Below are positions 1 to 64,000 of a stretch of DNA of 64,000 bases, one piece after another. Origin of the DNA: Patescibacteria group bacterium (GTDB lineage: Bacteria > Patescibacteriota > Patescibacteriia > UBA9570 > JAHJKD01). Where the stretch lies: the NCBI GenBank assembly GCA_041660885.1, contig JBAZVM010000007.1, forward strand, positions 17,896 to 81,895, written 5' to 3'. The notes beneath the pieces are model-generated. The model was not told where the DNA came from and made no database searches. It worked only from the letters and a program-made list of their open reading frames with translations. Both the position numbers and the translations under genes were made by a program. Each line of letters starts with the position of its first letter. The stretch's first letter is position 1.

Positions 1-1196
1 TTCGCCAACTTGGAAGCTAAGTACGCCGTCTCATCTTCTTGCGTCATGGTTTGCGGCGTTAAAATGGTAATTACCGCGTCTACGTTTTTATCGCTTAATA
101 CCGCTTCTAAAGCCAGCTGATAGCGATCGGCCAAGGCATCACCGATAATGTCTACGGGATTATGCACGGAAGCAGATTTGGGCAAGTGCCGATGCAGATA
201 CGCGTTTGTTTCATTGGTGAATTTGGCCAAAACCAAATGAGTATCGCTTAAAGCATCAGTAGCCATGATGCCGGGCCCGCCCGCGTTAGTGATAATAGCC
301 ACGCGATTGCCCCGAGGCAAAGGCGCCAAACTGAAGGCTTTGGCAAAATCAAAAAGGTCTTCCACGGTTTTGGCGCGTATCACGCCGCACTGCTTGAAAG
401 CGGTTTTTATCACTCTATCGGATCCGGCTAAGGAGCCGGTATGAGAAGAAATAGCCGCCACTCCGGCAGAACTGGTGCCGGATTTTAAAACTATAATCGG
501 CTTGGTATTGGTAATTTTATCGGATAGTTTCATGAACGCCTGGCCATCGGTAATGCTTTCCAAATACATCATGATCACTTTGGTTTCCGGATCTTGAGCT
601 AAATATTTCATGAGATCTATTTCCGAAAGGCCGGCTTTGTTGCCAATGCTGATTATTTTAGAAAATCCGATTTTAGATTGATATGCCCAATCCATAATGG
701 CCACGGCCATGGCGCCGGATTGCGAAATCAACCCCACTTTGCCTTTTTCCGGCATGCCATCGGCAAAAGAGGCGTTTAAATTGATGTGCGGATTAATAAT
801 GCCCAAACAATTCGGGCCGATTAAATCTATTTTATATTTTTTTATGATAGCTTTCACCTGTTCCTCGCGCGCGGCGCCCGCCTCCCCTGTTTCTTTGAAT
901 CCGGCGGAGATGATTATTACTCCTTTAATTTTTTTCTTGCCGCATTCTTCCAATACATTGGCCACGAAATTAGCAGGTACCATAATTATAGCTAAATCTA
1001 CATTTCCTTTGATATTCAAAACGCTCGGATAACAAGTTAATCCGAGAATTTGGTTGGCTTTCAAATTTACCGGATAAATTTTCCCTTTAAATCCTAATTT
1101 TTTTATATTTTCCAAGACATCATGTCCTAAAGAACCTGGGCTTCTACTCGCGCCTATCAATGCTATAGATTTCGGTTTAAAAATATGGTCAAACAT
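1..1196 (-). CDS. NDP(ADP)-forming acyl-CoA/acetyl-CoA synthetase, N-terminal part (3' end runs off the window)
   Basis: Not in the ORF track because it is open to the window edge. Reverse-strand translation from the ATG at 1196-1194 gives MFDHIFKPKSIALIGASRSPGSLGHDVLENIKKLGFKGKIYPVN...GLISQSGAMAVAIMDW...AIITNAGGPGIMATD. This is the CoA-binding plus succinyl-CoA-synthetase-like pattern of NDP-forming acyl-CoA synthetases. Track ORF 697..1032(+) is antisense to it. Confidence 0.75.
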   Translation of the reverse strand, partial: MFDHIFKPKSIALIGASRSPGSLGHDVLENIKKLGFKGKIYPVNLKANQILGLTCYPSVLNIKGNVDLAIIMVPANFVANVLEECGKKKIKGVIIISAGFKETGEAGAAREEQVKAIIKKYKIDLIGPNCLGIINPHINLNASFADGMPEKGKVGLISQSGAMAVAIMDWAYQSKIGFSKIISIGNKAGLSEIDLMKYLAQDPETKVIMMYLESITDGQAFMKLSDKITNTKPIIVLKSGTSSAGVAAISSHTGSLAGSDRVIKTAFKQCGVIRAKTVEDLFDFAKAFSLAPLPRGNRVAIITNAGGPGIMATDALSDTHLVLAKFTNETNAYLHRHLPKSASVHNPVDIIGDALADRYQLALEAVLSDKNVDAVITILTPQTMTQEDETAYLASKLA

Positions 1197-1278
1197 GGCC
1201 GTATTATACCATAAACCTATTTCTTTTACAAAAAACAGCCTATTTTTATTAAGGCTGTTTTTGTTATTAGTTTCTTTA

Positions 1279-3084
1279 TTACAAAGGAGATACTAAAGCG
1301 GTTGTTGGATCGCTCCAGTCGCTGGCAAACCAAGTTTCATCAACATAATTATAAGCTTTAACTTTAAAAGTGTAATTTTTTCCGATCTGCCAGGTAAATT
1401 TATCGTGTCCTTTATTGGGAAGCCAGAAATAGATGCGGCCATTTTTCATGTGGTTGCGAATTGTTTTCCTGTTGTCAAAAGTAAATAATGTTTTTTTATT
1501 ACTATTATTTTTTTGAACTTGAACAACGTATTTTTGCGCCTTGCTTATCGCCTTCTTTTTCCAAGATATATACACTTGTCCATGCCATGGAATAGCCTCG
1601 TCCAACCGCATTTTCTTGCGCGGCACTTGAATTTCTTTAACGGTAGTTGGTTTCCTTGTTATTGCTTCCTCGTTTCCCGCGCTATATTCGCTGGTAATAT
1701 CATCGACTCTATCGGCTATTAAAGCGTATTGGGAAAAATGGTTAACCTGCATGCTTACCGTATCGTTAGTCGTATCCACGGAATATTGTTGAGGCAGCAA
1801 ACGAAACCAACGATTGTCTTCTTCATCGTAATAAGCAGGAATTAAATCTTCTTCGGTTAATCCCAATTGAGCAACAACATTACTATCATAGCTAAACTCA
1901 ATACTAAGCGGTCGATTAAAAGATTTAATCGAATTATTATTCGTGTCATAAGCGGTAAAATTATAGCTGAATCCTTCAATGGGGTAATCTATTACCGGCA
2001 AATCAAACGCGGCTTCGGCGATCACGCTGACATCCCCTGCTTCCTCGTCTATGGCGTACGCGGGAATGGCAATTTGCGTTCCATCCGACATGGTAATAGT
2101 ATAATCAGACTGCGAAGAAAAAGTGCCATTGGAGCCGGTGACATCATCGAGATCAAAACGTTCGGTCATGACGAAATCAGAAGCGGTTGTCCCCGCTGGC
2201 ATAACGATGCTGCCGTAATATGATTTAGTGCCTACTCTTGCTACTACGTTGATAATATATTCGTAATCATCATTTAAAGTAAAGCTGCAAGTCGCGTCGG
2301 TGCATGTACCTTGAGCGTAAGGCCCACTCGGCAAATAAGACCCCGGATTATCTTCGTCCGGTATCAAAGCGTAGGCTATAGCCGACCCGCTAGAGATATC
2401 TAAAGGGGAAAAATTTTCATCTAATAAAGAAAGTTGATAGCTATCAGACGCAACCGTAAAACTGATATCACCCAAATCGATCACATCACCGCGCGTGGGA
2501 ACAAAATTTCTGTAAGACACGCCCATGGTGTTCCCGTCGTAACTATTAATTATTATTTCATAAGTACCGGGCGCGATATTGGAAATATTAAACTTTCCCG
2601 TGCTGTCCGTTTGTCCGGAATAATAATCGTTGTCGCTTTCCGCTTCTTTACGCAAAATAGAAACATAATCATCGGCTCTGGGCGCGCCGTCTTCATCGAT
2701 AATTTTTCCTCGCACCGTTCCTTGCTGGTCAACCAAATTTACATAAACATTTTCCTCGTATGTTAAGCCATCTTTCACGTAAAAAGAATAATTTCCGTAA
2801 TTGTATCCTTCAGTTTGCAATTCGCATCCTGTTCCGCTGGAAAAATAAAGGCTGTATTCTCCTTCAGCGGCTACCGTAAAAACAAATGTTCCGTCTACCG
2901 CCGATGTAGTGGTCGTATCCACTCCTCCGCCGTTTAATAATAGACTCACAGAACACTCCGCTCCCGTTACTGTCTCTCCCACGGTGTTAAAAATTTGTCC
3001 GTTTATGGTGGACGCGGCCCAAGAGACTTGGGCAAACACAAATACTCCGATCATTGCCATCGGAATAACAAGCCATTTTTTCAT
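1279..3084 (-). CDS. secreted protein with carboxypeptidase-regulatory-like beta-sandwich repeats
   Basis: 601 aa with a signal peptide (MKKWLVIPMAMIGVFVFAQVSWA). Repeated beta-sandwich-like segments (GEYSLYF, GTYEIIINSYDG). No catalytic motif recognised. Confidence 0.6.
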   Translation of the reverse strand: MKKWLVIPMAMIGVFVFAQVSWAASTINGQIFNTVGETVTGAECSVSLLLNGGGVDTTTTSAVDGTFVFTVAAEGEYSLYFSSGTGCELQTEGYNYGNYSFYVKDGLTYEENVYVNLVDQQGTVRGKIIDEDGAPRADDYVSILRKEAESDNDYYSGQTDSTGKFNISNIAPGTYEIIINSYDGNTMGVSYRNFVPTRGDVIDLGDISFTVASDSYQLSLLDENFSPLDISSGSAIAYALIPDEDNPGSYLPSGPYAQGTCTDATCSFTLNDDYEYIINVVARVGTKSYYGSIVMPAGTTASDFVMTERFDLDDVTGSNGTFSSQSDYTITMSDGTQIAIPAYAIDEEAGDVSVIAEAAFDLPVIDYPIEGFSYNFTAYDTNNNSIKSFNRPLSIEFSYDSNVVAQLGLTEEDLIPAYYDEEDNRWFRLLPQQYSVDTTNDTVSMQVNHFSQYALIADRVDDITSEYSAGNEEAITRKPTTVKEIQVPRKKMRLDEAIPWHGQVYISWKKKAISKAQKYVVQVQKNNSNKKTLFTFDNRKTIRNHMKNGRIYFWLPNKGHDKFTWQIGKNYTFKVKAYNYVDETWFASDWSDPTTALVSPL

Positions 3085-3124
3085 ATTTTTTTATTTATTT
3101 AAAATGCTAATATAATACTTCAGC

Positions 3125-4369
3125 CTAATTTAACTCTTCCTCAATTTGCATCAAGCGATTATATTTAGAAACGCGCTCTGTACGGCAGAGCGAGCCTGTT
3201 TTAATGTAATCCGCGCTTACGGCCACGGCTAAATCGGCAATGGTGGTATCTTCTGTTTCGCCGGAGCGGTGAGAAACCACTACTTTGTATTTATTCTTTT
3301 GCGCCAAAGTGATGCAAGAAACAGTTTCGGTAAGCGTGCCGATTTGATTAAGCTTGATTAAGATGGCGTTCCCCACCTTGCGCTCGATGCCCATTTGCAA
3401 GCGCTTAATATTGGTAACGAATAGGTCATCCCCGATCAAGTGAATCTTTTTTCCCAAACGGCGAGTTAACGCCCACCAGTTATCCCAATCGTCTTCGGCT
3501 ATGCCGTCTTCCATAGAAATCATATGATATTTATCCACCCATTTTTCGTACACTTCCATTAGCTTTTTCGCGTCCACTTTTTTCTTATCAAATTTATATT
3601 TATTCTTTCCCAAATAAAATTCCGAAGCCGCGGCATCCAAAGCCAAATTAATGTCCCTGCCCAACACATAGCCCGCTTCTTCTATGGCTTTTTTAATATA
3701 AATAAGAGCGTCTTCATTTTTATGCAAATGCGGCGCAAACCCGCCTTCGTCTCCCACGCCCACGCTTTGTCCGGCTTTAGTGAGAATCTTTTTTAAAGCG
3801 TGAAAAACTTCGGCGCCCTGGCGCACGCGTTCGTGTAATTTTTTCGCTTGAGGCACTACCATGAATTCTTGGATTTCAAGACCACTATCAGCATGTTTGC
3901 CGCCATTTAGAATGTTCATCATGGGATATGGTAGTTTATAGTGTTTCGTTGGCAGTTTATAAGTATCGTGAATATACTTATAAAGCGGCTGATTCTTGGC
4001 TTGGGCAGAAGCACGGGCGCAAGCAAGAGAAACGCCCAAGATGGCGTTGGCGCCAAGCTTGTCTTTATTTTCCGTGCCATCAAGTTTAATCATTAGCTCG
4101 TCTATAGCTTTCTGGTTAGCGGCATCTTTGCCAATTAATTTTGGCGCGATAATTTTATTTACATTATTCACGGCTTTAAGCGTTCCTTTGCCGTTGTATC
4201 TTTTTTTGTCGTTATCGCGCAGCTCCAAAGCTTCGTGCACTCCGGTGGACGCGCCCGATGGCACCATGGCCTCGGCTGACACGCCGTTTGTTAATGTCAC
4301 CTTGCAAGCTACCGTGGGATTGCCGCGGGAATCTAATATCTCGCGCGCGTGAATGGATTTAATTTTCAT
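3125..4369 (-). CDS. eno: enolase
   Basis: 414 aa. N-terminus MKIKSIHAREILDSRGNPTV and the SHRSGETEDTTIADLAV signature. Confidence 0.95.
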   Translation of the reverse strand: MKIKSIHAREILDSRGNPTVACKVTLTNGVSAEAMVPSGASTGVHEALELRDNDKKRYNGKGTLKAVNNVNKIIAPKLIGKDAANQKAIDELMIKLDGTENKDKLGANAILGVSLACARASAQAKNQPLYKYIHDTYKLPTKHYKLPYPMMNILNGGKHADSGLEIQEFMVVPQAKKLHERVRQGAEVFHALKKILTKAGQSVGVGDEGGFAPHLHKNEDALIYIKKAIEEAGYVLGRDINLALDAAASEFYLGKNKYKFDKKKVDAKKLMEVYEKWVDKYHMISMEDGIAEDDWDNWWALTRRLGKKIHLIGDDLFVTNIKRLQMGIERKVGNAILIKLNQIGTLTETVSCITLAQKNKYKVVVSHRSGETEDTTIADLAVAVSADYIKTGSLCRTERVSKYNRLMQIEEELN

Positions 4370-4380
4370 AAATATTATTA

Positions 4381-5508
4381 TTAGTTAAGAGCGATTACTC
4401 CGGGCAGCTTTTTTCCTTCCAAAAACTCCAGCATGGCGCCGCCGCCGGTGGAAATAAAAGATATTTTATCAGCCAAGCCCATGGCTTTTACCGCTTCTAC
4501 TGTTTCTCCGCCGCCGATAACGGAATAAGCCGAAGACGCGGCCACGGCTTTGGCAATGGCCAGCGTGCCTTTGGCAAACTCTTCTTCTTCAAATATGCCC
4601 ATGGGGCCGTTCCAAATAATTGTCTTGGCTTTGCTAATGGCTTCGTTATACAAACTTACCGTGTCTGGCCCGATATCCAAGGCCATTTCATCCGGCTCTA
4701 TTTCGCCCACGGCTTTTATTTTTAAATCCGCTTTATCTTCTATGCTTTTTGAAACAATAACATCTTCAGGCAAGCGCAGTTTATTGCTTAGTAAATCTTT
4801 TACCGTATCGGTTAAATCGGCTTCTACCAAAGATTTTCCCAGTTTATGATTCTGCGCCAACAAAACCGTGTTGGCCAAAGCTCCGCCCAATAGTAAATAT
4901 TCTACTTTGGGCAATAAATTTTTAATCAGACCAATCTTGGTGGAAATTTTCGCGCCACCGATAATGGCAACGATTGGTTTCTCCGGATTATTCAATACCT
5001 TTTGCAAATTATTAACTTCCTTTTCCATGAGCAAGCCCGCGGCATGGGGCAATAAACGCGCCACGCCTTCGGTGGAAGCGTGCGCCCGGTGCGCCGTGCC
5101 AAAGGCGTCGTTTACATAGCAATCGCCCAAGGCGGCTAGCTGTTTACAAAAAACGGGATCATTCTTTTCCTCACCAGCATAAAAACGAATATTTTCCAGC
5201 AAAACTATTTTTCCTTCTGGCACGGTTAAATCTTTGCTATAGGAAACATGCTCGCCCAATAACTCATGCAATTTTAAAGAGACCGGTTCCAAGCGCATGT
5301 CTTCGTTTACCTTGCCCTTGGGCCTTTTAAAATGCGCCATGATAATTATTTGTTTGGCGTTTCTTTTTATCAGCTCCTTTATAGTCGGCAATGCTTCTTC
5401 GATTCTAGTGGCATCTTTAACTTTTTTGTTTTCATCTAGCGGCACGTTGAAATCCACGCGCAGCAGGACTTTTTTTCCCTCCACGTTCAAATCTTTTAAG
5501 GTCTTCAT
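4381..5508 (-). CDS. pgk: phosphoglycerate kinase
   Basis: 375 aa with LLRVDFNVPL, NDAFGTAHRAHAS and STGGGAMLEFLEGK motifs. Adjacent to eno. Confidence 0.95.
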   Translation of the reverse strand: MKTLKDLNVEGKKVLLRVDFNVPLDENKKVKDATRIEEALPTIKELIKRNAKQIIIMAHFKRPKGKVNEDMRLEPVSLKLHELLGEHVSYSKDLTVPEGKIVLLENIRFYAGEEKNDPVFCKQLAALGDCYVNDAFGTAHRAHASTEGVARLLPHAAGLLMEKEVNNLQKVLNNPEKPIVAIIGGAKISTKIGLIKNLLPKVEYLLLGGALANTVLLAQNHKLGKSLVEADLTDTVKDLLSNKLRLPEDVIVSKSIEDKADLKIKAVGEIEPDEMALDIGPDTVSLYNEAISKAKTIIWNGPMGIFEEEEFAKGTLAIAKAVAASSAYSVIGGGETVEAVKAMGLADKISFISTGGGAMLEFLEGKKLPGVIALN

Positions 5509-5521
5509 AATTAATTATATG

Positions 5522-5562
5522 CCTCTCCCCCTGACCCCCCTCTCCGTTTTCCGGAGAGGGGC
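5522..5562 (+). repeat. CCTCTCCCC-CTGACCCC-hairpin repeat, copy 1 of 5
   Basis: Sequence cctctccccctgacccccctctccgttttccggagaggggc, with a 10-bp stem CCCCTCTCCG/CGGAGAGGGG. The same family recurs at 48910, 49994, 50147 (inverted) and 53892. Confidence 0.8.
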
Positions 5563-5582
5563 AAGAGTATAAAAGAGGAAAT

Positions 5583-8450
5583 TTATTTTTTAATATTTTT
5601 TTGCTCTATGGGAATTTTGGCGTTGAAAGTGGAACCTTTGCCCAAGCCCTTGGACTCCGCCCAAATTTTTCCGCCATGGCCTTCCACGATTTTCTTGGCA
5701 ATGAAAAGGCCCAGGCCAGCGCCATTGGGGTTTACTTTCATCATGCCGTCTCCGCGCACAAATTTATTAAACAGCTTGGGCGCTTCTTTCGGGTTTATGC
5801 CGATGCCCGTATCTTTCACGGAAATCAGCACATGGCCATCCAGCTTTTTTAAGCTTAATTCGATTTGGCCTTTATCCGTATATTTAATGGCGTTGTCTAC
5901 CAAGTTTAAAATGACGTCTTGAATTTTATCCATATCCACTGTTACTTCGGGAATGGTCTGTTCCGGTTCGTTAAGAATCAGCTTAATATTCTTTTTATCG
6001 GCCGTGGGTTTTAATTCGTGAAGCTGCCTGGCAGATACTTCCACCAAATTGGCCTTGGCCCAAGAAAAGTTGAACCTGCCCGCTTCTATTCTGGCAATAT
6101 TCAAGAAGAGATTCACCATGCGGATAAGCCGGCGAGAAGCATCAAACACTTCTTTCATAATGGGAATTTGTTTGCGGGATAATTTTCCATAATCCCCTTC
6201 TATGATCATGGAAAGGTAGCCCATAATGCCGGAAAGCGGGGTGCGCAACTGATGGCTGGTGATGGACATAAATTCCGATTTCGCGGTGTCCAATTCTTTC
6301 AAATGTTCGTTTACTTCTATTAATTTTTTATTGATTTCTTTTACTTTGTTGTAAACTTCGGCGCGCTCCAGAGCCAAACCCATTTGGTTGGCCACCACGC
6401 TTAACAAACGCAAATCGTCTTGGGATAAATCTTCCTTAGCTTTAAGCAAACTGAAATGGATTACACCCAATACTCTATCGCCGGCTATCAGCGGATAAAC
6501 CATACCGGTTTTCATGCGCGGTTTTAGGCTGTCTATTTTCTTTACCAAAACCGCCGGCAACGGAGGCGATAAGAAATCCGAAAGCCTGGAAGAAATTTGC
6601 TCTTTTCTTTGTATAACGGCTTTAGCCAATAAATTGTCGCCATCCACGATAGACAAACAGTATTTGGATAAATCTTTTCCGACCAAATTAAAAATTGCTT
6701 CCGCTTCGCTGGTGTTCATGGAAATGGATTTGCCGATCAATTGCTTGCCATCCGTGCTTGTTAAGGCCAGCAAAGCCGTGCTACAAAAGGGAATGTCTTC
6801 GGGAATTTCATTGATAATGTTTTGGCTGATTTGGTCTATTTCCAAAGTGGATAAAATGGTGTTGGAAAATTTCTGCAAAGTATTCAAGGAAGAATTGCGT
6901 TCCGCCAAGAATACGTTGGTTTGTTTTAAAGCCACATTGGCTTTTTTTAAATTCTTCGTGGCGCGTTCCACTTCTTTCTGCAACTTCACATTGAACTTCT
7001 GCGCTTCCTGATACAATTTGGCTTTTTCCAAAGAGGTGGCCAATTGCGGGGAAACCACTTCCAAGAAATGAATGTCTTCATTGGTAAAAACATCTCCGCT
7101 GCTTTTCGCGGCCATTAATATCAAAGCGGAAATATTTTTATCCTTGAAAACCGGGGTAACCAAAGCCGCGTTCAAACCGTTTATTTCGGCCAATATTTTT
7201 TCTATTTTTTTGGCTTCCACTTCATCCGGCATGTCGTACATCATTCTTTCCAACTCGTCGTAAACTATAATATCTTTATGCTCGGTTAAATATTTCACCA
7301 AAGCCGAGGAAATGGTCTTTTTTTGCTGGAGCTGTTTCTTTTTTCTGTTCCTCTTTAAAATATTCCCGTTAATTTCTTCGTATTCCTGATAATCTAAAAA
7401 ATCATTATCCGGAGAGGTAATGAGCACGCGCACCTTTTTTATTTTTAAATTATCCTCCAACTGGCTCTGCGTTTCCAGCACAATCTTGCGCACGGACATT
7501 TCTTCCGAAAGCGTTTTTGTCAGCTTCCTTAGAACCTCATCGTAATCTATCTTGCCTTTAAAAAATATTTTATCCGTAATCTTGGCCAAGAACGCCTTTA
7601 GCGGATCCAACAATAATACTATTAAAACCGAAGCCACTATCCAAGCAATGTATTTGTTGATTCCCGGAGTATCGGCAAAGAATATGGCAGCCAAAAGGGA
7701 CACCAGCACAAATGTGGCGGTGACGATAAAGGTCATGATAAAGAAGACGAGAGAACGAGTGATGATGAAAGAAACATTCATCAAACGGTAGCGGATGATG
7801 GCAAATACGGTGAATCCTCCCATGAATAAGGCTAATATCTGCCCAAGCCAATTGAATACAAAATTACCCATCCATGGCATTATCAAATTGGTAGACATAG
7901 CGAAATTTGAGGCTAAAAAATAACCCCAAAATACATATTTAATCTGGGATTTCTCTGCTGGCGAATATTGTTTTGAAAAATATTTTCTTAATAAATTAAT
8001 TAACCCTAAACTGAAGTAGCCGCTAATATATAAAGCATATAAATAATAAAGAGATCCAAAATCTATAAATTTTTCTTCACCAGGTATAAAAGCCACATTC
8101 TCAATAATATAATCCGGTAAAATAATTAAAATTATTAATAGTATCTGTGGTATGAAAATCAATAGGGTTCTTAAAAAGCTTCTTTTTCCTTTTGGAAAAA
8201 TAAAAGTAAAGTAAACAAAAGGGCTGGCAGTAAATGTAGCGGCTATGTATAGAACTCTGCACCAAAAAACAGATGCTTCTACAGTAGTAGCGGCTCTATA
8301 AAGAATCATTGATAATACCCAAAAAATAACTCCAATAACTACAAAGAAATATGCGATATTGGTAATTTTTCTGGAACGGGCAAGAAGTAAATATGCTAAA
8401 AAAATATTAAAACAGACTACAATGACCAGTATAATATTAATTGCATCCAT
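5583..8450 (-). CDS. sensor histidine kinase (N-terminal 7TM receptor domain, GAF-like regions, HisKA, HATPase_c)
   Basis: 955 aa with a multi-TM N-terminus. H-box FMSITSHQLRTPLS. ATPase motifs NLVDNAIKYT, DTGIGI and GAGLGLFIAKKIVEGHGG. Confidence 0.85.
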   Translation of the reverse strand: MDAINIILVIVVCFNIFLAYLLLARSRKITNIAYFFVVIGVIFWVLSMILYRAATTVEASVFWCRVLYIAATFTASPFVYFTFIFPKGKRSFLRTLLIFIPQILLIILIILPDYIIENVAFIPGEEKFIDFGSLYYLYALYISGYFSLGLINLLRKYFSKQYSPAEKSQIKYVFWGYFLASNFAMSTNLIMPWMGNFVFNWLGQILALFMGGFTVFAIIRYRLMNVSFIITRSLVFFIMTFIVTATFVLVSLLAAIFFADTPGINKYIAWIVASVLIVLLLDPLKAFLAKITDKIFFKGKIDYDEVLRKLTKTLSEEMSVRKIVLETQSQLEDNLKIKKVRVLITSPDNDFLDYQEYEEINGNILKRNRKKKQLQQKKTISSALVKYLTEHKDIIVYDELERMMYDMPDEVEAKKIEKILAEINGLNAALVTPVFKDKNISALILMAAKSSGDVFTNEDIHFLEVVSPQLATSLEKAKLYQEAQKFNVKLQKEVERATKNLKKANVALKQTNVFLAERNSSLNTLQKFSNTILSTLEIDQISQNIINEIPEDIPFCSTALLALTSTDGKQLIGKSISMNTSEAEAIFNLVGKDLSKYCLSIVDGDNLLAKAVIQRKEQISSRLSDFLSPPLPAVLVKKIDSLKPRMKTGMVYPLIAGDRVLGVIHFSLLKAKEDLSQDDLRLLSVVANQMGLALERAEVYNKVKEINKKLIEVNEHLKELDTAKSEFMSITSHQLRTPLSGIMGYLSMIIEGDYGKLSRKQIPIMKEVFDASRRLIRMVNLFLNIARIEAGRFNFSWAKANLVEVSARQLHELKPTADKKNIKLILNEPEQTIPEVTVDMDKIQDVILNLVDNAIKYTDKGQIELSLKKLDGHVLISVKDTGIGINPKEAPKLFNKFVRGDGMMKVNPNGAGLGLFIAKKIVEGHGGKIWAESKGLGKGSTFNAKIPIEQKNIKK

Positions 8451-8522
8451 ATAATTATTTTGTATTTATTATTTTTTCAACCTTAGAGAATTTAACTATA
8501 ATATTATAACAGATTTTTCCTA

Positions 8523-8561
8523 AAACTAAAAGAAGACTTGTTTCCAGCCAAACAAGTCTTC
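8523..8561 (-). terminator. intrinsic terminator of the GC-rich 2-gene unit
   Basis: On the minus strand GAAGACTTGTTT-ggctgg-AAACAAGTCTTC is followed by TTTTAGTTTTAG. It lies 35 nt after the 8596 stop. Confidence 0.7.
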
Positions 8562-8595
8562 GTTCCCCAAGCGCAGCATGCTGTCGCATCCGCAC

Positions 8596-9636
8596 TCAGG
8601 GCTTCTCCGCCTTCTTTTCGCGCACGTTGTCGTAGTGCGCTACCAGAAGGGGAATAAACCCGAGGTGAGCCGCGATCTCCGCGAACTCACCCATGTCTTG
8701 GAAACCATTGCGACCATTCCCGTTGGCCGCAACAGTAACCACCGCTTCCCACACACAACCCGGAAGCCAGTTGGCCTTATAACCGGGAAGGGCGGGACTA
8801 AAAGCGAACCCAGGAAGAGAGATGGCCACCTTGTACAAGTGGCACCCTCGAGCTCGAACGAGTTCGCACAGCCAGCTTGGAATCTGGGGGTGCGTATCGT
8901 CGAGCACTTTGGTGCCCTTCGCAAGATGTGGCACACAACTCTCGAATTGTTCACCTTCGGCGGTGAGCACGACGACCACCTGGCATTTCTCCAACCGGCT
9001 GGGGTCGGAGGTGCGAGTGACGCCGCCGTCGTACTGTTCTTCTTTGAAACGCTGATCGAGGGCTACGATGTTCTGGTAGCCCAACTCCTTGAGCCGCTCG
9101 ATCAACCGAGAACCAGAGTAACCACCCCCACCAACCACCGCCAGTTGTTTCATGCGGTGGATCTCGTGGCGTGCATATACCATGTGCACGCCCTGAGAAA
9201 TGGTGTGGATGGTTCCTCGAACGCCGTCCACGAATGGATGGGCGTTCATATCGTGTCCGTGCCGCGCCAAAATACCCGGCATGCGCCCGGCAATGGCCAC
9301 CTTGGTCTCCGAAGAGATTCGGGCAGCCGTATACCGAAGCGCACCGTACAGACGCGCCGCCTCAGAGGGCTCCGCCTCCGCCTGCTGTGTGGAGATCATT
9401 GTCCCGAAGTAGAGACCTCCCCCGATGAACCCAAGCGGGAACACCGTTGGAAAGATCCTTTTCGCGATGCCGATCGTCCACGCAGGGAAGTAGCCCTTTG
9501 TGTCTTCGGGTGTACCGGGGTACACCACGAAGATGAAGGGCCACTGCCGCTGTCGGAAGATGTGCCACCCCAGCAGGAGGGTGACCATCTGTACGAACCG
9601 GAACATGGTCCGGTTCAGACGCCGTAGCGTCCTCAT
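8596..9636 (-). CDS. NAD(P)-binding oxidoreductase, acyl-ACP-reductase / shikimate-DH-like family (GC-rich island 1)
   Basis: 346 aa. Rossmann motif VVGGGGYSGSRLIERLKELGY. N-terminal FIFVVYPGTPEDTKGYFP and the overall layout resemble cyanobacterial acyl-ACP reductase-type proteins (from memory, not searched). Hydrophobic N-terminus. SD GGAGGTG lies 4 nt before the ATG. The antisense 349-aa track ORF is rejected. Confidence 0.6.
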   Translation of the reverse strand: MRTLRRLNRTMFRFVQMVTLLLGWHIFRQRQWPFIFVVYPGTPEDTKGYFPAWTIGIAKRIFPTVFPLGFIGGGLYFGTMISTQQAEAEPSEAARLYGALRYTAARISSETKVAIAGRMPGILARHGHDMNAHPFVDGVRGTIHTISQGVHMVYARHEIHRMKQLAVVGGGGYSGSRLIERLKELGYQNIVALDQRFKEEQYDGGVTRTSDPSRLEKCQVVVVLTAEGEQFESCVPHLAKGTKVLDDTHPQIPSWLCELVRARGCHLYKVAISLPGFAFSPALPGYKANWLPGCVWEAVVTVAANGNGRNGFQDMGEFAEIAAHLGFIPLLVAHYDNVREKKAEKP

Positions 9637-9673
9637 GGTGCACCTCCAATGTTGTGGGTAGCGAGTTGAGACA

Positions 9674-9835
9674 TCACGTGATGGCGAGCATCACCGCAAT
9701 GAACGCCGTAACCGCCAGCAATGCAAGCACTGCCACCGGCCAGACGCCAAGCAATGGTGCCCACCAGGGGAGATTCCGCATCTCCTCCAACTTATCACGG
9801 ATGTCCGTGGTTTCATCCGGCGACAACGGGGCCAT
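9674..9835 (-). CDS. small membrane protein (53 aa), first gene of GC-rich island 1
   Basis: Below the track size cut-off. My translation is MAPLSPDETTDIRDKLEEMRNLPWWAPLLGVWPVAVLALLAVTAFIAVMLAIT. SD AAGGAGG lies 5 nt upstream. There is one C-terminal TM helix. The stop is 38 nt before the next start. Confidence 0.5.
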   Translation of the reverse strand: MAPLSPDETTDIRDKLEEMRNLPWWAPLLGVWPVAVLALLAVTAFIAVMLAIT

Positions 9836-10030
9836 GATGCCCTCCTTCTTTTTGCGCTACTTACTCCTTGTTGATTTCCTGTTTCTTCGTCTTGGGAACG
9901 AACTTTGAAACAGGAAGTGGGTTGAATTGCCTCCCAAGGGATAGGGAGGGCTTCTCTGTGAACTATTTAAATGTACTATCCCACAGTGAAAAAGCGGTAT
10001 TGAAGCACTACAAAAATTTCTTTGTATAAC

Positions 10031-10053
10031 AAAAAAGCCCGCCTGAACGGGCT
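10031..10053 (-). terminator. intrinsic terminator-like hairpin directly after a promoter
   Basis: Minus strand AGCCCG-ttcagg-CGGGCT followed by TTTTTTG. It starts 2 nt after the putative -10 at 10055-10060. Confidence 0.45.
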
Positions 10054-10054
10054 C

Positions 10055-10083
10055 ACCATAACGATATTTTTTATTTTTGTCAA
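10055..10083 (-). promoter_or_regulatory. sigma70-like promoter facing island 1
   Basis: Minus strand TTGACA (10083-10078), 17-nt spacer, TATGGT (10060-10055). Confidence 0.35.
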
Positions 10084-10113
10084 GTCCTATCCCCTAAATA
10101 TGTGAATAACAAT

Positions 10114-10140
10114 AAAAGACGCCATTTTTCGCGTCTTTTT
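10114..10140. terminator. bidirectional terminator-like hairpin after island 2 gene
   Basis: AAAAGACGC-cattttt c-GCGTCTTTT, with an A-run and a T-run on either side. Confidence 0.55.
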
Positions 10141-10232
10141 ATCATATATGAAAATATTTTATTTATGTATGCGACGGAGGGCTCCAGCTGTGCTGTTGTG
10201 AAACCCTCCGTCTGTGCGCCGCGCATGGCTTC

Positions 10233-10436
10233 CTACCTCCCGAAGAGGTAGCTGAGGCTCGACCCGCCCAACGCGAGCCCGAGAACCACGTTGCCGATGC
10301 TCAGCACGATGTGTCCCTCCGCCATGAGGAATCCCCCAGCGAAGACCGATCCGATGCCACCGATCACACCGAGAATCGCTCCCACGATGGCGATCAGGAC
10401 CATCATCAACCCCTTTGTCGACATTTGGAACGTCAA
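10233..10436 (-). CDS. small glycine-zipper membrane protein (GC-rich island 2)
   Basis: 67 aa: MTFQMSTKGLMMVLIAIVGAILGVIGGIGSVFAGGFL...LGLALGG. Two predicted TM helices rich in GxxxG. TTG start with SD GGAGGTG 4 nt upstream; an alternative ATG is at 10424. Confidence 0.55.
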   Translation of the reverse strand: MTFQMSTKGLMMVLIAIVGAILGVIGGIGSVFAGGFLMAEGHIVLSIGNVVLGLALGGSSLSYLFGR

Positions 10437-10495
10437 GAAACACCTCCGGTTGAAACCGGGGGCATCATATCAATAAATTTGATTTTGTCAAGACT

Positions 10496-11923
10496 TTATG
10501 GTGTATTACTTTTATTTCCGAATTCTCTCTTTACCCTTGCCACAGCCTCTTCATAGCACAAAACTCTAGCTAAAGCACTATTGATTTGCTTGCTAGTATT
10601 CTTTAATAGGATGTTTTCTTTTTCGGAAAAGATATCATTATTATTTTTAGGACCAATTAAAATAAACCCATTAATAGCATCAACTTGTGTTAAACCGGCA
10701 ATGGCTGTTATATTTTCTTTTTGCATAAATTTATTCATTCTTCCTAAAATATCAGCGTTTTCTTTGTTTACGGAAATATAAGGAATCTCTTGTTTCAAAA
10801 GTAACGATCTATCTTCTTTAAAATATTCTAGAAATAATTCTTGTGTTTCTTTATCTAAAACCTTTTTACCGGCTGTTGGATAAAAATAGCCCAAATCTGG
10901 TATAGAAAAATCTCTTACTATTATATCTACTTTTTCTATTTTTAATCGTTCTTTAATAAAATCTATACATTGTTCCAAGAGATCCTTTAGATAAGTGGTA
11001 TAGCTAATATTGGTATTGAATTCTTCAATGTGTTTGGATAAATCTATTTCTTCTTTATTAATATATTTATTAGTTATTCGCAAAATAATTTTATTTAGAA
11101 TAGGCAGAAAAATAATTAGAAGAACCACTTCAATAATAACAATATCATTTATATTATAATTCTTTGTGGAAAAATATCGATTTAAAAGCAAGACCAAAGA
11201 AATTATTACTCCAGCTATTCCGCAAAAAGTTATCAGATGAAAAACGCTTTTTTTTAAAACTACCCTTATATCCATAAAACGGTAGCGCGTAATGGCATAA
11301 GCGGTTATTAATATGTAAGCAGAAGCTAAAATATTACCAATGGGCGGAACGGGTATGTTATACCAATATAAATAATTGGTAATTCCCCCGCCGTAACCGA
11401 TAAAGGTTCCGATAATTAAATATTTTATCTGAATCTTTTTGATATCTTTTGCTGTTTTGTATTCTTTAAATAAAAGATAAACCGTATAAGCAAGGCAAGC
11501 CAACCACAGTATTAAAAACGGATGATACATAATCCCCGGTTTGGGCCAAAAGGTGAAACTATATACCGTCTCCACTTTAGCGACAAACAAATTGGTAAAA
11601 TCAAAGCATAAAAAAACCAATCCTAAAGAATAAGAAATTATCAATAAAAGCTTCTTTTTATAATTAAGAAAGACGGTAATAAAATGCAGGTATGCCACGG
11701 GAATAAAAATCGCGCCGGCCATTAAGCATCTGCACCAAAATAAAGCACCGGATTCCGTAGATGCTATTTGCCAGAAAAAATAGCAAATACTCCAGATAAA
11801 AATAAAAAAACAAAACAAAAAATGATAAATTTTAATATTCTTTTTCGCCTTTATTAAAATTAATATGGCCAATATCGAACTGGTTAAAGCGTTTACTAAA
11901 GCTGCTATAGCAAAATATATCAT
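10496..11923 (-). CDS. 7TM receptor domain + GAF-like protein without kinase module
   Basis: 475 aa. The N-terminal multi-TM region aligns by eye with the N-terminus of the 5583..8450 kinase (FWCRCLMAGAIFIPVAYLHF vs FWCRVLYIAATFTASPFVYF). The C-terminus resembles the end of a GAF domain. No HisKA or HATPase. Confidence 0.6.
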   Translation of the reverse strand: MIYFAIAALVNALTSSILAILILIKAKKNIKIYHFLFCFFIFIWSICYFFWQIASTESGALFWCRCLMAGAIFIPVAYLHFITVFLNYKKKLLLIISYSLGLVFLCFDFTNLFVAKVETVYSFTFWPKPGIMYHPFLILWLACLAYTVYLLFKEYKTAKDIKKIQIKYLIIGTFIGYGGGITNYLYWYNIPVPPIGNILASAYILITAYAITRYRFMDIRVVLKKSVFHLITFCGIAGVIISLVLLLNRYFSTKNYNINDIVIIEVVLLIIFLPILNKIILRITNKYINKEEIDLSKHIEEFNTNISYTTYLKDLLEQCIDFIKERLKIEKVDIIVRDFSIPDLGYFYPTAGKKVLDKETQELFLEYFKEDRSLLLKQEIPYISVNKENADILGRMNKFMQKENITAIAGLTQVDAINGFILIGPKNNNDIFSEKENILLKNTSKQINSALARVLCYEEAVARVKREFGNKSNTP

Positions 11924-12234
11924 ATATTTTTTTTAGAATAAAAATCAGCGTAAAATCATAGTGGAAAACACCTTCAACAATAGCCGGTATTCTACCAAGA
12001 CAGCCATTCCCCATTCAACTGCCTTGATGTTTTCGTAACCTCCTTTACCCTGAGCCCATTCTTCTTTGGCTGATTGCCAAAAAGTTGTCGAAGGGTTTTT
12101 TAGGAGCGCTAGATTTTACGCTGTTTTTACTCTTAAACCATTCTCGCAGTTTAAGAGCGGAAGGGCAGAAGAGGCGGGTTTCATGCCCTCTTGGCCTAAC
12201 ACTACCCATTATACCCCATTATGGTCAATAGACT

Positions 12235-12326
12235 TTTAGAGACGGCGCTAAACAAAAAGCCAGCCTTTTTGGGCTAACTTTAGCCAAAAAACTTATGTGG
12301 ATAACTTATTTAGCGACGGCGCTAAA
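12235..12326 (+). promoter_or_regulatory. pair of 7-4-7 palindromes TTTAG(A/C)G-ACGG-CGCTAAA (locus 1)
   Basis: Sites at 12235-12252 (TTTAGAGACGGCGCTAAA) and 12309-12326 (TTTAGCGACGGCGCTAAA, perfect 7-bp arms), 74 bp apart. The second overlaps the last codons of 12306..12665. Confidence 0.6.
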
Positions 12327-12665
12327 CTTATGTAATTTCTCTACTTTATTATCTAAACGCTGTAACCAATCAACCACAAAAACATGATCTTCATCAATTT
12401 TATTTACTCTTATTGCTATTGCATCGACAGCGCTCACTAAGTCATTAAACTCACTTCGATAAACCATATTCTGTTTAATTTCTGAAATTTCTTCAGTATT
12501 TTTTAATACAGTATTAATTAAACGATCGAACTTTTTATCATGATCTCCTAACTTAATATTAATCTGGTCGAACTTTTTATCATGTTCTTCTAGTTTACTG
12601 TTGATCAGATCGAACTTTTTATCATGTTCGTCCAGCTTTAATAATATTTTATCAATTTTTGTCAT
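12306..12665 (-). CDS. coiled-coil protein with three 14-aa tandem repeats (EHDKKFDxINxKLx)
   Basis: I place the start at the internal Met MTKIDKILLKLDEHDKKF (ATG 12665-12663). The track N-terminal extension runs through the ssb terminator hairpin. A 42-nt DNA period is visible at 12526/12568/12610. Confidence 0.5.
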   Translation of the reverse strand: MTKIDKILLKLDEHDKKFDLINSKLEEHDKKFDQINIKLGDHDKKFDRLINTVLKNTEEISEIKQNMVYRSEFNDLVSAVDAIAIRVNKIDEDHVFVVDWLQRLDNKVEKLHKFSAVAK

Positions 12666-12722
12666 AGGTCTATATATTTTATATTTAAAGATTATTGCTG
12701 TCAAAGATAGGAATTTATCCCG

Positions 12723-12754
12723 GAATGTCCCCCGCATTAATGCGGGGGACATTC
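12723..12754. terminator. perfect 16+16 palindrome after ssb
   Basis: GAATGTCCCCCGCATT|AATGCGGGGGACATTC, 7 nt downstream of the ssb stop. No clear U-run. Confidence 0.5.
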
Positions 12755-12760
12755 ATCCGG

Positions 12761-13183
12761 CTAAAACGGATTTTCCGTGGTAGCCGGGCTTTCTTCAATA
12801 ATGGTGGCTTCTTCCGCGACTTTTTGCGCGTCTTCGCGCTTGGTGGCGCCGCCGAGCATAATCATGTTGCTGGCCACGACATCAGTGAAATACTTTTTCT
12901 TGCCATCTTTGCCTTCGTAGCTGTTGTTGTTCAAACGGCCTTCAAAATACACTTTGTCCCCTTTTTTTAAATAAGCGGCCATGTTTTGGCCCAGTTTGTT
13001 CCAGCCAATGACGGTGTGAAAATCCGCTTTGCTTTTCTTTTCTCCGCTTTTTTGGTCTTTCCACTTGTGGTTGGTGGCCAGGGTTACTTTTGTTACGCTT
13101 TGTCCGGAAGTTAAATTCTTGTTTTCCGGTTCTCGGGCAATGTTGCCGATAAGAATTACTTTGTTTAGATCCATAAGATTCAT
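12761..13183 (-). CDS. ssb: single-stranded DNA-binding protein
   Basis: 140 aa. OB-fold N-terminus LNKVILIGNIAREPE...FHTVIGWNKLGQNMAAYLKKGDKVYFEGRL and an acidic tail. Confidence 0.85.
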   Translation of the reverse strand: MNLMDLNKVILIGNIAREPENKNLTSGQSVTKVTLATNHKWKDQKSGEKKSKADFHTVIGWNKLGQNMAAYLKKGDKVYFEGRLNNNSYEGKDGKKKYFTDVVASNMIMLGGATKREDAQKVAEEATIIEESPATTENPF

Positions 13184-13486
13184 TTAATTATTAATATTTA
13201 AATGGGTAATTGTTGGAAGCCCGGGCTAACAAAATTAATGTTTAGCAAAAAGAAAATCATAGGCGAGCTCCCCTTGCTAGAGAAAATCAGCCCGAGCTTT
13301 TTTAAGTTGTCAACAGGTTTTTTGAGACGGCTCCCTACTTGTCGTATCTCAAATTGCCTTGTTTTGATGCGGAGGAAAACTTCTTCCGCAATTTTTTTCA
13401 AAAAAAACAGAGACGTCCCTAAAAAGGGAACGCCTCTATTTTCTGAAATAATCTTAGCAAAAATTAAATGGATGTCAAATATTGAA

Positions 13487-14041
13487 TCATTTATTCCTCC
13501 ACTTAAAATAATCTTGATCCTCTTCCATGATCTTTTTAAGATTATCGCGGATGAAATCAGCTTTGTTTATCTTGCCATGCTGGCTTTTCCAGTTTAAATA
13601 GTTCTCTAAGGACTCTGTCATGCGTAAAGTGTATTTAATATTAGGTACTTCGGCGATCTGCAGAGTGGGCTTGATGCTTTTTACGAATTTATAAAGCGTG
13701 TCTTTTAAATTATTCTTGCAATAACTCTTTATTTGAATACTACGCGGCACATTTTTACGGCGTAAATACATAAGCAAAGGCCTGGGCGGATTGCTCTTTT
13801 CAAAGAAGCATAGGGTTTCCTTCTGAAGCAAAATAGCTTGAGCCAATAAATAATTTATCTGCGCGTCGGCTTTGGTGATTTCCAATAATAAGCCGTCTAC
13901 GCGTTCCAGCGGATTAATATTAATCTGATCCCAAGTATCCATGGGGCCCGCGTCCTGCGGTTTTTGCCATAGCTGCACTCCGCTTTTCACTAAGAGGGTG
14001 GCGGCTTCGGTTTTTTGCGGATCTTGCAGATAAATAATCAT
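13487..14041 (-). CDS. hypothetical protein (C-terminal ribbon-helix-helix-like segment)
   Basis: 184 aa. Its start codon abuts the stop of the upstream gene 14043..14999. No confident family assignment. Confidence 0.4.
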   Translation of the reverse strand: MIIYLQDPQKTEAATLLVKSGVQLWQKPQDAGPMDTWDQININPLERVDGLLLEITKADAQINYLLAQAILLQKETLCFFEKSNPPRPLLMYLRRKNVPRSIQIKSYCKNNLKDTLYKFVKSIKPTLQIAEVPNIKYTLRMTESLENYLNWKSQHGKINKADFIRDNLKKIMEEDQDYFKWRNK

Positions 14042-14042
14042 A

Positions 14043-14999
14043 TTAAAATTCTCCGGCTAAATTCTGCCCCATTAATTTTTTTACCTTCTTAATATCGCTG
14101 GTTTGCCCCAAAACCCAAACAAACTTGGCTACGGCTGTTTCATAATTGATTCCGGAGCAAATAAAAACATTATCCGATTTTATTTCCGTGCCCTGGGAAT
14201 AAACGCATACGGGAATATGCTTCGGTAAATTGTAGCGGCTGGGGTAAAGTTGTTCTTGAAATCCACGAATAAAAATACCGGCGTAATCTTTATTAGCCAA
14301 ATCAGCTTCGCTTTCCGGGTGTACATCCAATATTTTAACGCGGCTGATAAATTTACCGTTGAATTCCGGATCATTCTCATGCCTTTTTTTCACGTAATTA
14401 TTTAGGTGAATGCCAAATTGGATCCTGGCTAAAGAATGCTTTTGAAAAAAAGAAAGATATTTTCCCGGATCATCCCAATTGAATTTAGCTTGCGTAGCGC
14501 GCACCAAATGATTACCAATAACCACGCCCACTTCGGAATTATCCATGGTGGCGATCTGCACGGCGTTGATGAGCCCGGATTTAATAGCTAAAGTTTCGAA
14601 TTCTCCGAAACTAATGGGCTTTTTTTTCTGTTGAAAAAAAATTTGCTCGTTTTCCTCAGGCAAGGCCGGGCCAGTAAATATAATGGGCTTGCCCGTGTTC
14701 TGCGCCATAAAAGCCAGCAAAGAACTGGTGTAAACGATATTATCTATGCTATGCGTTATTACAAAGCCGTCGTATTTTTTATAATTATCTTTGATAATAG
14801 TTGTTAGCCTGCCAGCCAAATCCCAAGGCACATCCGCACCCGCGCCATGCCATACAAAATACGGTTCCACTTGCGCCATCATTTGCAGCTCAAAGGAATT
14901 GGAAATCCACTTTTTTAACATGGCCAAATTAAAATCCGGCCCAAAGGTGGTGCCTCCGGCGTAGAGCAAACAGATTTTTTTCTGGCTTAAAGATTGCAT
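14043..14999 (-). CDS. L-asparaginase/GatD-like domain protein
   Basis: 318 aa. KICLLYAGGTTFG resembles the asparaginase GGT(I/L)xG threonine motif, and ITHSIDNIVYTSSLLAF resembles HGTDTMEETA. Confidence 0.5.
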   Translation of the reverse strand: MQSLSQKKICLLYAGGTTFGPDFNLAMLKKWISNSFELQMMAQVEPYFVWHGAGADVPWDLAGRLTTIIKDNYKKYDGFVITHSIDNIVYTSSLLAFMAQNTGKPIIFTGPALPEENEQIFFQQKKKPISFGEFETLAIKSGLINAVQIATMDNSEVGVVIGNHLVRATQAKFNWDDPGKYLSFFQKHSLARIQFGIHLNNYVKKRHENDPEFNGKFISRVKILDVHPESEADLANKDYAGIFIRGFQEQLYPSRYNLPKHIPVCVYSQGTEIKSDNVFICSGINYETAVAKFVWVLGQTSDIKKVKKLMGQNLAGEF

Positions 15000-15033
15000 A
15001 TTTCTCTTATTTTTTTCAATTCTTCCACAGCTT

Positions 15034-15127
15034 TTTTAAGACGGCGCTATTATTTATAATCTCTATTTTAACCAATATATACAAGCTTTTTCTTAAATAT
15101 TTGTTTATTTTTAGAGACGGCGCTGGT
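15034..15127 (+). promoter_or_regulatory. pair of 7-4-7 palindromes (locus 2), second abuts the -35 of the cassette promoter
   Basis: Sites at 15034-15051 (TTTTAAGACGGCGCTATT) and 15110-15127 (TTTAGAGACGGCGCTGGT). A third half-like copy TTGACGGCTCT lies at 15131-15141. Confidence 0.55.
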
Positions 15128-15130
15128 TGA

Positions 15131-15159
15131 TTGACGGCTCTATAAAATCATCATATCAT
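15131..15159 (+). promoter_or_regulatory. sigma70-like promoter of GC-rich cassette A
   Basis: TTGACG (15131-15136), 17-nt spacer, TATCAT (15154-15159), about 70 nt before the ATG at 15231. Confidence 0.4.
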
Positions 15160-15230
15160 CCCTTTGTCTTTCTAGTCCAGATGTCCTGGGCAAGAAAGCG
15201 TTATCACACGCAACTCAAGGAAACACGCCA

Positions 15231-15917
15231 ATGTTGCGCTCGTTCTTCGACACCATCATCTGCCTCGCGCTCCTCAGCGCCTGCGCCCCGACCGACACCG
15301 ACAACCAGGAGCCTCTCGAGGACACCGACAACAACGAGTACACCTACACCAACGAGCCGGCCATCGAGTCCTACCCGCTCAACCTCTCGGACAACGACTA
15401 CGGCCCCGCCCTCGACGAGGAGGATCTCTACCTCATCGAGCAGGTCTACGGCGACATGTCCAAGGAGGAGTGGGAGATGCTCCTCGACGACCTCGCAGAG
15501 CTGACCGAGGAAGAGCTGCAGGAGTGGCTGGCCATCCTCGCCGAGGATCTCAGCGAAAACTCCACCATGAAAATTGCCTCCTGCTCCGGCTACTACGGCA
15601 GCCGCATCGGCTACGGCTGGTTCCCCTACTCGAGCACCTCCACCTACCGCAACCTCTGGACCACCAACTGCTACTTCCGCGGCGCGCAGTGCGGCAAGGA
15701 CTACATCGCAAGCTTCTGGATGGGCCCGGACTACCGTGGCGACCAGAGCGACCTCGTGGCTTATGCCTCAACCACCTCGGCACGGCTCTATCTGTTCTAC
15801 AGAGGAGGATACTCGGGGGAAATCTATCAGGGCGGATCGTACTACAACTTTTACGCCTGCTGGCCATGGGAAATTGGCGGTCTCATCGACAAGGCCCAGC
15901 TCAAGCAGATCTACTGA
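15231..15917 (+). CDS. lipoprotein, acidic linker + Cys/Tyr/Gly-rich C-terminal domain (GC-rich island 3)
   Basis: 228 aa with lipobox LLSAC. Codons end almost exclusively in C/G. SD-like AAGGAAA lies 8 nt upstream. Overlapping alternate-frame track ORFs are rejected. Confidence 0.7.
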   Translation: MLRSFFDTIICLALLSACAPTDTDNQEPLEDTDNNEYTYTNEPAIESYPLNLSDNDYGPALDEEDLYLIEQVYGDMSKEEWEMLLDDLAELTEEELQEWLAILAEDLSENSTMKIASCSGYYGSRIGYGWFPYSSTSTYRNLWTTNCYFRGAQCGKDYIASFWMGPDYRGDQSDLVAYASTTSARLYLFYRGGYSGEIYQGGSYYNFYACWPWEIGGLIDKAQLKQIY

Positions 15918-15937
15918 TGATTCTGAAGATCAACGAG

Positions 15938-15991
15938 AAACGCAGGGGTAAAGAGAAGTGCTTAAACTTTACTTCTTTGCCTCTGCGTTCC
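15938..15991 (+). terminator. long bulged hairpin with conserved loop, copy A
   Basis: AAACGCAGGGGTAAAGAGAAGTGCTTAAACTTTACTTCTTTGCCTCTGCGTTCC. Near-identical to copy B (21924-21978) and related to copy C (23008-23056). Confidence 0.55.
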
Positions 15992-16012
15992 AATCATTTG
16001 ATAATAGATAGA

Positions 16013-16059
16013 TTGACATTATTTATAATTTTGTTAGCATACCTATGTATTCTAGGTAT
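16013..16059 (+). promoter_or_regulatory. promoter + putative PadR operator (copy 1)
   Basis: TTGACA (16013-18), 16 nt, TAGCAT (16035-40), overlapped by the inverted repeat ATACCTA-n7-TAGGTAT (16039-16059). About 50 nt match the padR upstream region with 4 differences. Confidence 0.55.
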
Positions 16060-16080
16060 TAATAAATAATTAAAATTATT

Positions 16081-17025
16081 ATGCACAAAGAAATTAAAAA
16101 AGATGAACGGAAGGATGGAAGCATAAAAAAAATATTTAAAATTTTATTAAATATTTTTTCCATTGCCCTCATTTTTTATTGTTTATTGGCAACAATTTTA
16201 ATCTGGTTGCTTGATAAACAAATTATCTCTTCAGTAATTAACATTACTAAAACATCCCCTGCTTTTGTCATTATTATGCCAAAAATGCTAATTGAATTGT
16301 TATTTTTAATTATACCGCTAACTATCTTTCAATTATTTGATATTGTTATATGGTTCTGGTTTATAGGCATAATTCTGTTTATTATACTTGGTTTAACCTG
16401 CTTTTCTTTCATTAAAACCATTATAAAGAATAAAAAAGAGAATAAATTAACATTCATCAATTTTCCTTGGATTAAATTAACTTTGGCGGTCTGGTTAATG
16501 AGCATTTTATTTTTTGGGTCAACGGGAACACCATCTCTAAGATGGAGCCAGCCGGTTATAAAAGTCTCTCGAAATATAGAAGTAACTCAATTTGGTCCTA
16601 TATATAATTTTGTTAAATATACTAATCGTGATGACGGCTTTTTCAAATATTCAATCAATATAAATATAGATAATAAATTTAGTGTGCAGCAGATAAAAAA
16701 TTCCAATAAAATTTCTTTATATAATATTATTAATGGATCAAAACTTAAGAAAAATAATAATTCTACGGCAATAGCAGAATATTCGGGAGATGAAACATTG
16801 CCAGCCGACATTAAGTGCTATGCCAATAATAATACTCAAAATAATTATATATACCTAAAAAACAGATGCAATGAATTATGGTATAAAGAAAAACTAATAT
16901 TTAAAACTAAAGAATGGCCTGTTTGGGTAAAACGAGTCGAAATAAATAATGATAATACCAAGCTTTTAATTCATATTTATCCCGGATATGTTACTCCCGA
17001 ATCTGTATTTTTAGTCACACTATAA
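16081..17025 (+). CDS. membrane protein (N-terminal TM bundle + Asn-rich extracytoplasmic domain)
   Basis: 314 aa, very AT-rich, with several predicted TM helices. Confidence 0.55.
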   Translation: MHKEIKKDERKDGSIKKIFKILLNIFSIALIFYCLLATILIWLLDKQIISSVINITKTSPAFVIIMPKMLIELLFLIIPLTIFQLFDIVIWFWFIGIILFIILGLTCFSFIKTIIKNKKENKLTFINFPWIKLTLAVWLMSILFFGSTGTPSLRWSQPVIKVSRNIEVTQFGPIYNFVKYTNRDDGFFKYSININIDNKFSVQQIKNSNKISLYNIINGSKLKKNNNSTAIAEYSGDETLPADIKCYANNNTQNNYIYLKNRCNELWYKEKLIFKTKEWPVWVKRVEINNDNTKLLIHIYPGYVTPESVFLVTL

Positions 17026-17032
17026 TTGTAAT

Positions 17033-17368
17033 ATGAAAATTATCGTTCTTAAATCAATTATTACAATCATTTGTTCTTTTTTTAGCGGGTTAATAATGTT
17101 TATATTACCAAGCCACTTTATACCCATATCTCCGGATAAATGGTACGACGATCCTTTTATATTCATACTATTTGGCATGATACTTGGGGCATTAATAGGA
17201 TGGTGGCTGAGTGATAAAAATATTTTGCGAGCTGCTATTGGAATTTTTTTGTATTTGATTGTCATATTTCTATCTTTTAATACTTTTACCAGTACCTTAG
17301 GATATGTATTATCTTTGCTTGCTTTAATTTCAATCGCGGTTTTTGTAGGTATTGCCCAGAAAAAATAA
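17033..17368 (+). CDS. small membrane protein
   Basis: 111 aa, about 4 TM helices, 7 nt after the previous stop. Confidence 0.5.
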   Translation: MKIIVLKSIITIICSFFSGLIMFILPSHFIPISPDKWYDDPFIFILFGMILGALIGWWLSDKNILRAAIGIFLYLIVIFLSFNTFTSTLGYVLSLLALISIAVFVGIAQKK

Positions 17369-17375
17369 TATTAAT

Positions 17376-17422
17376 TTGACATAATTTTTATTTTTGCTAA
17401 CATACCTATGTATTCTAGGTAT
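17376..17422 (+). promoter_or_regulatory. promoter + putative PadR operator (copy 2, autoregulatory)
   Basis: TTGACA (17376-81), 16 nt, TAACAT (17398-403), and the inverted repeat ATACCTA-n7-TAGGTAT (17402-17422). Confidence 0.55.
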
Positions 17423-17444
17423 TATCAAATAATTAAGCAAAAAT

Positions 17445-17762
17445 ATGCTAAATAAAGAACTGCTAAAAGGCTTCTCCCCCATTATCATCCTCTCCGTTTT
17501 AAGCGATGAAGCAAAATACGGGTATCAAATTGTGAAAGACATTAAAAAGAAAAGCGACAAATCATTAAACATCGCCGAAGGTACGCTTTACCCGCTTTTA
17601 CACAAGTTGGAAAAAGAAAAAATGCTTTACTCTTTTTGGCAAGAAGCCGGTGGCAGGAAAAGAAAATATTACGCGCTTTCGGCCAAGGGAAAAAAAGCAT
17701 TAAAAACGCAAAAGAACGACTGGCAATTATTTTTAAAAACCATGCATCAGGTTATCGATTAA
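17445..17762 (+). CDS. PadR family transcriptional regulator
   Basis: 105 aa. ILSVLSDEAKYGYQIVKDIKKKS...IAEGTLYPLLHKLEKEKML...RKYYALSAKGKKAL is the typical PadR winged helix. Confidence 0.85.
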   Translation: MLNKELLKGFSPIIILSVLSDEAKYGYQIVKDIKKKSDKSLNIAEGTLYPLLHKLEKEKMLYSFWQEAGGRKRKYYALSAKGKKALKTQKNDWQLFLKTMHQVID

Positions 17763-17767
17763 TTTTT

Positions 17768-18946
17768 ATGTTTTTATATAATCTTTGGCAAAAAACATTC
17801 TTGCCGGAAATAGATGATGAACTGGACGCTCATTTAAGCGAAGCCATGGATTTTTATTTAGAGCAAGGAGTTGATAAAAAAGAAGCCCATAAAAAAGCCC
17901 TGGCAGATTTCGGGGATCGTTCTTTGGTTATCAAGCAATTATTAAAAGAAAATATTTCATCTTATTATAATTTCTTGGCAACGATTTCTTTTTTATTGTG
18001 CGGCGTTATATTTATTGCCGGTTTTATTTTTTCTCATTCGGATTTTCTCATTAACGCCTTTTTTCTAAAATTTATATATATTTGGGCCATTTTCGCTTTA
18101 ATGCTGATCGGCCTGTATTATGTTAAATTTATTAATAATTTTTGGGGCGCTTTTAAAAATAAAACTTTGCTGGCGATTTTTTCTTTTATATTTATTTATA
18201 ACTTTATTATTGTTGTTTTTTATGATATTGATGCCATAGAAATAATAATGCAAAACACCCTTCTTCTAACGCCATTGTTAGCGTTGGCTTTCATCGGTAA
18301 AAAATATTCAAAACAATATCTATTCAGATTAGAAAAAATTATCTTTGTTATCATTACTCTTTGCACGGTTGCTCAAAAATCCGTTCTTAGCAGCTTGGGC
18401 AGTATTAAATGTTTATTCATAACGCCGGATAAATTATCTTCCGGCGCTTCTTCTTTTTCTTCATGCCAGCAATTATCTTTTTTCAGTTGGAATCTTTTGC
18501 CGTTTTGGTTAATCGCAGGGGCTTCTATAGGAATGCTTCTATTTTTTCTTTTTAATTATTTAAAAAGCAAACAAAACATAATAAACAAAATCTTTATCGG
18601 CTTAACCAGCACAGCCATGATTGTCTGCCCCATATTTCTTTTTGACAGCAATAACTACCATAAAGTGGAAATCATTAATTGGCAGCCGGAGATTATTCAA
18701 GCTTACCGCGATATCTTAGGCCGAGATCCGGAAGAGAAAGACATGGCTTTTTACGCTGAACATGAGACTTATTTATACATGGACAGAATCAAAGACACTT
18801 TATATCAATCTCAAGAAAGAGAAATAAAAATTAATCTGATTTATCAAAAAATATTAAAAAGATCGCCCAGCGAAGAGGAGCTAAGCAGATATATAGAAAA
18901 TAGAATGAGTATTAAAGAAATTAGAAACGAACTGCGAAATTTATGA
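17768..18946 (+). CDS. PadR-associated membrane protein (N-terminal permease-prefix-like helix, multi-TM core, C-terminal DUF4214-like repeats)
   Basis: I place the start at ATG 17768 (MFLYNLWQKTFLPEIDDELDAHLSEAMDFY). The track start 17636 overlaps padR in another frame. The C-terminus IIQAYRDILGRDPEEKDMAFY / IYQKILKRSPSEEELSRY resembles DUF4214. Confidence 0.6.
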   Translation: MFLYNLWQKTFLPEIDDELDAHLSEAMDFYLEQGVDKKEAHKKALADFGDRSLVIKQLLKENISSYYNFLATISFLLCGVIFIAGFIFSHSDFLINAFFLKFIYIWAIFALMLIGLYYVKFINNFWGAFKNKTLLAIFSFIFIYNFIIVVFYDIDAIEIIMQNTLLLTPLLALAFIGKKYSKQYLFRLEKIIFVIITLCTVAQKSVLSSLGSIKCLFITPDKLSSGASSFSSCQQLSFFSWNLLPFWLIAGASIGMLLFFLFNYLKSKQNIINKIFIGLTSTAMIVCPIFLFDSNNYHKVEIINWQPEIIQAYRDILGRDPEEKDMAFYAEHETYLYMDRIKDTLYQSQEREIKINLIYQKILKRSPSEEELSRYIENRMSIKEIRNELRNL

Positions 18947-20088
18947 AGTATGCTAAATATATTATTACATGTTCTTTCCTGATAATCTGCTTGCCTTTTT
19001 TATCCAAAGCTGAAGAGACTAATGCTATTGTCTCCTTTATCCCCCAAGAAATCGACGACCAAATAATTTACCCCTCCCGTTTTGTCATTCCTGAAGTAAA
19101 AACTTTTCATTACTTATCTTACGACTCTGTTAAGATTAATCCCGCTTGGGCGAATAAAGGTTATTATTTTGAAATATGGAATGATCAGAATCGTCCCCTG
19201 CCGGATTATAAAGCGAGAAAGCTGGAAACCGATATCATTGATTTAAGCCGCGTTGATGCCACGCAGACAAAAGCCATCCGCATAGTGATATTCATTCCGG
19301 ATAATAAAGAAGCGCTGGCTCCGGGCGATTTTGCTTTTAGCTGGCAATCGGGTTTTGATTGGCGCTTGTTGGTTTTTACAATATTCACCAGCCTACTGAT
19401 AATATTAATAATAATTTTTTCTATTTATTATCGCCTTAAGCCTAAAGAGATTTTAAAGCTCACAAAAAAATTGAGTTTCAGAGGCAATATAGAAACCGAT
19501 TCTAAAAAGCAAATAATTTTATTGATTTGGATAATAATAATTTTTGCGGGCATTTATGGGGTGGCTTTGGGTTATTTTATGGGAGGAATACAAATACTCT
19601 ATGTTCTGATCAAACTGCCGCTTCTATTCATTGGATCTTTATTCATTTCCTTTATTACCGCTTATGTTTTGAATTTATTATTGGGAGGAAAAGAAAAAGC
19701 AACGGCGGTATTTATCAATGCTTTAAGCGCCTTGGCCATTACTTCATTGATTCTCGCTTCGTTGGCGCCGGTATTATGGTTTATGATAATTATCCCAAAT
19801 AAGCACGACATTATAGTTTTTATTAATGTTTTATTTTTCGGCATTGCCGGTTTGATTGGAGCTTTATTTTTCTATAAACAAAGCCGTAATAAAAATATAC
19901 TGGGTTTCCTGCTGTGGCTGTTTTTATATGGATTAGTGGCTCTGCAATTATCTTGGTTGCTGCGCCCTTGGGTGGGATTAATGGAAAATGTGGATATAGC
20001 CATTCCCTTTTTGCGCCTTTACGATGGTAATGTGTTTGTGGAAATATTCAATATAATAACCCGCGCGGGAAGCGGGCACGCAATTTAA
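18943..20088 (+). CDS. membrane protein: signal peptide + ~120-aa outer domain + 6-7 TM C-terminal domain
   Basis: 381 aa with ATGA overlap to the upstream gene. The C-terminal TM domain looks paralogous to 20104..20703. Confidence 0.6.
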   Translation: MKYAKYIITCSFLIICLPFLSKAEETNAIVSFIPQEIDDQIIYPSRFVIPEVKTFHYLSYDSVKINPAWANKGYYFEIWNDQNRPLPDYKARKLETDIIDLSRVDATQTKAIRIVIFIPDNKEALAPGDFAFSWQSGFDWRLLVFTIFTSLLIILIIIFSIYYRLKPKEILKLTKKLSFRGNIETDSKKQIILLIWIIIIFAGIYGVALGYFMGGIQILYVLIKLPLLFIGSLFISFITAYVLNLLLGGKEKATAVFINALSALAITSLILASLAPVLWFMIIIPNKHDIIVFINVLFFGIAGLIGALFFYKQSRNKNILGFLLWLFLYGLVALQLSWLLRPWVGLMENVDIAIPFLRLYDGNVFVEIFNIITRAGSGHAI

Positions 20089-20103
20089 TTAATTAATATA
20101 TTT

Positions 20104-20703
20104 ATGAAAACATCAATCATTAAAACATTACTAAAAAACAAACAAGAAATCTACGAGTACTTGTTTCACGAAGAACGCTGGAATAAACTGACAATAAAAT
20201 TATTGCTTATCAGTTTATTTGGCATTGCCTTCTATGGCTTGGTTATGGGAACTTATGTGGATGAGTGGCAACATTGGTTTAAGATCAGTTATAAAGCCAT
20301 TCTATTAATATACGGTTCCATTATTTTATGCGTACCCGCCTTGTATGTTTTTACCAGTATTGCCGGCTCTAATCATACTTTAAAACAAATTGTTTTTTTG
20401 CTTTTAGGCGCCTTAGCCACAGTAGGAATTGTTTTCACTGGTTTTTTACCTATAGTTTGGTTCTTCACTTTTTGTACCAAAGATATTGTTTTTATTCGCG
20501 TAATGCACGGAGCAATAATTTTCTTAAGCTTAAGCTTCGGTTTATTTTATTTTCAGCAAGGCATGAATTATCAACCAGATAAAATAAAAAAACACGGCTA
20601 TTTTGGTGTTTTATTTTTATGGATGTTAGTTTTCTCAGCGGTTCTTTTGCAAATGGCGATAAAATTATCACCTTGGTTTAACAGCTTCAAAGGTTGGTGG
20701 TAA
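20104..20703 (+). CDS. multi-pass membrane protein, paralogous to the C-terminal domain of 18943..20088
   Basis: 199 aa. Shared pattern F-G-x-YG...YV...AL...P(I/V)(V/L)WF. Confidence 0.55.
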   Translation: MKTSIIKTLLKNKQEIYEYLFHEERWNKLTIKLLLISLFGIAFYGLVMGTYVDEWQHWFKISYKAILLIYGSIILCVPALYVFTSIAGSNHTLKQIVFLLLGALATVGIVFTGFLPIVWFFTFCTKDIVFIRVMHGAIIFLSLSFGLFYFQQGMNYQPDKIKKHGYFGVLFLWMLVFSAVLLQMAIKLSPWFNSFKGWW

Positions 20704-20720
20704 AATTTTGTCCACAAGAT

Positions 20721-20800
20721 TATTGCGACGGCGCTAAAAAATATTAGTTAATAATTATGGATAAACATGAAATAATCTACTTTTTAGCGACGGCTCTGAA
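20721..20800 (+). promoter_or_regulatory. pair of 7-4-7 palindromes (locus 3), second abuts the -35 of the cassette promoter
   Basis: Sites at 20721-20738 (TATTGCGACGGCGCTAAA) and 20783-20800 (TTTAGCGACGGCTCTGAA), 62 bp apart. Confidence 0.55.
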
Positions 20801-20802
20801 TT

Positions 20803-20831
20803 TTGCGCAATAATATTTTCTAATTTAAAAT
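20803..20831 (+). promoter_or_regulatory. sigma70-like promoter of GC-rich cassette B
   Basis: TTGCGC (20803-08), 17-nt spacer, TAAAAT (20826-31). Followed by a GC-rich leader of about 165 nt. Confidence 0.35.
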
Positions 20832-21002
20832 ATAAGCAACGAATCGACAATCTAAAAGGAAAGCTCGAGGGAAAATCGGGCAAGATCCCTACCATCTTGT
20901 TTACCCGATTCTCCCTGGGGCAACCTGGGATGCTTCTGCTCCACTCTCCGGCTGTTCGGAGGGAATGGGTATTAGCATCTAGTTCATTGGAGCGAACGAA
21001 CC

Positions 21003-21899
21003 TTGAAAACGTACATCGCCATCCTCCTGAGCCTCGCGCTCACGGGCTGCGTGCCCGAGAGCACCGACGACAACACCGAGCTCGCGTTCGACACGGCCTA
21101 CGACAACACCGAGAGCGTCGCCGACGGCAACTACACCGTCACGATCTCGGAAGACGAGGCCAAGCGCAGCGCCATGTTCGGCCTCGACGAGGACATCTAC
21201 TCAGCCACTTCTACCATCGTGGGCCCCCTCCAGTACCGCAACGAGTGGATTCCCGCGTACGAGGTCACGGTCAACGGTGGAGACCACATCATCCTCCGCT
21301 ACATCGATGGGAACGACGGCACCCTGCTCCAGGACATCGACGCCTACCACGAGATCCCGACCATGAACGAGGTCGATCTGCCGGAAGACGTCATGGCGTC
21401 CTACTACACGTCCTGCCCGTCCGGCTGGCCCCTGTGCATCGCCAACCCGTCGTCCATCACCTTCTACAGCCAGAACGACCCGAGCTGGAAGTATGACCTC
21501 CTCGGCAACAGCAGCACTTCCACCATCGGCGGATACGGCTGCCTGCTCTCGAGCTACGCCATGGAGATCTGCAAGAACGGGCACGGGTGCTACACGCCCA
21601 AGCAGCTGAACGCCTACAAGACCTGCTTCTCCGGCGATCTCGTGATCAACTCCTGCATCGCCAGCAAGGTCGGTGCCTCCTACTCCACCATCAGCCTGGC
21701 CTCGCTCTGGGGCAAGATCGCCTCCGGTGTTCCCGTGGTGGTCTACGGCAAGTCCTCCTGCATGGGCGGCAGCTACCACGCCCAGATGATCTGGGGCCAC
21801 GACGGCTCCCGCTACTGGACCAAGGACCCCTGGTACGACTGGACGAACCAGGACCAGGCCATGTGCGTGTCGTCGCCGAGCTATCGCGTCATCCACTAG
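21003..21899 (+). CDS. lipoprotein with PepSY-like domain and C-terminal papain-fold (C39-like/CHAP-like) cysteine peptidase domain (GC-rich island 4)
   Basis: 298 aa, TTG start, lipobox LALTGC. PepSY-like segment AYEVTVNGGDHIILRYIDGNDGTLL. Motif YSQNDPSWKY...IGGYGCLLSSYAM (candidate Cys) and later GGSYHAQMIWGHDG (candidate His). Codons end almost exclusively in C/G. Confidence 0.65.
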   Translation: MKTYIAILLSLALTGCVPESTDDNTELAFDTAYDNTESVADGNYTVTISEDEAKRSAMFGLDEDIYSATSTIVGPLQYRNEWIPAYEVTVNGGDHIILRYIDGNDGTLLQDIDAYHEIPTMNEVDLPEDVMASYYTSCPSGWPLCIANPSSITFYSQNDPSWKYDLLGNSSTSTIGGYGCLLSSYAMEICKNGHGCYTPKQLNAYKTCFSGDLVINSCIASKVGASYSTISLASLWGKIASGVPVVVYGKSSCMGGSYHAQMIWGHDGSRYWTKDPWYDWTNQDQAMCVSSPSYRVIH

Positions 21900-21923
21900 A
21901 GATGCACGATATGTTCGCTCACA

Positions 21924-21978
21924 AAACGCAGGGGCAAAGGAAAGTGCTTAAAACTTTACTCCTTTGCCTCTGCGTTCC
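21924..21978 (+). terminator. long bulged hairpin with conserved loop, copy B
   Basis: AAACGCAGGGGCAAAGGAAAGTGCTTAAAACTTTACTCCTTTGCCTCTGCGTTCC. Confidence 0.55.
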
Positions 21979-22008
21979 GACTCTATTTATCAATAATTAA
22001 ATAAAGCT

Positions 22009-22998
22009 ATGAAAAAAATTGTATTGTCAGCGATGTTTTTATCGCTTATGATCATGCCTTTTTCTACGTTTGCCAGCAAGCAAGTTACGCAAAGTTTCAA
22101 ACACCCATTTACTTACCTTCCAATGAAAACAGGGGCCATGATTTTTACGCATGAACAAAAAAATTTCTACTACTCGCAGACTCCTGAAATCGCAGTAGAT
22201 TGGAAAAAATATAAGTTAAGCTCCACCTTTGATTCAATTCAGGGAGAAGCCGTTCATTTCAAAAACTATACTTATGCTATCGGTGGAGACATATATAACA
22301 ACGGTTATTCGCAAGATGAAACATTCGATAGAATTATTAGATTTAAAGATGAAAACCCGAAAAAAATAGAAACAGTAATAACCATAACGAATGAAAGTGG
22401 AGAGTATATTACTCCATTAATATATAATTTGGTTTCTTTTGAAGATAAACTATATACCTATACGGCTTTGGAAGAATTGCTTCAATCGTCCGATGGCACT
22501 GATTGGACTACCGTAGAAACAACCGGGCTGCCGAATAATAAAACTTTGGAACAGTTTATCGCCACTACCGATACATTATATGCCAGAATTGATAATACGA
22601 TTTATTACACAAAAAATGGCGCGGATTGGCATAAATTAAATAGACAATTTTCCGGTGTTACAAACATTATGGTTTATAAAGACAAATTGTTTGTTAATAA
22701 CAGAAACGAAAACAACGAATCTGATTTATTTAAATTAAAAAGCAACCATTTTATCAAAATTTGTTCAAATAAAAAGGGCTTTATTGATGCCACTAACTCT
22801 GCGTTGTTTTTAATAACCAACACTCTAACGGACGAAGAAATTAGCTATAAAATCTATAAGAGTACGGATGGTGAAAAATTCACTAAAGTGGCTAGTGGCG
22901 AAAATGCTATAACTTTTGATCCCATGGAAGTTAATGGGGAGACTCTTTTTACAATTAGTGGTTCTGAAAATACCAATACTTATTTATTAAGGATTTAA
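22009..22998 (+). CDS. secreted protein with BNR/Asp-box-like motifs (beta-propeller-like)
   Basis: 329 aa with a signal peptide. Motifs SSDGTDW, KNGADW and STDGEKF. AT-rich, native-like composition. Confidence 0.55.
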   Translation: MKKIVLSAMFLSLMIMPFSTFASKQVTQSFKHPFTYLPMKTGAMIFTHEQKNFYYSQTPEIAVDWKKYKLSSTFDSIQGEAVHFKNYTYAIGGDIYNNGYSQDETFDRIIRFKDENPKKIETVITITNESGEYITPLIYNLVSFEDKLYTYTALEELLQSSDGTDWTTVETTGLPNNKTLEQFIATTDTLYARIDNTIYYTKNGADWHKLNRQFSGVTNIMVYKDKLFVNNRNENNESDLFKLKSNHFIKICSNKKGFIDATNSALFLITNTLTDEEISYKIYKSTDGEKFTKVASGENAITFDPMEVNGETLFTISGSENTNTYLLRI

Positions 22999-23007
22999 AA
23001 TTTAAAT

Positions 23008-23056
23008 AAAAAAGAGGCAACGGGAAGTGCTTAAACTTTACTCCATTGCCTCTTTT
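23008..23056. terminator. hairpin copy C, bidirectional terminator between convergent genes
   Basis: AAAAAGAGGCAACGGGAAGTGCTTAAACTTTACTCCATTGCCTCTTTTT. It has the same loop as copies A and B and is flanked by an A-run and a T-run. Confidence 0.65.
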
Positions 23057-23071
23057 TCGTATTCTAGCAAA

Positions 23072-24367
23072 TCAATTATTTTTTGCCCAGCTCTTCTCTT
23101 GGCGCACTAATAAATCTTCCGCCAATTCGGGATTAGCCATAATTTCTTTGGTAATTATCTCCATACGCGCGCTTTGCGAGCCTTTAATGAGAATGATATC
23201 GCCGCGGTGGATCTCATCCTGCACCGGACGGCTGGCTTCATTGGAAGTGGTATAGGAAAGAACCGTCCCCGCTGTCATGTTCTTTTCTTTGGCTGCCTCG
23301 GCCATATTTAGAGCTTTATCTCCTACGGTAATCAATATATCCACACCGCTCTCCGCTATGAAACGGCCGAGTTCTCGATGCGCTTTTTTTGAATTATCCC
23401 CCAGCTCTTCCATGTTTCCCAAACACGCAATCTTGCGGCCGGTTACTTGTACCTTAGATAAAACCTCTAAAGCTTTTTCACAGGCTAAAGGTGAAGAATT
23501 ATAACTATCGTCTATTATTATAGTATCTTTAATTCCTTTTAATAAATTCATCCGGCCTTTAGGCGGCTTATAATTTTTTAGCGCCGCGGAAATCTCCACC
23601 AGATTCATTTTTAAAATTAATCCGCAGGCGATGGCGCAAAGAGCCGCGTAAACTTGGGGCTCGCCCAGCGCATTCATAATTTTAAACGGAACCGTATGGC
23701 CTTGGTAATTTACTTTAAAACTTATGCCCGCGCTTTCCTCGGCCATGGCTCTTTCCAAATCCAAAGTATAATTAATATCCGAAACTCTGATGAGCGCTTT
23801 TTCGTTTTGCCCAATGGTATATAAAGAAGCTTTGGTTTTTTCAACTAACAGTTTTAATGAGGCATCATCCGTATTAATAACGGCAAAATCATTACTCTTT
23901 AGATGGGTGATGATATTGGCTTTTTCCCTGATCAAATGTTCTACGTTTTTAAAGAACTCCAAATGCACGGGATTCTCGCCGACAGCCGTAATAATACCGA
24001 TATGGCAAGGAGCCAGCTTGATTAAATATTTTATATCTCCGGGTTTGTCCGCTCCCATTTCCAGAACAATAACTTTCGGATAAGGCCAATAAATGGCTAC
24101 AACCAAGGCTTTAAAAAATACCGCTAACCATAAAAAAATATTCCTACCGCCGGCTTTAGCGCCGATAATGGTAAGCGGAACGCCTATTTCATTATTATAG
24201 TTTTTAATATTGCGGCGCACTTTAAATTTTTCTTTAAGCACGGCGTAAATAGCTTCTTTGGTGGAAGTTTTACCCACGCTGCCGGTAACGCCAATAATCT
24301 GCGGCTTATAACGCCAGAGAATTATTTTAGCGAGATAGTATAGTATTATTTCTAATGCTTTCTTCAT
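23072..24367 (-). CDS. murF: UDP-N-acetylmuramoyl-tripeptide--D-alanyl-D-alanine ligase
   Basis: 431 aa. P-loop GVTGSVGKTSTKE, Mur ligase layout, dcw cluster context. Confidence 0.85.
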   Translation of the reverse strand: MKKALEIILYYLAKIILWRYKPQIIGVTGSVGKTSTKEAIYAVLKEKFKVRRNIKNYNNEIGVPLTIIGAKAGGRNIFLWLAVFFKALVVAIYWPYPKVIVLEMGADKPGDIKYLIKLAPCHIGIITAVGENPVHLEFFKNVEHLIREKANIITHLKSNDFAVINTDDASLKLLVEKTKASLYTIGQNEKALIRVSDINYTLDLERAMAEESAGISFKVNYQGHTVPFKIMNALGEPQVYAALCAIACGLILKMNLVEISAALKNYKPPKGRMNLLKGIKDTIIIDDSYNSSPLACEKALEVLSKVQVTGRKIACLGNMEELGDNSKKAHRELGRFIAESGVDILITVGDKALNMAEAAKEKNMTAGTVLSYTTSNEASRPVQDEIHRGDIILIKGSQSARMEIITKEIMANPELAEDLLVRQEKSWAKNN

Positions 24368-24368
24368 A

Positions 24369-26168
24369 TTATTCCCTATCGGGCGGTATTTGATAATAAT
24401 CTAAAATATATTCAGCGATATCGTGCCATATGGGCGCGACAGAACCTTCAGCCCAAGAAACATCTTGCGGTTCATCCATTTTTACCAGCATAATAAATTG
24501 CGGATTGGATATGGGGGCATAGCCCACGAAAGTATCCTTATGCCGAGAACCGGAATAACCCGAGCCGTCTTCCAAGGCAATCTGCGCCGTGCCTGTTTTT
24601 CCACCTATATAATAGCCCGGTATAGCCGCCATATAGGAGTGCCCGTTATCCACAACGTTGACCAGCATAGCAGATATAGTGGAAGCTGTCTGCTGGGAAA
24701 AAACTTGGCGCACAACAGTCGGTTCCGTTACTTCTTTATAGCCATTTGCTTTAACTTTTTCCGCAATAATATAAGGCTTCATTAATTTTCCGCCGTTCGC
24801 TAAGGTATTATACGCTGTAATAAGTTGAATAGGCGTAACTGTTATACCTTGGCCGTAAGAGGATGTGGCAGAATAAATATCTTTTAGCTGTTCCAGCGAG
24901 GAAATGTTGCCGGAATTTTCTCCGGCTAATTCTATCCCCGTTTCTTCGCCAAAACCCAAATTTTTTACATATTGATACCAAGCTTCATTGCCAATTTGCT
25001 GCACCGCGTAGATAGAACCTGTATTCAATGATTTCGCCAGTACATATTTCATATCCACCACGCCATGCGCGCCTTTTTCCGCGGTGTCGGAATTGCGTAT
25101 GGTGTAATTAGCGATTTTCACATAACCTTTGTCTTCATAGGTGGAATAAGGAGTTATTTTTCCCATATCTATGGCCGCGCCCAAAGAAAAAGATTTAAAA
25201 ACAGAACCGGATTCGTATTGATCCGATACCGCGCTGTCCATAAATACGCTTACTGATTCCACATCGGAATAATTATTCGGATCAAACGACGGAAAATTGC
25301 ATAAAGCGAGAATAGCGCCGGTTGTAGGCTGCATAATAATAACAGTTCCTTGTTTGGCTCCATGTTTCTCTACGGCCTGCTGCAATTTATCGCAAGCGTA
25401 AAATTGAATATTTTTATCAATGGTCAAATACAAATCATCTCCGTCTTGCGCTTCTTCCGTAATTTTATCGCCAATGGCCAAGAAACGGCCGGAAGCATCC
25501 TTCTCGCTTAGCAAGTATCCCGGCGTTCCTTTCAACTCATCTTCGAAATATCCTTCCAGCCCATACTGCCCTACCCTGGCATCGTCTTTCACTCCCAAGA
25601 AACCCGTAAGATGCGCGGTGTACTCCGCGTTCGGATAATAGCGCCAAGCTTCGCTGGTAAAATCAACCCCTTCTATTTTCAAATCCTCTATGGCTTTTTT
25701 CTCGTAATCGGAAACGCGGCGCTTTAAAACTTCATAGGTGTCTTTTCTGTCGTTATCTAGCATTTTCGGTTCAAGCTTTTTATTTAATTCATCCTGGCTC
25801 ATGCCAAGCAAAGGCGCTAAATCCTTTACCGCTTGTTCGCTGTTTTCTATCAGCCACGGATTGGCATAGACAACGGCTAAATCTTGGTTGGCCGCTATTT
25901 TGTAGGTACTTTCCGCGCTCAACGGATCGCGCACGTAAATTTCTCCACGATTGGGAAATAAATCTTTATATAAATCATGATTTTGCGAAGCCAAAGCCGC
26001 GTAAAAATTATGCTGCCAAACTTGCACATAAGCCAGACGCATAATAATAATGCCGCCGACGATAAAAAAAATAGCGCAGAGCACTTTCAAACGATCAGCC
26101 GCGGCCGGCGCTTTTTTTATTTTATGAGAAGAATAATGAAATCTATTTTTAAAAAATTTTTTGATCAT
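24369..26168 (-). CDS. ftsI: penicillin-binding protein (FtsI/PBP2-type transpeptidase)
   Basis: 599 aa with an N-terminal TM anchor. SxxK (SGSVFK), SxN (SLN) and KTGTA motifs. Confidence 0.85.
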   Translation of the reverse strand: MIKKFFKNRFHYSSHKIKKAPAAADRLKVLCAIFFIVGGIIIMRLAYVQVWQHNFYAALASQNHDLYKDLFPNRGEIYVRDPLSAESTYKIAANQDLAVVYANPWLIENSEQAVKDLAPLLGMSQDELNKKLEPKMLDNDRKDTYEVLKRRVSDYEKKAIEDLKIEGVDFTSEAWRYYPNAEYTAHLTGFLGVKDDARVGQYGLEGYFEDELKGTPGYLLSEKDASGRFLAIGDKITEEAQDGDDLYLTIDKNIQFYACDKLQQAVEKHGAKQGTVIIMQPTTGAILALCNFPSFDPNNYSDVESVSVFMDSAVSDQYESGSVFKSFSLGAAIDMGKITPYSTYEDKGYVKIANYTIRNSDTAEKGAHGVVDMKYVLAKSLNTGSIYAVQQIGNEAWYQYVKNLGFGEETGIELAGENSGNISSLEQLKDIYSATSSYGQGITVTPIQLITAYNTLANGGKLMKPYIIAEKVKANGYKEVTEPTVVRQVFSQQTASTISAMLVNVVDNGHSYMAAIPGYYIGGKTGTAQIALEDGSGYSGSRHKDTFVGYAPISNPQFIMLVKMDEPQDVSWAEGSVAPIWHDIAEYILDYYQIPPDRE

Positions 26169-26530
26169 TCACTTAAAGCCACGGAAGGTTTGCCAGAGAG
26201 GTATTCCGCATCTGTTACCGGTTCCAGAGTAAAATTTTCGCTGACTTGCTTTATATTGTCCATTGATTGCAGGCTTTGCACGTGTAAATCTAATTGCTTA
26301 TTTTGGCTTGAAACCGCGGCCAGCTGATCCTGCAATTGATCCAAGGCAAAACCATCGGCCGAAGTATCATTCACCAAGCCGATATAAGAAACGAATAACG
26401 CGATAATAATAGCGACAAAAGCGATATTTAAAACAAAATAATTCAAAGAAATCCTATTATACCAATGCTGGGCCTTTGGTGCGGCTGTTTTTTGGCAATT
26501 CAGTTTAGAAAACCGGAAAAATTTAGACAT
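26165..26530 (-). CDS. ftsL: FtsL-like cell division membrane protein
   Basis: 121 aa with a single TM helix and a coiled coil. Located between rsmH and ftsI, with a 4-nt overlap with ftsI. Confidence 0.55.
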   Translation of the reverse strand: MSKFFRFSKLNCQKTAAPKAQHWYNRISLNYFVLNIAFVAIIIALFVSYIGLVNDTSADGFALDQLQDQLAAVSSQNKQLDLHVQSLQSMDNIKQVSENFTLEPVTDAEYLSGKPSVALSE

Positions 26531-26536
26531 CTTATT

Positions 26537-27478
26537 TTAAATTTTAGCTATTACTCTTAATTTAGCGCTGCGGGATGGAGGATTATCCTCTATTTCCTTA
26601 GGGCTGGGAGTAACAGGTTTCTTGGTTAATAATTTAATTTGCTTCTTGTGGTGGCAAACGCACATGGGAACATCGGGCGAACACAGGCAGTCTTTGCTTT
26701 CCTGCCGGAAAAAATTCTTTACGATTCTATCTTCTAACGAGTGGAAAGAAATTATCGCCAACCGACCCCCTGGTTTTAAAAGCCTTAAGGCGGAAGGCAA
26801 GAACTGTTGCAGGTTATAAAGTTCGTCATTTACGGCTATGCGCAAGGCTTGCCAAGTGCGAGTGGCCATGTGAATTTTCTTCGGCTTCCTCTGCCCTTGG
26901 TAAGCCTCGGCCACGATTTTTAAAAGATCCGATACTTTTTCTATTTTTTTTGTTTTTCTATATAAACAGACACGACGAGAGATTTTTTTAGCCAGCGGTT
27001 CTTCTCCATACTCTTTCAATAAACTGCATATTTCTTCTTCGCGGTAAGTATTCAGAATGTCCGCCGCTGTTAGCGGACCATCCTCATTCATTCTTAAATC
27101 TAAGAGCTCATCAGGTTTTTGAAATGAGAAACCGCGTCCTGCGTCTCGGATTTCATAACTAGATACCCCAAGGTCAAGTAGAATAGCAGATACTTTTGAT
27201 AAAAATTCCAGTTGCTTCCCATAAAATTCGATCTTGGCAAAACTATCGTTAATTAATTTAAACTGGTTGCTGACTAGGCTTAGCCTCTCCTGGCTGGCCT
27301 TGATGGCCGCTTTGTCTAAGTCTAGCCCCAGTAAAAAACCATTCGGTTTTATTTTTTTTAATATCTCCCGAGAATGCCCTGCTCCGCCAATGGTGCCATC
27401 TATTGCTATATCTCCCGGTTGAACATTTAAATAATCTAGAACTTCCTTTAAAAGAACAGGGGTGTGCTGGAATAGCAT
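26537..27478 (-). CDS. rsmH: 16S rRNA (cytosine1402-N4)-methyltransferase
   Basis: 313 aa. HTPVLLKEVLDYL and DGTIGGAGHS motifs. Confidence 0.9.
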   Translation of the reverse strand: MLFQHTPVLLKEVLDYLNVQPGDIAIDGTIGGAGHSREILKKIKPNGFLLGLDLDKAAIKASQERLSLVSNQFKLINDSFAKIEFYGKQLEFLSKVSAILLDLGVSSYEIRDAGRGFSFQKPDELLDLRMNEDGPLTAADILNTYREEEICSLLKEYGEEPLAKKISRRVCLYRKTKKIEKVSDLLKIVAEAYQGQRKPKKIHMATRTWQALRIAVNDELYNLQQFLPSALRLLKPGGRLAIISFHSLEDRIVKNFFRQESKDCLCSPDVPMCVCHHKKQIKLLTKKPVTPSPKEIEDNPPSRSAKLRVIAKI

Positions 27479-27482
27479 GGCT

Positions 27483-27914
27483 TTAAACGCCTATCTCCCC
27501 CAATGCTTCGGCAATATCGCTGCTATCTTTTTCCGTACCCTTTTTATAAGCCTCCCATTTCGTTTCATCCCATATTTCCAGACGATTATACAAACCGGCG
27601 ATAACGGCTTTCTTTTTTATGGCCGCGAAATGGCGCAAATATTCCGGCAGAATGATCCTTCCTTGGCCGTCCAGCTCTACATCCATAGCGCCGGCTAGCA
27701 TTAAGCGGGAAAAAGCGCGGGTATTGGCTTTGGAAATAGGCAAAGTGGCCAGTTTATCCGCTAATTTCTGCCATTCTGTTTTGGTATATAAAAATAAGCA
27801 GTTATCAAGCCCTCGGGTAACTACTGCTCCTTTGGTGAAATCTTTTCTAAACTTAATCGGTACCGCTAAGCGGCCTTTTTCATCTAGATTATGGTTGTAT
27901 TCGCCAATAAACAT
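27483..27914 (-). CDS. mraZ: transcriptional regulator MraZ
   Basis: 143 aa. MFIGEYNHNLDEKGRLAVPIKFR and a second DGQGRIILP repeat. Confidence 0.9.
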   Translation of the reverse strand: MFIGEYNHNLDEKGRLAVPIKFRKDFTKGAVVTRGLDNCLFLYTKTEWQKLADKLATLPISKANTRAFSRLMLAGAMDVELDGQGRIILPEYLRHFAAIKKKAVIAGLYNRLEIWDETKWEAYKKGTEKDSSDIAEALGEIGV

Positions 27915-28079
27915 ATTTTCTCTTTATAGTTATGCACTTTTAGGGGTTGTTGTCCCCACTTTTATCCACTTTTTTAGTAAGTATCCCCATTATACACCAC
28001 TTTGATAAACAGGTCAAACACTTAAAACCACAAAAAAATACCCCTTTTTAGGGGTATTATGTCAAATTTTGTGGATAAC

Positions 28080-29735
28080 TCAGTCTTTTATGGGCAATTT
28101 TATGTAAAAGGTGGTTCCTTTATCTTTTTCAGATTCAAACCACACTTCCCCACCATGTTTGAGTATGATGCTTTTAACTATATATAATCCGAGGCCGGAA
28201 CCGGTTGGCTCTTCATTGATAGCTCTTTTTCCTCGATAAAAACGCGTGAATAATTTTACCCCCTCTTCATCAGTGATCCCGATGCCGCTATCCGCCACTT
28301 TAATGATAATATTCTTATCTTTGGTATAGGCTCCTAGAATTACCTTTCCTCCTTTGGCCGTATATTTTACGGCGTTGTCCAGTAAATTCTGGACGCACAT
28401 ATTTATTTTCTGCAAATCAACCCTGATCAAGGGCAATTCACCTTTGGGTTTTTCCAGAATCAAAGTGATTCCTTTTTGTTTGGCGTTTTCCACGTAATGA
28501 TCGTATAATTTTTCTAAAACTTTATCGATGTAAGTGGGTTCTATTTTGAAAGGCAGTTTATCGCGGTCTATTTCCGTGATGCCGAGCAGATTATTCATCA
28601 TGCTGATCACTTCATTGGAGCGCTGGAATCCCTTTTTTAGAAGATCGTTCTGCTCGGTACTTAATTTGCCTACATCGCCGTCTAAGAGCATTTTCATCAT
28701 CCATTTAATACTGGAAAGGGGCGTGCGCAATTGATGCGCGGCCGTGGAAATAAAATCGGATTTCATTATTTCCAGTTCTTTATCCGCCGTGATATCCCTG
28801 ATCAGAATGATGTAGCCATTAATTTTTTTCGCGCGATCATGAAGAATATGGCAATGCACGGAATAAATGTAATGATTAATATCATCGTTTATCGTAATTT
28901 CTTGGCTGGTATTTTTTTTCTTTTCTATGGACGCCATGATAAACTCCGATATCGGATTAAAACACGGCCTAAACAATTCGGCATTTATTAATTTGTTATC
29001 AATCAAACCCGGTTTTATGCCGAATATTTTTACCGAAGCGACATCGTTTATCAAAATTACTTTATTAGCGGAATCTAAAGCTATAACTCCATCCGTGATA
29101 TTGTTCAAAGTGACGCTGACTTTATCGCTTTCCTCTACTATTTCGTCTTCCCTCAAGCGCATCAAGTGCCCGATAAACGCCGCGAATAAAGAGACAATAA
29201 TAATCAAAGCCACCACGATCATGGAATTCTGTATGGTAAGAGCCGGATTTAAATAAAAACCGGGGTCCAAACTAAAGCGCCAAAAATGCGGAATGATTCT
29301 TTCATATTCCAAGAAAATCATGACAATATAAAGCATGCTCGCGGTGAGGGAAAACATGATAATTTCCAGCGCCTTGAATAATAAAATAGCCGTGGCAATG
29401 GTAATGAAATAAAATAAAAAGGCGTAGCTTTCCACTCCGCCGGTCATATAAATCAAGGCCGTATACATTATCTGGTCTATCAATATCTGCATAACGCTAA
29501 CAATATATAATTGCCTGTCGGAATAATGCTTTTTATCGCGTTTCAAATAAAAATAAAAGCAGGCGTTATAACCATAACCAATAAGCAACAATAAAAAAAT
29601 AGAAAGATCGAAATGAACCACATTTAAAAAAGTAATCTGCAGAACGCCCAGCAAAGCCAAGCCCGTATGTATAGCCCAGCGGCTTAAGACGATGCGGCGT
29701 AAAGTGGAAAGCAGGGCTTGCTTTTTATCTAGCAT
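28080..29735 (-). CDS. sensor histidine kinase (multi-TM, PAS-like, HisKA, HATPase_c)
   Basis: 551 aa. H-box FISTAAHQLRTPLSSI. Motifs NLLDNAVKYT, DSGIGI and GSGLGLYIVKSIILKHGG. Confidence 0.85.
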   Translation of the reverse strand: MLDKKQALLSTLRRIVLSRWAIHTGLALLGVLQITFLNVVHFDLSIFLLLLIGYGYNACFYFYLKRDKKHYSDRQLYIVSVMQILIDQIMYTALIYMTGGVESYAFLFYFITIATAILLFKALEIIMFSLTASMLYIVMIFLEYERIIPHFWRFSLDPGFYLNPALTIQNSMIVVALIIIVSLFAAFIGHLMRLREDEIVEESDKVSVTLNNITDGVIALDSANKVILINDVASVKIFGIKPGLIDNKLINAELFRPCFNPISEFIMASIEKKKNTSQEITINDDINHYIYSVHCHILHDRAKKINGYIILIRDITADKELEIMKSDFISTAAHQLRTPLSSIKWMMKMLLDGDVGKLSTEQNDLLKKGFQRSNEVISMMNNLLGITEIDRDKLPFKIEPTYIDKVLEKLYDHYVENAKQKGITLILEKPKGELPLIRVDLQKINMCVQNLLDNAVKYTAKGGKVILGAYTKDKNIIIKVADSGIGITDEEGVKLFTRFYRGKRAINEEPTGSGLGLYIVKSIILKHGGEVWFESEKDKGTTFYIKLPIKD

Positions 29736-30133
29736 AATTTCTTTTTTGGTTTTGTTATTGTTGGAGCGCTTTTATAAGCGGGATTGATCGCTTTTACGCT
29801 CTTTATTCTCTTGATGTTCTTTAAAGTTTTTTTCAAATCTTTAAATTGCTTTTTTGATAAATTATAAATCGGTATTTTCAAAGCATAAGCCCAAGCATTA
29901 ACAAAAACAGCTAGCAAGCGCAGGGATGTGAATGTCCCCTCCCCTTGATAGATAACTAATCCCGTAATATCTGATGGAACGACTTTGTGTTCTTTTAAAA
30001 ATTTATCCGCCAAATATAATATCTTTTCCCCTTCATCAAAACGCAAAACAAACTTTTTTTGTTTAAAAAAATTATAATCAGCTAATGCCATGTAGAGCTG
30101 ATCTTTTTTATAATTACTTATAATTAAATTCAT
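29729..30133 (-). CDS. truncated TsaB(YeaZ)-like protein
   Basis: 134 aa. VIYQGEGTFTSLRLLAVFVNAWAYALKIPIY resembles the TsaB GPGSFTGLRIG region. Only the N-terminal half is present. Confidence 0.45.
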   Translation of the reverse strand: MNLIISNYKKDQLYMALADYNFFKQKKFVLRFDEGEKILYLADKFLKEHKVVPSDITGLVIYQGEGTFTSLRLLAVFVNAWAYALKIPIYNLSKKQFKDLKKTLKNIKRIKSVKAINPAYKSAPTITKPKKKLC

Positions 30134-30248
30134 GAAAATAATATATTGATAACACCATTATTATAGCATATATCCGCTCCTTTTATTATAGGCGGATTCT
30201 TGCTATAATAATCAGGTTAAAAAACTTAATTATTATTAAAGCTTTATT

Positions 30249-31190
30249 ATGGTGAACATTCCCAAACCGCAAAAGAAAAAATTCTATAAAAAATGGTGGT
30301 TTTGGCTTATTATGGTGTTTTTATTGATAGTCGCCTTGGGCGCGTATGGCGGTTATTACACTATGCAACAAGTAAAAAATGCCGCCAATTCCAATTCAGA
30401 GCAGGAAGCGACCGCGGAGATTAAGGACTTAGTTAAAACCGTATCTTTGGAAGGAAAAATCCAATCAAAAAAAGAAGTGGCTTTATATTTTGGCGCAAGT
30501 GGAGAAGTGATCGAAACTCATGTACAAATCGGCGATGTGGTGAAAGAAGATCAATTGCTAGCTAAAATCGATGCCGACGGATATCCCGCCAGCGCTAAAG
30601 AAATAAAAGCGCCGTTTGCCGGTGTAATAACAAACATTAATATTTTCGATGATATGTTGGTAACTCCGCAAACCGCGGCCATTACTTTATCTAGCGAGGA
30701 GACGGAAATATCAGCCACGGCTTCGGAGAATGAAGTGCTTGATTTAAAAGCCGGGCAAAAGGCCACTATTACTTTTGGCAGCTTGCCCGATGTTTCTTTG
30801 GAAGCCACTGTAATTTCCGTAGCTGAAGAAAAAACCGAAGCCTCCAGCATGGCCGTGAGCGCCGCAGCGAGTGCCGGCAACAGCGGTTATGAAATCAAAT
30901 TAGATTACAGCAAGCCAAGCGATTTAATTTTAAAAAGAGACTTAAGCTGCGACATTGAAATAGTCGCCGCGGAAAAGAAAAGCGCTTTGTCCATTCCTTT
31001 GGCAGCCGTTAAATGGGAAGACTCGCAAGCATATGTGAATATTAAAAACGGAACAACTACGGAAAAAAGAGATATTAAGCTTGGCTTTGAGGGAGATGAG
31101 AATACGGAAGTTCTAGAAGGTTTGAAAGAAGGAGAAAAAATCATCATGTTCTCCGCTGAAGACTTAAGCACCAATTCTTCCATGTTTTAA
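30249..31190 (+). CDS. efflux periplasmic adaptor (HlyD/MacA-like)
   Basis: 313 aa with an N-terminal TM helix and a lipoyl-like hairpin (LLAKIDA...IKAPFAGVIT). Precedes the ABC ATPase and FtsX-type permease genes. Confidence 0.7.
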   Translation: MVNIPKPQKKKFYKKWWFWLIMVFLLIVALGAYGGYYTMQQVKNAANSNSEQEATAEIKDLVKTVSLEGKIQSKKEVALYFGASGEVIETHVQIGDVVKEDQLLAKIDADGYPASAKEIKAPFAGVITNINIFDDMLVTPQTAAITLSSEETEISATASENEVLDLKAGQKATITFGSLPDVSLEATVISVAEEKTEASSMAVSAAASAGNSGYEIKLDYSKPSDLILKRDLSCDIEIVAAEKKSALSIPLAAVKWEDSQAYVNIKNGTTTEKRDIKLGFEGDENTEVLEGLKEGEKIIMFSAEDLSTNSSMF

Positions 31191-31193
31191 AAT

Positions 31194-31871
31194 ATGAAGC
31201 ATCCTTATTTGATAGAAATCGAAAATTTGGGCAAAAGCTTTTGGCTGACGGAAACCAATTGCCTGCATGCTTTGAAATCCGCCAATTTGAAAATTAAAGA
31301 AGGTGAATTCATTGCCATTATGGGGCCATCCGGTTCGGGCAAGTCCACTTTAATGAATCTGCTGGCTTTTTTAGATTACCCCACTTCTGGCAAGTATTAT
31401 TTCGGGGGCAATAACATTACCAGCTTTGAGGAAGACTACCAAGCCGAGCTGCGCAATTCCGTGATCGGCTTTGTTTTTCAGCAATATAACCTGCTCCCCC
31501 GCACCACGGCCATAGATAATGTTCGTTTGCCTCTGATCTACACCGGCCTTTCTAAGAAAAAGCAGATCATTAAAGCAAAAGAAGCTTTGGCTAAAGTCGG
31601 TCTTTCCGACCGCCTCTACCATACGCCGGCTGAACTTTCCGGCGGGCAACAACAGCGCGTTTCTATCGCCCGCGCGCTAATAAACGACCCGAAAATTATT
31701 TTTGCGGATGAACCCACAGGCAACTTAGACAGCCAATCCGGCTACGATATTATGGAGCTCTTCATCGCGCTTAACAAAGAAGGCCGCACCATTATTATGG
31801 TTACGCACAGCGAAGATGTGGCCAAATTCGCGCACCGCGTTATAAGAATTAAAGACGGAAAAATTATATGA
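31194..31871 (+). CDS. ABC transporter ATP-binding protein (MacB/LolD type)
   Basis: 225 aa. Walker [10 protein letters not shown], signature LSGGQQQR, Walker B IIFADEPT. Confidence 0.9.
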
Positions 31872-33112
31872 TTTTAGCAGAAAATATAAAAACCGGCTGG
31901 CACCAGCTGATGCTGAATAAAGGCAAAAGCTTTTTAACCATGTTAGGCATTATTATTGGCATTTTTTCCGTAATCTATATGATGACCATCGGCCAATCCG
32001 TGAAAAACTTTTTAATATCGCAAATTGAATCGATCGGTACCAATACTATTATGGTTATGCCCACCAGCGTTATGGAAGGCGAAACCGTGGGCCAGAAAGA
32101 TTTCAGCTTAACTATGGATGACGTGGAAGCGTTGCGCGAATCCGAGTTGGCTTCCCATTTGGAAGCCGTCTCCGGCATGGTTTCCTACACGGGCAAAGCC
32201 ACTTATGAATCTGCCAAAAAAACTTATGATGTTTATCTTTCCGGCTTGCATCCGGATGGTAAAATTGTCAGCAATTATAAATTAATCCAGGGCCGTTTTT
32301 TCACTCAAGCGGAATACGATCAAAACGCCCGAGTGATGGTGCTATTGGAAAACGACGCGGAAACCCTATTCGGAGATAAGAATGCCGTAGGGCAAGAATT
32401 AAAAGTTGATGATAAAAAATTCACTATAATCGGGGTGCTAGAAAAACAATCTTCCATGCAGCCGTCTATGGGCTATATCCAGCCGGTCGTTCCGCTAACC
32501 ACGGTTCAATCGTTATTCAATAATAATTCCAAAGACGTTACTTACATCTTGGCTAAAGTAGATGATAAAAATAACATACCGTCCACCGTGGCCGCCATGA
32601 AAAATATTTTAAACCAAAGGCATCCAACCGGCAAAGGAGAAGACGCGCCAGTGGAAGTGCAGAGTATGGATTCTTTCTTATCTATATTCAATAATGTTCT
32701 GCTCGGCATTCAGCTTTTCTTAAGCCTTATCGCCGCCATCTCGCTTTTGGTGGGCGGCATCGGCATTATGAATATCATGCTTATGACCGTGAAGGAGCGC
32801 ACCAAAGAAATCGGCTTGCGCAAAGCCATTGGCGCCAAGCGCTCTAATATTCTTGTTCAATTTCTGGTGGAATCCGTAGTCATCACCATTATCGGCGGCG
32901 TTATCGGCATAATCGCCGGCATTGCGTTTTCCGCCATTACCGTATTTATCGTAAATTTGGCCATGCCCGATTGGGGAGTATTTCTTTCCATCTCCTGGAT
33001 CGGCGTAATATTAAGCTGCACGGTTTCCATTTTAACCGGCATCCTTTTCGGCCTCTATCCGGCCATCAAAGCCTCCCGCCTCTCCCCCATTGAGGCGTTG
33101 AGGTATGAGTAA
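31868..33112 (+). CDS. ABC transporter permease (MacB/FtsX family)
   Basis: 414 aa. MacB-like periplasmic domain plus a C-terminal FtsX TM bundle (TKEIGLRKAIGA). 4-nt overlap with the ATPase gene. Confidence 0.85.
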   Translation: MILAENIKTGWHQLMLNKGKSFLTMLGIIIGIFSVIYMMTIGQSVKNFLISQIESIGTNTIMVMPTSVMEGETVGQKDFSLTMDDVEALRESELASHLEAVSGMVSYTGKATYESAKKTYDVYLSGLHPDGKIVSNYKLIQGRFFTQAEYDQNARVMVLLENDAETLFGDKNAVGQELKVDDKKFTIIGVLEKQSSMQPSMGYIQPVVPLTTVQSLFNNNSKDVTYILAKVDDKNNIPSTVAAMKNILNQRHPTGKGEDAPVEVQSMDSFLSIFNNVLLGIQLFLSLIAAISLLVGGIGIMNIMLMTVKERTKEIGLRKAIGAKRSNILVQFLVESVVITIIGGVIGIIAGIAFSAITVFIVNLAMPDWGVFLSISWIGVILSCTVSILTGILFGLYPAIKASRLSPIEALRYE

Positions 33113-33134
33113 AATTATTTAGAATGATCGATTG

Positions 33135-33893
33135 TTATGGCAGATCGACCAATCTATGCGTGTTTCCGGAATAAGTATTATCGAGCAAACTAATCTCGGA
33201 ATTCTTTAAGCGGATGGCAGTGCCATTCTTAATAAAATTATTGCGCCAGCAAACATTGTCTGCCGCTGAATCCTTCAAGCTGATGCCTCGCCCGTTACTG
33301 CGCAAGGTGCTGTCTTTTACGGAAAGGCCTGTTGTGTCTAAGCCGCGCACTCCGGCTTTGGTGTTATTTTTAATAATGGAATTACCTACATCAAGTGTGC
33401 TGTTCTCATGAGCGAATATTCCGTAAACTTCGCTATTGTTAATAGTCTGCTCCCAAACTTCAACAAAAGCTCCTTCTTCCAAAATAACGCCGTATCTATC
33501 CGCGTTTCTTAAAAACCCATATTTGATATCCGCGATACCGCCATCTAACACCCTCACTCCGTAATTTTTATCCGTGGCGTTTAAAATCAAATATTGCAAT
33601 TCCAAGTCCGCTCCCGCTGAAACAAGCACCTTTCCCTTTATGATAACTTCAGTATTATTTAGAGAATTTCCGGTTAAGACAACTTCTATATTTTCGGGAA
33701 TGGTTAGATCTTCTTCGTATGTACCCGCGTCAATGCTGACATAATCTCCCGTTTGGACATTATCAAGAGCCGCTTGAATGGTATGATAATCATCCGAAGC
33801 GTCGCTGCCTACCACCAGGCTTTCCGCTTGAGCAACTAATCCCAAGCCCAGCATTAAGACGCTGCAAAGAACAATTTTTTTTAATTTTTTCAT
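33135..33893 (-). CDS. secreted right-handed beta-helix repeat protein
   Basis: 252 aa with a signal peptide and repeated N/G-rich beta-helix turns (NNSEVYGIFA, KNNTKAGVRG, RSNGRGISL). Confidence 0.6.
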   Translation of the reverse strand: MKKLKKIVLCSVLMLGLGLVAQAESLVVGSDASDDYHTIQAALDNVQTGDYVSIDAGTYEEDLTIPENIEVVLTGNSLNNTEVIIKGKVLVSAGADLELQYLILNATDKNYGVRVLDGGIADIKYGFLRNADRYGVILEEGAFVEVWEQTINNSEVYGIFAHENSTLDVGNSIIKNNTKAGVRGLDTTGLSVKDSTLRSNGRGISLKDSAADNVCWRNNFIKNGTAIRLKNSEISLLDNTYSGNTHRLVDLP

Positions 33894-33912
33894 ACTTTTT
33901 TTATTTAATATT

Positions 33913-34467
33913 TTAATATTGCGGTAATCTAAGCGTCACTCTTGGCAAGGACATCTCATTTTCTTCCAGAGCCTTATTGGTAACGACTTCCGTAAACCCG
34001 CACGCGGAAAATTGTTTGTAAGCGGAAGTGGATTTTGAAGCTTCCAGATGAGAGCGACCTTTTTCTCTGGCAGATCGATATGCCGATGAACTTTCTTCGC
34101 CCAATATTATGGTAATAATGGTGATATCCGGATTATTTATTAAAGCCTGCAAATGCATTAAAGTGCCCACGGCCGCTTCTTTATCCATAACTCTTATAAG
34201 TTCCCCTTCTAAAACTCGTTCTTCCGCGTCATTAAACACAGAAAATGTCATGCGGCCCATGGTGTTATCTTTATTGTCTTTGGCAATAATGGTATTGCCG
34301 TTGATAATTATTTTATAATCCAATTCTTTTTGCAAATTATTAAAAAGAAAAACCCAAGTTTTTTTTCTTTCGTCTATCGCCGCTTTTCTTAATCTTCTTC
34401 CTAATTTTTCACCTGCAGACATTTTTTCCATATACCTCATACTACCAAAAACAGCCTTGAATATCAA
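33913..34467 (-). CDS. hypothetical protein
   Basis: 184-aa ORF with no recognised motif. Confidence 0.4.
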   Translation of the reverse strand: MIFKAVFGSMRYMEKMSAGEKLGRRLRKAAIDERKKTWVFLFNNLQKELDYKIIINGNTIIAKDNKDNTMGRMTFSVFNDAEERVLEGELIRVMDKEAAVGTLMHLQALINNPDITIITIILGEESSSAYRSAREKGRSHLEASKSTSAYKQFSACGFTEVVTNKALEENEMSLPRVTLRLPQY

Positions 34468-34492
34468 GGCTGTTTTTTTAGAAAAAGTTTTA

Positions 34493-36775
34493 CTATTTTA
34501 CGGTAATGGTAACGGCTTTGGAATCGGTGCGCGCGTATTCATGAGCGAATTTATGGCGCGGTTTCCATGTCATGCGATATTTATGAGTATTGTTAGCAGC
34601 AAAAGAAAAATGTACTTTCCCCAAACTATTGGTATTTTTAATGGATTTTATCTGCCATTTGGTGCCATGTTTCTGATACAAGATAACTTTTTTATTCTTT
34701 AAAAGTTTCTTGGTGGTTTTGTCCTTCAAAGTAGAAGATAATCTCACGGCAGCGCCCTCGCTCACATGCCTGTTAGACATGGATTTAAAATGCGCTTTAG
34801 ACTTTAAGGAAAACAAACCATGCTCGCTGCCCACCACTAAGCCATCAAAAACCAAAGTGTTGAAAGTTTCCGATTTTAGCCCGGTATAAAGCACGCCCCA
34901 AGTTTCCCCAAGGTCGCTGGATTTCAGCAATATGCCATGGGATTCATCATCGCGGCAAGAAACATACAAAGTATTCGGAGTGGTAGAGTTCTGAATGGTG
35001 ATAGAGCTGAATTCATAATAATCCGTTAAGCCATCAATCTTTGTCCAATTAGCGCCAGCATCGATTGATTTATAAAAACCATCTTTACCTTGCGTGCTAT
35101 CCCCCGAAGCAGCCACATATAGGATATTCTCATCATCCGGATCTATCATAATGCTGTTGATATTCACAATTTCGGAAATACCGGTTAATTTTTCCCAGGT
35201 ATCGTTGGAATATTTATATACTCCTTTTGTTTCAGTACCGGAATTGCCCGCGCCGACATAAATAATGCCGGTTTCGCTGACCGCGATGGAATGAGCCGGA
35301 GCGTCATCTATCAAGCCCATATCCGTCCAATTCTCTCCACTGTCCGTACTTTTTAGAAGCACGCCAACTGTGGTGCTGGATAACGCGGCGTATACTATCG
35401 TGGGATCGTTCGGATCATTCACAAATTGGTACGGCCTTAATATGTTCATGCCCGTGTCCGCATCAATATACGCGTCTACATCAATGGATGGCGCGTCTGC
35501 CAATACCCAAGTTTCACCGCTATCGGCACTGCGGAATATAAAACCGCCGATGGAGCCGGCTAATACTATAGTGGAATCATCCGGCTTTACCCAAACAGAT
35601 TCGCCGATGCCGCTGGGGTCGCAGCGCTCCGGAGCGCAAGGCAATACAGGAAATTCCCAAGTCGGGGCGACAGAATTAAAATCCGTGGTTTTAGCCAAAC
35701 CATTGGTAGATGAAACCCATGCCGTGGTTTTATCCGTTGTATAACTGATGGCTTCTACATTCACGGCGGTAATACCCGTGTAGGAATTTTGCCAAGTAAC
35801 GCCGCCATCCGTGCTTTTGGTAACACCGCTCATGCTGTCTCCGTATAAAACTAATTCGTTCGCTGAATTTACTTCAATGGTTTTTCCCGGACCGCGGACA
35901 ATATCCGTAAAATCCATTTGCGTCCAAGTTACTCCCCCGTCATCGGTGAAGCTGCTGCAAGCGTACATTCTGCCTAAGGATGTCCAACTGGTTATAGTGT
36001 TGCAAGAAGATGGCGCGTTCGTAATTTCCGTAAAAGTTACGCCATTATCCGAAGATAGCCATAAATGATTGTCATTGCCTATTGTCAGGTAGTTCTCGTT
36101 ATAAGGATTGGTGCGTACCGCGGTAAATGAAGTGGCACCGGTGGTTACGGCAGCCCATGTAGCGCCGTAATTAGTGCTCACATAAAGAGTGCTGGCTAAA
36201 GTATCGCCATCATAAGCAACGGCGTAAAAAATACCGGCTGTTTTTGAAGCGGCCAAAGAGGAAACGGAGTTGGTGGCGTCCACAGTGGCGGTTGTCCAAG
36301 TGGTGCCGTTGTCCGTGCTGATTTTAACTTCGTTGTTCCATCCGCCGATTATTGTTCCGGAGCCGAAAACCAAAGGATTGCCCGCGTTTTCTTGAATTAA
36401 AGTTAAGGTAGCGCCATGGTCAGTGCTTGAATATAAATCTCCGCCTAATCCGATATAGACCGTACCAGTGGCATGATCAACATCCACTGATTGGCCGGAG
36501 CCGAAATCGTTATTACCGGCCGGTTGTTGCCAAGTGGCGCCTGCGTCCTGTGAATAAAAAAAGCCATTCGGAGTACCGCTGGCTATGGTATAAATATAAT
36601 CTCCGTCTATGGCGATATCCCAAGTATTTCCGCCATATAAGCCCAAGCTGGTATAAATACCGCCTTGTTGCGCTTCCGGCACTACTTCATCTTCCGCTTG
36701 CACGGCCGCGGTTGAGCTTAACACGCCAAAACAAACAACAGCGCTCATTAAGCACCGAAATGTTTTTTTGAACAT
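34493..36775 (-). CDS. secreted BNR/Asp-box repeat protein (multi-propeller, sialidase/Sortilin-like fold)
   Basis: 760 aa with a signal peptide and at least 10 Asp-boxes (SQDAGATW, STDNGTTW, STDGGVTW, SADSGETW, STDSGENW, SIDAGANW and others). Confidence 0.75.
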   Translation of the reverse strand: MFKKTFRCLMSAVVCFGVLSSTAAVQAEDEVVPEAQQGGIYTSLGLYGGNTWDIAIDGDYIYTIASGTPNGFFYSQDAGATWQQPAGNNDFGSGQSVDVDHATGTVYIGLGGDLYSSTDHGATLTLIQENAGNPLVFGSGTIIGGWNNEVKISTDNGTTWTTATVDATNSVSSLAASKTAGIFYAVAYDGDTLASTLYVSTNYGATWAAVTTGATSFTAVRTNPYNENYLTIGNDNHLWLSSDNGVTFTEITNAPSSCNTITSWTSLGRMYACSSFTDDGGVTWTQMDFTDIVRGPGKTIEVNSANELVLYGDSMSGVTKSTDGGVTWQNSYTGITAVNVEAISYTTDKTTAWVSSTNGLAKTTDFNSVAPTWEFPVLPCAPERCDPSGIGESVWVKPDDSTIVLAGSIGGFIFRSADSGETWVLADAPSIDVDAYIDADTGMNILRPYQFVNDPNDPTIVYAALSSTTVGVLLKSTDSGENWTDMGLIDDAPAHSIAVSETGIIYVGAGNSGTETKGVYKYSNDTWEKLTGISEIVNINSIMIDPDDENILYVAASGDSTQGKDGFYKSIDAGANWTKIDGLTDYYEFSSITIQNSTTPNTLYVSCRDDESHGILLKSSDLGETWGVLYTGLKSETFNTLVFDGLVVGSEHGLFSLKSKAHFKSMSNRHVSEGAAVRLSSTLKDKTTKKLLKNKKVILYQKHGTKWQIKSIKNTNSLGKVHFSFAANNTHKYRMTWKPRHKFAHEYARTDSKAVTITVK

Positions 36776-37053
36776 AGTTTTTTTGTTTATATTAATTATT
36801 TTTAATAAAAAACGTATATAATAAATATTATAATACTTTTATAAAAACAATACAATTTTTTAAATTGACATTATTCCAATAATAATATAAAAAAGATATA
36901 TGGGCATAGAAAGTTACTCATTGTAAGCAACTTATGCAACAATATATGGAACAAGCCAAAACACTGATGAATGAGTTAAACTTACCACCTAATCACTGGT
37001 TACGTGTTTTTGCACAGTACGGTCTAGAACGAAAGCGTTAAGCACTAATAATT

Positions 37054-37830
37054 ATGGCTAAAAATAATTCAAACCAGTTTGACCGTCGTCCACCAACATA
37101 TCTTGAAGGATATGAGGGTTTTCGACTTCCAAAATCATTTCAAGAAATAGATGCCGGATTGTCTCACTTAGAAAAAAAGGATCACCTGCGAATTGCTGAT
37201 GTAATGTGTGGAACAGGCATTGTCGGAAAGCACCTCTTAGAGGTTATTGGGGCAGATAAGATTACAAAAATGGTTTTTATTGATGGCAGTCAGAAGATGT
37301 TAGATGCCATTGAGACGACTTTGGAAAAATTTCAGGCGTTTGCTGAAAAGTTACCTTTTAAAGATGAATCTTTTGATCTACTGGTAGTTCGCGCAGGGTT
37401 CAACAATGTTGAAAAAGGCCTGTATGTTCCCATTCTTCAAGAACTGCTGCGAGTTCTAGCCAAAGATGGAGTATTGATTGTTCAAGATCATTTTCCAATA
37501 GATGAACAATCACAGATAGCCGTTAATGCTCTGGAGTTACAGATTGCAGAAGCAGATGGCAGAAATGATACGCCATACATCCCAACGACAGTGGAGTTTG
37601 GAGAGATGGTGCAGGCAGCACATGGTAAAATTATGGCCCAATCTGAGTTTGAATTTCCTTTCAATTTTACAGACAGATTTAAGAGTAAAGGCCTTTCTGA
37701 AGAATCCATTGCTCAATTAAATACCTCTATTCTGGCGCAATCAGCAAATAGATTACAAGTTAAAATTGTAGGTGATGATATTTTGATCACCCATCCTATC
37801 ACTACTTTCACCATCACTAAAGAAAGTTAA
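37054..37830 (+). CDS. class I SAM-dependent methyltransferase
   Basis: 258 aa. Motif I DVMCGTGIVG and post-I/II LLVVRAGFNNV. Confidence 0.7.
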   Translation: MAKNNSNQFDRRPPTYLEGYEGFRLPKSFQEIDAGLSHLEKKDHLRIADVMCGTGIVGKHLLEVIGADKITKMVFIDGSQKMLDAIETTLEKFQAFAEKLPFKDESFDLLVVRAGFNNVEKGLYVPILQELLRVLAKDGVLIVQDHFPIDEQSQIAVNALELQIAEADGRNDTPYIPTTVEFGEMVQAAHGKIMAQSEFEFPFNFTDRFKSKGLSEESIAQLNTSILAQSANRLQVKIVGDDILITHPITTFTITKES

Positions 37831-37998
37831 GCCCGGCTATTTTTTTACTTTATGTTTCCGACCAGACTGTTTTTTATTTTTTATACAGGGCGTTGGAATT
37901 ACTCAATACTAATTTAAGGAAAGGGCTATAGCCCTTCGACAAGCTCAGGGTTATAACTCTGAGCGAGGAGCGAATAAAATGAGCGACAAGTCGAAGAG

Positions 37999-38070
37999 CT
38001 GGGGAGGTAGGATTCGAACCTACGAATGACAGATCCAGAGTCTGTTGCCTTACCGCTTGGCGACTCCCCA
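37999..38070 (-). tRNA. tRNA-Gln (anticodon CUG)
   Basis: Minus-strand sequence TGGGGAGTCGCCAAGCGGTAAGGCAACAGACTCTGGATCTGTCATTCGTAGGTTCGAATCCTACCTCCCCAG. It folds as a cloverleaf with U1-A72, anticodon loop CUCUGGA and T-loop TTCGAAT. Confidence 0.9.
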
Positions 38071-38171
38071 TCTGCTTCGTTCCGCCGCGGCGGAACTTCG
38101 CAGGATTAAATATAATATTATCTATTACGTTCAATCCTGCGTAGTCCGAACGGAGTGAGGACGTAGCAGAT
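38071..38171. mobile_element. ~101-bp MITE-like palindromic element flanked by an 11-bp direct repeat
   Basis: Terminal inverted repeats TCTGCTTCG (38071-79) and CGTAGCAGA (38162-70). Inner inverted repeat GCAGGATT/AATCCTGC. Flanked by GCGACTCCCCA at 38060-70 (the tRNA-Gln 5' end) and at 38172-82 (abutting the dnaX stop). Confidence 0.55.
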
Positions 38172-38182
38172 GCGACTCCCCA

Positions 38183-39802
38183 CTATTGTTTGGCGTCAGA
38201 GCCAAAAGAATTCACGGCTAAATCCCACACATTGGCCGCGTCTTCTTCCGTGACATTATCTAAATTATCGGATTGCGCGTTTTCCGTCAAGATTCTTTTC
38301 GCTTCGTATTTATCGTCTACCAGGCACACTAGCGTAACCGTACGCCCCATTTCTTTGGATACCACTTCTTCAATATAGCCTTGATTGGTGTGATCGCATA
38401 AACGATCGCGGTGAAATTTATATTTTACTCCTATAGTCAGGGTGTTGTTTTTAGAGAAAGAAACGATTTGCGCGATGCTCAAAGTTAAAGCCAGGGAATG
38501 GTTCTTTTCCCGCAGATTTTTAATGATTATTGGCCATTTTTCTTTTACCGCGGCAAGACTAGCTTCATCCAATTCTAAATTAGCGTTTGCTCCGTTTAAT
38601 TGAGGCTCGCTCTTTTTTTGCGGTAAAGTGGCGGAAAATAAAGGCTTAATCTCGCTTAAAGGCGCTTTTTTTTTAGGCTCGGCCATAGGCGGGGCGACTG
38701 CCACTTCTTTTTTTCTTTCGCACCAGGCTACAGAAGCCAGTTCCAAAGGTAATTGCACTATTAAGCTATTTTTTAATTCTTCGTTTTTTTGTATAAATAA
38801 GCTAATCATGGAGGCAATTTCTAAAGCGGTGATTTTTTGCAAAGCATTGGAAACGGATTGGTAGATATTTTGATCAAAATCGAGATTATCAAAATCGGAT
38901 AATTTTCCCATTATTTTAAAGAGCATTAATTTGCGTAAGAACTCTAAAAAATTCTTAAAAAATTCATTAAGATCAATACCATTATCCACCATTACGTTTA
39001 TCTGCTCTAAAGCGCCGCGCGTATTCTTTTCCGCCAATAAAATAAAAAAATCTACCAGCAAATTGAATCTGGTCTTGGGCAGAACCAATTCCGCCAGCTC
39101 CGCGGTGATGTGTTTATCGTCTAAAGCCAGCACCTGAGAGAGCAAACTTTCTGCGTCGCGAGCCGATCCTTCGGAATTAGCCGCGATTTGTTGAAGGACG
39201 GCCAAGTCCACCTGAATTTTTTCCGCTTCCGTAATCTTTTTTAATTTGCCGATAATTTCTTTGCCGCTTACTTTTCTAAAATCAAATTTTTGGCAGCGGG
39301 AAATAATCGTGGCCGGCACTTTATGAATTTCCGTGGTGGCCAATATGAAGGTAATGCGCTCCGGCGGTTCTTCCAAGGTCTTTAACAAAGCGTTAAAAGC
39401 CGAAGCGGAAAGCATGTGCACTTCGTCTATAATGAAAACTTTATAAGGCAAAGTACTCGGGGATACCAGCGCGTTATTGATAATATTATCGCGCACATTA
39501 TCCACGCCCGTATTGGAAGCGGCGTCGATCTCGATTATATCAAGAGCTTTATTCTCGTTGATCATCCGGCAATTGGCGCACTCGTTGCAGGGGTCCCCCT
39601 CTTTCTGGTTGAGGCAGTTTACGCTTTTAGCGATCAATCTCGCTAAAGTGGTTTTGCCAATGCCGCGAGGCCCGCAAAACAAATAAGCGTGAGAGGTTTT
39701 TTTACCTTTCAGCTGGTTGAGCAATGTTTGTTTGATGTGGTCTTGCCCGATGACGTCTTTGAATGTTTGCGGCCGGTATTTACGGTATAAAGCTTGGGAC
39801 AT
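38183..39802 (-). CDS. dnaX: DNA polymerase III subunit gamma/tau
   Basis: 539 aa. FCGPRGIGKTT Walker A, Zn module CNECANC, box IIDEVHMLS, SRCQKF. Confidence 0.9.
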   Translation of the reverse strand: MSQALYRKYRPQTFKDVIGQDHIKQTLLNQLKGKKTSHAYLFCGPRGIGKTTLARLIAKSVNCLNQKEGDPCNECANCRMINENKALDIIEIDAASNTGVDNVRDNIINNALVSPSTLPYKVFIIDEVHMLSASAFNALLKTLEEPPERITFILATTEIHKVPATIISRCQKFDFRKVSGKEIIGKLKKITEAEKIQVDLAVLQQIAANSEGSARDAESLLSQVLALDDKHITAELAELVLPKTRFNLLVDFFILLAEKNTRGALEQINVMVDNGIDLNEFFKNFLEFLRKLMLFKIMGKLSDFDNLDFDQNIYQSVSNALQKITALEIASMISLFIQKNEELKNSLIVQLPLELASVAWCERKKEVAVAPPMAEPKKKAPLSEIKPLFSATLPQKKSEPQLNGANANLELDEASLAAVKEKWPIIIKNLREKNHSLALTLSIAQIVSFSKNNTLTIGVKYKFHRDRLCDHTNQGYIEEVVSKEMGRTVTLVCLVDDKYEAKRILTENAQSDNLDNVTEEDAANVWDLAVNSFGSDAKQ

Positions 39803-40431
39803 TATTTCTCCTTAAGTTCCATATCAAGCCCGGAACTAAGCTCCCAATCGTTGCCGGAAGCTAATTCCCCCTCCGCTCCTGTGGTTAATTGTTTATCGGA
39901 AACAATATTTTCTATGGCTGCCCAGCGGCTGTCTTGATCTTTCGGTACGAGAATCACGGCTTCATCGCCGGTATCGCCTTTATAATAAGTTACCGAAGCC
40001 ATAATCACTTTATAGCTTCTGCCATTGGCGAGTACGCGGAATTCTTTGGTTTCTTCGTCTTTGGAAAGCTGGCCTACCAATCTTTGCCTGTCAACCGGGC
40101 CGATTTGCTTATAAACAAAGGAACCATCGGGCATTATGGTTAGCTTTAAAATATCTCCTTCCACCAATTTCGATTTTGAAGCGTAATTTGGGGCAATGGT
40201 GTAAATTTTGCCATCGGGCCCGACCATGTTCTGGCCGTCGAATACGCCTTCTACCACTTTGGTATTCTTGGTTAGATCTTCCTTGGCTACGGTTTTAGCC
40301 TTGTTTTTTATGGTTTCCGGGATATCGTCCGGTGAAAGTTCGCTTAATATTTGGTGAGCGAGATTGATATTGGTTTGCGCGTTCTCTAGATATTGCGTTA
40401 AGAGAAGCAGTTGATCATTGTTTTTTGCCAT
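39802..40431 (-). CDS. hypothetical protein
   Basis: 209 aa. Its stop overlaps the dnaX start by 1 nt. No motif recognised. Confidence 0.5.
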   Translation of the reverse strand: MAKNNDQLLLLTQYLENAQTNINLAHQILSELSPDDIPETIKNKAKTVAKEDLTKNTKVVEGVFDGQNMVGPDGKIYTIAPNYASKSKLVEGDILKLTIMPDGSFVYKQIGPVDRQRLVGQLSKDEETKEFRVLANGRSYKVIMASVTYYKGDTGDEAVILVPKDQDSRWAAIENIVSDKQLTTGAEGELASGNDWELSSGLDMELKEK

Positions 40432-40496
40432 GTTTTTTTTATTTTATTATTTTTTTTAGCTTTCTTATTTTAGCACCGATTAAGCCCGCTGTCAAT

Positions 40497-43070
40497 CTAC
40501 ATAAAGGTGTCCGGAGGCATGACATTTTTCTCACTGGCGGAGAGATTTTCCAGCTGGCCGCGCTCTTTTACTTCGGCTTCCACAATGGCTCGTTCACGCC
40601 CGTATTTCAAGCGGGAAAGCTGCTTTAGCTTGTCTGCCAAATCCGGATTCCCCGGAGTGGGCATTATGGTGCGCATATTAAACGGCCGAGACACCGTATT
40701 ATCTATTAATAATTTAATATTAGCCGTGTATTTTTCCACGTTAATAACATCGTTTTCATCAAACACCGGCGCAAATTCTTTGGCCATAGTTTCCGCGTCT
40801 TCCACGCCGATACGGAACGCCACTTTGGTGCCGGCGTTGCCGAACACGGCATCACGAATGCTGGTATCTTGCTGCTTTACTAACTGACTAATATATTGAT
40901 GAGCTAAAATTAAACAGAGTTTATATTTTCTCGCTTCGGATAATATGGTGGCGATGCTATCAGTAGTATAGTTTTGGAACTCATCAACATAGAGGTAAAA
41001 ATCTTTGCGCTGCTCTTTAGGCATGTCCGCCCGGGCCATGGCCGCCATTTGGATTTTAGAAACCAATATCAAGCCTAGCAAACTGCTGTTCACCTCGCCC
41101 ACTTGGCCTTTGGAAAGATTCACCAATAATATTTTTTGATTATCCATGACATCGCGCACGTTAAAACCGGATTTAGATTGCCCCACGATATTGCGCATCA
41201 TGTCGTTCGTTAGGAAGCGGCCAATTTTGGAAATGACGTAAGAAAGCATATCCGCTGCTTGCTGGCCCGCTTGGGATTGTTCGTATTCCTGCTGCCAGAA
41301 GTTCTTTACTATTACATTCTTCACGTTTTTTAATTTTCCTTGGCGGAATTTTTTATCAGTGAACATTCTCGGTATTTCTATAAGAGTGGCGCCGGCTTCT
41401 TTATCTTCCATCAAAGCCAGCATGGCGTTTCTCATGTAATGTTCAAACATGGGGCCGATCATTTCTTGGCCGAATAATTTATAGAAAATAGCCACCATTT
41501 CCTGCACCGCGAAATCGCGCATGGCGTCGTTATCCGCTTCCAGCATGTTCAAACCAATGGGCCTTTCGATGTCCGAAGGATTAAAGATAACTACGTCGTC
41601 CGCTCTTTCTTTGGGAATGTGCGGCAGAACATCGTTAACCAAATCGCCGTGAGGATCGATAATGCCCACGCCTTCGCCGTTCTGAATGTCTTGTATGGCT
41701 AAGGAAGATAATAAAACGGATTTACCAGAACCGGTTTGACCGATGACATAAATGTGGCGTCTCCTATCTTCCCTCTTCATGCGCACGGGTATGTGAATGC
41801 CGCGATAGCTTACTTCTCCGAGCAGCACGCCTTCTTTCGGCATGTTAAACGGCGGGGCGGCTTTTTTAGAAAGCAACCAGCGAATATTCGGAGTTTCCGT
41901 GGAAGGCAAGGGCATATGGAAAAGAGAAGTCATTTCCTTGGTATTTAAAATGAAACTTCTCTTTTCATCGAATTCTCGATAAATAAACTGATTGATGAAT
42001 TTGGCATCAGAATGGATTTTCGGAGCGCGAAAAGCGTTTAAATATTCGTAAGAAGAATATTGGGTAAAGGCGCTTAAAATGTTTTGCAGTTTATAACCGG
42101 CGATTTCCTTATTGGCCGCGGAAACCACTACGCGGATGTTTACATCGAAACCGGCATGGGAAGTTTTATCTTCCAAGGCCTTAACGATTTCTTCCTGCAT
42201 GGGAGACAAGCGATACTCTTTTTCCGTAATGACATCGATGCCTTGTTCGGATTTCTTTCTTTTGGAAGAAACGCCCCTTCTGAAAGTATTCCACACTTGA
42301 TAAAATATATTGCCGTAAACTTCATGGATAGCGGTATCCAGCTTTTTGCCCTGTTGCATAATGGCGGCTACCTTGGCCGGAGCGCGATGCCACCGGGAAT
42401 GCGCGGAGCGAATGACATATTGAATGGCCGCGCCTTCGTTTTTTTCGAATTTGGAAAGCGAGTTGGTTAAAGCGTTTAAGGGATCATTTTCCATTTTGTC
42501 GTAGGTTAAAATGGAAAAGATGTCTCTTTTGGCTAAGGATAAAGTGGCTCCCACAATGGCGCCTTTTGGGGAAAAAATATTGTAATCATCCACTTCTTCT
42601 ATTACCGCGGCATCGTATTGAGCTTGCAATTGCTGCTCAAAATACCTTTGTAAAAATTTCGGCACGTCCGCGTAAAAAGAAATGAGCTGATCGTTGTCCG
42701 CTACTATTTCCAAAGAAAAATGATCGTTGCGTCCAAACCACCAAGCGTGCAAACCGGTTTGTGGCTGCATGCCTCCCATGGCGGAAAAAAATGTATCCGC
42801 GATGCTGATTTTTTGCTGCAGAGTTTCTTTGCGTTGGGAAGTCATGCCTTGATCCTGCTGTTTTAAATCTTGTTTCGGCACTTTAATGAGCAAAGTAACC
42901 ATTTTAAAATTATCCAGCTTGCGCATCCAGGCTTGCACTATTTTTCGCACTATCGATAAAATAGCAAAACCGACAACCAGACAAACTAAAATATAAACCG
43001 CTAAAATCATTAGCGGAGAAGCGATAAAATCTCCGGCTTGAAATAATATTTCGTTAATAACGTCTACCAT
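40497..43070 (-). CDS. membrane-anchored TraD/VirD4 (TrwB-type) coupling-protein-like P-loop NTPase
   Basis: 857 aa with an N-terminal TM helix. Walker A GQTGSGKS. Walker B region FYLYVDEFQNY...ARKYKLCLILAHQYISQL. Confidence 0.65.
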   Translation of the reverse strand: MVDVINEILFQAGDFIASPLMILAVYILVCLVVGFAILSIVRKIVQAWMRKLDNFKMVTLLIKVPKQDLKQQDQGMTSQRKETLQQKISIADTFFSAMGGMQPQTGLHAWWFGRNDHFSLEIVADNDQLISFYADVPKFLQRYFEQQLQAQYDAAVIEEVDDYNIFSPKGAIVGATLSLAKRDIFSILTYDKMENDPLNALTNSLSKFEKNEGAAIQYVIRSAHSRWHRAPAKVAAIMQQGKKLDTAIHEVYGNIFYQVWNTFRRGVSSKRKKSEQGIDVITEKEYRLSPMQEEIVKALEDKTSHAGFDVNIRVVVSAANKEIAGYKLQNILSAFTQYSSYEYLNAFRAPKIHSDAKFINQFIYREFDEKRSFILNTKEMTSLFHMPLPSTETPNIRWLLSKKAAPPFNMPKEGVLLGEVSYRGIHIPVRMKREDRRRHIYVIGQTGSGKSVLLSSLAIQDIQNGEGVGIIDPHGDLVNDVLPHIPKERADDVVIFNPSDIERPIGLNMLEADNDAMRDFAVQEMVAIFYKLFGQEMIGPMFEHYMRNAMLALMEDKEAGATLIEIPRMFTDKKFRQGKLKNVKNVIVKNFWQQEYEQSQAGQQAADMLSYVISKIGRFLTNDMMRNIVGQSKSGFNVRDVMDNQKILLVNLSKGQVGEVNSSLLGLILVSKIQMAAMARADMPKEQRKDFYLYVDEFQNYTTDSIATILSEARKYKLCLILAHQYISQLVKQQDTSIRDAVFGNAGTKVAFRIGVEDAETMAKEFAPVFDENDVINVEKYTANIKLLIDNTVSRPFNMRTIMPTPGNPDLADKLKQLSRLKYGRERAIVEAEVKERGQLENLSASEKNVMPPDTFM

Positions 43071-43585
43071 TTATTTTTATTTTCTTTTTTATATTGGCGC
43101 GCGTAATCCATTATTTTCTGCGCTTTTATTTTGGCTTCCTGTTCTAAAAAATATTTATTAATGCTGGGAATGATAGATAGCCATTCTTTTATTAAAGTAA
43201 GGAGATTTTTCGCCCTTACTTTAAATTGGCGGATCATGGTATCGATAGCCGTGGCTGTTTCCTCCCCTTTTTTCCTGAAAACCTCCTTCTTTTTTTCATC
43301 CAAAGAGCCGTAGAAAGTATCTAAATGCTCGGAGAGAATTTCTTCCACGCGGATCAAGCTTTCCGATTTGGGAATCACCACGGAAGTACTGGGAGTGGCT
43401 TTGGCGTTTTTAACAACATACGGAGATTGCCCCGGATGATCGGCGTCGACCTTATAATATTCTTTTTCGGCTTTTTCTTTTTCTAAACCCGGCTTCTCCG
43501 GTACTGGCAAAGGCGCGGTTTCTATTACTGGTTTGGGCGTCTTTTCCAAAGTAAGAGGTTTGCCTGAAGTCTTTAAAACTGGCAT
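43064..43585 (-). CDS. hypothetical protein, translationally coupled to the NTPase
   Basis: 173 aa with a 7-nt overlap with 40497..43070. Pro/Lys-rich N-terminus and a helical C-terminus. Confidence 0.5.
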   Translation of the reverse strand: MPVLKTSGKPLTLEKTPKPVIETAPLPVPEKPGLEKEKAEKEYYKVDADHPGQSPYVVKNAKATPSTSVVIPKSESLIRVEEILSEHLDTFYGSLDEKKKEVFRKKGEETATAIDTMIRQFKVRAKNLLTLIKEWLSIIPSINKYFLEQEAKIKAQKIMDYARQYKKENKNKW

Positions 43586-43674
43586 ATATTGTTTATACTA
43601 TTTGCTAAATAATAACATTTTTTTAAAACCAAGGCAACTTTGATTTCTTCGCGTCAATATGTTAAAATAGCCGC

Positions 43675-44622
43675 ATGAATAATAATATCAGAGATATTAA
43701 ACATAAAAATTCCCGTTGGATAGTGGTTAATTCCCCCTCCAGAGCGGATATTGATTTTTTACATGATAATTTCAAAATCAATCCCCATGATTTAGACGAT
43801 ATCATCGCTCCTTCGCAACGCTCAAAAATAGATAAATACGAAAAGTATATATTTCTCATTTTCTTATTTCCGGTGTTTAACAGAAAAACCAGGGAGATAG
43901 AATCTTCAGAAGTGGATTTTTTATTGAGCAAAGAATGTTTGGTTACCATTCATCGCGGCAACTTACCCCCCTTGAACGATTTTGCGGCCAGAATTTATAA
44001 ATCCGCTTCAGCCAAGGAAAAGTTTATGCAAAATGGCACTCAAGATATGCTTGCCAAACAATTAGATATGCTGCTTCTTTATTGCTATCCGATTCTAGAC
44101 CACATTAGTGTGGATGTTAATAATATCAAACAGCAAATTTTTACGGGTAATGAGAAAAAAATGGTGGCGCAAATTCTATTCATCCGGCGCAATATCACGG
44201 ATACGCGTAAAATCATGCAGTCGCACAAAGCTACGCTGGAAAAATTGCTGAAACAACACTCGGACGTGGAAATAATAAAAACCCACTACGGCATTGAAAA
44301 AAAATTCTTCTATGATTATGAAAACCTAATAGATTATACCAAAGAAACATGGGATCAGCTGGAGTCTTTAAAAGAAGCCATTGAAGCTTTGGAAGAAACC
44401 AATGAATCGCTGATTTCCGATAAATTAAATTATGTCATGAAAGTGCTGACTCTTATATCCGTGGTAATGCTGCCCGCCACTTTCGTGGCCAGCTTGTTCG
44501 GCATGAACACGGAGCACATCCCTTTCAGCGGTTCATCGTATGATTTCTGGTTATTTTCCGGCGTTACTTTAATCGCTTCGGTAGTATTAATAGCTATTTT
44601 ATGGAGGAAAAAATGGTTTTAA
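43675..44622 (+). CDS. corA: CorA family magnesium transporter
   Basis: 315 aa. C-terminal two TM helices with the GMN motif ([10 protein letters not shown]). Confidence 0.85.
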
Positions 44623-45998
44623 AATTATTAAACACGCTTTCGCGCAAGAAAGAAACATTCAAACCGATCAACGATAAAAAAGTCGGTGTTTATACTTGCG
44701 GACCGACCGTTTATAACTACGCGCACATTGGCAATTTGCGCACTTATATTTTTGAAGACATTCTAAAACGCGTTCTGCAATATAACGGTTACCGGGTAAA
44801 ACATGTTATGAACATTACGGATGTTGGCCATTTAACTTCCGATTCCGATACCGGAGAAGACAAAATGGAAAAAGGAGCTCTTGATCAAAAAAAGACGGTT
44901 TGGGAACTAGCCAAATTATATATCGCTTCCTTTAAACAAAACATGTCTGATTTAAACCTCCTATCCCCCGAGATTTGGTGCAAGGCTACGGATCATATTA
45001 AAGAACAAATCAGTTTAATAAAAAAGCTGGAAGAAAAAAGTTTTACTTACAAAACAAGCGACGGCGTTTATTTTGACTCTAAAAAATTTAAAAAATACGG
45101 CAAATTAGCCAAGCTCGATATTAAAGGCATGCAAGAAGGGGCTAGAGTAGCTAAAAATTCGGAAAAGAAAAGTATTACGGATTTCGCTTTATGGAAATTA
45201 TCCCCGACCGACAAAAAAAGGCAAATGGAATGGGAATCTCCGTGGGGAAAGGGCTTTCCGGGCTGGCATATAGAATGCTCGGCCATGGCCATGAAATATT
45301 TAGGTGAAACTATCGATATCCATTGCGGCGGTGTTGATCACGTGCCCGTACACCACACGAACGAGCTGGCGCAAAGCGAAGCAGCCACGGGTAAAAAGTT
45401 TGCCAACTATTGGCTGCATGGAGAATTCTTGCTTATTAACGAAGGCCGCATGGGAAAATCAAAAGGTAATTTCATCACCCTGGACACTTTAAAAGAAACT
45501 GGTTACAGCCCGCTCGCCTACCGTTACTTCTGCTTGGGCGCGCATTACAGAAGCAAGCTGAATTTTTCCTTAAAAGCTTTGCAGGGCGCGCAAAATTCCT
45601 TAAACAATCTTAATAAAACCATTTACGATTACGATGATCCTACAGAAGTAGATACGCAATATCAAGAAAAATTCATGAAAGCAATCAACGATGATTTGAA
45701 TATGCCGCAAGCTTTGGCCTTAGTTTGGGAATTGGTTAAATCCGATATGGAAACCGGCAAAAAGTCCGCTACTTTATTTGAGTTTGATAAAGTATTGGGC
45801 CTCCAATTGCAGGAAAGCTTTGACAAAGCCGAAGAGGAAAAAGCCGAAATACCAGATGAAATTTTAAAACTGGCTGAAGACCGCCTGGAAGCCCGCGAAC
45901 AAAAGAACTGGGCGCAAGCGGATAAATTAAGAAAAAAAATCAACAAATTGGGATATAACATCGAAGACGCGAAGGATGGCTATCATATAAAAAAATGA
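44601..45998 (+). CDS. cysS: cysteine--tRNA ligase
   Basis: 465 aa. HIGH motif ([10 protein letters not shown]) and a KMSKS-like motif (RMGKSKGN). An alternative start is at 44613 (MVLKLLNT). Confidence 0.9.
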
Positions 45999-46000
45999 GC

Positions 46001-46029
46001 ATAACCCCCCATTTAAAATGGGGGGTTAT
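46001..46029 (+). terminator. hairpin after cysS
   Basis: ATAACCCCCCATTTAAAATGGGGGGTTAT. The track dus start at 46018 falls inside it. Confidence 0.5.
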
Positions 46030-46044
46030 GTGCCAGACAATAAT

Positions 46045-46989
46045 ATGAATTTTTGGCATAAATTAAAAAAACCGATTCTCGTGTTGGCGCCCATGGCCGG
46101 AATAACCGATTCGGCTTTTCGGCAACTGTGCCACGAATATGGAGCGGATGTGGTGTACACTGAAATGACCTCGGCCGACGCCCTGTTTTACGATTCCGTA
46201 AAAACCAAAGAAATGCTGAGCTTTAATAAAAAGGAAAAGCCCGTTGTTTGCCAGCTATTCGGAAAAAGGGTAGATGTATTTCCCAAAGCCTGCCAAATGG
46301 TAGAAAAAGCCGGCTTTTCCGGCATTGATATTAACTTCGGCTGCCCGGCCAGGAAAGTGGTGCGCCATGGCGGCGGCGTCACTTTAATGAAAGATTTAAA
46401 CCACTGCCATAAAATTATAGAAACCGTACTCTCCTCTACCAAGCTGCCTGTATCCGTGAAAATCAGAAAATCCATTGGTGATGTTACAGCTATAGACTTC
46501 TTAAAAAAAATGCGAGACTTAAATATATCTGCCGTGATGATTCATGGCCGCACCTACGAAAAACCCTTTCAAGGAGAAATTGATTATAAAATGATCAAGC
46601 AAGCGAGAAAATATTTTAAGGGAATCATAATCGCTAACGGCAATATCAATTCCGTGGAGCAAGCACAAATAACTTTAAAAAAGACAGGAGCCGATGGCCT
46701 GGGATTGGCCAGAGGGTTATATGGTAAGCCGTGGCTATTTAGAGAAATAAAGAACGCTATGGTTGGCCGTGTGGGGAACGCACATGTGCGTTCCTTACCA
46801 GACATTCCAACTATAGCTATCCGCCATGCGGAATTGCTGCACAAAACCAAAGGCAAGAAAGGCATGTTTGAAGTGCGCAAGCATTTAGCCTTTTATGTTA
46901 AAGGCTTGCCTGATGCCACAAAAATACGCGCCGAGTTAGTGCGCGTTACTAGCGTGGGAGAGGTAAGAAAAATAATGGGGCGTCTATAA
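46045..46989 (+). CDS. dus: tRNA-dihydrouridine synthase
   Basis: I place the start at ATG 46045 (MNFWHKLKKPILVLAPMAGITD). Motifs DINFGCP and HGRT. Contains the in-frame palindrome at 46774-46799. Confidence 0.85.
   Translation: MNFWHKLKKPILVLAPMAGITDSAFRQLCHEYGADVVYTEMTSADALFYDSVKTKEMLSFNKKEKPVVCQLFGKRVDVFPKACQMVEKAGFSGIDINFGCPARKVVRHGGGVTLMKDLNHCHKIIETVLSSTKLPVSVKIRKSIGDVTAIDFLKKMRDLNISAVMIHGRTYEKPFQGEIDYKMIKQARKYFKGIIIANGNINSVEQAQITLKKTGADGLGLARGLYGKPWLFREIKNAMVGRVGNAHVRSLPDIPTIAIRHAELLHKTKGKKGMFEVRKHLAFYVKGLPDATKIRAELVRVTSVGEVRKIMGRL
46774..46799 (+). repeat. GGGAACGCACATGTGCGTTCCTTACC palindromic element inside dus
   Basis: 20-nt palindrome GGAACGCAC(A/G)TGTGCGTTCC, translated as GNAHVRSLP. 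The second copy is at 61533-61558. Confidence 0.8.
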
Positions 46990-47015
46990 CCCCCGGTTTA
47001 AAACCGGGGGATTTT
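46988..47015. terminator. hairpin/terminator between convergent dus and 47014..47691
   Basis: AACCCCCGGTTTAAAACCGGGGGATTTT. Confidence 0.6.
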
Positions 47016-47691
47016 AATCGTCATTCTCATCTCTTCGCCCAAAGAAAATCATCGCGATAATGGGAGCGATAATCCAGGCGAACTTGGTCCACTCATTGGT
47101 GAATATGAATTGCGTGACCGCGGAAAATTTGGTTAAGAACATGGCGGGCATGAACGAGAGAGACACGGAAATAAGCAAACCGACATGCAACAAGCTGAAA
47201 ATTATCACTTGCCACCACTTCCCTTGCGAGGAAGTATCCATGCTGTTTAAGATGGCGGAGCGGGAAAGCAGGAAGAATAATACCACGAATACGGAAATAA
47301 AAGCGGTTATTTGCAAAGAAAAATTTTCATTGATTTTAATATTCAAAACAAAATCCGGCAGAGCGTTTACCACGGCCAAAGCCATGTAGATGCTTACCAA
47401 TATGGCGATGATTCTATCTTTACCCAAAGACATGCCGTACAACAAAGCGCCAACCACGAAAAACGCGGCTAAGAAAAGATCCCACGAGGGATTATTCCAA
47501 TCTAAATTCAATTTTTTCGCTTCCGCCATTAAGTTTCCGGCATTTACTGTGCCGGTGGCGGTTTGATTCGTATTGGCATTGGCCTCTTCTGTGGTGGTTT
47601 GATTCGTGTTGGTATTCTTGGCCTCTTTGTTTTTTTTGTTCTTAACCGCGAGCTGTGTGGGCTGGCTGGCTAGAACCAATGTTTCCTCCAT
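47014..47691 (-). CDS. membrane protein with Asn/Thr-rich N-terminal low-complexity region
   Basis: 225 aa with about 5 TM helices. Confidence 0.5.
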   Translation of the reverse strand: MEETLVLASQPTQLAVKNKKNKEAKNTNTNQTTTEEANANTNQTATGTVNAGNLMAEAKKLNLDWNNPSWDLFLAAFFVVGALLYGMSLGKDRIIAILVSIYMALAVVNALPDFVLNIKINENFSLQITAFISVFVVLFFLLSRSAILNSMDTSSQGKWWQVIIFSLLHVGLLISVSLSFMPAMFLTKFSAVTQFIFTNEWTKFAWIIAPIIAMIFFGRRDENDD

Positions 47692-47714
47692 ATGGTATTA
47701 TTATACCACAAATT

Positions 47715-48905
47715 TTAAAACACGCCAAACCAGCCTGATTTATCCACTGATTCTCCTTTTAATTCAGCCAATTCTTTATAGAGCTTTTTCTCTTTGGCTG
47801 ATAGCTTCTTTGGTATTTTCACGATAACGGTAACCAGCTGGTCACCAGAGCCCCCTCTTTGCAAATGAGGCATGCCTTTTCCTTTAATCTTGAACACTTT
47901 CCCGCTTGGGGTTCCGGCCGGGATGCTTAACTCGCCTTCGCCGTCTATGGTTTGTATGTCTACGGTGGTACCGAGCGCGGCTTGCGCCGGGCTGATTTCT
48001 ATTTCACTTAATATATCGTCTTGTTCTCTTTTAAAATCGCGATGCTTTTTTACTTTAATATGCAGATATAAGTCTCCGGCTCTGCCGCCTTTGGTTCCGG
48101 CCTCTCCTTCGCCATCGAGCCTCATTGTTTGGCCGTCGGCTATGCCAGCGGGTATCTCCACTTTGGTGTTGATAGATTTTTTCACAATGCCCGCGCCTTC
48201 GCATTCGCTACAGGGCTTCTCGTAAATCTTTCCTTCGCCATGGCATTTATCGCAAGCGGCGTATGTGCGGATAGCGCCAAGAATGGTGCGCTGTAGTTGC
48301 GCTATTTGCCCCGTGCCTTCGCATTTGTCGCAATCCTTTATGGGCGTGCCCGGTTCCGCGCCATTGCCCGAACAATTCGGGCATTTTACGGTCTTGTAAA
48401 ATTCCACTTCTTTTTTGGAGCCTGTATAGGCTTCCTCAAAACTAATTTCCATTCTGGCTTCGATGTCTTGGCCGTGCTGGGATCTTCTCCCCCGGCCGCC
48501 TCTTCTTCCGCCACCACCAAACCCAAAAATTTCACTAAATATATCGCCAATTCCGCCTTCGCCAAAATCAAAATTAATACCTTGGCCATCAAATCCGGAA
48601 AATCCTTGCCCGCCTCCTTGGGCTCCTTGCTGGCCTCTGGCGTATTTCATGAAGTCTTCCCAATTCATGCCGCCGCCGAACCCGCCTTGCTGGTCGAAGC
48701 TGCTGCCGAATTGGTCGTATTGTTTTCTTTTTTCTTCATTACCCAAAACCTGATAAGCTTCGTTTATCTCTTTAAACTTTTCTTCGCTTCCCGTGGCTTT
48801 GTCCGGATGGTATTTATGCGCCAGCTTCCTAAAAGCTTTTTTCACTTCATCCTGGCTCGCGCCTTTCTCTACCCCGAGAATTTTGTAGTAGTCTTTATTG
48901 CTCAT
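47715..48905 (-). CDS. dnaJ: molecular chaperone DnaJ
   Basis: I place the start at [12 protein letters not shown] (ATG 48905-48903). The track extension reads into repeat copy 2. HPD motif, G/F region and four CxxCxGxG zinc motifs. Confidence 0.9.
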
Positions 48906-48909
48906 TCGT

Positions 48910-48945
48910 CCTCTCCCCTGACCCCTCTCCATGTCTGGAGAGGGG
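48910..48945 (+). repeat. CCTCTCCCC hairpin repeat, copy 2
   Basis: cctctcccctgacccctctccatgtctggagagggg. Confidence 0.8.
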
Positions 48946-48961
48946 TAAATATTTTATTAAA

Positions 48962-49984
48962 TTATTTTTTAATACCACATTGAACTAATAACTGGTCTAA
49001 TTCTTCTTGTGACTGTGGTAATTTATATCCTGTCATTCCAAGTATAGCTCTTTTAAGTGCGACTGTTTCAAATCCCTGTGCAAAATTATCTATTAATCCT
49101 TGTTGAAAACATTCATTGCTAATTTGACGAAATTGTCTGATATCTTTAATACTACCAATAATAATCCTTATAATTCGAGTAAAAATATCGTGCGAAATAA
49201 CATCGGCAAAATTTTCTTTGAAATAATGGAAAATGTTATCTTCCAACAATGCTCTGACTACCAATAAATCATCGATGGGCTTATGATATTTATCTCTTCT
49301 ATTTAATTCATCACCATAACTATAAATATATGGGCTGTTAGAACTAAATTTTTTTGAAACATTATAATCGCTTTCTATCTTGTTCGCTATATCAGTATGA
49401 TAAGAACCTAAAGCAACTAACACTTTAACTACTGGATGACTTTTATATTTTGGATCTTTACCAATAATAACTGGCAATTCTTCTTCAATCTTACTTCTAA
49501 TATAGCTTTCTCTATGCCGATTATAATCTGAATTTATTGATACTGCTTGTTTTCTTAAAGCAATCGCCTCATCAAAATCTCCATAAATAAATTCATTCAT
49601 TGCTCTATTTTCTTCATCACTTCCATCACTTTTATTAACTAATTCATGTTCTTTCGGTACATCAAAAAAATAAATGTCTTTGTTTGAATTATACAATACT
49701 GCATCTTCTTGCTCCTTAGCATCTTTTGGCCCCCTGCTTTCCTCAATATTTTTTGGTTTCTTTTCTCCTTTGGCAATTTCTCGCAAATAGTCTAATTCTT
49801 CTTGCATCCAACCATAAGCCTCTGGAATATAAATATCAGCCTGTGCGATTAACTTTTGCAGACAAGCAAAATCTTCCATACTACGATGCGCGGAAAAAAA
49901 GAAAGTAATTTCAATCCTCGGCTCGCCTTCTCTGCGTTCCTGATTTGGTCTTATTCCAGGTGTTTTTGATTCTATTGTACCCAT
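48962..49984 (-). CDS. hypothetical protein inserted between dnaK and dnaJ (possible TraB/PrgY/Tiki-like fold)
   Basis: 340 aa. FFFSAHRSMEDFACLQKLIAQADIYIPEAYGW loosely resembles the TraB-family GTAHVS...PD-V-VEL pattern. This is a weak, by-eye match. Confidence 0.5.
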   Translation of the reverse strand: MGTIESKTPGIRPNQERREGEPRIEITFFFSAHRSMEDFACLQKLIAQADIYIPEAYGWMQEELDYLREIAKGEKKPKNIEESRGPKDAKEQEDAVLYNSNKDIYFFDVPKEHELVNKSDGSDEENRAMNEFIYGDFDEAIALRKQAVSINSDYNRHRESYIRSKIEEELPVIIGKDPKYKSHPVVKVLVALGSYHTDIANKIESDYNVSKKFSSNSPYIYSYGDELNRRDKYHKPIDDLLVVRALLEDNIFHYFKENFADVISHDIFTRIIRIIIGSIKDIRQFRQISNECFQQGLIDNFAQGFETVALKRAILGMTGYKLPQSQEELDQLLVQCGIKK

Positions 49985-49993
49985 ACCTCTTAT

Positions 49994-50033
49994 CCTCTCC
50001 CCCCTGACCCCTCTCTACTTCTGGAGAGAAGAG
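49994..50033 (+). repeat. CCTCTCCCC hairpin repeat, copy 3 (degenerate stem)
   Basis: cctctcccccctgacccctctctacttctggagagaagag. Confidence 0.7.
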
Positions 50034-50146
50034 ATTATTAATTATATATTTTTAATTTAAATAATATTATTCTTTATTAAATTATTACCTGAAAGCGCGG
50101 CTAGAGAGCCACGCTTTCTTCGTAGTAATTCAATACCCCATTATAC

Positions 50147-50186
50147 GCCCCTCCCCGGAAAACGGGGAGGGGTTAGGGGGAGAGGC
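50147..50186 (-). repeat. CCTCTCCCC hairpin repeat, copy 4 (inverted orientation)
   Basis: The reverse complement reads gcctctccccctaacccctccccgttttccggggaggggcg. It abuts the dnaK stop codon. Confidence 0.75.
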
Positions 50187-52084
50187 TATTTCTTCGCCTT
50201 AAAATTAGCGTCTTCGGTTTTCTTATCATCCTTCTTCTCCGAGCCCTTCGTGTCTCCGTGATTCTGCTTTGGCGCAGTTTGCTGTTGCTGTTTGTATAAA
50301 ATCTCTCCGATTTTTTGGGCGGCTTTGGAAAGCTCTTCCGTGGCTTTCTTGATGTCGGCCACATTATCGGTAGCGTTTACTTTTTTAAGAGCTTCAATTT
50401 TTTCTTCGATCTTTTTCTTCTCATCAGCCGGAACTTTATCCTTGGCGTCATCCAGCGCTTTTTGCGTGGTATAAGTTAAGGTTTCCGCGATGTTCTTGGT
50501 TTCTATGAGCTCTTTCTTTTTTCTGTCTTCATCCGCATGGATTTCGGCGTCTTTCTGCATTTTGGCTATTTCGTCCTTAGAAAGTCCGGTGGAAGCTTCA
50601 ATGCGGATAGACTGCTCTTTGCCCGTGGCTTTATCGCGCGCCTTTACATTCAAGATGCCGTTGGCGTCGATATCGAAAGTAACTTCAATTTGAGGCATGC
50701 CTCTCGGAGCCGGCGGTATGCCGGATAATATGAAGCGGCCTAAGGTTTTATTGTCCGCGGCCATTTCGCGTTCGCCTTGCAAAACATGGATTTCCACCGA
50801 TGTTTGGCTGTCCGCGGCGGTCGAGAATATCTGCGATTTGGAAGTAGGCACGGTGGTGTTTCTGTTGATCAACGGTGTGCGTACGCCGCCTAAAGTCTCT
50901 AACCCTAAGGTTAAAGGAGTAACATCCAGCAAGAGCACATCGCGCACTTCGCCTTTCAATACGCCGGCTTGTACCGCGGCGCCGATGGCCACTACTTCAT
51001 CCGGGTTCACGGATATGTTCGGCTCTTTGCCGAAAAAGTCTTTAATTAATTTAATGACCATGGGCATTCTGGTTTGTCCGCCCACCAGTACTATCTCGCT
51101 TAACGCGCTTTTATCTATTTTGGAGTCTTCTAAACATTTTTTAACCGGGCCTAGAGTCTGATTCACCAAATCGCCTACTAATTCTTCCAGTTTGGCGCGG
51201 GTAAGCGTAAGCACCAAATGTTTCGGGTTGCCATCTACTTGAGTGATAAACGGTTGATTGATTTCCGAAGTCATAGCCGTGGAAAGCTCGATCTTGGCTT
51301 TTTCCGCCGCGTCTTTCAAACGCTGTAAAGCCGCCGGATCCTTTGATAAATCCACGCCTTCTTGTTTCTTGAATTCTTCTAAAATCCATTTAATCAAAAC
51401 TTGGTCAAAATCATCTCCGCCCAAGTGTGTGTCCCCATTGGTGGCTTTCACTTCTACCGTGTCTTGGCTGACTTCCAAAACAGACACATCAAAAGTGCCG
51501 CCGCCTAAATCGTAGACCAATATTTTTTCGTCTTTCTTTTTATCAAAGCCGTAAGCCAAGGCCGCGGCTGTTGGTTCATTGATGATTCTTTTTACTTCCA
51601 AGCCCGCGATCTTGCCCGCGTCTTTGGTGGCTTGCCTTTGGGAGTCGTCGAAATAAGCCGGCACCGTGATTACGGCGCTGTCTACTTTCTCGCCCAGCCT
51701 TGCTTCGGCATCGGCTTTCAGCTTCTGCAGAACCATGGCCGAGATTTCTTGCGGCGTGTATTCTTTGTCTCCCATTTTTATTTTCACGCGGTCGCCGTCT
51801 TGCACTAAGTCAAAAGGAAACACATCTCTGTCTCTTTTTACTTCGGCATCGTCCCATCTTCGGCCGATCAACCTTTTAATGGAATACACAGTATTCTTAT
51901 GGTTGGTGACAGCCTGCCTTTTAGCCAATTGGCCCACCAGGCGTTCGCCTGATTTGGTCATGGCCACCACGGACGGAGTGGTTCTGGCGCCTTCTTTGTT
52001 TTCCAACACTTTGGGCTGGCCTCCCTCGATTACGGCCACGCATGAGTTGGTTGTTCCTAAGTCAATTCCGATTGTTTTAGACAT
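50186..52084 (-). CDS. dnaK: molecular chaperone DnaK
   Basis: 632 aa. [17 protein letters not shown] and [10 protein letters not shown] signatures. Confidence 0.95.
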
Positions 52085-52258
52085 ATTTATTGATTATTAA
52101 TTAATAAGTCTTATTGTCGTAACCCACATGTATAAAACATGGGGTTACTCCTTTGGATATCTTAGCAGGGTATCCCCACATTTAATGTGTGGGATAACCG
52201 GTCTAGATGTCTCACTCCCCGGCGCGAGGGTTCACGCCAGGTATGTGAACTATCTAAA

Positions 52259-52636
52259 TTATTTCGCCTTAATCTTGATTGTTTTCTTTTTGGCTTGCGG
52301 CGCCTTGGGAATGGTTATTTTCAATAAACCTTCCTTGTATTCGGCTTCCGCTTTTTCGCCATCCACCGCTACGGGCAAAGCCACAGAGCGATGAAAGCCG
52401 CCATAGCGCACTTCCTTGCGGTAATAATTCTTTTCGTCCACTTCGCTCTTTTGTTCGGATTCCCCTTCAATGGTTAACACATCGTTTTCAATGGATATGT
52501 TTACTTTGTTCGGGTCCATCTTCACAACCGGGGTTTCTACCACTACCGCGTCCTTGGTTTGGTAAATATCCAAGGCCGGAGTAAAGTTTTCAAATTCATC
52601 CAAATTCATCATTGGTGACCATGGAATTAATCTCAT
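52259..52636 (-). CDS. Hsp20/alpha-crystallin family small heat-shock protein
   Basis: 125 aa. Alpha-crystallin domain ending GLLKITIPK. Confidence 0.85.
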   Translation of the reverse strand: MRLIPWSPMMNLDEFENFTPALDIYQTKDAVVVETPVVKMDPNKVNISIENDVLTIEGESEQKSEVDEKNYYRKEVRYGGFHRSVALPVAVDGEKAEAEYKEGLLKITIPKAPQAKKKTIKIKAK

Positions 52637-52638
52637 AT

Positions 52639-53136
52639 TTATTTTCCACCTCCTTTCTTTTGTTTACTTATTATAACTTTGGCCGGTCTGATTACTTTAC
52701 CCTGCAGAGTAAAGCCGGCTTGGTTAACCTTAATTATTTTGCCTTCTTCTTGATCCGATTCTTCTTCCGCCACTATCTCGTGCTTGGCTGGATCAAATTC
52801 TTCTCCCAGCACTTTTATTTCTTCTACTCCGTTATCCTGCAATATTTTATTGAAATAATTCTGAATATGTTTGATGCCGGTTAACCACGGGGAATTCTGT
52901 TCTTTTACCGGAATCTGCTTAAAAGCGTGATTAAAATAATCAGCCAGGGGCAATAACTGCATTAACATGTCTTCATTGGAATATTTCCTGAATTCATCCA
53001 TTTGCTTGGTGGTTTCCTTTTGCAAATTCTGGTAATCGGCATTGGCTCTTTTCCATCCGGCCAAATATTCTTCGCATTTTTTACAGATTTGTTGCGGAGA
53101 CGCATTGCCATGCGTCTTTACGTTTTTATTAAACAT
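52639..53136 (-). CDS. grpE: nucleotide exchange factor GrpE
   Basis: 165 aa. ANADYQNLQKE, LPLADYFNHA and FDPAKHEIV motifs. Heat-shock operon context. Confidence 0.85.
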   Translation of the reverse strand: MFNKNVKTHGNASPQQICKKCEEYLAGWKRANADYQNLQKETTKQMDEFRKYSNEDMLMQLLPLADYFNHAFKQIPVKEQNSPWLTGIKHIQNYFNKILQDNGVEEIKVLGEEFDPAKHEIVAEEESDQEEGKIIKVNQAGFTLQGKVIRPAKVIISKQKKGGGK

Positions 53137-53838
53137 TTATTTATTAAAATTATTTATATATTTTATTAAAGAATAATTTAAACCGTAATCCATGCGCGTT
53201 GGGCCCAAAATGCCGAATACGCCGTTTAAGCCGTGCTTAAAATTATATGGCGCCACCACCAAGGAACACTGCGGGCTGAAGGGATTCTTCTCCCCCACTA
53301 AAATCTCCGGCGCTTTTAATTCTTTCTTGTGCAAAGACGCCATTACTTCGTCGAATTGATCGATAATTTCCGATAAATTGTAAATAACTTTTATATCTTG
53401 AAATTCCGGTTTCTGAAATAAATTGGAAATGCCCGTGTAATAAAAACTGTTTTCCTGCAAACTGAGAACGATAGTCTCGTTCGCCAGTTCCGCGATAGCC
53501 TTGCTGATATTTTTTAAAGTCTGCTCCGGATCTTTGCCTGTTTTAGCCAAGCCTGTTAAGGCATCAACATGTTTCTTGTGCAGTTCTATATCTTTGTTGA
53601 AAAAATTATCCAAATAATATTGGTAGCCTTTAGAAGAAGGAACACGACCGGCCGAAGTATGCGGCTGGTGGATGAGACCTTCTTTTTCCAGCTCGGCCAT
53701 GTAATTTCTGGCCGTAGCCGAAGAGCAATCAAGCCCGCAATTTTCCACAAGGAATTCCGAACCCACGGGTTTCGCGGTTTTGATATATTCCTTGATTATG
53801 GCCTGAAATAAGGCATTTTTTCTATCCAAAGCTTTCAT
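53137..53838 (-). CDS. hrcA: heat-inducible transcription repressor HrcA (short form)
   Basis: I place the start at MKALDRKNALFQ (ATG 53838-53836). The track start reads into CIRCE. N-terminal winged helix ATARNYMAELEKEGLIHQPHTSAGRVPS. Confidence 0.8.
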   Translation of the reverse strand: MKALDRKNALFQAIIKEYIKTAKPVGSEFLVENCGLDCSSATARNYMAELEKEGLIHQPHTSAGRVPSSKGYQYYLDNFFNKDIELHKKHVDALTGLAKTGKDPEQTLKNISKAIAELANETIVLSLQENSFYYTGISNLFQKPEFQDIKVIYNLSEIIDQFDEVMASLHKKELKAPEILVGEKNPFSPQCSLVVAPYNFKHGLNGVFGILGPTRMDYGLNYSLIKYINNFNK

Positions 53839-53858
53839 ACTTTGGTATGATAACGTAA

Positions 53859-53885
53859 TTAGCACTCCCCTGTCAAGAGTGCTAA
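53859..53885. promoter_or_regulatory. CIRCE operator (HrcA binding site)
   Basis: TTAGCACTC-ccctgtcaa-GAGTGCTAA, a perfect match to the consensus TTAGCACTC-N9-GAGTGCTAA, about 20 nt upstream of hrcA. Confidence 0.9.
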
Positions 53886-53891
53886 TTCTGT

Positions 53892-53928
53892 CCTCTCCCC
53901 CTAACCCCTCTCCATGTCTGGAGAGGGG
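53892..53928 (+). repeat. CCTCTCCCC hairpin repeat, copy 5
   Basis: cctctccccctaacccctctccatgtctggagagggg. Confidence 0.8.
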
Positions 53929-54020
53929 AGATTGTTATATATAAGATGATGATAAATTTTGGGGAGATGCGCGAAACGGTAGTCGTTTTGAACCGCGCGC
54001 ATCTCTTGTCCCCTCCTCAG

Positions 54021-54326
54021 TCATTCCTTCGGAATCCAGCCGTAGTCTGCGACTCGCGGCGTGTAGTAGGGACCCGCATCCGGATCCCAACACTCGGCCG
54101 CAAACTGGCCGCTTCTAGAGGGGTACAGATGAACCTGACCCCACATCCGGCGCGGCTGGAAGAAATCTGGAAAAAGGGTGACTTCCCCTTCCATCCAGAC
54201 TGCGAATCCTCGTTCTGTGGTCGTATCGAACTCGACCACACAAGCATTCGCATCTTCGTTATAGCCCCGAAGCTCCTGAGGCTTGGGGCAGCCTACTAAG
54301 AACAAAAGCACCAAAAAAAGTCTCAA
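54021..54326 (-). CDS. small lipoprotein (GC-rich island 5)
   Basis: 101 aa. TTG start with SD AGAGGTGGA just upstream. Lipobox FLVGC. GC-rich mature part. Confidence 0.55.
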   Translation of the reverse strand: MRLFLVLLFLVGCPKPQELRGYNEDANACVVEFDTTTERGFAVWMEGEVTLFPDFFQPRRMWGQVHLYPSRSGQFAAECWDPDAGPYYTPRVADYGWIPKE

Positions 54327-54383
54327 GATCCACCTCTCTCTGGTTGAAGTACGCTAACAATGTATAAGCTTATTTCACTTAAG

Positions 54384-55061
54384 TCAATCCTGATTTTTTA
54401 TGGAAAAAGGATTGAATTTGGTATGTCTATCGTAATAGTCTTCTTGCTCTTGTTTCTTTAGAAAGCCGACAATTTTGTAAGTGATCGGCGTAAATATAGT
54501 TTCCAAGCCGACTTTAAAAATATAATTGGAAATTAGAACCGTCAGCAATAAAGAAGCGGGCAAAACACCCCAAAAGGCTACGAGTACGAAAATCGCGGTA
54601 TCAAACCCCTCGCCTATTATTGTTGAGCCGATGGTGCGCAGCCATAAAAACTTGCCTTGAGTTTTTATTTTTAATTTCGCCAGAGTAAAAGAATTAGTGA
54701 ACTCGCCAACCAAATAAGCTATTAAACTCGCGGCTACTATTCTTGGAGTTAAACCTAATATAGCGTTATACGCTTCTTGATTCGGCCAATCCGCGGCAGG
54801 AGGTAGCTTGCCTACGATAATGATCGTAAGGGACATTAACAAGGCGCAAGCAAAGCCCGTCCAGATCACTCTACGCGAACGGGCATATCCGTAAACTTCG
54901 GTTAAAATATCGCCGAAAATATAACTTAAGGGAAATAAAAGCGTTCCGCCATCAAAAGTAAACGGCCCGAATAACATTATTTTCGTTGAAACGATATTGG
55001 AAATCAATAACACGGCCACGAACAGCCCAAGAATAATATCGAAATATTTATATGGTTTCAT
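54384..55061 (-). CDS. yhhQ: queuosine-precursor transporter (YhhQ/VUT family)
   Basis: 225 aa, 6 TM helices. Typical LFPLSYIFGDILTEVYGY and RTIGSTIIGEGFDT motifs. Confidence 0.8.
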   Translation of the reverse strand: MKPYKYFDIILGLFVAVLLISNIVSTKIMLFGPFTFDGGTLLFPLSYIFGDILTEVYGYARSRRVIWTGFACALLMSLTIIIVGKLPPAADWPNQEAYNAILGLTPRIVAASLIAYLVGEFTNSFTLAKLKIKTQGKFLWLRTIGSTIIGEGFDTAIFVLVAFWGVLPASLLLTVLISNYIFKVGLETIFTPITYKIVGFLKKQEQEDYYDRHTKFNPFSIKNQD

Positions 55062-55065
55062 AAAG

Positions 55066-55137
55066 CACCGGGTACGGGAATCGGACCCGTGTTATCTGGC
55101 TGAGAACCAGACGTCCTAGCCACTAGACGAACCCGGC
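55066..55137 (-). tRNA. tRNA-Glu (anticodon CUC), copy 1, atypical T-loop
   Basis: GCCGGGTTCGTCTAGTGGCTAGGACGTCTGGTTCTCAGCCAGATAACACGGGTCCGATTCCCGTACCCGGTG. The cloverleaf folds. The T-loop TCCGATT has C at position 55. The first acceptor pair is G-U. Confidence 0.7.
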
Positions 55138-55234
55138 ATATTAATAATTGTTATACTCGATAAACAAACTCGTCTCTTCTTCATCTACACTATTTTACGA
55201 TGATCAGTTCCCGTCCAACTGATCATCGTACCTC

Positions 55235-55630
55235 CTACAACGACTCTACGTTGTACATCGGCGCTCTACTGGGATCTTGAAAAAATTGTTTACAACTCAG
55301 AGGTGTAATGTACAATTCTACTCTCCGAGTTTGCCCCTCCATACTCGGTATCCATGTACATTCACCCTTGGGTCTCATTTGTTTGAATTCCGCGTTGCAC
55401 ATCGCGAGCGCTTCATTATAAGCTTCTTTGGATTTAGCCATTTTGTCCGACGCGACGAGCAAACAACATTGACCATTCTTAGGGCAATAGTAATACGGAT
55501 TCTTACCGCCCGTTGAAAACGATGGGGATGACGGTGTTTCCTCGCCGTAGATACCCGCCAAGAAAAGGAACAACACGACCACCAACATAAAAACACAAAA
55601 GCCAATAAACGTCACCCAGTTCTGCCGCAT
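55235..55630 (-). CDS. membrane-anchored Cys-rich exported protein (island 6)
   Basis: I place the start at MRQNWVTFIGF (ATG 55630-55628, SD GAGGA 4 nt upstream); an alternative ATG is at 55657. The track start 55774 would read through the tRNA. One TM helix and 6 Cys in the ectodomain. Confidence 0.5.
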   Translation of the reverse strand: MRQNWVTFIGFCVFMLVVVLFLFLAGIYGEETPSSPSFSTGGKNPYYYCPKNGQCCLLVASDKMAKSKEAYNEALAMCNAEFKQMRPKGECTWIPSMEGQTRRVELYITPLSCKQFFQDPSRAPMYNVESL

Positions 55631-55662
55631 AGTATCCTCGTTTTTTATTGGCATCATTGCCG

Positions 55663-55734
55663 CACCGAATATGGGAATCGAACCCATGCTATCTGGCTGA
55701 GAACCAGACGTCCTAGCCACTAGACGAACCCGGC
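55663..55734 (-). tRNA. tRNA-Glu (anticodon CUC), copy 2
   Basis: The 5' 45 nt are identical to copy 1. The 3' part is TAGCATGGGTTCGATTCCCATATTCGGTG, with a canonical T-loop, but the acceptor stem has three G-U pairs. Confidence 0.7.
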
Positions 55735-55790
55735 ATATAAGAGGCGCATTGTTATGCGCCTCAAAAACAAACAATTTTATTAAATATATA

Positions 55791-56813
55791 TTATTTTATA
55801 TATTTGGCAAGTTCCACGGCTTGTTCCACCAAGCGGTTGGAATAGCCCCATTCGTTATCATACCAAGCGATTACTTTTACCAAATCGCCGCCAACCACAT
55901 TGGTTAACGCCAAATCAACGATATTGGAAGCGGGATTGCCCACTACATCGGAAGAAACAATAGGTTCATCAGTAACGGTAAGAATGCCTTTATACTTCGG
56001 CTGTTCGCTGGCCTTTTTCAAGGCGGCATTCACTTCTTCTTTGGTGGTTTCTTTTTCCGTAATGAACACGATATCGGAAAGAGAACCGCAAGGCACTGGT
56101 ACGCGAATGGCCAAGCCATCGAATATACCTTTAAAATGTTTAATGGTTTTACCCACGGCTCTGGCCGCTCCGGTGGAAGTGGGCACGATGTTCAAAGCGG
56201 AAGCGCGCGCTCGGCGCATATCCCCGCTTTTATGGGAACCATCTACTAAATTTTGATCCGCGGTATAGGCGTGGATGGTGGTCATCATGGCTTTTTTTAC
56301 GCCGAATACTTCTTGCATTACTTTCATCACTGGCGCGATGCAATTGGTGGTGCAGGAAGCGTTAGAAATAATCTGTTCTGACTCATGGTCCATCTCATCT
56401 TGATTAACGCCTAAAACATAAGTGCCTACCGGGTCGTCCCCTTTGCTTGGCGCGGAAATGATCACGCGTTTGGCGCCGGCATCTAAATGCGCTTTGGCTT
56501 TTTCCTTTTTGGTAAAAAGGCCGGTGCATTCCAACACGATATCAACGCCCAATTCTTTCCAAGGAAGATCTTTGGGTTCTCTCACTGCTAATTTTTTATA
56601 TTTTTTACCGTCTACCACTAAAATATCTTCTCCTTCAGTGCTCACGGTTCCCTCGTAGGTTCCATAGACGGAATCGTACTTGAATAAATGCGCGGAATCT
56701 TGAACAGAAGATAATCCATTGATAGCTACGACTTCTACGTCGTTTCTTTTTATCGCTACTTTGAAAGCAGCTTTCCCGATACGGCCAAAGCCGTTTATGG
56801 CAATTTTCACCAT
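55791..56813 (-). CDS. gap: type I glyceraldehyde-3-phosphate dehydrogenase
   Basis: 340 aa. INGFGRIGK and the SNASCTTNC active site. Confidence 0.95.
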   Translation of the reverse strand: MVKIAINGFGRIGKAAFKVAIKRNDVEVVAINGLSSVQDSAHLFKYDSVYGTYEGTVSTEGEDILVVDGKKYKKLAVREPKDLPWKELGVDIVLECTGLFTKKEKAKAHLDAGAKRVIISAPSKGDDPVGTYVLGVNQDEMDHESEQIISNASCTTNCIAPVMKVMQEVFGVKKAMMTTIHAYTADQNLVDGSHKSGDMRRARASALNIVPTSTGAARAVGKTIKHFKGIFDGLAIRVPVPCGSLSDIVFITEKETTKEEVNAALKKASEQPKYKGILTVTDEPIVSSDVVGNPASNIVDLALTNVVGGDLVKVIAWYDNEWGYSNRLVEQAVELAKYIK

Positions 56814-56886
56814 ACAATACTTTATTAATAATTAACGAACGGCGCCATTATAGCGCCAAAAATAACTAAAAGCAAGGCAATTACGC

Positions 56887-57843
56887 TTACTTTTTCCACT
56901 CATAATTATCAAACGCCCATTGAATCAATTCTTTGCTTTCCGCGTCGCGAGAAACTTCGTCTGGCAAGCCCATAACTACGGTAATTATTTCGTTTCCTTG
57001 AGCATTTTTTGCTATTGAAGCCAAACAATAACCGGCCTCATAAGTAAAACCGGTTTTACCGCCAATCACATTTACTTCTTCGTCGAGCATTATTTTAACC
57101 GTGCTTTTTACCGTGTGTTCATGATTATCCGGAGGAATAAGCATTTTATGTTCCTTCATCGCCATGGCTTCTTTTAATTCTTTATGGCTGATCACTTCTC
57201 CTAAAATTATGGCCATATCTTGGGGGCTTGATTTGTTGTTTTCATCCAAGCCGGTTGGTTCCACGAAATGGCTGTTCTGCAAACCCAATTGCTCGGCTTT
57301 CTTGTTCATGGCTTTTTTAAATTGCTCATCGTTCATGCCAATACTATGAGAAAGCGCCATAGCCGTATTATTGGCCGAACCTATTAAAGTAACGCGCAAA
57401 AGATCCAGCATGTTCAACTCTTGGTCGCTGTCGATTTGCAGCTTGGCGCCGATCAAGCTGTTTTCTCCTGATGTCATTTTATGTTTTGCGTCCCATCCCG
57501 GATTATTTTCCGCAAAAACCAAAACAGTCATTAATTTTGTCATGCTCGCTATAGGCAAAGAAGCGGTTTGGTTCTTTTGCCAAAGCACTTCTTTTGTTTT
57601 GGCGTCCATAACGACAGCGGCCTTGGCTTGAATATCTTCCGGACCCGCGTTTAGTCCCTTTGGCCGGGGAGGAGTTGCTTCTTTTATAGTCGGCAAGTCA
57701 CTTTTAATTTTTCCCATGCCAAAACTATATTCATTATCCGCGCTGTAAGTTGGAACTAAATATAAATCGTCTTCAATAATTTGCGGGACGGAAAAACCAG
57801 TAAGTTCGGCTAAGATGAATAAGCTTAATAAAAAATTATTCAT
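56887..57843 (-). CDS. D-alanyl-D-alanine carboxypeptidase (S11 family)
   Basis: 318 aa with a signal sequence. SxxK (ASMTK), SxN (SAN) and KTG (GGKTGFT) motifs. Confidence 0.8.
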   Translation of the reverse strand: MNNFLLSLFILAELTGFSVPQIIEDDLYLVPTYSADNEYSFGMGKIKSDLPTIKEATPPRPKGLNAGPEDIQAKAAVVMDAKTKEVLWQKNQTASLPIASMTKLMTVLVFAENNPGWDAKHKMTSGENSLIGAKLQIDSDQELNMLDLLRVTLIGSANNTAMALSHSIGMNDEQFKKAMNKKAEQLGLQNSHFVEPTGLDENNKSSPQDMAIILGEVISHKELKEAMAMKEHKMLIPPDNHEHTVKSTVKIMLDEEVNVIGGKTGFTYEAGYCLASIAKNAQGNEIITVVMGLPDEVSRDAESKELIQWAFDNYEWKK

Positions 57844-58432
57844 GTTTTTTCTCTTCCACTTTTTCTAAGTCTTGAAAAAAATCTTCTTTGTTCTTATTCT
57901 GCGCTAAAAGCACCTCGCCTAATTTTAATTCTCTGTTTAATTTTTCAAAATCCGGCAATTCTTTTAATTCCTTCAAACCCAAGTGCTGCATGAATTCAAA
58001 AGTCACTTGATATACGGGCACGCCTTTCTTTTTATCTTGCCGCTCGGCTACCAAGCCGCGGATCATCAAGTTGCGGAGAATCAAGCTACAGTTCACTCCC
58101 CTGATCATTTCTATGTCCGCCTTTGTTATGGGGCCGCGATAAGAAATAATAGCTAAAGTTTCCAAAGATGGCCGGGTTAATTCTCCGGTGCGCTCGTCTT
58201 TAATGTATTGGCGCACAATCTCGCTGCACTGGGGGCTGGTTATCATTTGCACGCGGTCGCCGTCTTGCATCAAAGCCAGCCCGCTTTCTCTTGTTTCGTA
58301 TTCTTTGCTAAGTTCGGCTAAAGCGGCTTTCAGTTCTTCTTCTTTACAATTTAAAATTTCTTTTAATTTAGACTTCTTTAAAAATTTAGAGCAGACAAAT
58401 AAAACGCTTTCTAATTGTTGTTTTAACTTCAT
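57836..58432 (-). CDS. scpB: segregation and condensation protein B
   Basis: 198 aa. LETLAIISYRGPITKADIEMIRGV motif. Overlaps scpA. Confidence 0.8.
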   Translation of the reverse strand: MKLKQQLESVLFVCSKFLKKSKLKEILNCKEEELKAALAELSKEYETRESGLALMQDGDRVQMITSPQCSEIVRQYIKDERTGELTRPSLETLAIISYRGPITKADIEMIRGVNCSLILRNLMIRGLVAERQDKKKGVPVYQVTFEFMQHLGLKELKELPDFEKLNRELKLGEVLLAQNKNKEDFFQDLEKVEEKKHE

Positions 58433-59130
58433 ATTTTTTGAATTTTTATATCTTCGAAATTATTTTCTTGCTTTACGCAAATAAATTCTTGTTTTACCAG
58501 TTCAAGCAACGCTAAAAAAGTTACGATTACTTCAGTTTTATTTTCCGCCTGATTTATTAAATCTTTAAAGCTCATTTCCAGTTTGGAAGCCAAAGTTTGC
58601 TGCAAATGAGAAATTTTCTCTTTCAGGGTGACGGACTTGGCAATAGCCGCGCTGGGCAATTTAATAATCGGCTCCAGCGAATCTAACACATCCTGATAAT
58701 AATTGCGTAGATCCCCTTGGTCGAAATCCGCGGGCGGGGTAAAAATAATTTCCGGCGCCAAATAGCGCGAATCCACGCGGCCGTAAGTGAAGTTGCGTTC
58801 TTTGATTTTGCTTTCCATTTTAATGGCCGCGTCATGAAACTCGCGGTATATTTTTAACTGTTCCTCCAGATTACCTTCAGGTTCATCATCATCTACTTGC
58901 AAATACGGCAATAAGGCTCTTGATTTGATCAATAATAATTTTGTGGCCACCACTAAAAAGTCCGCCAATTCTTCGGGATATAATTCTTCCACGCTGGATA
59001 AGTGCTTAATAAATTGCTCTGTAACTTTAGATAAAGAAATCTCCGTTATTTTAAGCTTCTCTTGCTCTATCAGGTTCAGAAGCAATTCAAAAGGTCCTTC
59101 GTATTGTTCAAGTTTTACTTGATACGCCAT
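58429..59130 (-). CDS. scpA: segregation and condensation protein A
   Basis: 233 aa. FEGPFELLLNLIEQEKLKITEISL N-terminus. Confidence 0.8.
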   Translation of the reverse strand: MAYQVKLEQYEGPFELLLNLIEQEKLKITEISLSKVTEQFIKHLSSVEELYPEELADFLVVATKLLLIKSRALLPYLQVDDDEPEGNLEEQLKIYREFHDAAIKMESKIKERNFTYGRVDSRYLAPEIIFTPPADFDQGDLRNYYQDVLDSLEPIIKLPSAAIAKSVTLKEKISHLQQTLASKLEMSFKDLINQAENKTEVIVTFLALLELVKQEFICVKQENNFEDIKIQKI

Positions 59131-59132
59131 GA

Positions 59133-59603
59133 TTATTTTTTTGCTTTGGAAAAAACAGCCTTACGCGGCTCTTCCAATTTTACGAATTGATTAGTTTTAA
59201 CGATGAACGATTGAGTATATTCTCCGGTGTTGAGTATCAGCTCTTTATTTTTATATAAAGCGGCGTCCATATATACGGGCAGCTTCAACAGCTTGCCAAA
59301 AGCCGGAGTGGCTCCCACTTTGCCCATGACATTTTTTTTCATCCATGGCTCCTTGGCAAAATCCACGCTCTTGGCTTTGGTTGCTTTCTTGAATTTGGCT
59401 TTGTCTAAATTCTTGCCGGCCGGCAACAAAGCCAGGCCGTATCCTTTGTCGATTTTCATCACCAAAGTTTTCACCACCAAATTCGGCTTTAAGCGCTGCG
59501 TGCAAGCGGAATCTAAAGCCGTAAAAACTTTACGATGTTCCACCACCTCATATTTTATTTTATTGTCTTCCAGATACTTAATGATTTTTTTTGCTATAGC
59601 CAT
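59133..59603 (-). CDS. YbaK/aminoacyl-tRNA editing domain protein
   Basis: 156 aa with YbaK-like size and pattern (VKTLVMK...G...PFG). Confidence 0.6.
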   Translation of the reverse strand: MAIAKKIIKYLEDNKIKYEVVEHRKVFTALDSACTQRLKPNLVVKTLVMKIDKGYGLALLPAGKNLDKAKFKKATKAKSVDFAKEPWMKKNVMGKVGATPAFGKLLKLPVYMDAALYKNKELILNTGEYTQSFIVKTNQFVKLEEPRKAVFSKAKK

Positions 59604-59604
59604 A

Positions 59605-60972
59605 TTATTTATTCTTTTTAGCCTTTCTCTTTTGAATCACCAAAGCAATAATTTTTCCCGCGAATAATAGGCCGTACATTATAATGCAGGCTAAACCGGC
59701 GGAGGCCAGCGCCATTTCATCGTCCATGGCGTAATAATAGGATGAACCGTTAAACAGCTTAACCATGGCGTATACGGAAAAAATTATAGACGCGACAACG
59801 AGCAACCCTGAAACAACCACATCGATAATCTGAAAAACTTTCATTACCGTGCGTACAGCCGGGCGAGAGGTTAAGTAATAAACCAAGCTAAAAATTAAAA
59901 AGAAGAGAAAAAACGGAGTGAATAAAGCGCCGAGCAAACCAAACACGGCCATGATAACGGTGTAAAATATCATCTTGGCTGTGTCTTCCCCGTCCCATTC
60001 ATAGCCGGATTTTACTTTTGTGTCTTTGTCCGCGTCTTTCGGGAAAAGATCTTTTTTCATATCAGCCACATAATAAGAACTGTGATACAGCTTCGTCAGC
60101 CAATATTTATTTTGCTGAGGATCAACCCAATAATCGCCGTTTGAATTGGTCGCTAATTTTTTTACTTCCTTGCTCTTGATAGTATCGGCGTATTCCGTGG
60201 TAAAGCCGCTTAGCTCTTGTTTGTGATCGGTAATAACATAAAGATAAATGCTCATGTAGGGGCTGGTATAATAACTGGAATAGTAATCACTGCTGGTCAC
60301 GGGAACATTTTGCGTGTCCGCGGATATCTGGGAAATTTTTAAAGGGAAAGTAATGTTCTCGGCCGTGAAAGTAAGAGCAAGAGGAGTAGCCGTGCCCGTG
60401 CTTAATTCACTGGCGACATCTGTGTCTTCCGCCATCTCTGGCACTATTTTCGCGGCTACGAAATACCAGCCGTTATTTATGTAATCGGTAAAAATGTATT
60501 TATACTTTTCCGGATATTTATACCCGTTATCCGTGAGCCATTTAGAGAGCGCGGTTGAATCCGTAGCCGAAAGCACGGATATATCGTAATAATCCACGGT
60601 TTTTTGTTCTAATACCGTGACACCGCTGTCTTTTTCAGTCGATTCCGCACCTAAACCCACAGAATAATCGTACGCGGGGTAATAATACCCTCCGGTAAGA
60701 TCTTCCAATTCCACAAACAAATCTTGCGTGCCCTGGGTTACTTCCGGCTGATTAGGCGTGGGTATAATCCAGGCAAAATCTTTGGCGTTTCCTTGAAAGG
60801 TCATGGAAAGCACTAAAGTTTCCATTTGCGATTCGGATTCGTAAAAAATCGCTCCCCTTTGCTGGGTTTCCCAGATATAATAATTGTCCGGAGGAATTAG
60901 TCCCCCGTCGGCTTTCGTTACTAACGGCAATAATAAGCTCAGGCAGAAAACAAACAGAATAATTTTTTTCAT
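59605..60972 (-). CDS. DUF2330-like secreted/membrane protein
   Basis: 455 aa. Signal peptide, then QRGAIFYE...LVLSMTFQGNAKDFAWIIPTP as in DUF2330. C-terminal TM helices. Confidence 0.6.
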   Translation of the reverse strand: MKKIILFVFCLSLLLPLVTKADGGLIPPDNYYIWETQQRGAIFYESESQMETLVLSMTFQGNAKDFAWIIPTPNQPEVTQGTQDLFVELEDLTGGYYYPAYDYSVGLGAESTEKDSGVTVLEQKTVDYYDISVLSATDSTALSKWLTDNGYKYPEKYKYIFTDYINNGWYFVAAKIVPEMAEDTDVASELSTGTATPLALTFTAENITFPLKISQISADTQNVPVTSSDYYSSYYTSPYMSIYLYVITDHKQELSGFTTEYADTIKSKEVKKLATNSNGDYWVDPQQNKYWLTKLYHSSYYVADMKKDLFPKDADKDTKVKSGYEWDGEDTAKMIFYTVIMAVFGLLGALFTPFFLFFLIFSLVYYLTSRPAVRTVMKVFQIIDVVVSGLLVVASIIFSVYAMVKLFNGSSYYYAMDDEMALASAGLACIIMYGLLFAGKIIALVIQKRKAKKNK

Positions 60973-60980
60973 ATTTTTAT

Positions 60981-61337
60981 TTAAAGATAATTATTTTGAT
61001 GCAATCTATGATTTTGTCTCTGTTCAATTATACCCGCCTCCACTAAACGCACGATCATTCTTTCTCTTAAATCCAATTCCAATATTTCCTTAATCTGTTT
61101 TGGCATTCTCGCTTGATTTTCTTTAAGCCAAATCCAGTATTGGGATATTACTCCAATAAGTTGTTCAGAATCCATGGAGTGTATTTTTTCTGTGGCTTCT
61201 TCCGCGGAATTAACTTGTAAAAACTCCACAAAAAACCCAGAGAATATTTTTTCTTCTCTTTTTTCCATATCTCTGTCTTCAGCGAACACTGGTAATGTTC
61301 CTTCATGTTTATTTCCTAATCTTCTTCTTGCTGGCAT
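60981..61337 (-). CDS. hypothetical protein
   Basis: I place the start at the internal Met MPARRRLGNK (61337). The track start overlaps 61349..61660. Confidence 0.4.
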   Translation of the reverse strand: MPARRRLGNKHEGTLPVFAEDRDMEKREEKIFSGFFVEFLQVNSAEEATEKIHSMDSEQLIGVISQYWIWLKENQARMPKQIKEILELDLRERMIVRLVEAGIIEQRQNHRLHQNNYL

Positions 61338-61348
61338 GAATAAATTTT

Positions 61349-61660
61349 TTAAAATAATTTTTGCTGGCGTGCCTTGTAAATCTTTAAAGCGGCTTTCTTG
61401 CCTTGCGGCGTTAATTTCACGAAAGTGAAAAACCATTTAGTCGCTGTTCTTTTGCCGTAACCCGTTAGTAATCCTTTATCTATTAATCTATTTATACTCC
61501 GGCTGATAATATCTATCTGATCTTTCTTTGTCGGGAACGCACGTGTGCGTTCCTTACCTTTTCTTTTTTTATAGAAATCAAGCAACTTGCCTCTTAATAC
61601 TTTTTCCCGAGCCCCGAGGCATTCCATGAGAATGTATTTCTGTAGGGCGGAAAGAGTCAT
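61349..61660 (-). CDS. small winged-helix DNA-binding protein
   Basis: 103 aa, basic. IISRSINRLIDKGLLTGYG is a recognition-helix-like segment. Carries the palindromic element translated as ERTRAFPT. Confidence 0.5.
   Translation of the reverse strand: MTLSALQKYILMECLGAREKVLRGKLLDFYKKRKGKERTRAFPTKKDQIDIISRSINRLIDKGLLTGYGKRTATKWFFTFVKLTPQGKKAALKIYKARQQKLF
61533..61558 (+). repeat. GGGAACGCACGTGTGCGTTCCTTACC palindromic element inside 61349..61660
   Basis: Same 26-mer as 46774-46799, with one central A/G difference. Confidence 0.8.
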
Positions 61661-61677
61661 AATATTATTTATTAATT

Positions 61678-63057
61678 CTAGAGGCCTAATTCTTTTAATT
61701 GCGCCTTATCAACACTTGATGGCGAATCCATTAGCGGGTCCCGGCCTTCCAAAGTTTTTGGAAAAGCGATCACCTCGCGGATGCTTTCCTCCCCGGCCAG
61801 TACCATCACTAATCTATCTAACCCGCAGGCGATTCCACCGTGCGGTGGCACGCCATATTTAAACGCTTCCAGCAGATGGCCGAACTTGGCTTGGATCTCT
61901 TCTTTGCTGTGGCCCAAAGCTTGAAACACTTCGGATAATATTTCCGGATCATGCGTACGAATGGATCCGCCAAATATCTCATTGCCATTCAAAGCTAAAT
62001 CGTATTGTTGCGCTTTTATGCTTTCCAATTTTCTTTCTTTAAGTTTCGGCAGATCTTTTTCTTGGATGGCGGTGAAAGGATGATGCGTGGCTCCCCAGGT
62101 GCCGTCGTCTTTCTTTTCAAACATGGGAAAATCCGTGACCCAGCAAAAAGCCAGCTCGTTTTTGTCTTTTTTATCCTTTCTCATGTCCGGCCGATCATTT
62201 TTATATTTGGCCATGGAGTCTTCATAGCTGATTCTCGGGAAAGGCGTTTGCGCGATTTTCTTTTCCGGGCAAACCTTGGCCACTAATTCTATTATTAATT
62301 TTTCTATCAAGTTTAAAATTTCTTCTTGGTCGGTAAAACTTTTCTCCACATCAAGCTGGGTGAATTCCACTTGTCTGTCTCCCCTCGCGTCTTCATCGCG
62401 GAAGCAGCGCACCACTTGAAAGTACTTTTCCATGCCGGCCACCATCAGCATCTGCTTATATTGCTGGGGAGACTGCGGCAAAGCGTAAAACTTTCCTTTA
62501 AAATTGCGGGAAGGCACTAAAAAATCTCTCGCGCCTTCGGGAGTAGACTTTGAGAGAAAAGGAGTTTCAATTTCCGTGAATCCCTGCTTGTAAAAATACT
62601 CTCTCATGAATCGAACAACATCATGGCGCAACACCAGATTCTTTTTCATTCTCTCTCTTCTTAAATCCAGATACCGGTATTTCAGCCTTAACTCCTCATT
62701 AACTTCTTCTTTAAACTGGTCTTTAATTTCAAAAGGCGTTACTGCCGCTTTATTGATAATCTCTAAATCTAAAGCCTCAATCTCTACCGTACCGGTCGGT
62801 GTTTCTTTTTTCACTTGCTTTGGCGGCCGGGCATTAACTTTGCCTTTTATGGCAACTACATATTCCAAGCCAAGTTGGTCCGCTTTTTTTATCAATTCCT
62901 TATTATTCGGCAAGAAAACAACTTGCACTTGGCCTGACTTATCGCGCAAATCGATAAATATCAGCTTGCCCATATTGCGGCGGCTGTGCACCCATCCTTT
63001 TAATAACACCTCCTGACCGATTTTTTCTGCGCTTTCAATGGTATTGGTTCGTTTCAT
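61678..63057 (-). CDS. aspS: aspartate--tRNA ligase (compact form without the bacterial insertion domain)
   Basis: 459 aa. QSPQQYKQMLMVAGMEKYFQVVRCFRDEDARGDRQVEFTQLD, GGSIRTHD and PPHGGIACGLDRLVM class II motifs. Confidence 0.85.
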   Translation of the reverse strand: MKRTNTIESAEKIGQEVLLKGWVHSRRNMGKLIFIDLRDKSGQVQVVFLPNNKELIKKADQLGLEYVVAIKGKVNARPPKQVKKETPTGTVEIEALDLEIINKAAVTPFEIKDQFKEEVNEELRLKYRYLDLRRERMKKNLVLRHDVVRFMREYFYKQGFTEIETPFLSKSTPEGARDFLVPSRNFKGKFYALPQSPQQYKQMLMVAGMEKYFQVVRCFRDEDARGDRQVEFTQLDVEKSFTDQEEILNLIEKLIIELVAKVCPEKKIAQTPFPRISYEDSMAKYKNDRPDMRKDKKDKNELAFCWVTDFPMFEKKDDGTWGATHHPFTAIQEKDLPKLKERKLESIKAQQYDLALNGNEIFGGSIRTHDPEILSEVFQALGHSKEEIQAKFGHLLEAFKYGVPPHGGIACGLDRLVMVLAGEESIREVIAFPKTLEGRDPLMDSPSSVDKAQLKELGL

Positions 63058-63076
63058 GAGATTAATTAAAATTATA

Positions 63077-64000
63077 TTATTTAGGTCTTTTTTTCAGCTC
63101 ACTGGGAACTGGGCTTTTATTTTCTTTATAAAATTCTCCTTCCGGATCGTTTACTTCAAATTTCATTAACTCGTTCATCAATTTCCAGAGGTTATTATCT
63201 TTAATTATTTTTTCTATTTCTTTATGAGTAATACCCAAATATTGTAAATCATGGCACGAACCATCAACATATTCTGCCATGTTATTTTGCCAAACACTCA
63301 ATTTTCTTTGATTATCCGGTAAAAAATACTTGTTTGAACCGCTATTATGCATTTCATGAATATGAAAACGCATTATATCATCCGGTACTTTGAACAATGT
63401 GGTTAAATAATATGAATAATCACGATTTTTTTCCACTTTATTCGAAAAAGCGGCGCTGCTTCTGTCTAAATCTTCAATATTGTCTTCGTGACTACCCCCT
63501 CCTGAATAAGCATGCCCGTATTCATGAAAAAAAGTTCCTTGTTTATAACGCTGACGATCAAAGAATGCTCTATTTATTTTTAAAGTGTCGTCCGTCGGAT
63601 CATCCGGCGTGCCGGCGTTATTCCAACGAGCCACGCTGACGCCATAGCCTAAATCACGCGCTTCTCCGTGATGTTCCGTATATAAACTGATCCTGCCGCT
63701 TCTCATGTGTTCTGATAATCGAGCGAACATGTCCGCCAGCTCATCTATGGCCACTTGCTTTTGTTCGTCGGTTGGATTTTTATAAACCGTGCCGTCTTTA
63801 GTCATTACAAAAGTATCGGAAGCTCTTACTACGTCTTGCGCCACCGGCAAATAATATTGCCCGGCTAAATCCATTAATCCAATTAATTCTTGCCTTTTTT
63901 CTTCGCCTATGGCGTTTTTATCTACACCCGTATCGGTTGTGGGTGTTTCTTCTGCATCATCTCCCCGAGTTTTTGTATATCCGTAATAAAAAGCACCTAA
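63077..64000 (-). CDS. HExxH zinc-metallopeptidase-like protein (5' end probably beyond the window)
   Basis: The track gives 63077..63874. The frame stays open upstream to base 64000 (...GDDAEETPTTDTGVDKNAIGEEKRQELIGLMDLAG). Motif FFHEYGHAY. Confidence 0.55.
   Translation of the reverse strand, partial: LGAFYYGYTKTRGDDAEETPTTDTGVDKNAIGEEKRQELIGLMDLAGQYYLPVAQDVVRASDTFVMTKDGTVYKNPTDEQKQVAIDELADMFARLSEHMRSGRISLYTEHHGEARDLGYGVSVARWNNAGTPDDPTDDTLKINRAFFDRQRYKQGTFFHEYGHAYSGGGSHEDNIEDLDRSSAAFSNKVEKNRDYSYYLTTLFKVPDDIMRFHIHEMHNSGSNKYFLPDNQRKLSVWQNNMAEYVDGSCHDLQYLGITHKEIEKIIKDNNLWKLMNELMKFEVNDPEGEFYKENKSPVPSELKKRPK

Follow-up and report, generated by a model that had tools for sequence, protein, structure and literature searches.

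In a few exported-lipoprotein genes of a small, AT-rich CPR bacterium, some of them for cell-wall-hydrolase-like enzymes, GC-rich codons and Shine-Dalgarno (SD) sites persist. The DNA analysed is a stretch of 64,000 nucleotides (the window; GC 0.41) from a Patescibacteria (CPR) MAG of 41 % GC. GC-rich coding sequence and SD sites occur together in the window as well as in all seven related loci, and the GC excess is restricted to coding sequence, third codon positions above all. We lean towards viewing these genes, here termed islands, as native, vertically inherited genes of a Patescibacteria sub-clade that have a maintained GC bias and a separate translation channel. A search for an earlier description of such GC-rich, SD-bearing exported-protein genes found none.

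Composition, start signals and products of the islands

A preliminary description had listed six GC-rich islands. Its hand counts of G+C proved exact on recount (41/60 for line 15241-15300 and 12/60 for line 16141-16200), and its first five intervals have GC contents of 0.58, 0.59, 0.59, 0.61 and 0.56, in order; the sixth, 55235-55660, reaches just 0.45. With GC3 computed in the correct frames, the 53 genes of the window that form the backbone set have a mean of 0.42 (sd 0.08, range 0.20-0.58). Five islands stand out from this set with a GC3 of 0.60-0.94 (Table 1), the gene at 54021 barely exceeding the backbone range, and only the sixth lies within the normal spread, given the GC3 of its gene. 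The compositional breaks do coincide with gene boundaries, as had been proposed, since GC drops within ~30-60 nt of each stop codon; GC is intermediate (~0.5) in the 5' leaders. Within the genes starting at 15231 and 21003, the fraction of C-ending NNY codons is 0.91-0.95 (backbone, 0.36) and that of G-ending K/E/Q codons 0.85-0.90 (backbone, 0.25), and GARP amino acids are alike in frequency (0.21 vs 0.195 in the backbone). GC1 in these two strongest islands, at 0.48-0.52, is backbone-like. The earlier reading of codon usage therefore holds, i.e. C/G-ending codons dominate both genes and their amino-acid content is not of the high-GC type, as does the claim that island 1 (about 8560-9900) has a different GC-rich style, its four-fold sites carrying G at least as often as C and its proteins being GARP-rich.

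Table 1. Features of the islands and their surroundings, in coordinates of the window
Feature	Position	Strand	Details
CDS, 346 aa, Rossmann-like NAD(P)-binding protein	8596..9636	-	GC 0.59; GC3 0.70; GARP-rich
SD GGAGGTG	9641..9647	-	4 nt upstream of ATG at 9636; dG -10.6
CDS, 53 aa, single-pass membrane protein	9674..9835	-	GC3 0.74; SD AAGGAGG at 9841-9847
Sigma-70-like promoter TTGACA-17-TATGGT, then directly GC hairpin and T run	10035..10083	-	
CDS, 67 aa (TTG start), two-TM membrane protein	10233..10436	-	GC3 0.84
SD GGAGGTG for 10436 gene	10441-10447	-	
Promoter TTGACA-16-TATGAT for 10436 gene	10464-10491	-	
Promoter/operator module	15040..15159	+	GACGGCKCT repeats at 15040, 15116, 15133
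Conserved 5' leader	15160..15230	+	TGTCTTTC..GTCCAGA..TCCTGGGC..AAAGAAAG; weak SD AAGGA at 15217-15221
CDS, 228 aa, lipoprotein	15231..15917	+	Signal MLRSFFDTIICLALLSAC; mature part Cys-rich; GC 0.60; GC3 0.88
3' RNA hairpin, lineage terminator family	15930..16000	+	21-bp stem, loop GCUUAAAC; 84 bits
GACGGCKCT motif pair	20727..20797	+	At 20727 and 20789; upstream of 21003 gene
Structured 5' leader	20855..21002	+	Long hairpin, GNRA hairpin, second long hairpin; z=-5.0
Conserved GNRA-tetraloop hairpin	20914-20929	+	CCUGGGGCAACCUGGG; in 21003 leader
SD GGAG for 21003 gene	20989-20992	+	
CDS, 298 aa (TTG start), lipoprotein	21003..21899	+	LALTGC; GC 0.63; GC3 0.94
3' RNA hairpin	21916..21987	+	Same family as 15930-16000; 84.5 bits
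Third hairpin-family copy	22999..23069	+	Between A run and T run; 57.6 bits
CDS, 101 aa (TTG start), lipoprotein	54021..54326	-	FLVGC; GC 0.55; GC3 0.60; GARP-rich
SD GAGGTG for 54326 gene	54331-54336	-	
tRNA-Glu(CUC), copy A	55065..55137	-	
CDS, 131 aa, N-terminal TM or signal anchor	55235..55630	-	GC3 0.53; weak SD; composition not distinct from backbone
tRNA-Glu(CUC), copy B	55662..55734	-	Diverged paralog, compensatory T-arm differences

Duplex energies with a presumed anti-SD are -5.4 kcal/mol or lower for 7/7 island genes, and -6 or lower for 6/53 backbone genes (Mann-Whitney p=1e-4 for island vs backbone energies). Within the seven related loci, SD sites precede 14/14 GC-elevated genes vs 7/71 others (p=3e-11). 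Based on this systematic scan, SD sites are indeed rarer among backbone genes, and are lacking even in dnaK, gap and ssb, which are likely highly expressed. Around their starts, island genes have folding energies of -9.5 to -21 kcal/mol, more stable than the backbone mean of -8.6. The idea that every island product is exported or membrane-bound survives in large part, with LSAC, LTGC and LVGC lipoboxes and with TM-like segments in three small proteins, but fails for the 8596-9636 product, which has neither a lipobox nor a 19-residue Kyte-Doolittle segment of at least 1.6. Its Rossmann-like family also occurs in other CPR (Wildermuthbacteria, Parcubacteria), and in L016 and L017 the gene is syntenic with a 7TM histidine kinase. 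Among the 53 backbone products, none (0/53) has an N-terminal lipobox.

Island loci in related genomes

The same islands are carried at the same loci by L001 and L016 (Logan SRR22388163), and same-locus islands are found in L012 (SRR21359985), L005 (JGI 3300013121) and L006 (JGI 3300028032), as well as in L008, L013 and L015; the 54021 gene falls outside these comparisons. A native composition of the orthologous genes in relatives had been named as evidence against the islands, and the same-locus orthologs are GC-rich, including that of the 15231 gene in L001 (1827-2510, GC3 0.86). Since independent assemblies share these GC-rich genes at the same loci, the islands are neither an assembly artefact nor a recent insertion.

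In keeping with vertical inheritance, the window and L001 are 82-85 % identical in the non-coding parts 5' and 3' of the genes. The motif GACGGCKCT occurs seven times in the window vs 0.33 expected, and its copy at 15133 overlaps a -35 box (TTGACGgctct) that is paired with the -10 box TATCAT. The module at 15040-15159 is kept in L001, L012 and L006, where it precedes three different cargo proteins. Three unrelated cargos follow one 5' module. Two of them alternate at the asparaginase locus, where the window and L001 have the 228-aa protein but L012 an M23 peptidase, and the third is a C39/papain-like peptidase; cargo domains are exchanged now and then behind a conserved 5' module. The 228-aa family is tiny, with five representatives among 1.84 billion proteins; of the other four, three have a lipobox and the fourth has no signal peptide. 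The GNRA hairpin is confined to six leaders of GC-rich lipoprotein genes (window, L001, L005) and shows compensatory changes; an Rfam search with the 20855-21002 leader gave no match. The terminator-family hairpin has six pairs with compensatory changes, and G-U pairs on the sense strand. Because its copy at 22999-23069 comes after an AT-rich, DUF6242-like gene, it is a native terminator rather than an island-specific site; the order of C39-like gene, then DUF6242-like gene recurs in five genomes, which also speaks for vertical inheritance.

Within island 1, the SD of the 9636 gene is kept in L016 (GAGGTG) and L017 (GGAGGTG), and the 9674-9835 gene has an L016 ortholog at 300-458. The promoter/hairpin element at 10035-10083, which lies upstream of the 9835 gene and may act as a leader terminator or attenuator, is conserved nearly base for base in L016. 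Island 1 GC3 is 0.70 in the window vs 0.59 in L016, the differences being mainly S<->W, and hardly exceeds the backbone in L017. Additionally, L005 and L008 show a smaller contrast (GC3 0.51-0.65) and L014 shows none (0.53 vs 0.51), so that the degree of maintenance varies within the clade. Nor does the regime extend to all lipoproteins, since some lipoprotein genes of relatives are AT-rich (L001 2640-3182, L005 6691-7023, L011 13488-14537).

Maintenance of the bias and alternative explanations

Amelioration was quantified in one close genome pair (window vs L001/L016), with backbone two-fold sites assumed to be neutral. The two strong islands differ from L001 at 0.37 of four-fold sites (68 % of the saturation value) and the backbone at 0.46 (63 % of saturation); C<->G changes make up 48 % of the island differences and 19 % of the backbone's, and the NNY-site difference is 0.09 in islands and 0.34 in the backbone. 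An ancestor with 100 % C would, under the backbone process, have decayed to an NNY C of 0.66 (bootstrap 0.59-0.71), but 0.94 and 0.93 are observed (n=95); for NNR sites, 0.65 is expected vs 0.85 and 0.80 observed. Relative to the backbone, the fixation-bias odds toward G/C are ~29-fold at NNY and ~12-fold at K/E/Q sites. Island third positions hence have not drifted toward backbone composition despite backbone-level synonymous divergence, and this failure to ameliorate, along with the C<->G swaps, indicates that a G/C-favouring fixation bias within coding sequence maintains the composition, which is therefore not the fading trace of a recent transfer.

Such a bias might instead stem from GC-biased gene conversion at hot spots, with the 5' modules and 3' hairpins as homology arms and no benefit to the cell. 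Conversion would likewise favour G and C alike with frequent C<->G swaps, and it fits the 5' modules common to different genes, the cargo swaps at a fixed locus, the GC-elevated leaders and the L008 modules, whose identity over 200 nt and on through the first 22 coding nt suggests a recent conversion or duplication. We nonetheless consider it unlikely, as the third-position excess ends at the stop codon whereas the adjacent hairpin would share any tract, GC1 is not elevated in the two strongest islands, whole-gene conversion between paralogs is impossible because the mature domains of the cassettes are unrelated, and the window and L001 show no sign of recent exchange.

Similarly doubtful is the preliminary description's own first suggestion, repeated capture of foreign genes, taken here as recurrent capture or replacement from high-GC donors (e.g. 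a Myxococcota-like host) that refreshes the coding sequences before their composition decays. Island codon usage is like that of a high-GC genome, the cargo that follows the 5' module of the asparaginase locus varies, a single 56 %-identical C39-like homolog occurs in a 72 % GC Myxococcota MAG, and the C39 tree is star-like, with Myxococcota-to-CPR distances equal to CPR-to-CPR distances. However, the window and L001 island orthologs diverged at backbone pace at four-fold sites while keeping a GC3 of 0.86-0.94, and their proteins (63-73 % identity) diverged more than the backbone's, so there was no refreshing after the window/L001 split. Moreover, of nine C39-like contexts examined, eight have a backbone of low or moderate GC, and in seven of these the GC contrast is clear; the Myxococcota copy is found next to an AbiEi-like gene in a patch of lower GC and therefore looks foreign there; Leu codons are mostly CTC (0.73) in islands and mostly CTG at the Myxococcota locus; GC1 and amino-acid composition resemble the backbone; and a search of the window yielded neither an integrase nor a transposase. 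What remains of the suggestion is the cargo exchange and the one Myxococcota homolog; the islands are not recent insertions, and have native promoters, leaders and terminators.

Ordinary translational selection, in which the islands would be the most highly expressed genes (a major surface lipoprotein, for instance) and G/C-ending codons optimal, is quite improbable. It draws on the NNY C of dnaK, gap and ssb (0.47 vs an average of 0.36 and 0.23 in the AT-rich membrane-protein class) and on the tRNA-Gln(CUG) and two tRNA-Glu(CUC) genes of the window. Yet dnaK, gap and ssb favour A at the end of K/E/Q codons (G 0.27) and have no SD, so the islands are not the extreme end of a backbone trend; C<->G swaps alter the tRNA used and are tolerated; and tRNA-Gln(CUG) is also present in L010, a relative whose GC3 is 0.2-0.3 and whose 21 kb of examined sequence contain no island. 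Finally, the joining of GC-rich reads of another organism into the contig, for which nothing but the sharp breaks speaks, is already contradicted by the same layout in at least eight assemblies produced independently, from different samples and with different pipelines, by conserved synteny and by lineage-specific non-coding modules directly joined to GC-rich coding sequences.

Proposed organization and function

The other reading offered at the outset, a distinct translation regime, fits better than capture because GC-rich coding sequence and SD sites go together. For native, vertically inherited genes with a maintained bias, an island would begin with a sigma-70 promoter specific to the lineage and a structured 5' leader bearing the SD site, continue with a coding sequence that is GC-rich and specifies an exported lipoprotein or small membrane protein, and close with a terminator hairpin; in the two strong islands, the promoter has GACGGCKCT repeats and the hairpin belongs to the lineage's own family. 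The bias may reflect selection for the GC content of mRNA or coding DNA; given the free exchange of C and G, selection for tRNA-matched codons is presumably not involved. The SD would be needed because GC-rich, structured starts could not use the A/U-rich, SD-independent initiation of the backbone, and the island set may thereby constitute a translation channel of its own, under separate control, through which surface or effector proteins are made.

Cell walls, whether of the bacterium itself or of a host, are the probable targets of the island proteins. Within the 21003 product, a PepSY-like beta domain is followed by a C39/papain-like cysteine peptidase domain, in whose family Cys180 and His259 are invariant and homologs carry Pfam PF13529; its fold matches include the PeiR endoisopeptidase, the C39 domain of PCAT1 and a papain-like toxin.

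Composition and products of the GC-rich genes

The GC-rich islands of the window are, in their present state, a lineage-conserved, natively regulated and Shine-Dalgarno (SD)-led class of genes, the composition of which is actively maintained, either by selection or by biased gene conversion. The GC content of the whole window is 41.3%, and in a 300-nt profile it rises to 56-63% over 8700-9900, 10200-10500, 15300-15900, 21000-21900 and 54000-54300; the two hand counts in the preliminary description (41/60 and 12/60 G+C) are exact. That description listed six distinct islands. The first five are upheld, the gene at 54021 being marginal, but the sixth is not distinct, since GC at third codon positions (GC3) ranges from 0.20 to 0.58 (mean 0.42, standard deviation 0.08) in the 53 non-island genes that make up the backbone. 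The compositional breaks fall at gene boundaries, as described, with GC dropping no more than some tens of nt from the stop codons and taking intermediate values in the 5' leaders.

The near-exclusive use of C- and G-ending codons reported for the two strong islands, i.e., the genes for a 228-aa lipoprotein (15231) and a C39-like lipoprotein (21003), is confirmed, with C at 0.91-0.95 of two-fold C/T (NNY) codons and G at 0.85-0.90 of K/E/Q codons; the corresponding values for the backbone are 0.36 and 0.25. GAG, AAG and CAG take a share of 0.81-1.00 of their codon pairs in the islands and 0.21-0.33 in the backbone, genome-rare codons being concentrated in a single functional class of genes. 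The amino-acid make-up of the two proteins is, as had been asserted, not that of a high-GC proteome, both GARP content (0.21) and GC1 (0.48-0.52) being backbone-like. Island 1 does have a different codon style and, together with 54021, forms a second style that is moderately GC-rich at all codon positions and GARP-rich. A third compositional class of low GC3 lies below the housekeeping genes (0.40-0.58); the majority of its members are membrane or secreted proteins without assigned function, and they diverge fast (58-72% identity between relatives vs 78-97% for housekeeping genes).

Positions of the features discussed, with GC3 computed in the correct reading frame (L001-L016, loci or contigs of other assemblies)
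Feature	Sequence	Position	Strand	GC3
Island 1 gene, 346-aa product	window	8596-9636	-	0.70
GC-rich gene	window	9674-9835	-	0.74
GC-rich gene	window	10233-10436	-	0.84
228-aa lipoprotein gene	window	15231-15917	+	0.88
C39-like lipoprotein gene	window	21003-21899	+	0.94
GC-rich gene	window	54021-54326	-	0.60
Sixth-island gene	window	55235-55630	-	0.53
Low-GC3 class genes	window	10496-11923, 16081-17368, 20104-20703, 22009-22998, 48962-49984		0.20-0.35
C39-like gene, Myxococcota	L002	6001-7059		
TTAGCGACGGCGCTAA motif sites	window	12241-12249, 12315-12323, 15040, 15116, 15133, 20727, 20789		
TTAGCGACGGCGCTAA motif pairs	L005	208/283, 984/1059, 5585/5659, 9722/9796		
GNRA hairpin	window	20914-20929		
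GNRA hairpin	L001	3241-3256, 5360-5375		
GNRA hairpin	L005	5759-5774, 7424-7439, 9911-9926		
Identical 5' modules	L008	1090-1311, 2587-2808		
3' hairpin after AT-rich gene	window	22999-23069		
3' hairpin after AT-rich gene	L012	7460-7518		
HDKKFD-like coiled-coil gene	window	12306-12752 (42-nt repeats 12526-12651)		
HDKKFD-like coiled-coil gene	L005	592-966		
HDKKFD-like coiled-coil genes	L006	481-834, 1250-1624		
Promoter and GC hairpin	window	10035-10083	-	
Promoter and GC hairpin	L016	~40-95		
61-nt repeat	window	16013-16073, 17376-17436		
PadR-type-looking regulator gene	window	17445-17762		
CCCCTCTCC-N7-GGAGAGGGG repeat	window	5537-5561, 48922-48945, 53905-53928		
Hsp20 gene	window	52259-52636		
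tRNA-Glu(CUC) genes	window	55065-55137, 55662-55734		
tRNA-Gln(CUG) gene	window	37998-38070		
Type IV coupling protein gene	window	40497-43070		

The backbone includes eno, pgk, gap, dnaK, dnaJ, grpE, hrcA, hsp20, ssb, a mraZ-rsmH-ftsL-PBP-murF cluster and dnaX, and it also encodes several histidine kinases and a VirD4/TraG-like coupling protein. The islands had been said to encode only exported or membrane proteins. This stands for three products with lipoboxes of the form [LVI][ASTVI][GAS]C (LSAC at 15231, LTGC at 21003 and LVGC at 54021) and for three small proteins with TM-like segments, but not for the 346-aa product of island 1, which has neither. No lipobox was found in the products of 8596-9636, 9674-9835, 10233-10436 or 55235-55630, and an N-terminal lipobox is absent from all 53 backbone products. 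Searches of Pfam, NCBIfam and PADLOC returned nothing above threshold for the island products.

The C39-like family is rare, with 20 proteins at E <= 0.01 in a set of 5.8 billion, 16 of which are close family; every member that begins at its true start is a lipoprotein, and Cys180 and His259 are invariant in 15 sequences. Several homologs carry PF13529, the window protein itself falling below Pfam thresholds. Its AlphaFold model (mean pLDDT 75) comprises a PepSY-like beta domain and then a papain-like domain, and the PDB entry that matches the model best is PeiR, a pseudomurein endoisopeptidase (E=4e-4); PCAT1 C39 and a papain-like toxin come next (E ~0.02-0.04), and a CdiA-CT toxin is also among the best matches. 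Five representatives of the 228-aa family were found in a set of 1.84 billion proteins; its conserved region is Cys-rich, and a lipobox is present in three of four relatives. In L012 (Logan SRR21359985), the cargo has a Peptidase_M23 domain. The theme among the products is exported hydrolases, cell walls would be their target, and the papain-like and M23 peptidase lipoproteins are candidates for cell-wall remodelling or host attack. The 346-aa protein resembles a Rossmann-type protein, of a family known in Wildermuthbacteria and Parcubacteria, and is an old resident of CPR genomes; its gene adjoins the same 7TM histidine kinase in L016 and L017, where the SD sequence GGAGGTG is conserved.

Conservation among relatives and turnover of synonymous sites

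The window's MurF and the 8596-9636 protein correspond to NCBI deposits labelled 'Patescibacteria group bacterium', from an 85.6-kb contig. L001 and L016, from one Logan run (SRR22388163), share 78-97% backbone protein identity with the window and have, at the same loci, the 228-aa gene (GC3 0.86), the C39-like gene (0.89-0.91) and island 1, along with one additional GC-rich lipoprotein gene. L005 (JGI 3300013121), L006 (JGI 3300028032) and L008 are more distant, and in each the C39-like gene is followed by the same AT-rich DUF6242-like neighbour, with GC3 of 0.65 vs a backbone value of 0.34 in L005, 0.86 vs 0.22 in L006, and 0.59 vs 0.27 in L008. Two short contigs, L013 and L015, have GC3 of 0.96 and 0.80 within AT-rich or moderate-GC flanks. 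Recently acquired islands would be expected to be absent from close relatives or to lie elsewhere in them; instead, orthologs are syntenic in L001, L016, L005, L006 and L008, and an assembly chimera is excluded because assemblies made independently from other samples have the same arrangement. Only a sub-clade has the trait, since no islands lie near murF in L010 and L011, which are more distant relatives by MurF (62-66% identity). The GC contrast is weaker or lacking in L005, L008 and L014, and AT-rich lipoprotein genes are present in relatives. The GC3 of island 1 falls to 0.59 in L016, mostly through S<->W differences, and is close to that of the backbone in L017, such that this island is not clearly maintained.

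When the window is compared with L001, four-fold sites differ at 0.46 in the backbone (63% of saturation) and at 0.37 in the two strong islands (68%); island synonymous sites have therefore turned over as much as those of the backbone, and the divergence fits common descent since the two genomes split. C<->G transversions account for 48% of the island four-fold differences vs 19% in the backbone, and, with C and G replacing each other so freely, the likely target is GC content itself instead of codons matched to tRNAs. At two-fold sites, NNY codons (C vs T) differ at 0.34 in the backbone and 0.09 in the islands, and K/E/Q codons (G vs A) at 0.30 and 0.15. Under a two-state model in which, given the backbone NNY divergence, each lineage keeps about half of any initial excess, an all-G/C ancestor would have left G/C at 0.66 of NNY sites (bootstrap 0.59-0.71) and 0.65 of K/E/Q sites (0.58-0.71). 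The values observed in the window and L001 are 0.94 and 0.93 (n=95) for the former and 0.85 and 0.80 (n=40) for the latter, implying odds favouring G/C of ~29-fold and ~12-fold, respectively. Protein identity between the window and L006 is 31% for the neighbour and 56% for the C39-like product, four-fold sites are saturated, and both copies have GC3 of at least 0.86. The two-fold-site excess and this distant pair therefore imply a fixation bias towards G or C in these coding sequences. The bias is restricted to coding sequence, GC1 and amino-acid composition being backbone-like and GC falling at the stop codon.

Leaders, terminators and translation starts

The non-coding parts flanking the GC-rich coding sequences belong to this Patescibacteria lineage. 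Both strong islands are followed by a 3' hairpin of ~50 nt with a 21-bp stem. A comparison of seven copies from four genomes reveals compensatory changes at six pairs, and the presence of G-U pairs assigns the structure to the sense RNA. A covariance model also locates the hairpin 3' of AT-rich genes, in the window (with flanking A and T runs) and in L012; it is therefore the lineage's terminator, and an island-specific recombination site is ruled out by the same observation.

Two kinds of 5' module occur. Type A consists of GACGGCKCT repeats, one overlapping the -35 box, with a conserved leader, an SD site and coding sequence beginning MLRSFF downstream, and it precedes the 228-aa gene in the window and L001, the M23 peptidase gene at the same locus in L012, and the C39-like gene in L006. 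In type B, the leader is structured (z=-5.0) and contains a GNRA-tetraloop hairpin. The hairpin reads CCUGGGGCAACCUGGG in the window and CCUGAGGUAACUCAGG in L005, the two forms showing compensatory changes; it is limited to six leaders, all of GC-rich lipoprotein genes, in the window, L001 and L005 and is, judged from sequence, a candidate for a new cis-regulatory RNA. Neither module matched an Rfam family, and the leaders and hairpins returned tRNAs and chance matches alone at both gathering and permissive thresholds. In L008, two different GC-elevated lipoprotein genes have identical sequence over the upstream 200 nt and the first 22 coding nt, a sign of recent duplication or gene conversion. 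As 5' modules are shared by different genes, the loci behave as fixed expression sites at which cargo has been exchanged as the clade evolved. Both the conserved leaders and the promoter repeats are candidates for new regulatory elements.

The near-palindromic motif TTAGCGACGGCGCTAA, with GACGGCKCT as its core, has 7 matches in the window vs 0.33 expected by chance, occurs in pairs spaced 62-76 nt apart and is probably a transcription-factor site. One window pair lies away from the islands, at the 3' end of a coiled-coil repeat gene, the L005 homologs of which are flanked by the same pairs. Such genes, encoding HDKKFD-like repeats, recur near islands and near GACGGCGCT motif pairs in three genomes. 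Other elements were also seen. On the minus strand, ~200 nt upstream of a 53-aa gene, a strong sigma-70-like promoter is followed immediately by a GC hairpin and a T run, is conserved nearly base for base in L016, and may be a leader terminator/attenuator or give a very short transcript. A promoter and the palindrome ACATACCTATGTATTCTAGGTAT are part of a 61-nt repeat present in two copies with 89% identity. The genes downstream of it are an AT-rich one for a membrane protein and one that looks, from its sequence, like a PadR-type regulator gene; the repeat is likely the operator of that regulator. A second repeated hairpin family is the inverted repeat CCCCTCTCC-N7-GGAGAGGGG (6 matches vs 0.23 expected), three copies of which lie in or at the edge of intergenic regions, adjoining pgk, dnaJ and hrcA.

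The strong SD sites claimed for the island genes are borne out, with anti-SD pairing at or below -5.4 kcal/mol in 7/7, as compared with 6/53 backbone genes at or below -6 (Mann-Whitney p=1e-4); in seven related loci, SD sites precede 14/14 GC-elevated genes vs 7/71 others (Fisher p=3e-11). Start regions fold at -9.5 to -21 kcal/mol in the island genes, the backbone mean being -8.6. The simplest reading is that A/U-rich, unstructured leaders would serve initiation in the backbone and that GC-rich messages would require SD pairing. Selection for added mRNA structure was considered and rejected, as native minimum free energies are no different from those of synonymous-codon shuffles (z=+1.7 and -1.0). 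Backbone genes of the window that are SD-led include dnaX and hsp20. The SD of the latter (AGGAGGTG, -12.9 kcal/mol) is the strongest in the backbone, most genes of the genome being without one; this hints at a restriction of SD-led initiation to genes that are expressed conditionally.

An explanation through tRNAs is weak. The two tRNA-Glu(CUC) genes, 597 nt apart with a small ORF between them, and the tRNA-Gln(CUG) gene, which adjoins dnaX, encode tRNAs that read only G-ending codons, a minority in the backbone (GAG 0.21); however, AT-rich relative L010 has tRNA-Gln(CUG) as well, also paired with dnaX, and no island in the region fetched.

Origin, significance and comparison with known systems

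Repeated capture of foreign genes, as first proposed, can at best describe the distant history of the cargo, the present class being lineage-conserved and its composition maintained. An ancient foreign origin of the cargo is plausible. The only high-GC genome found with a C39-like homolog is a 72% GC Myxococcota MAG (JAKLKC010000051.1; L007/L002), at 51-56% identity. The gene there has a GC of 0.66 within a lower-GC patch (0.61-0.68 vs 0.73-0.78), near an AbiEi-like gene, and may be foreign to that genome, a hint, if so, that Myxococcota and this CPR clade have exchanged genes. The Myxococcota copy is about as close to each CPR copy as those are among themselves, and, with a single Myxococcota sequence, the C39 tree does not yield a direction of transfer. 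Eight of the nine C39-like contexts examined have low- or moderate-GC backbones, and Leu codons are mainly CTC in the islands and mainly CTG at the Myxococcota locus. Among the window ORFs scanned there is no integrase or transposase, and only 55235-55630 lies between two tRNA-Glu genes, which are diverged paralogs. A profile search with the C39 alignment gave two loci in genome contigs and one, already known, in metagenome contigs. A phage vector is not supported, because searches of viral contigs with the protein alignment and the hairpin loop gave no matches.

It is conceivable, although doubtful, that this clade runs two translation channels, an SD-independent majority with A/T-ending codons and an SD-dependent, GC-rich set of swappable exported effector lipoproteins, held by selection on mRNA composition and switched as a block by dedicated leaders. 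The GNRA-hairpin and GACGGC-promoter leaders would then turn on the effector set together, e.g., on host contact. In a more extreme and unlikely variant, DNA transfer would bring the genes into a GC-rich host, to which their expression would be tuned; a VirD4/TraG/TrwB-like type IV coupling protein is indeed encoded in the window and fits the type IV secretion system described for Patescibacteria in one report (PMC12102498). Literature searches returned no account of Patescibacteria gene sets that are GC-rich or SD-led. To our knowledge, almost nothing is known of gene regulation in CPR bacteria, and the coupling of GC-rich coding to SD sites, in a genome otherwise without them, points to testable translational control in this group.

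In the model of Lawrence and Ochman, compositionally atypical islands arise by horizontal transfer and then ameliorate, and atypical GC or codon usage is routinely taken both as a mark of recent transfer and as a clock. Like transferred islands, the window islands are gene-sized blocks with GC and codon usage far from the host's (GC3 0.60-0.94 vs a mean of 0.42 and a maximum of 0.58), are enriched for surface or secreted cargo, and have likely exchanged that cargo among lineages. Unlike recent arrivals, they are syntenic and equally GC-rich in diverged relatives, have host-type promoters, leaders and terminators, show no mobility genes or flanking repeats, and keep unameliorated synonymous sites despite backbone-like divergence. 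The transfer clock would thus fail here, where single genes sit at GC3 ~0.9 in a 41% GC reduced genome with their synonymous sites turning over. As in integron cassettes, a lone ORF has an imperfect but conserved hairpin 3' of it, and the same slot can take different cargo; however, each island gene stands alone with its own promoter, no intI was found, and the hairpin differs from attC in lacking RYYYAAC/GTTRRRY cores, in having G-U pairs that mark an RNA structure, and in also following AT-rich genes.

The vls/vlsE locus of Borrelia is a GC-rich, GC-skewed surface-lipoprotein locus in a genome of roughly 28% GC. It shares with the islands lipoprotein genes far above genome GC, the retention of that property across species as sequence diverges, and a link to recombination or cassette exchange. 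The island products, however, are enzymes of unrelated folds instead of one variable antigen, and the excess lies at third positions and, on the coding strand, favours C; in 8000-23000, a search for repeats gave no silent copies of island coding sequences, and no array of silent cassettes is visible in the window or the related loci. In the codon-dependent regulation of Streptomyces by bldA and TTA codons, as in the window, genome-rare codons mark a functional gene class, which could allow control through decoding. The window genes show a whole-gene shift to G/C-ending codons instead of a single rare codon, and dependence on a single tRNA is made less likely by the exchange of C for G and vice versa. 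SD-poor genomes are also known to contain a minority of SD-led genes, e.g., rpsU in Bacteroidota; here, too, most genes are without an SD and a few with a strong one are set apart for translational control, but the SD-led genes of the window are linked to GC-rich coding and to protein export, and the taxon is Patescibacteria.

Follow-up and report, generated by a model that had tools for sequence, protein, structure and literature searches.

The Patescibacteria (CPR) are reduced bacteria, uncultivated and for the most part dependent on hosts, and very little is known of their transcriptional control. A GC-rich repeat in several intergenic regions of a contig from this group raises the question of what it does there: does it bind a regulator, direct recombination, serve as a promoter, spread as a mobile module or take part in replication? 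We analyzed a window of 64,000 nucleotides, by which we mean the whole stretch of DNA under study. A sequence-only reading of it had described six copies of an 18-nucleotide palindrome (two 7-bp arms around 4 bp), arranged as three direct pairs. All six were recovered at the positions it gave, with pair spacings of 74, 76 and 62 bp. In total the window contains eight intergenic copies of the motif, all on the + strand and all located within 12.2–20.8 kb (Table 1).

Table 1. Coordinates of the repeated element, predicted promoters and neighboring genes in the window.
Feature	Position	Strand	Details
Predicted sigma70-like promoter, 7TM sensor leader	12199..12228	-	-35 TTGACC 12228-12223, 18-nt spacer, -10 TAGTGT 12204-12199
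Pair 1, first copy	12222..12252	+	Box TGGTCAATA 12222-12230, N10, core GACGGCGCT 12241-12249
Intrinsic terminator of coiled-coil gene	12256..12281	-	Between the pair 1 copies; hairpin followed by T run
Pair 1, second copy	12296..12326	+	DnaA-box 9-mer TGTGGATAA 12296-12304 (perfect), N10, core 12315-12323
Single composite upstream of SSB	13307..13337	+	TTGTCAACA-N10-GACGGCTCC; antisense to SSB
Candidate cognate factor, 184 aa	13487..14041	-	DNPH1/Rcl-like N-terminal domain; conserved C-terminal strand-helix-helix tail, putatively ribbon-helix-helix (RHH)-like
Pair 2, distal copy	15021..15051	+	TCTTCCACA-N10-GACGGCGCT; 22-52 nt upstream of the - strand asparaginase-like start codon
Tandem cores and predicted cassette-2 promoter	15110..15159	+	Cores 15116-15124, 15133-15141; TTGACG(15131)-N17-TATCAT(15159)
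GC-rich transcription unit c2	15160..15985	+	Conserved 5'UTR; lipoprotein gene 15231-15917, GC3 0.88; terminator hairpin 15940-15985
Pair 3, first copy	20708..20738	+	DnaA-box-like TTGTCCACA-N10-GACGGCGCT
Pair 3, second copy	20783..20816	+	Core 20789-20797; possible cassette-3 promoter GCGACG-N18-TAATAT, weak -35
GC-rich transcription unit c3	20865..21973	+	Structured 5'UTR; C39-like lipoprotein gene 21003-21899, GC3 0.94; terminator hairpin 21928-21973

The motif recurs well beyond chance, as had been supposed. Searching with the 18-mer and allowing up to three mismatches gave six matches at four sites against 0.09 expected, and none of the shuffled sequences reached six. The expression GACGGC[GT]C[TC] occurs nine times on the + strand of the window and never on the - strand, compared to a Markov-model expectation of 1–2 for both strands together. 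Within an AT-rich subregion of 9.45 kb, six occurrences are found versus 0.03–0.06 expected. No further intergenic copy was detected in the remaining 55 kb, so that all of them fall within 8.5 kb of the 64 kb; this confinement to one region fits a small, dedicated regulon. Rfam covariance models yielded only tRNAs above threshold in the window and no known structured RNA at the motif.

The unit that is conserved, however, is not the palindrome. The copy at 12309 does have the perfect 7-bp arms ascribed to it, but 12309–12326 is the sole perfect 7-4-7 palindrome of the window. It overlaps the final six codons of an annotated ORF (12306–12752, - strand). By our own count, five mismatches to the 18-mer occur in the copy at 15034 and four in the one at 15110, all within the arms. 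Overall, the dyad is perfect at few sites only, and the arm positions show no covariation. What is retained instead is GACGGC(G/T)C(T), an asymmetric core flanked on its 5' side by T-rich sequence. It is frequently accompanied by a second, upstream box at a distance of 9–11 bp, either TTRTCAACA or a DnaA-box-like TTATCCACA/TGTGGATAA in either orientation. Two of the three weaker copies proposed earlier, 13320–13337 and 15131–15141, are genuine, whereas 10154–10170 belongs to a hairpin (GACGGAGGG...CCCTCCGTC), of which it forms one arm, and is probably unrelated to the motif. The statement that copies always come in pairs was too strong, given a conserved single core at 13326, a triple at 15040/15116/15133 and singles in the related loci L065 and L066.

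We compared the window with single loci of other uncultivated Patescibacteria, whose core proteins are 35–53% identical. The element is kept at orthologous intergenic positions in at least ten related genomes, namely in the window and in L059, L062, L063, L064, L065, L066, L067, L069 and L070, while the flanking spacers diverge. Three contexts are orthologous: the upstream region of SSB, that of a 7TM sensor gene, and the interval separating an asparaginase-like gene from GC-rich genes for secreted proteins. The composite upstream of SSB (13320–13337) is the most deeply conserved site, with counterparts in six other genomes, among them L059, L062, L063, L064 and the Kerfeldbacteria locus L069. 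In an alignment of this intergenic region from four genomes (46–53% core protein identity) it forms the most conserved block. L064 and Kerfeldbacteria have the composite as well, at 35% identity of the adjacent protein. The first copy of pair 1 has orthologous copies at L059 18835 and L062 17358, and the box-plus-core layout of the second copy is found again in L070 (four times), L059 and L062. For the distal copy of pair 2, orthologous sites are located at L067 1634, L063 9520, L064 7227, L065 5032 and L066 3142. The second copy of pair 3 has none at the orthologous L067 position. The sites would best be explained as representing a cis-acting DNA element specific to one lineage, a clade of Patescibacteria.

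Such conservation bears directly on the idea of an intergenic module (MITE-, REP- or Correia-like) that spreads by itself or is duplicated, brings along terminator and promoter pieces, and keeps its core only by recency or as a hairpin arm. According to our reading of the alignment and sequences, some modules in L070 and L064 are approximately 85–90% identical beyond the core and look like recent duplicates or products of gene conversion; the near-identical modules c and d in L070 and those at 5751 and 6957 in L064 are what a spreading module would leave. The core is indeed a hairpin arm in L064 (GACGGCTC..GAGCTGTC followed by T5), in an inverted pair at L062 17258/17283 and at L059 12611, and the related AGAGACG palindromes near the sites in L062 and at window 13400–13440 would also suit this origin. 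The complementary arm, however, is absent at most copies, terminal inverted repeats and target duplications are lacking, and spacing is kept between cores although the sequence between them is unconstrained. Moreover, positions are maintained across genomes at 35–53% protein identity, and within the 64 kb of the window all copies are confined to 8.5 kb. REP or MITE copies are not known to show positional conservation at such distance. We regard a mobile module as very improbable. REP/BIME and MITE elements proper were rejected on the same grounds: the window copies are clustered in 8.5 kb instead of dispersed, and positions in the window and the related loci are kept down to 35% protein identity.

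All copies of a genome reside on a single strand, independent of the direction of the flanking genes; in L070 they are flipped with respect to the same syntenic genes. This counts against an operator, because a symmetric operator does not predict such a bias. A replication-polar or DnaA-associated chromosomal element, in which the core and an adjacent DnaA box cooperate with DnaA or with a different factor for replication or segregation, would have its strand set by the direction of replication. In 11 of 12 loci it is the C-rich strand that carries the motif, and in L070 the motif flips along with the sign of the skew; the correlation, however, comprises no more than some three independent contexts, and gene orientation is a confounder of skew. 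The neighboring SSB and DNPH1-like genes belong to DNA metabolism, and we counted perfect or one-mismatch DnaA boxes at about half of the cores in at least five genomes, the perfect TTATCCACA 9-mers lying 0–11 bp from the core. At many other sites the DnaA box is absent or degenerate. The arrangement recalls DnaA boxes that serve as transcription-factor sites, or DnaA-box clusters, but orientation of the box varies and TTRTCAACA often takes its place, whereas GACGGC is invariant. Since the window contains neither a GC-skew switch nor a dnaA gene, it does not represent oriC, which was rejected as a candidate: cumulative skew is monotonic over the window, no dnaA gene was found, each site has one DnaA box and no origin signature is seen. 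The distribution is local and not genome-wide. A replication element is very improbable.

A core copy is located about 10–12 bp upstream of a conserved -35 hexamer or overlaps it. The predicted cassette promoter consists of TTAGnGACGGCGC, 8–9 nt, TTGACGGCTCT, N17/18 and a -10; this order is invariant in the window, L067, L063 and L064 while the spacers diverge. For the 7TM sensor gene, the window, L059 and L062 share AGCGCCGTC-N10-TATTGAC(C/G)-N18-TAnnnT (the first copy of pair 1 reads AGCGCCGTC-N10-TATTGACCA on the - strand), and TTGAC(C/G)-N18-TA(G/A)(T/G)(G/T)T is found in three of three genomes, where 12 nt separate the -35 from the core upstream of it. The fixed position relative to predicted promoters thus extends to four genomes for the cassette and three for the 7TM sensor, but not to SSB or pair 3. 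SSB has an invariant TTGACA lacking a -10 at the proper distance, and no - strand gene faces pair 3. It had been claimed that the downstream copy ends 2–3 nt before the -35 at two loci. This is correct for locus 2, where the 18-mer ends at 15127, TTGACG starts at 15131 and the second tandem core overlaps the -35, but not clearly so for locus 3. Across genomes, cores are 62 bp apart in three cases, 74–76 bp in nine, 91 bp in two and 16–18 bp (tandems) in six. The spacings of 62 and 74–76 bp correspond to roughly six or seven helical turns.

The element could in principle be a promoter itself, with TGTCAACA as the -35 and the GACGG-CGCT region as the -10 of an ECF-type sigma factor, 15–16 nt apart, driving + strand transcription of genes for envelope and secreted proteins. 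A spacing of 16 nt between -35 and -10 is ECF-like, and a TGTCAACA -35 resembles the TGTCACA of ECF41 promoters. The distance from ..AAC to CGCT is 16 nt, the element is directional, ECF sigma genes occur in the same neighborhood in L062, L064 and L065, and TCAACA-N18-TATAAT or TAAAAT fits L063, L064 and L069. In an ECF promoter of this kind, the invariant GACGGC would sit in the spacer and not in the -10. In L070, as well as at SSB, the asparaginase-like gene and the 7TM sensor, the element moreover runs antisense to the genes that it precedes. Some copies consist of the core with no -35 box, the sigma genes themselves have no motif upstream, and the window has no sigma gene. An ECF promoter is improbable. 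MerR-type operators have a conserved dyad, such as 7-4-7, that fills a 19–20 bp spacer between -35 and -10. This type was rejected, as the dyad is not conserved, the spacer from TTGTCA to TAnnnT measures 21–23 nt and no MerR gene was found.

The genes around the motif comprise an asparaginase-like/DNPH1-like/SSB operon, a gene for a 7TM sensor whose leader is long and structured, and GC-rich genes for secreted hydrolases or lipoproteins. GC-rich genes adjoin motif pairs in the window, L059, L062, L063 and L064, in either gene orientation. Such adjacency would suit recombination: paired modules of about 110 bp would be direct-repeat sites (res- or integron-like) for a recombinase encoded elsewhere, or portable homology after natural transformation, and would allow gain, loss or exchange of neighboring genes that are variable and in many cases foreign and GC-rich. 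The earlier suggestion that pair 1 is an empty site gains some support, in that the pair is free in the window while its orthologue lies next to GC-rich genes in L059 (M23) and L062 (CHAP). The uniform orientation of copies within each genome is also in line with recombination, as are the four same-orientation modules of L070 (two of them ~90% identical), which separate blocks of one to five variable genes in the manner of an integron. At L064 7227 a gene truncated at its 5' end is joined in frame to the core, and in L069 three extra small genes directly follow the SSB composite. A Myxococcota homologue nests within the CPR clade of c3, which indicates that this gene family moves horizontally.

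On the other hand, Pfam scans of the approximately 57 window ORFs and the gene tables from ten related loci revealed no integrase, resolvase or transposase, and a search for a phage or plasmid partner site gave none. The paired cores are direct and not inverted repeats, so a pair has no attC-like structure. A hairpin between the cores is present only where the upstream gene needs a terminator; the whole inter-core stretch of pair 1 has a folding energy of -19.7 kcal/mol. Both c2 and c3 have syntenic orthologues in L067 (59% and 72% amino-acid identity) and c3 has one in L064 (48%). In L067, c3 retains its 5'UTR and lacks the motif pair. We therefore consider both units residents and not recent insertions. 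No motif marks the breakpoints where the window and L067 differ in gene content, and the most conserved site, upstream of SSB, occupies a non-variable position in five genomes. These observations weaken the landing-site idea, and recombination sites are unlikely. An integron in the strict sense was rejected for want of an integron integrase gene and of foldable inverted repeats. With attC and res sites the element shares same-orientation repeats just past stop codons between variable genes and ~110 bp modules with more than one candidate binding site. It differs in that no intI or resolvase gene was found, that direct-repeat cores make a folded attC structure impossible, and that the "cassettes" carry their own promoters, contain one to five genes oriented either way and are matched by syntenic orthologues in relatives. 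A bolder version, which we consider quite unlikely, sees the ~110 bp same-orientation modules (two cores plus a DnaA-like box) as recombination sites of a patescibacterial gene-capture platform with its recombinase encoded elsewhere, integron-like but of different site architecture. They would bracket variable gene blocks and recruit GC-rich genes, notably cell-wall hydrolases, from GC-rich bacteria such as Myxococcota behind resident promoters and leaders, in an episymbiotic lineage living on scavenged DNA. If recombination were true, it would point to an unrecognized gene-capture mechanism.

Binding sites for a regulator are thus most likely when set against insertion sites. Of the earlier proposal of a dimeric regulator at the promoter, the regulator part is the best-supported, though partial, survivor: geometry relative to predicted sigma70-like promoters is fixed in several genomes and spacings are near whole turns, whereas dimer and palindrome fall with the unconserved dyad. 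For the more specific claim that the candidate sites are operators of a DNA-binding protein controlling a local regulon, we judge the chances to be evenly balanced. One sequence-specific protein would bind the sites cooperatively or by DNA looping and would thereby co-regulate the asparaginase-like/DNPH1-like/SSB operon, the 7TM sensor and the secreted GC-rich genes. Besides the single-strand bias, the near-identical modules of L070 and L064, the variable gene blocks between the L070 modules, the unconserved dyad, the missing -10 at SSB and the weak + strand promoter of pair 3 speak against this reading. The local PadR, named earlier as a candidate, is unlikely to be this protein and has a palindromic operator candidate of its own. 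We favor the 184-aa DNPH1-like protein with its RHH-like tail, possibly together with DnaA, as the putative factor. It is syntenic in all relatives compared, and its C-terminus aligns with CopG in the correct register, although the hhalign match is not significant (E 0.076, probability <1%).

Two known systems are close to such an arrangement. NrdR boxes occur widely upstream of genes for DNA precursors as phased pairs by or over the -35/-10 and are bound by a nucleotide-sensing repressor. Here, too, phased pairs lie at predicted promoters of an operon concerned with DNA and nucleotides, and the candidate factor resembles a nucleotide enzyme. The sequence is unrelated, however: NrdR boxes are 16-bp palindromes about 31–32 bp apart, whereas the present element is asymmetric, spaced by 62 or 74–76 bp and confined to one strand, and no NrdR or ATP-cone protein is implicated. 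In RHH operator arrays (omega heptads, MetJ metboxes AGACGTCT, CopG/Arc), short direct or inverted repeats upstream of several promoters are bound cooperatively by RHH dimers. We take the core AGACGGCG to resemble the metbox, and the conserved strand-helix-helix pattern of the neighborhood protein adds to the likeness; the repeats described here are far apart instead of contiguous.

The element is a rare CPR cis-element backed by deep phylogenetic footprinting, and the analysis provides a concrete motif, defined sites and a testable candidate factor. The candidate regulon would join SSB and an operon resembling nucleotide salvage, the gene of a 7TM sensor, and genes for secreted, murein-hydrolase-like proteins whose GC-rich composition is foreign. 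Such a combination would be expected for a program of host lysis and DNA scavenging.

Since a dependence on DNA uptake is assumed for Patescibacteria, a comparison with the uptake sequence of Neisseria, GCCGTCTGAA, is of interest. The core read as its reverse complement, GCCGTCTCTAA, has GCCGTCT in common with it, and some copies are part of terminator-like hairpins near genome-maintenance genes, as in Neisseria. Uptake sequences, however, occur about once per kb genome-wide and also inside genes, whereas the present copies are position-conserved and span 8.5 kb of the 64-kb window; with zero copies in the 55 kb outside this cluster, an uptake sequence was rejected.

The six copies of an 18-mer that a sequence-only reading had described in three intergenic regions were all confirmed (starts at 12235, 12309, 15034, 15110, 20721 and 20783), forming three pairs with spacings of 74, 76 and 62 bp, here called pairs 1, 2 and 3. 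With up to three mismatches, the 18-mer gave 6 matches at 4 sites, where 0.09 were expected. A search of the window for GACGGC yielded eight intergenic copies, every one on the + strand. The pattern GACGGC[GT]C[TC] occurred nine times on the + strand and never on the - strand (expectation 1-2 over the two strands); the AT-rich part of the region holds six occurrences versus 0.03-0.06 expected. These counts rule out a chance origin, and the repeat is real. The 7-4-7 palindrome proposed as its conserved feature did not survive closer inspection: it is perfect at 12309 only, and the information is concentrated in an asymmetric core, GACGGC(G/T)C(T) with a T-rich 5' flank. The consensus tTTTagaGACGGCgCTA was compiled from 37 core matches in AT-rich context (eleven loci, ten genomes). 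A MerR-type 7-4-7 operator was rejected because the dyad is not conserved, and a DNA uptake sequence or REP element because the copies cluster locally at conserved positions.

A scan of a genome collection with the 18-mer returned 31 matches, approximately the chance level, among them one real relative (locus L026). The corresponding metagenome scan gave 22 matches, three of them genuine: L038 (whose contig is that of L026), L049 and L051 (the window organism). Further loci (L059, L062, L063, L064, L065, L066, L067, L069 and L070) were reached via homologues of three window proteins, mainly the asparaginase-like one. All loci that are long enough share the same gene order, with the asparaginase-like gene, a protein of ~185 residues (184 in the window), SSB, a small coiled-coil gene and, further on, a HisKA_7TM gene, and the motif is found at orthologous places in all of them. 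In a four-genome alignment, the best conserved block of the spacer between the 185-aa gene and SSB is TTGTCAACA-N10-GACGGC(T/G)(C/G)(C/T). This composite upstream of SSB extends to L064 and to Kerfeldbacteria (L069), the latter with an adjacent protein of only 35% identity. A core pair 74-75 bp apart precedes the 7TM sensor gene in the window, L059 and L062. The asparaginase-like gene is preceded by the motif in the window, L067, L063, L064, L065, L066 and L070, and no motif was found there in L059 and L062. The motif is hence not only real but also conserved.

Many copies are composite, with a second box 9-11 bp upstream of the core; in other copies its place is taken by a DnaA-box 9-mer, which may point either way. 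Within a pair, the stretch that separates the two cores is not conserved, and a terminator hairpin occurs there only if a co-directional gene lying upstream also has its end there. A spacing that is kept across unconstrained sequence is the pattern predicted for cooperative binding of a protein. We give about an even chance to the interpretation that the element is an operator array of a putative regulator. Such a regulator would organise a small regulon comprising the operon of SSB and nucleotide salvage, the 7TM sensor gene and genes of secreted hydrolases. The significance of the element is raised by its deep conservation in a poorly understood phylum, its unexplained strand uniformity and its link to genes of foreign composition.

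Features of the motif and of the GC-rich genes in the window and in related loci
Feature	Position or locus	Strand	Remark
Intergenic GACGGC cores (starts)	12241, 12315, 13326, 15040, 15116, 15133, 20727, 20789	+	core search
GC-rich genes c2 and c3 (GC 0.59-0.63, GC3 up to 0.94)	15231-15917, 21003-21899	+	composition
Further GC-rich genes (GC 0.59-0.63, GC3 up to 0.94)	8596-9636, 9674-9835, 10233-10436	-	composition
Upstream box			TT(A/G)TCAACA, TGGTCAATA, or in L070 TTGTACAAG
DnaA-box 9-mer TGTGGATAA	window 12296; L070 (three times)		
DnaA-box 9-mer TTATCCACA	L026, L049, L069		
DnaA-box 9-mer TTGTCCACA	window 20708		
Pair spacing 62 bp	window pair 3, L063, L064		
Pair spacing 74-76 bp	window pairs 1 and 2, L067, L059, L062, L070 (four times)		
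Pair spacing 91 bp	L026, L049		
Tandem spacing 16-18 bp	window, L067, L063, L064, L026, L049		
Common GC-rich 5'UTR, TGTCTYTGTCTTYC..GTCCRGA..CTGG, start MLRSF(F/L)	window 15160-15251		domain behind it (c2): unknown
Common GC-rich 5'UTR, same	L063 9430-9310	-	domain behind it: M23 peptidase
Common GC-rich 5'UTR, same	L064 5640-5555	-	domain behind it: C39-like

The GC-rich gene beside the asparaginase-like gene has a predicted sigma70-like promoter in which a core copy itself serves as the -35. This cassette promoter consists of TTGACGGCTCT, N17/18 and TATCAT or TATAAT, preceded at 17-18 bp by a further core and, another 62-76 bp upstream, by a composite; the layout is invariant in the window, L067, L063 and L064, and the spacers differ. 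The predicted - strand promoter of the 7TM sensor leader carries the reverse complement of the core 12 nt upstream of its -35, and the arrangement AGCGCCGTC-N10-TATTGAC(C/G)-N18-TA(G/A)(T/G)(G/T)T is common to the window, L059 and L062. At pair 3 only a weak + strand promoter, GCGACG-N18-TAATAT, was seen. The TGTTGACAA box lies anywhere from 24 to 80 nt from the start codon of the asparaginase-like gene, and at SSB the box is invariant, with no -10 at 16-19 nt. A simple sigma70 -35 reading of TGTTGACAA was discarded on account of this variable distance and of the SSB TTGACA without a properly spaced -10. In the cassette and 7TM layouts the core, whichever way it points, sits around -50 or covers the -35. 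The element could also be an ECF-type promoter in its own right, an alternative that we regard as very unlikely; no sigma factor was found among the window genes.

The 7TM gene is preceded by a conserved structured leader of ~270 nt (window 11924-12198, - strand), closed by a 25-bp helix, AAAAACAGCGTAAAATC...GATTTTACGCTGATTTTT, and also containing a conserved hairpin, AAGACAGTTAAATAGGGAATTGCTGTCTT. It is common to the window, L059 and L062, has no Rfam match and may be a new cis-regulatory RNA. The SSB 5'UTR (window ~13205-13295, - strand; L059, L062, L063) contains a long-range stem, GCYnAGGCyr...yrGCCTTnGC, that begins ~8 nt after the TGTTGACAA box and shows compensatory changes between genomes. 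A small RNA from the composite upstream of SSB was rejected, because a strong + strand terminator is present in the window only and neither consensus structure nor covariation was observed. No known RNA family of the Rfam type was found, whether at the gathering threshold or with a relaxed E-value.

All motif copies within a genome lie on one strand, as might be expected of a recombination site. In L070 the four paired modules are found, relative to the same syntenic genes, on the opposite strand; they separate blocks of 1-5 variable genes, and two of them are ~90% identical over ~140 nt, as read by eye from the alignment. The suggestion that pair 1 is an empty site finds some support in its orthologues, which are occupied: in L059 the neighbour is a GC-rich M23 gene, in L062 a CHAP gene. 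In L064, one core is read in frame within a 5'-truncated gene, and two of the composites serve as the 5' arm of a terminator hairpin. However, none of these loci yielded a recombinase. The cores of a pair are direct rather than inverted repeats, the deepest motif conservation is at a non-variable position, and there are no phage or plasmid partners: viral scans for an attachment partner returned chance or coding matches only. A recombination site is therefore an unlikely explanation. The window, whose proteins NCBI annotates as those of a 'Patescibacteria group' MAG, is ordinary chromosome (glycolysis genes, a dcw cluster, dnaK/dnaJ/grpE/hrcA, tRNA synthetases, histidine kinases), and neither integrase nor transposase was found among its genes. 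Literature searches covering integrons, promoter motifs and codon usage in CPR bacteria yielded nothing relevant.

The GC-rich genes have a GC3 of 0.88-0.94 and up to 66% C-ending codons, compared with a GC3 of 0.24-0.55 in the rest of the genome. An assembly chimera was dismissed, as the same junctions occur in independent Logan and ENA assemblies and orthologues exist in relatives. In the close relative L067, whose core proteins are 78-89% identical to those of the window, the lipoprotein c2 and the C39-like lipoprotein c3 have orthologues (59% and 72% identical) in the same places. The c3 gene of L067 has the same structured 5'UTR and no motif pair in front, and the gene blocks that differ between the two genomes have no motifs at their bounds. 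The c3 orthologue of L064 shares 48% identity, a value close to the 45% of the core asparaginase-like protein. The GC-rich cassettes are not recent insertions at the motif; this synteny, the motif-free c3 of L067 and the missing recombinase weaken the proposal of a landing site.

The c3 family nevertheless moves horizontally: a homologue from a Myxococcota MAG (contig GC 0.70) nests among CPR sequences, with 68% nucleotide identity in the mature domain only. One 5'UTR with an MLRSF start is common to three unrelated mature domains, which suggests modular replacement of the secreted part. For c2 and c3 alike, the window gene and its syntenic orthologues remain GC-rich, with no drift toward host composition. 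The GC-rich c3 5'UTR (window 20865-21000, GGGAAAATCGGGCAAGATCCCTACCATCTTGTTTACCCGATTCTCCC...) is nearly identical in L067 despite different upstream DNA and may be a structured leader.

L026 and L049 share a conserved ~320-nt module in a different gene context, with a perfect DnaA box, two tandem cores spaced by 16 bp and, 91 bp beyond them, a third core. With the motif at orthologous places in the syntenic loci, we consider a self-spreading intergenic module highly improbable. In 11 of 12 loci the motif is carried by the C-rich strand, but these loci amount to about three independent contexts only. A replication-polar or DnaA-linked element, to which this polarity and the DnaA boxes might point, is the least probable of the readings considered. 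An origin of replication was excluded, since the cumulative GC skew is monotonic in the window and no dnaA gene was found there.

Returning to the operator array, the 184-aa protein encoded between motif sites (13487-14041, - strand) may be a candidate factor, as a lead only. Its AlphaFold model (mean pLDDT 80) has a DNPH1/Rcl fold (Foldseek match 9ia6_C, E = 6e-5). The C-terminus is highly conserved, with IKYTLRxT followed by two helices, and hhalign aligned it with the RHH repressor CopG in the correct register without statistical significance. A PDB profile search returned only spurious antibody matches, and for both reasons an RHH assignment by sequence was not retained. DnaA could be a second candidate partner, judging from the adjacent consensus DnaA boxes. 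PadR is unlikely to be the cognate factor, because its promoter and that of the neighbouring gene contain a separate palindrome. This palindrome, ATACCTATGTATTCTAGGTAT, lies in and just after TTGACA-16-TAnCAT promoters (window 16013-16060 and 17376-17425) preceding the PadR gene (17445) and the gene at 16081, and is a likely PadR operator.

In L062 several palindromic repeats (GTAGAGACGCGCCATGGCGCGTCTCTAC with variants; ~16900-17230, + coordinates) cluster next to the motif pair, and their AGAGACG arm resembles the left half of the motif. Automatic gene calls in GC-rich segments are on the wrong strand in L001 (8477-9172, -) and L063 (8337-9395, +), where lipoprotein ORFs with signal peptides lie on the opposite strand. 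A family of long terminator hairpins with the conserved tip GGAAAGTGCTTAAACTTTAC (window 15940-15985, 21928-21973 and 23014-23052) follows GC-rich and AT-rich genes alike and also occurs in L063 and L067.

Follow-up and report, generated by a model that had tools for sequence, protein, structure and literature searches.

Intrinsic terminators do not require the sequence of the hairpin tip to be conserved across paralogues. Terminator hairpins that lack a U-tract, termed 'I-shaped', have been described in Actinobacteria, and their activity is disputed. Variable surface lipoproteins form multigene families whose 5′ regions are conserved. In bacteria with natural competence, islands known as 'minimal mobile elements' are swapped at positions framed by conserved genes. 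Miniature inverted-repeat transposable elements (MITEs) are bounded by terminal inverted repeats and, outside these, by a target-site duplication. Repetitive extragenic palindromes (REPs) are dispersed through genomes in hundreds of copies and associated with RAYT transposases, and their conserved stems carry a 5′ GTAG motif. In enterobacteria, REP/BIME sequences stop 3′→5′ exonucleases and cause the genes of one operon to be expressed at different levels. They reportedly stabilise mRNAs at the 3′ end, as in malE-malF, an observation ascribed to Newbury and colleagues in 1987.

In a 64 kb window (the whole stretch of 64,000 nucleotides analysed) from an uncultured Patescibacteria (CPR) genome, three hairpins, A, B and C, follow genes for secreted proteins (Table 1). 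They are most likely transcript-end structures, terminators or stabilisers, copied within one fast-changing gene island. We hold it moderately probable that they are paralogous 3′-UTR RNA hairpins, forming a small lineage-specific family that marks or protects mRNA 3′ ends.

Table 1. Positions of the three hairpins, their host genes and the adjoining features in the window (GC3, GC content at third codon positions).
Feature	Coordinates	Strand	Description
Gene upstream of A	15231..15917	+	228-aa predicted lipoprotein (MLRSFF...LLSAC), without Pfam match, GC3 0.88
Hairpin A	15938..15991	+	21-bp bulged stem-loop, 20 nt past stop codon, without U-run; tip 15956-15973
5′ leader of gene upstream of B	20866..21002	+	Conserved, structured; fold -63.9 kcal/mol, z -5.0; without Rfam match
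Gene upstream of B	21003..21899	+	298-aa lipoprotein, TTG start, ...LALTGC, Peptidase_C39_2-related, GC3 0.94
Hairpin B	21924..21978	+	21-bp bulged stem-loop, 24 nt past stop codon, without U-run; tip 21942-21960
Gene upstream of C	22009..22998	+	329-aa secreted protein, weak DUF6242 match, AT-rich, GC3 0.32
Hairpin C	23008..23057	.	Tip and inner stem as in A/B; stem base AAAAAA/TTTTT; tip 23025-23042
murF	23072-24367	-	Convergent with the 22009-22998 gene, hairpin C between

The three hairpins are genuine and lie far beyond chance. All were present where an earlier, sequence-only reading had placed them, the end of C being read here at 23057. The shared core of about 19 nt that it described was confirmed by an exact 18-mer, AAGTGCTTAAACTTTACT, at the tips of A and C (0.09 matches expected by chance at up to 3 mismatches), and the core of B is the same with one additional A. 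Its description of lower stems that differ yet stay complementary also held (AAAGA/TCTTT in A, AAAGG/CCTTT in B), as did that of identical outer arms in A and B (AAACGCAGGGG / CCTCTGCGTTCC), neither of which is followed by a U-run. The 2-nt purine bulge that it assigned to the 5′ arm is one possible register, but the minimum-energy fold places a 3-nt bulge (ACU) on the 3′ arm, together with a tip helix of 4–5 bp (AAGU/ACUU) and a loop of 6–7 nt. Both registers fit the six known copies equally well.

Folding energies on the + strand were -28.5, -31.8 and -21.1 kcal/mol for A, B and C (z = -6.3, -7.2 and -5.4). When the 60-nt segments of both strands of the window were ranked by stability, B came 7th and A 14th. 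The GC content of the hairpins is only 43–48%. A covariance model was run unfiltered against the window, as had been proposed, and recovered A, B and C alone (81.3, 87 and 73.3 bits), all within 7.1 kb; the next, unrelated match scored 15.6 bits, and no dispersed copies were found in the 64 kb.

Known RNA and operator families were also searched. Only three tRNAs in the window matched Rfam 15 at gathering score, leaving the hairpins unmatched. At E ≤ 5 the hairpins matched only plant microRNA precursor models, which were rejected, the scores of 22–25 bits being far under the cut-offs of 66–96. The CIRCE element (the HrcA operator, TTAGCACTC-N9-GAGTGCTAA) was rejected as well: AAGTGCTTAA in the tip resembles one half-site only, and a search allowing up to 3 mismatches found a single, perfect site, which lies upstream of hrcA (53859-53885) and does not coincide with any of the three hairpins.

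Orthologues of A and B (A′ and B′) were found in a related Patescibacteria contig, L009, which also carries a fourth copy (D′) after another lipoprotein gene. The L009 copy of C (C′) is half-deleted, its 3′ half being gone, which makes at least this copy dispensable. In L009 the orthologous copies have the sequences CAGTACTTACAACTTTACT, AAGTGCTTACAACTTTATT and AAGTGCTTAACTTTACT. A and A′ are about 83% identical and B and B′ about 92%, against 76–80% in the surrounding blocks, and the AT-rich flanks do not align at all between the two genomes. The tip of A′ has three differences from that of A, a one-base C insertion counted, and the bulge of B′ is altered relative to B. Thus, the invariant loop of the sequence-only reading stands within this genome but not between genomes, where the loop ranges from 5 to 7 nt and carries substitutions.

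Among the six full copies, both partners had changed in 7 of the roughly 16 pairs of the outer stem, and 95% of cells remained paired. At most 1 of 500 shuffles (0–1) matched the observed values for pairing, both-sides changes and covariation, and pairing fell to 43–56% when the 3′ partners were slid. The larger alignment, in which a lack of covariation would have spoken against a structural role, therefore supports a structure conserved by compensatory change and under selection. Within the tip (19–20 nt) no compensatory changes occurred, whereas the stem covaries freely. The tip is 75–100% identical and the stems drop to 53–59%, a combination that a terminator or stabiliser by itself leaves unexplained. 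C matches A at 19/19 tip positions but at 19/32 stem positions; for D′ the values are 17/19 and 18/32. An additional sequence constraint on the tip is a fair reading, because a plain terminator would show the opposite, with the stem kept better than the tip. The earlier argument from loop conservation, which terminators normally lack, is borne out to this extent, and the extra conservation of the tip would reflect a further constraint.

The hairpins had been described as following three consecutive secreted-protein genes. Signal peptides were read from the sequence of all three upstream genes (lipoboxes LSAC and LTGC, and MKKIVLSAMFLSLMIMPFSTFA), but these genes do not follow one another directly: A and the gene preceding B are separated by six or more ORFs of at least 100 aa (16081-20703). 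The proposed check against signal-peptide genes placed all seven copies of the two genomes 3′ of such a gene. However, nearly all genes of the island are secreted or membrane-bound, so this association carries little weight. The protein encoded upstream of A matched three proteins at E ≤ 0.001, itself included; its L009 orthologue is 57% identical by BLASTP (63% by global alignment), and a second homologue, at 48%, is in a high-GC genome. For the protein encoded upstream of B there were 20 homologues, several with PF13529 and one, from Myxococcota, at 51%. The DUF6242 gene is the conserved downstream neighbour of this C39-like gene in L009 and in three more distant relatives (L013, L014 and L018); in a fourth, L142, the gene downstream has a similar signal peptide and no recorded Pfam hit.

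Each hairpin would be transcribed at the end of its secreted-protein gene, and RNA rather than DNA would be the active form, terminating or stabilising transcripts. All seven copies start 7–24 nt past a stop codon and lie on the same strand as the gene that precedes them, and the stem-loops on the transcribed strand reach -21 to -32 kcal/mol. Five of the six full copies are more stable as sense RNA (sense/antisense -28.4/-17.3 kcal/mol in A, -31.8/-27.5 in B, -32.3/-27.8 in B′ and -27.9/-23.4 in D′). The sense RNA of these copies folds better because of G·U pairs, an asymmetry that favours an RNA role. Hairpin C, between convergent genes, is flanked by A and T runs, as noted earlier, and its stem folds on either strand (-21.1 and -23.7 kcal/mol). 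Because of these A and U runs it is probably a bidirectional intrinsic terminator, serving the DUF6242 gene and murF.

C alone qualifies by sequence for a terminator U-tract (runs of 6 A and 5 T). No U-tract (at least 5 U in about 8 nt) directly follows the stem in A (CCAAUCAUUUG), B (CCGACUCUAUUU), A′, B′ or D′, and these copies would therefore terminate poorly by the canonical mechanism. A terminator scan of the window listed none of A, B and C. Other terminator-like hairpins in this genome do have U-runs, which suggests that the usual termination mechanism operates here. A and B are more likely weak U-less terminators or obstacles to exonucleases working in the 3′→5′ direction. The stretch from A to B contains two strong promoter-like sites. 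Such a site follows A at 16013 (TTGACA, 16 nt, TG-TAGCAT), which indicates that A ends a transcription unit. B may stabilise the transcript between two cistrons, the start codon of the next gene being 30 nt from the end of the hairpin. The search for copies covered about 68 kb from this genome and 16 kb from the close relative. In the distant relatives L013, L014, L018 and L142, orthologous high-GC genes also end in long hairpins, 9–33 nt past the stop; they differ for the most part in sequence, and a U-run is present in one. Hairpins of different sequence at the same position fit a positional, structural role.

A specific reader of the tip is possible, though we think it unlikely. The conserved tip (AAGUGCUUA, 0–2 nt, AACUUUACU) would then be a docking site, made of a short helix, a 5–7 nt loop and a bulge and merely presented by the covarying stem, for an RNA-binding protein, an RNase or an RNA partner. 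Such a lineage-specific partner would co-regulate the mRNAs of the island through their stability, translation or localisation. The far better conservation of the tip than of the stem, and the confinement of compensatory changes to the latter, are what a docking site predicts, and each host gene codes for a protein with a signal peptide. In the distant L014, AAAGT-CTTATA-ACTTT is retained by the A-orthologue although its stem is wholly different; the same-position hairpins of the more distant relatives, however, mostly have unrelated tips. Against a reader also stand the tip differences among the orthologues (in A′, in loop length and in the bulge of B′) and the loss of half of C′. The window contains no complementary partner sequence, and no candidate binding protein was identified. 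Short-tract gene conversion could likewise keep the tips alike.

Between the asparaginase gene and the dcw cluster, the cell-division and wall genes from mraZ to murF, lies an island that appears to be modular and recombining. Lipoprotein genes of very high GC3 that are otherwise unrelated would share and exchange in it a leader at the 5′ end, a segment encoding the signal peptide and a hairpin at the 3′ end, and the hairpin copies would be alike because their host genes belong to this island. The leader of the B gene precedes both B′ and D′ in an alignment of upstream regions (a BLAST match of 20848-20929 to L009 3175-3256 had 87.8% identity), and it can thus be taken as the module that these gene units carry at the 5′ end. 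In D′, the family hairpin is joined to a leader of the B type and a signal peptide of the A type. At stem column 10, A and B have G while A′ and B′ have A, and TTACAAC is common to A′ and B′. The mosaic D′, these bases shared within genomes and the clustering of the three copies point to gene conversion within each genome. The hairpins have been homogenised within each genome, and the gene units are mosaic. The hairpins are absent from the loci of the high-GC homologues and thus were not imported with the genes.

The hairpins may instead act as DNA, but we regard this as improbable. They would be cassette boundaries, either an unrecognised, attC-like recombinase site or short homology arms that, with the shared 5′ leader, let gene bodies swap by homologous recombination after DNA uptake. 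The content of the asparaginase–murF island does differ between genomes whose flanking proteins are 78–96% identical. Nucleotide homology between the A locus and L009 stops at 15988, exactly the 3′ end of the stem, and the extra L009 segment (a 188-aa gene and the D′ unit) starts right after A′ and ends about 140 nt beyond D′; the mosaic of A and B modules in D′ would also suit such swapping. However, the second break between the genomes (16709-20867) is away from any hairpin, arms of 50 nt are short for efficient homologous exchange, and the G·U asymmetry speaks for an RNA role. The recombination site proposed in the sequence-only reading was not sustained. A scan of 29 window proteins found no Phage_integrase, other recombinase, transposase or HUH-family enzyme (nicking single-strand DNA), and for the fetched flanks the precomputed Pfam annotation lists none either. 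The attC core consensus was not matched (GAGAAAC against RYYYAAC; GTTCCAA in A and GTTCCGA in B against GTTRRRY), with only AAC and GTT fitting, and these are absent from A′ (GTG), C and D′. Conservation is also reversed, since attC sites have a conserved base and a variable tip whereas here identity is highest at the tip and falls to 53% in the stem. The several promoter-bearing genes between A and B are unlike an integron array, in which cassettes mostly hold one gene, lack promoters and adjoin an intI tyrosine recombinase.

That the hairpins are a small selfish palindrome (REP- or MITE-like) inserted after genes, any effect on mRNA being secondary, is very improbable: the same palindrome of about 50 nt does recur at several intergenic sites after unrelated genes, and at least one further family of repeated hairpins exists in the genome (CCCCTCTCC...GGAGAGGGG, five sites), but the 64 kb hold no more than three copies, the orientation with respect to the upstream gene is always the same, the copies are orthologously stable between two genomes, none occurs in about 3.6 kb of extra flank, a 53%-identity relative, viral contigs or (by exact tip match) genome and metagenome collections, the window has no Y1 (RAYT) or other transposase gene and the stem bases no GTAG, and no direct repeat or target-site duplication flanks A (gatcaacgag / aatcatttg) or B (ttcgctcaca / gactctatt).

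Transcript-end hairpins copied within an island remain the reading we prefer, and no feature marks them as a new kind of system. They resemble attC sites as bulged imperfect palindromes at gene 3′ ends, in one orientation and in a variable region, A, B and B′ having AAC...GTT at their base; unlike attC, they come without intI or attI, miss the R″/R′ consensus, conserve the tip and are separated by multi-gene stretches with promoters. Like REP/BIME sequences they are repeated imperfect palindromes in 3′ or intercistronic positions without a U-tract, B being 30 nt before the next gene of a conserved pair, but they are three clustered copies without a transposase and with variable stems and a conserved tip. 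The I-shaped hairpins of Actinobacteria are also long, follow genes and lack a U-run, and the host genes here seemingly come from high-GC bacteria; the GC content of the present hairpins and their absence from the loci of high-GC homologues set them apart. Variable lipoprotein families and minimal mobile elements offer parallels in shared non-coding and signal-peptide modules, variable island content and the mosaic D′. This island differs in that no phase-variation repeats or invertible elements were seen in it, and exchange by transformation is conjecture. From intrinsic terminators A and B differ by the missing U-tract, the stems by their unusual length (about 21 bp) and bulges, and the tip by its conservation across paralogues. 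With them the family shares a stable stem-loop a few nucleotides past the stop codon on the sense strand, and C has the classical order of A-run, stem and T-run.

All three hairpins of the sequence-only reading (A, B and C) were present at their claimed positions. A and C have an 18-mer in common, AAGTGCTTAAACTTTACT, against a chance expectation of 0.09 matches in the window at up to three mismatches; B carries this core lengthened by one A. On the + strand each forms a hairpin of about 21 bp (A −28.5, B −31.8 and C −21.1 kcal/mol; z against shuffles −6.3, −7.2 and −5.4, respectively). Despite a G+C content of only 43-47%, B and A ranked 7th and 14th in stability among all 60-nt segments of the window on both strands. 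A covariance model built from five copies and run without filters on the 64 kb recovered A, B and C only (73-87 bits), the best unrelated match in the window reaching 15.6 bits. As had been described, A and B have their outer arms in common and lack a U-run, and C is flanked by AAAAAA and TTTTT. The preceding genes, however, are not consecutive as had been thought, since at least six ORFs of at least 100 aa separate A from the gene preceding B. The purine bulge assigned to the 5′ arm exists in one of two registers of the tip (the conserved 19-20 nt at the top of the hairpin), but not in the minimum-energy and consensus folds, which have a tip helix of 4-5 bp, a loop of 6-7 nt and, on the 3′ arm, three bulged nucleotides (ACU). 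The two registers fit the data equally well.

Coordinates of the hairpins, their gene context and other elements, in the window or in related contigs
Feature	Contig	Position	Strand	Remark
Hairpin A	window	15938-15991	+	18-mer at 15956-15973
Hairpin B	window	21924-21978	+	core at 21942-21960
Hairpin C	window	23008-23057		18-mer at 23025-23042; faces end of murF
Gene before A	window			228-aa predicted lipoprotein
Gene before B	window	21003-21899	+	298-aa lipoprotein, Peptidase_C39_2 kind; 20 homologues, including a Myxococcota protein (51% identity)
Gene before C	window			329-aa secreted DUF6242-like protein
Lipoprotein genes, GC3 0.74-0.94	window	15231-15917, 21003-21899
Lipoprotein genes, GC3 0.74-0.94	L009	1827-2510, 3291-3668, 5448-6368
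Asparaginase-domain gene	window	14043-14999	−
dcw cell-division/wall cluster	window	23072-27914	−	murF to mraZ
ORF called on wrong strand	window	21201-21896	−	231 aa
Leader	window	20866-21002		GGGAAAATCGGGCAAGATCCCTACCATCTTGTTTACCCGATTCTCCCTGGGGCAACCTGGG...
Leader	L009	3185-3290, 5300-5447		GGGAAAATCGGGCAAGATCCCTACCATCTTGTTTACCCGATTCTCCCTGGGGCAACCTGGG...
Leader GNRA-loop hairpin	L014	5912-5927		CCTGAG-GTAA-CTCAGG
Genes with duplicated C-terminal domain	L009	2616-3182, 3892-5301		188 aa, 469 aa; cf. window 16081-17025
Second difference from L009	window	16709-20867
padR-containing block	window	17033-20703		five ORFs
61-nt repeat	window	16013-16073, 17376-17436		upstream of gene 16081 and padR-family gene 17445-17762
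Second high-GC block	window	8560-10440		0.57-0.59
Terminator-like sites (hairpin plus T-run)	window	8530-8570, 10105-10148
G[AC]GACGGCGCTA motif sites	window	12239, 12313, 15038, 15114, 20725, 20787	+
G[AC]GACGGCGCTA motif sites	L014	5722, 5795
G[AC]GACGGCGCTA motif sites	L018	4840, 4905
G[AC]GACGGCGCTA motif sites	L142	about 150
Motif with DnaA-box-like site	window	20706-20736		TTTTGTCCACAAGATTATTGCGACGGCGCTA
Second hairpin family	window	48915-48957, 50001-50043, 53898-53940; also 5521-5580, 50141-50200	−	CCCCTCTCC-N4-5-GGAGAGGGG, then (T)CAGGGG(G)AGAGG
CIRCE operator	window	53859-53885		TTAGCACTC-N9-GAGTGCTAA
hrcA ORF	window	53137-53865	−	GTG start
Tandem 42-nt repeats	window	12526-12651		three units, in 148-aa ORF 12306-12752 (−)

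Hairpins were surveyed over roughly 68 kb of this genome and in a single close relative, the Logan contig L009, which is syntenic with the window. L009 carries A and B as orthologous hairpins (A′ and B′) and a fourth copy, D′ (47.9 bits), which lies 3′ of a 125-aa lipoprotein gene absent from the window. Only the 5′ half of C was found there, because a deletion fuses this half to the end of murF. The L009 tips differ (A′ CAGTACTTACAACTTTACT, B′ AAGTGCTTACAACTTTATT, D′ AAGTGCTTAACTTTACT); thus the loop, although invariant within this genome as originally proposed, varies between 5 and 7 nt once the relative is included.

Across the six full copies, 95% of cells are paired and seven outer-stem pairs have changed on both sides. 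The observed values for pairing, both-sides change and covariation were reached by 0-1 of 500 shuffles, and sliding the 3′ partners lowered pairing to 43-56%. From the compensatory changes and these statistics we infer that the hairpin structure is under selection. Inside the tip no compensatory change was found in the six full copies. The tip is the best conserved part, with 75-100% identity in every pair, whereas the stems of diverged paralogues are down to 53-59% identity (C and A, for instance, agree at 19/19 tip positions and 19/32 stem positions). Between the two genomes the hairpins (about 83% identity for A/A′, about 92% for B/B′) are better conserved than the blocks around them (76-80%), and the AT-rich flanks are unalignable. 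A G·U pair common to A and B is A-U in A′ and B′, and TTACAAC is common to A′ and B′; both positions speak for homogenisation inside each genome. Owing to G·U pairs, the sense RNA folds better than the antisense in five of six copies, and the seven copies are uniformly oriented with respect to their upstream genes.

More unusual than the hairpins is their gene context. Going by the NCBI names of identical proteins, the window belongs to a metagenome-assembled genome of Patescibacteria (CPR); its NCBI assembly holds proteins MFA6027967 to MFA6027982, and the source samples are SRR18595301 and SRR22388163. The hairpins lie in an island of secreted protein and lipoprotein genes between an asparaginase-domain gene and the dcw cluster. 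Third-codon-position GC (GC3) is 0.88 in the gene before A and 0.94 in that before B, against about 0.25-0.55 in other genes of the genome. This high GC3 (0.86-0.94 in the lipoprotein genes) is retained in both close relatives, although the lipoproteins (63% and 69% identical) have diverged further than the neighbouring housekeeping proteins (78-96%). Four more distant contigs, found via protein homologues (L013, L014, L018 and L142), encode a C39-like protein 46-55% identical, and in these CPR relatives the GC3 of its gene is 0.59-0.80 against 0.27-0.40 in neighbours. Their orthologous high-GC genes are followed by long hairpins 9-33 nt past the stop codon, of largely different sequence and in one case with a U-run. 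Two features are excepted: a GCAGRGG/CCYCTGC base that recurs, and the tip of the orthologue of A in L014, AAAGT-CTTATA-ACTTT. The next relative, reached via the asparaginase neighbour (53% identical), had neither the island nor hairpin copies. Homologues of the high-GC lipoproteins occur in a Myxococcota genome and another high-GC genome, where the downstream sequence is unrelated (model score at most 11.9 bits), so that import of the hairpin together with the genes was rejected. The high GC3 could stem from an old transfer, with GC3 somehow maintained, or from repeated transfers, and both are kept here. No integrase, transposase or other recombinase was found among 29 scanned window proteins and the precomputed annotation of the flanks.

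The high-GC islands here give rise, in several frames, to long ORFs that are spurious. One was called in the Logan assembly of the locus: a 231-aa ORF on the wrong strand inside the high-GC gene before B, whose own ORF is backed by its homologues and a lipoprotein signal. A second high-GC block holds a 346-aa gene (− strand, GC3 0.70) with weak NAD-binding matches and small ORFs; two terminator-like sites were seen at this block, and it had no hairpin of the family.

A strongly structured 5′ leader and the 3′ hairpin, both shared, frame the high-GC3 lipoprotein genes. The leader extends over about 70-140 nt upstream of the B, B′ and D′ genes, folds at −63.9 kcal/mol (z −5.0) and had no match in Rfam. 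It includes a GNRA-loop hairpin, CCTGGG-GCAA-CCTGGG, and comparison by eye with its L014 counterpart suggests covariation. The leader may be an undescribed cis-regulatory RNA. The D′ unit is a composite: its leader is of B type, its start and signal peptide (MLRLFF...LLSAC) are of A type, its gene body is unrelated, and its hairpin belongs to the family. L009 also carries a C-terminal domain duplicated in two proteins, one ahead of each leader; the window instead has the padR-containing block, which is absent from L009.

Several other elements were seen in the window. A 61-nt repeat, 89% identical between its two copies, contains a strong promoter-like site (TTGACA, 16 nt, TG-extended −10 box) together with the palindrome ATACCTA-N7-TAGGTAT, and is probably the operator of the adjacent PadR regulator. 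The intergenic motif G[AC]GACGGCGCTA had 13 matches with up to two mismatches against 3.4 expected, often 6-10 nt from a DnaA-box-like TT(A/G)TCCACA(A/G). It is kept in distant relatives in the opposite arrangement and could be a regulator or promoter element of the clade. A second hairpin family precedes dnaJ, a 340-aa gene, hrcA and pgk; it may sequester a Shine-Dalgarno-like GGAGAGG and could be an RNA thermometer or translation control element. A CIRCE operator of perfect canonical sequence lies just upstream of the listed hrcA ORF on its strand and reaches into the 5′ end of that ORF. The three tandem 42-nt repeats encode ...EHDKKFD... units.

The most economical reading, and in our judgement a probable one, is that A, B and C form a lineage-specific family of 3′-UTR RNA hairpins whose copies would be alike through duplication and gene conversion inside a recombining island. 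C has the layout of a bidirectional intrinsic terminator, and A and B would more likely be weak, U-less terminators or exonuclease barriers. The U-tract missing in A and B is present on C and on other terminator-like hairpins of the genome. A strong promoter-like site follows A, and B lies 30 nt ahead of the next gene, in a gene pair conserved across CPR relatives.

A terminator or stabiliser leaves the extra conservation of the tip unexplained. In the main rival, or addition, the tip is read by a specific protein, nuclease or RNA, a proposal that we consider rather unlikely. The tip might then be an address tag on 3′ UTRs, read by a putative RNA-binding protein or nuclease that co-regulates the island mRNAs, or might mark, with the 5′ leader, the end of exchangeable gene modules; we regard this version as similarly doubtful. 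The genes tagged in this way would be the fast-evolving, horizontally derived secreted lipoproteins of very high GC3. A role at the DNA level, as cassette boundary or homology arm, is improbable. It would suit the mosaic D′ unit and the breakpoint at A, where nucleotide homology between the window and L009 ends exactly at the 3′ end of A/A′ and L009 continues with an extra 188-aa gene and the D′ unit. However, the hairpins fail every attC test and no enzyme was found among the scanned window proteins and annotated flanks. No hairpin bounds the second difference between the genomes. A selfish REP- or MITE-like repeat is the least credible of these, the three copies being clustered, co-oriented and orthologously stable.

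Other candidates were rejected. For integron attC, REP/RAYT, MITE and CIRCE half-site alike, a defining feature was lacking. In Neisseria, DNA uptake sequences occur inside terminators, and an uptake sequence is expected to be frequent genome-wide; the motif here occurs three times in one cluster. Diversity-generating retroelements (DGRs) are common in CPR, but neither a template/variable repeat pair nor a reverse transcriptase was detected among the repeats and scanned proteins, and high GC covers whole genes, not a variable region. The 3′ arm contains TTGCCT, with GATAAT 17 nt downstream in A. A promoter inside the hairpin was nevertheless treated as coincidence, since neither B nor B′ shows a convincing −10 box at that spacing and A is followed by a stronger promoter. 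A 16-nt tip pattern matched viral contigs more than 120 times, but the covariance model scored none of these matches above 20.5 bits, against 48-87 for true copies; with no hairpin copy there, a phage link was rejected. An over-specific exact scan for the tip with the first two 3′-stem bases (AAGTGCTTAAA, 0-1 nt, CTTTACTYC) gave two matches in genome contigs (genome_contigs) and five in metagenome contigs (metagenome_contigs), which we attribute to chance because they lack flanking complementarity and form no hairpin. Rfam contained no match to the hairpin at gathering score or permissive E-values, and a literature search on Patescibacteria terminators or GC3 found no papers.

If the favoured 3′-UTR hairpin family is real, it adds a small, previously undescribed set of terminator or stabiliser hairpins; its interest is purely local, and it is useful as annotation. 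It would also be an example of CPR genomes homogenising non-coding modules within variable islands. Its import would be larger if the conserved tip proved to be read by a specific factor. To our knowledge almost nothing is known of post-transcriptional control in Patescibacteria, and the tag or cassette readings, if true, would describe a new post-transcriptional or cassette-exchange system there, acting on genes that are likely host-facing (a C39-like peptidase and other secreted lipoproteins). Nothing in the evidence calls for more than known mechanisms. These hairpins correspond to no Rfam family and to no repeat described so far, but their kind, hairpins at gene ends, is already known. In enterobacteria REP elements act as intercistronic stabilisers, and B is alike in its intercistronic position.
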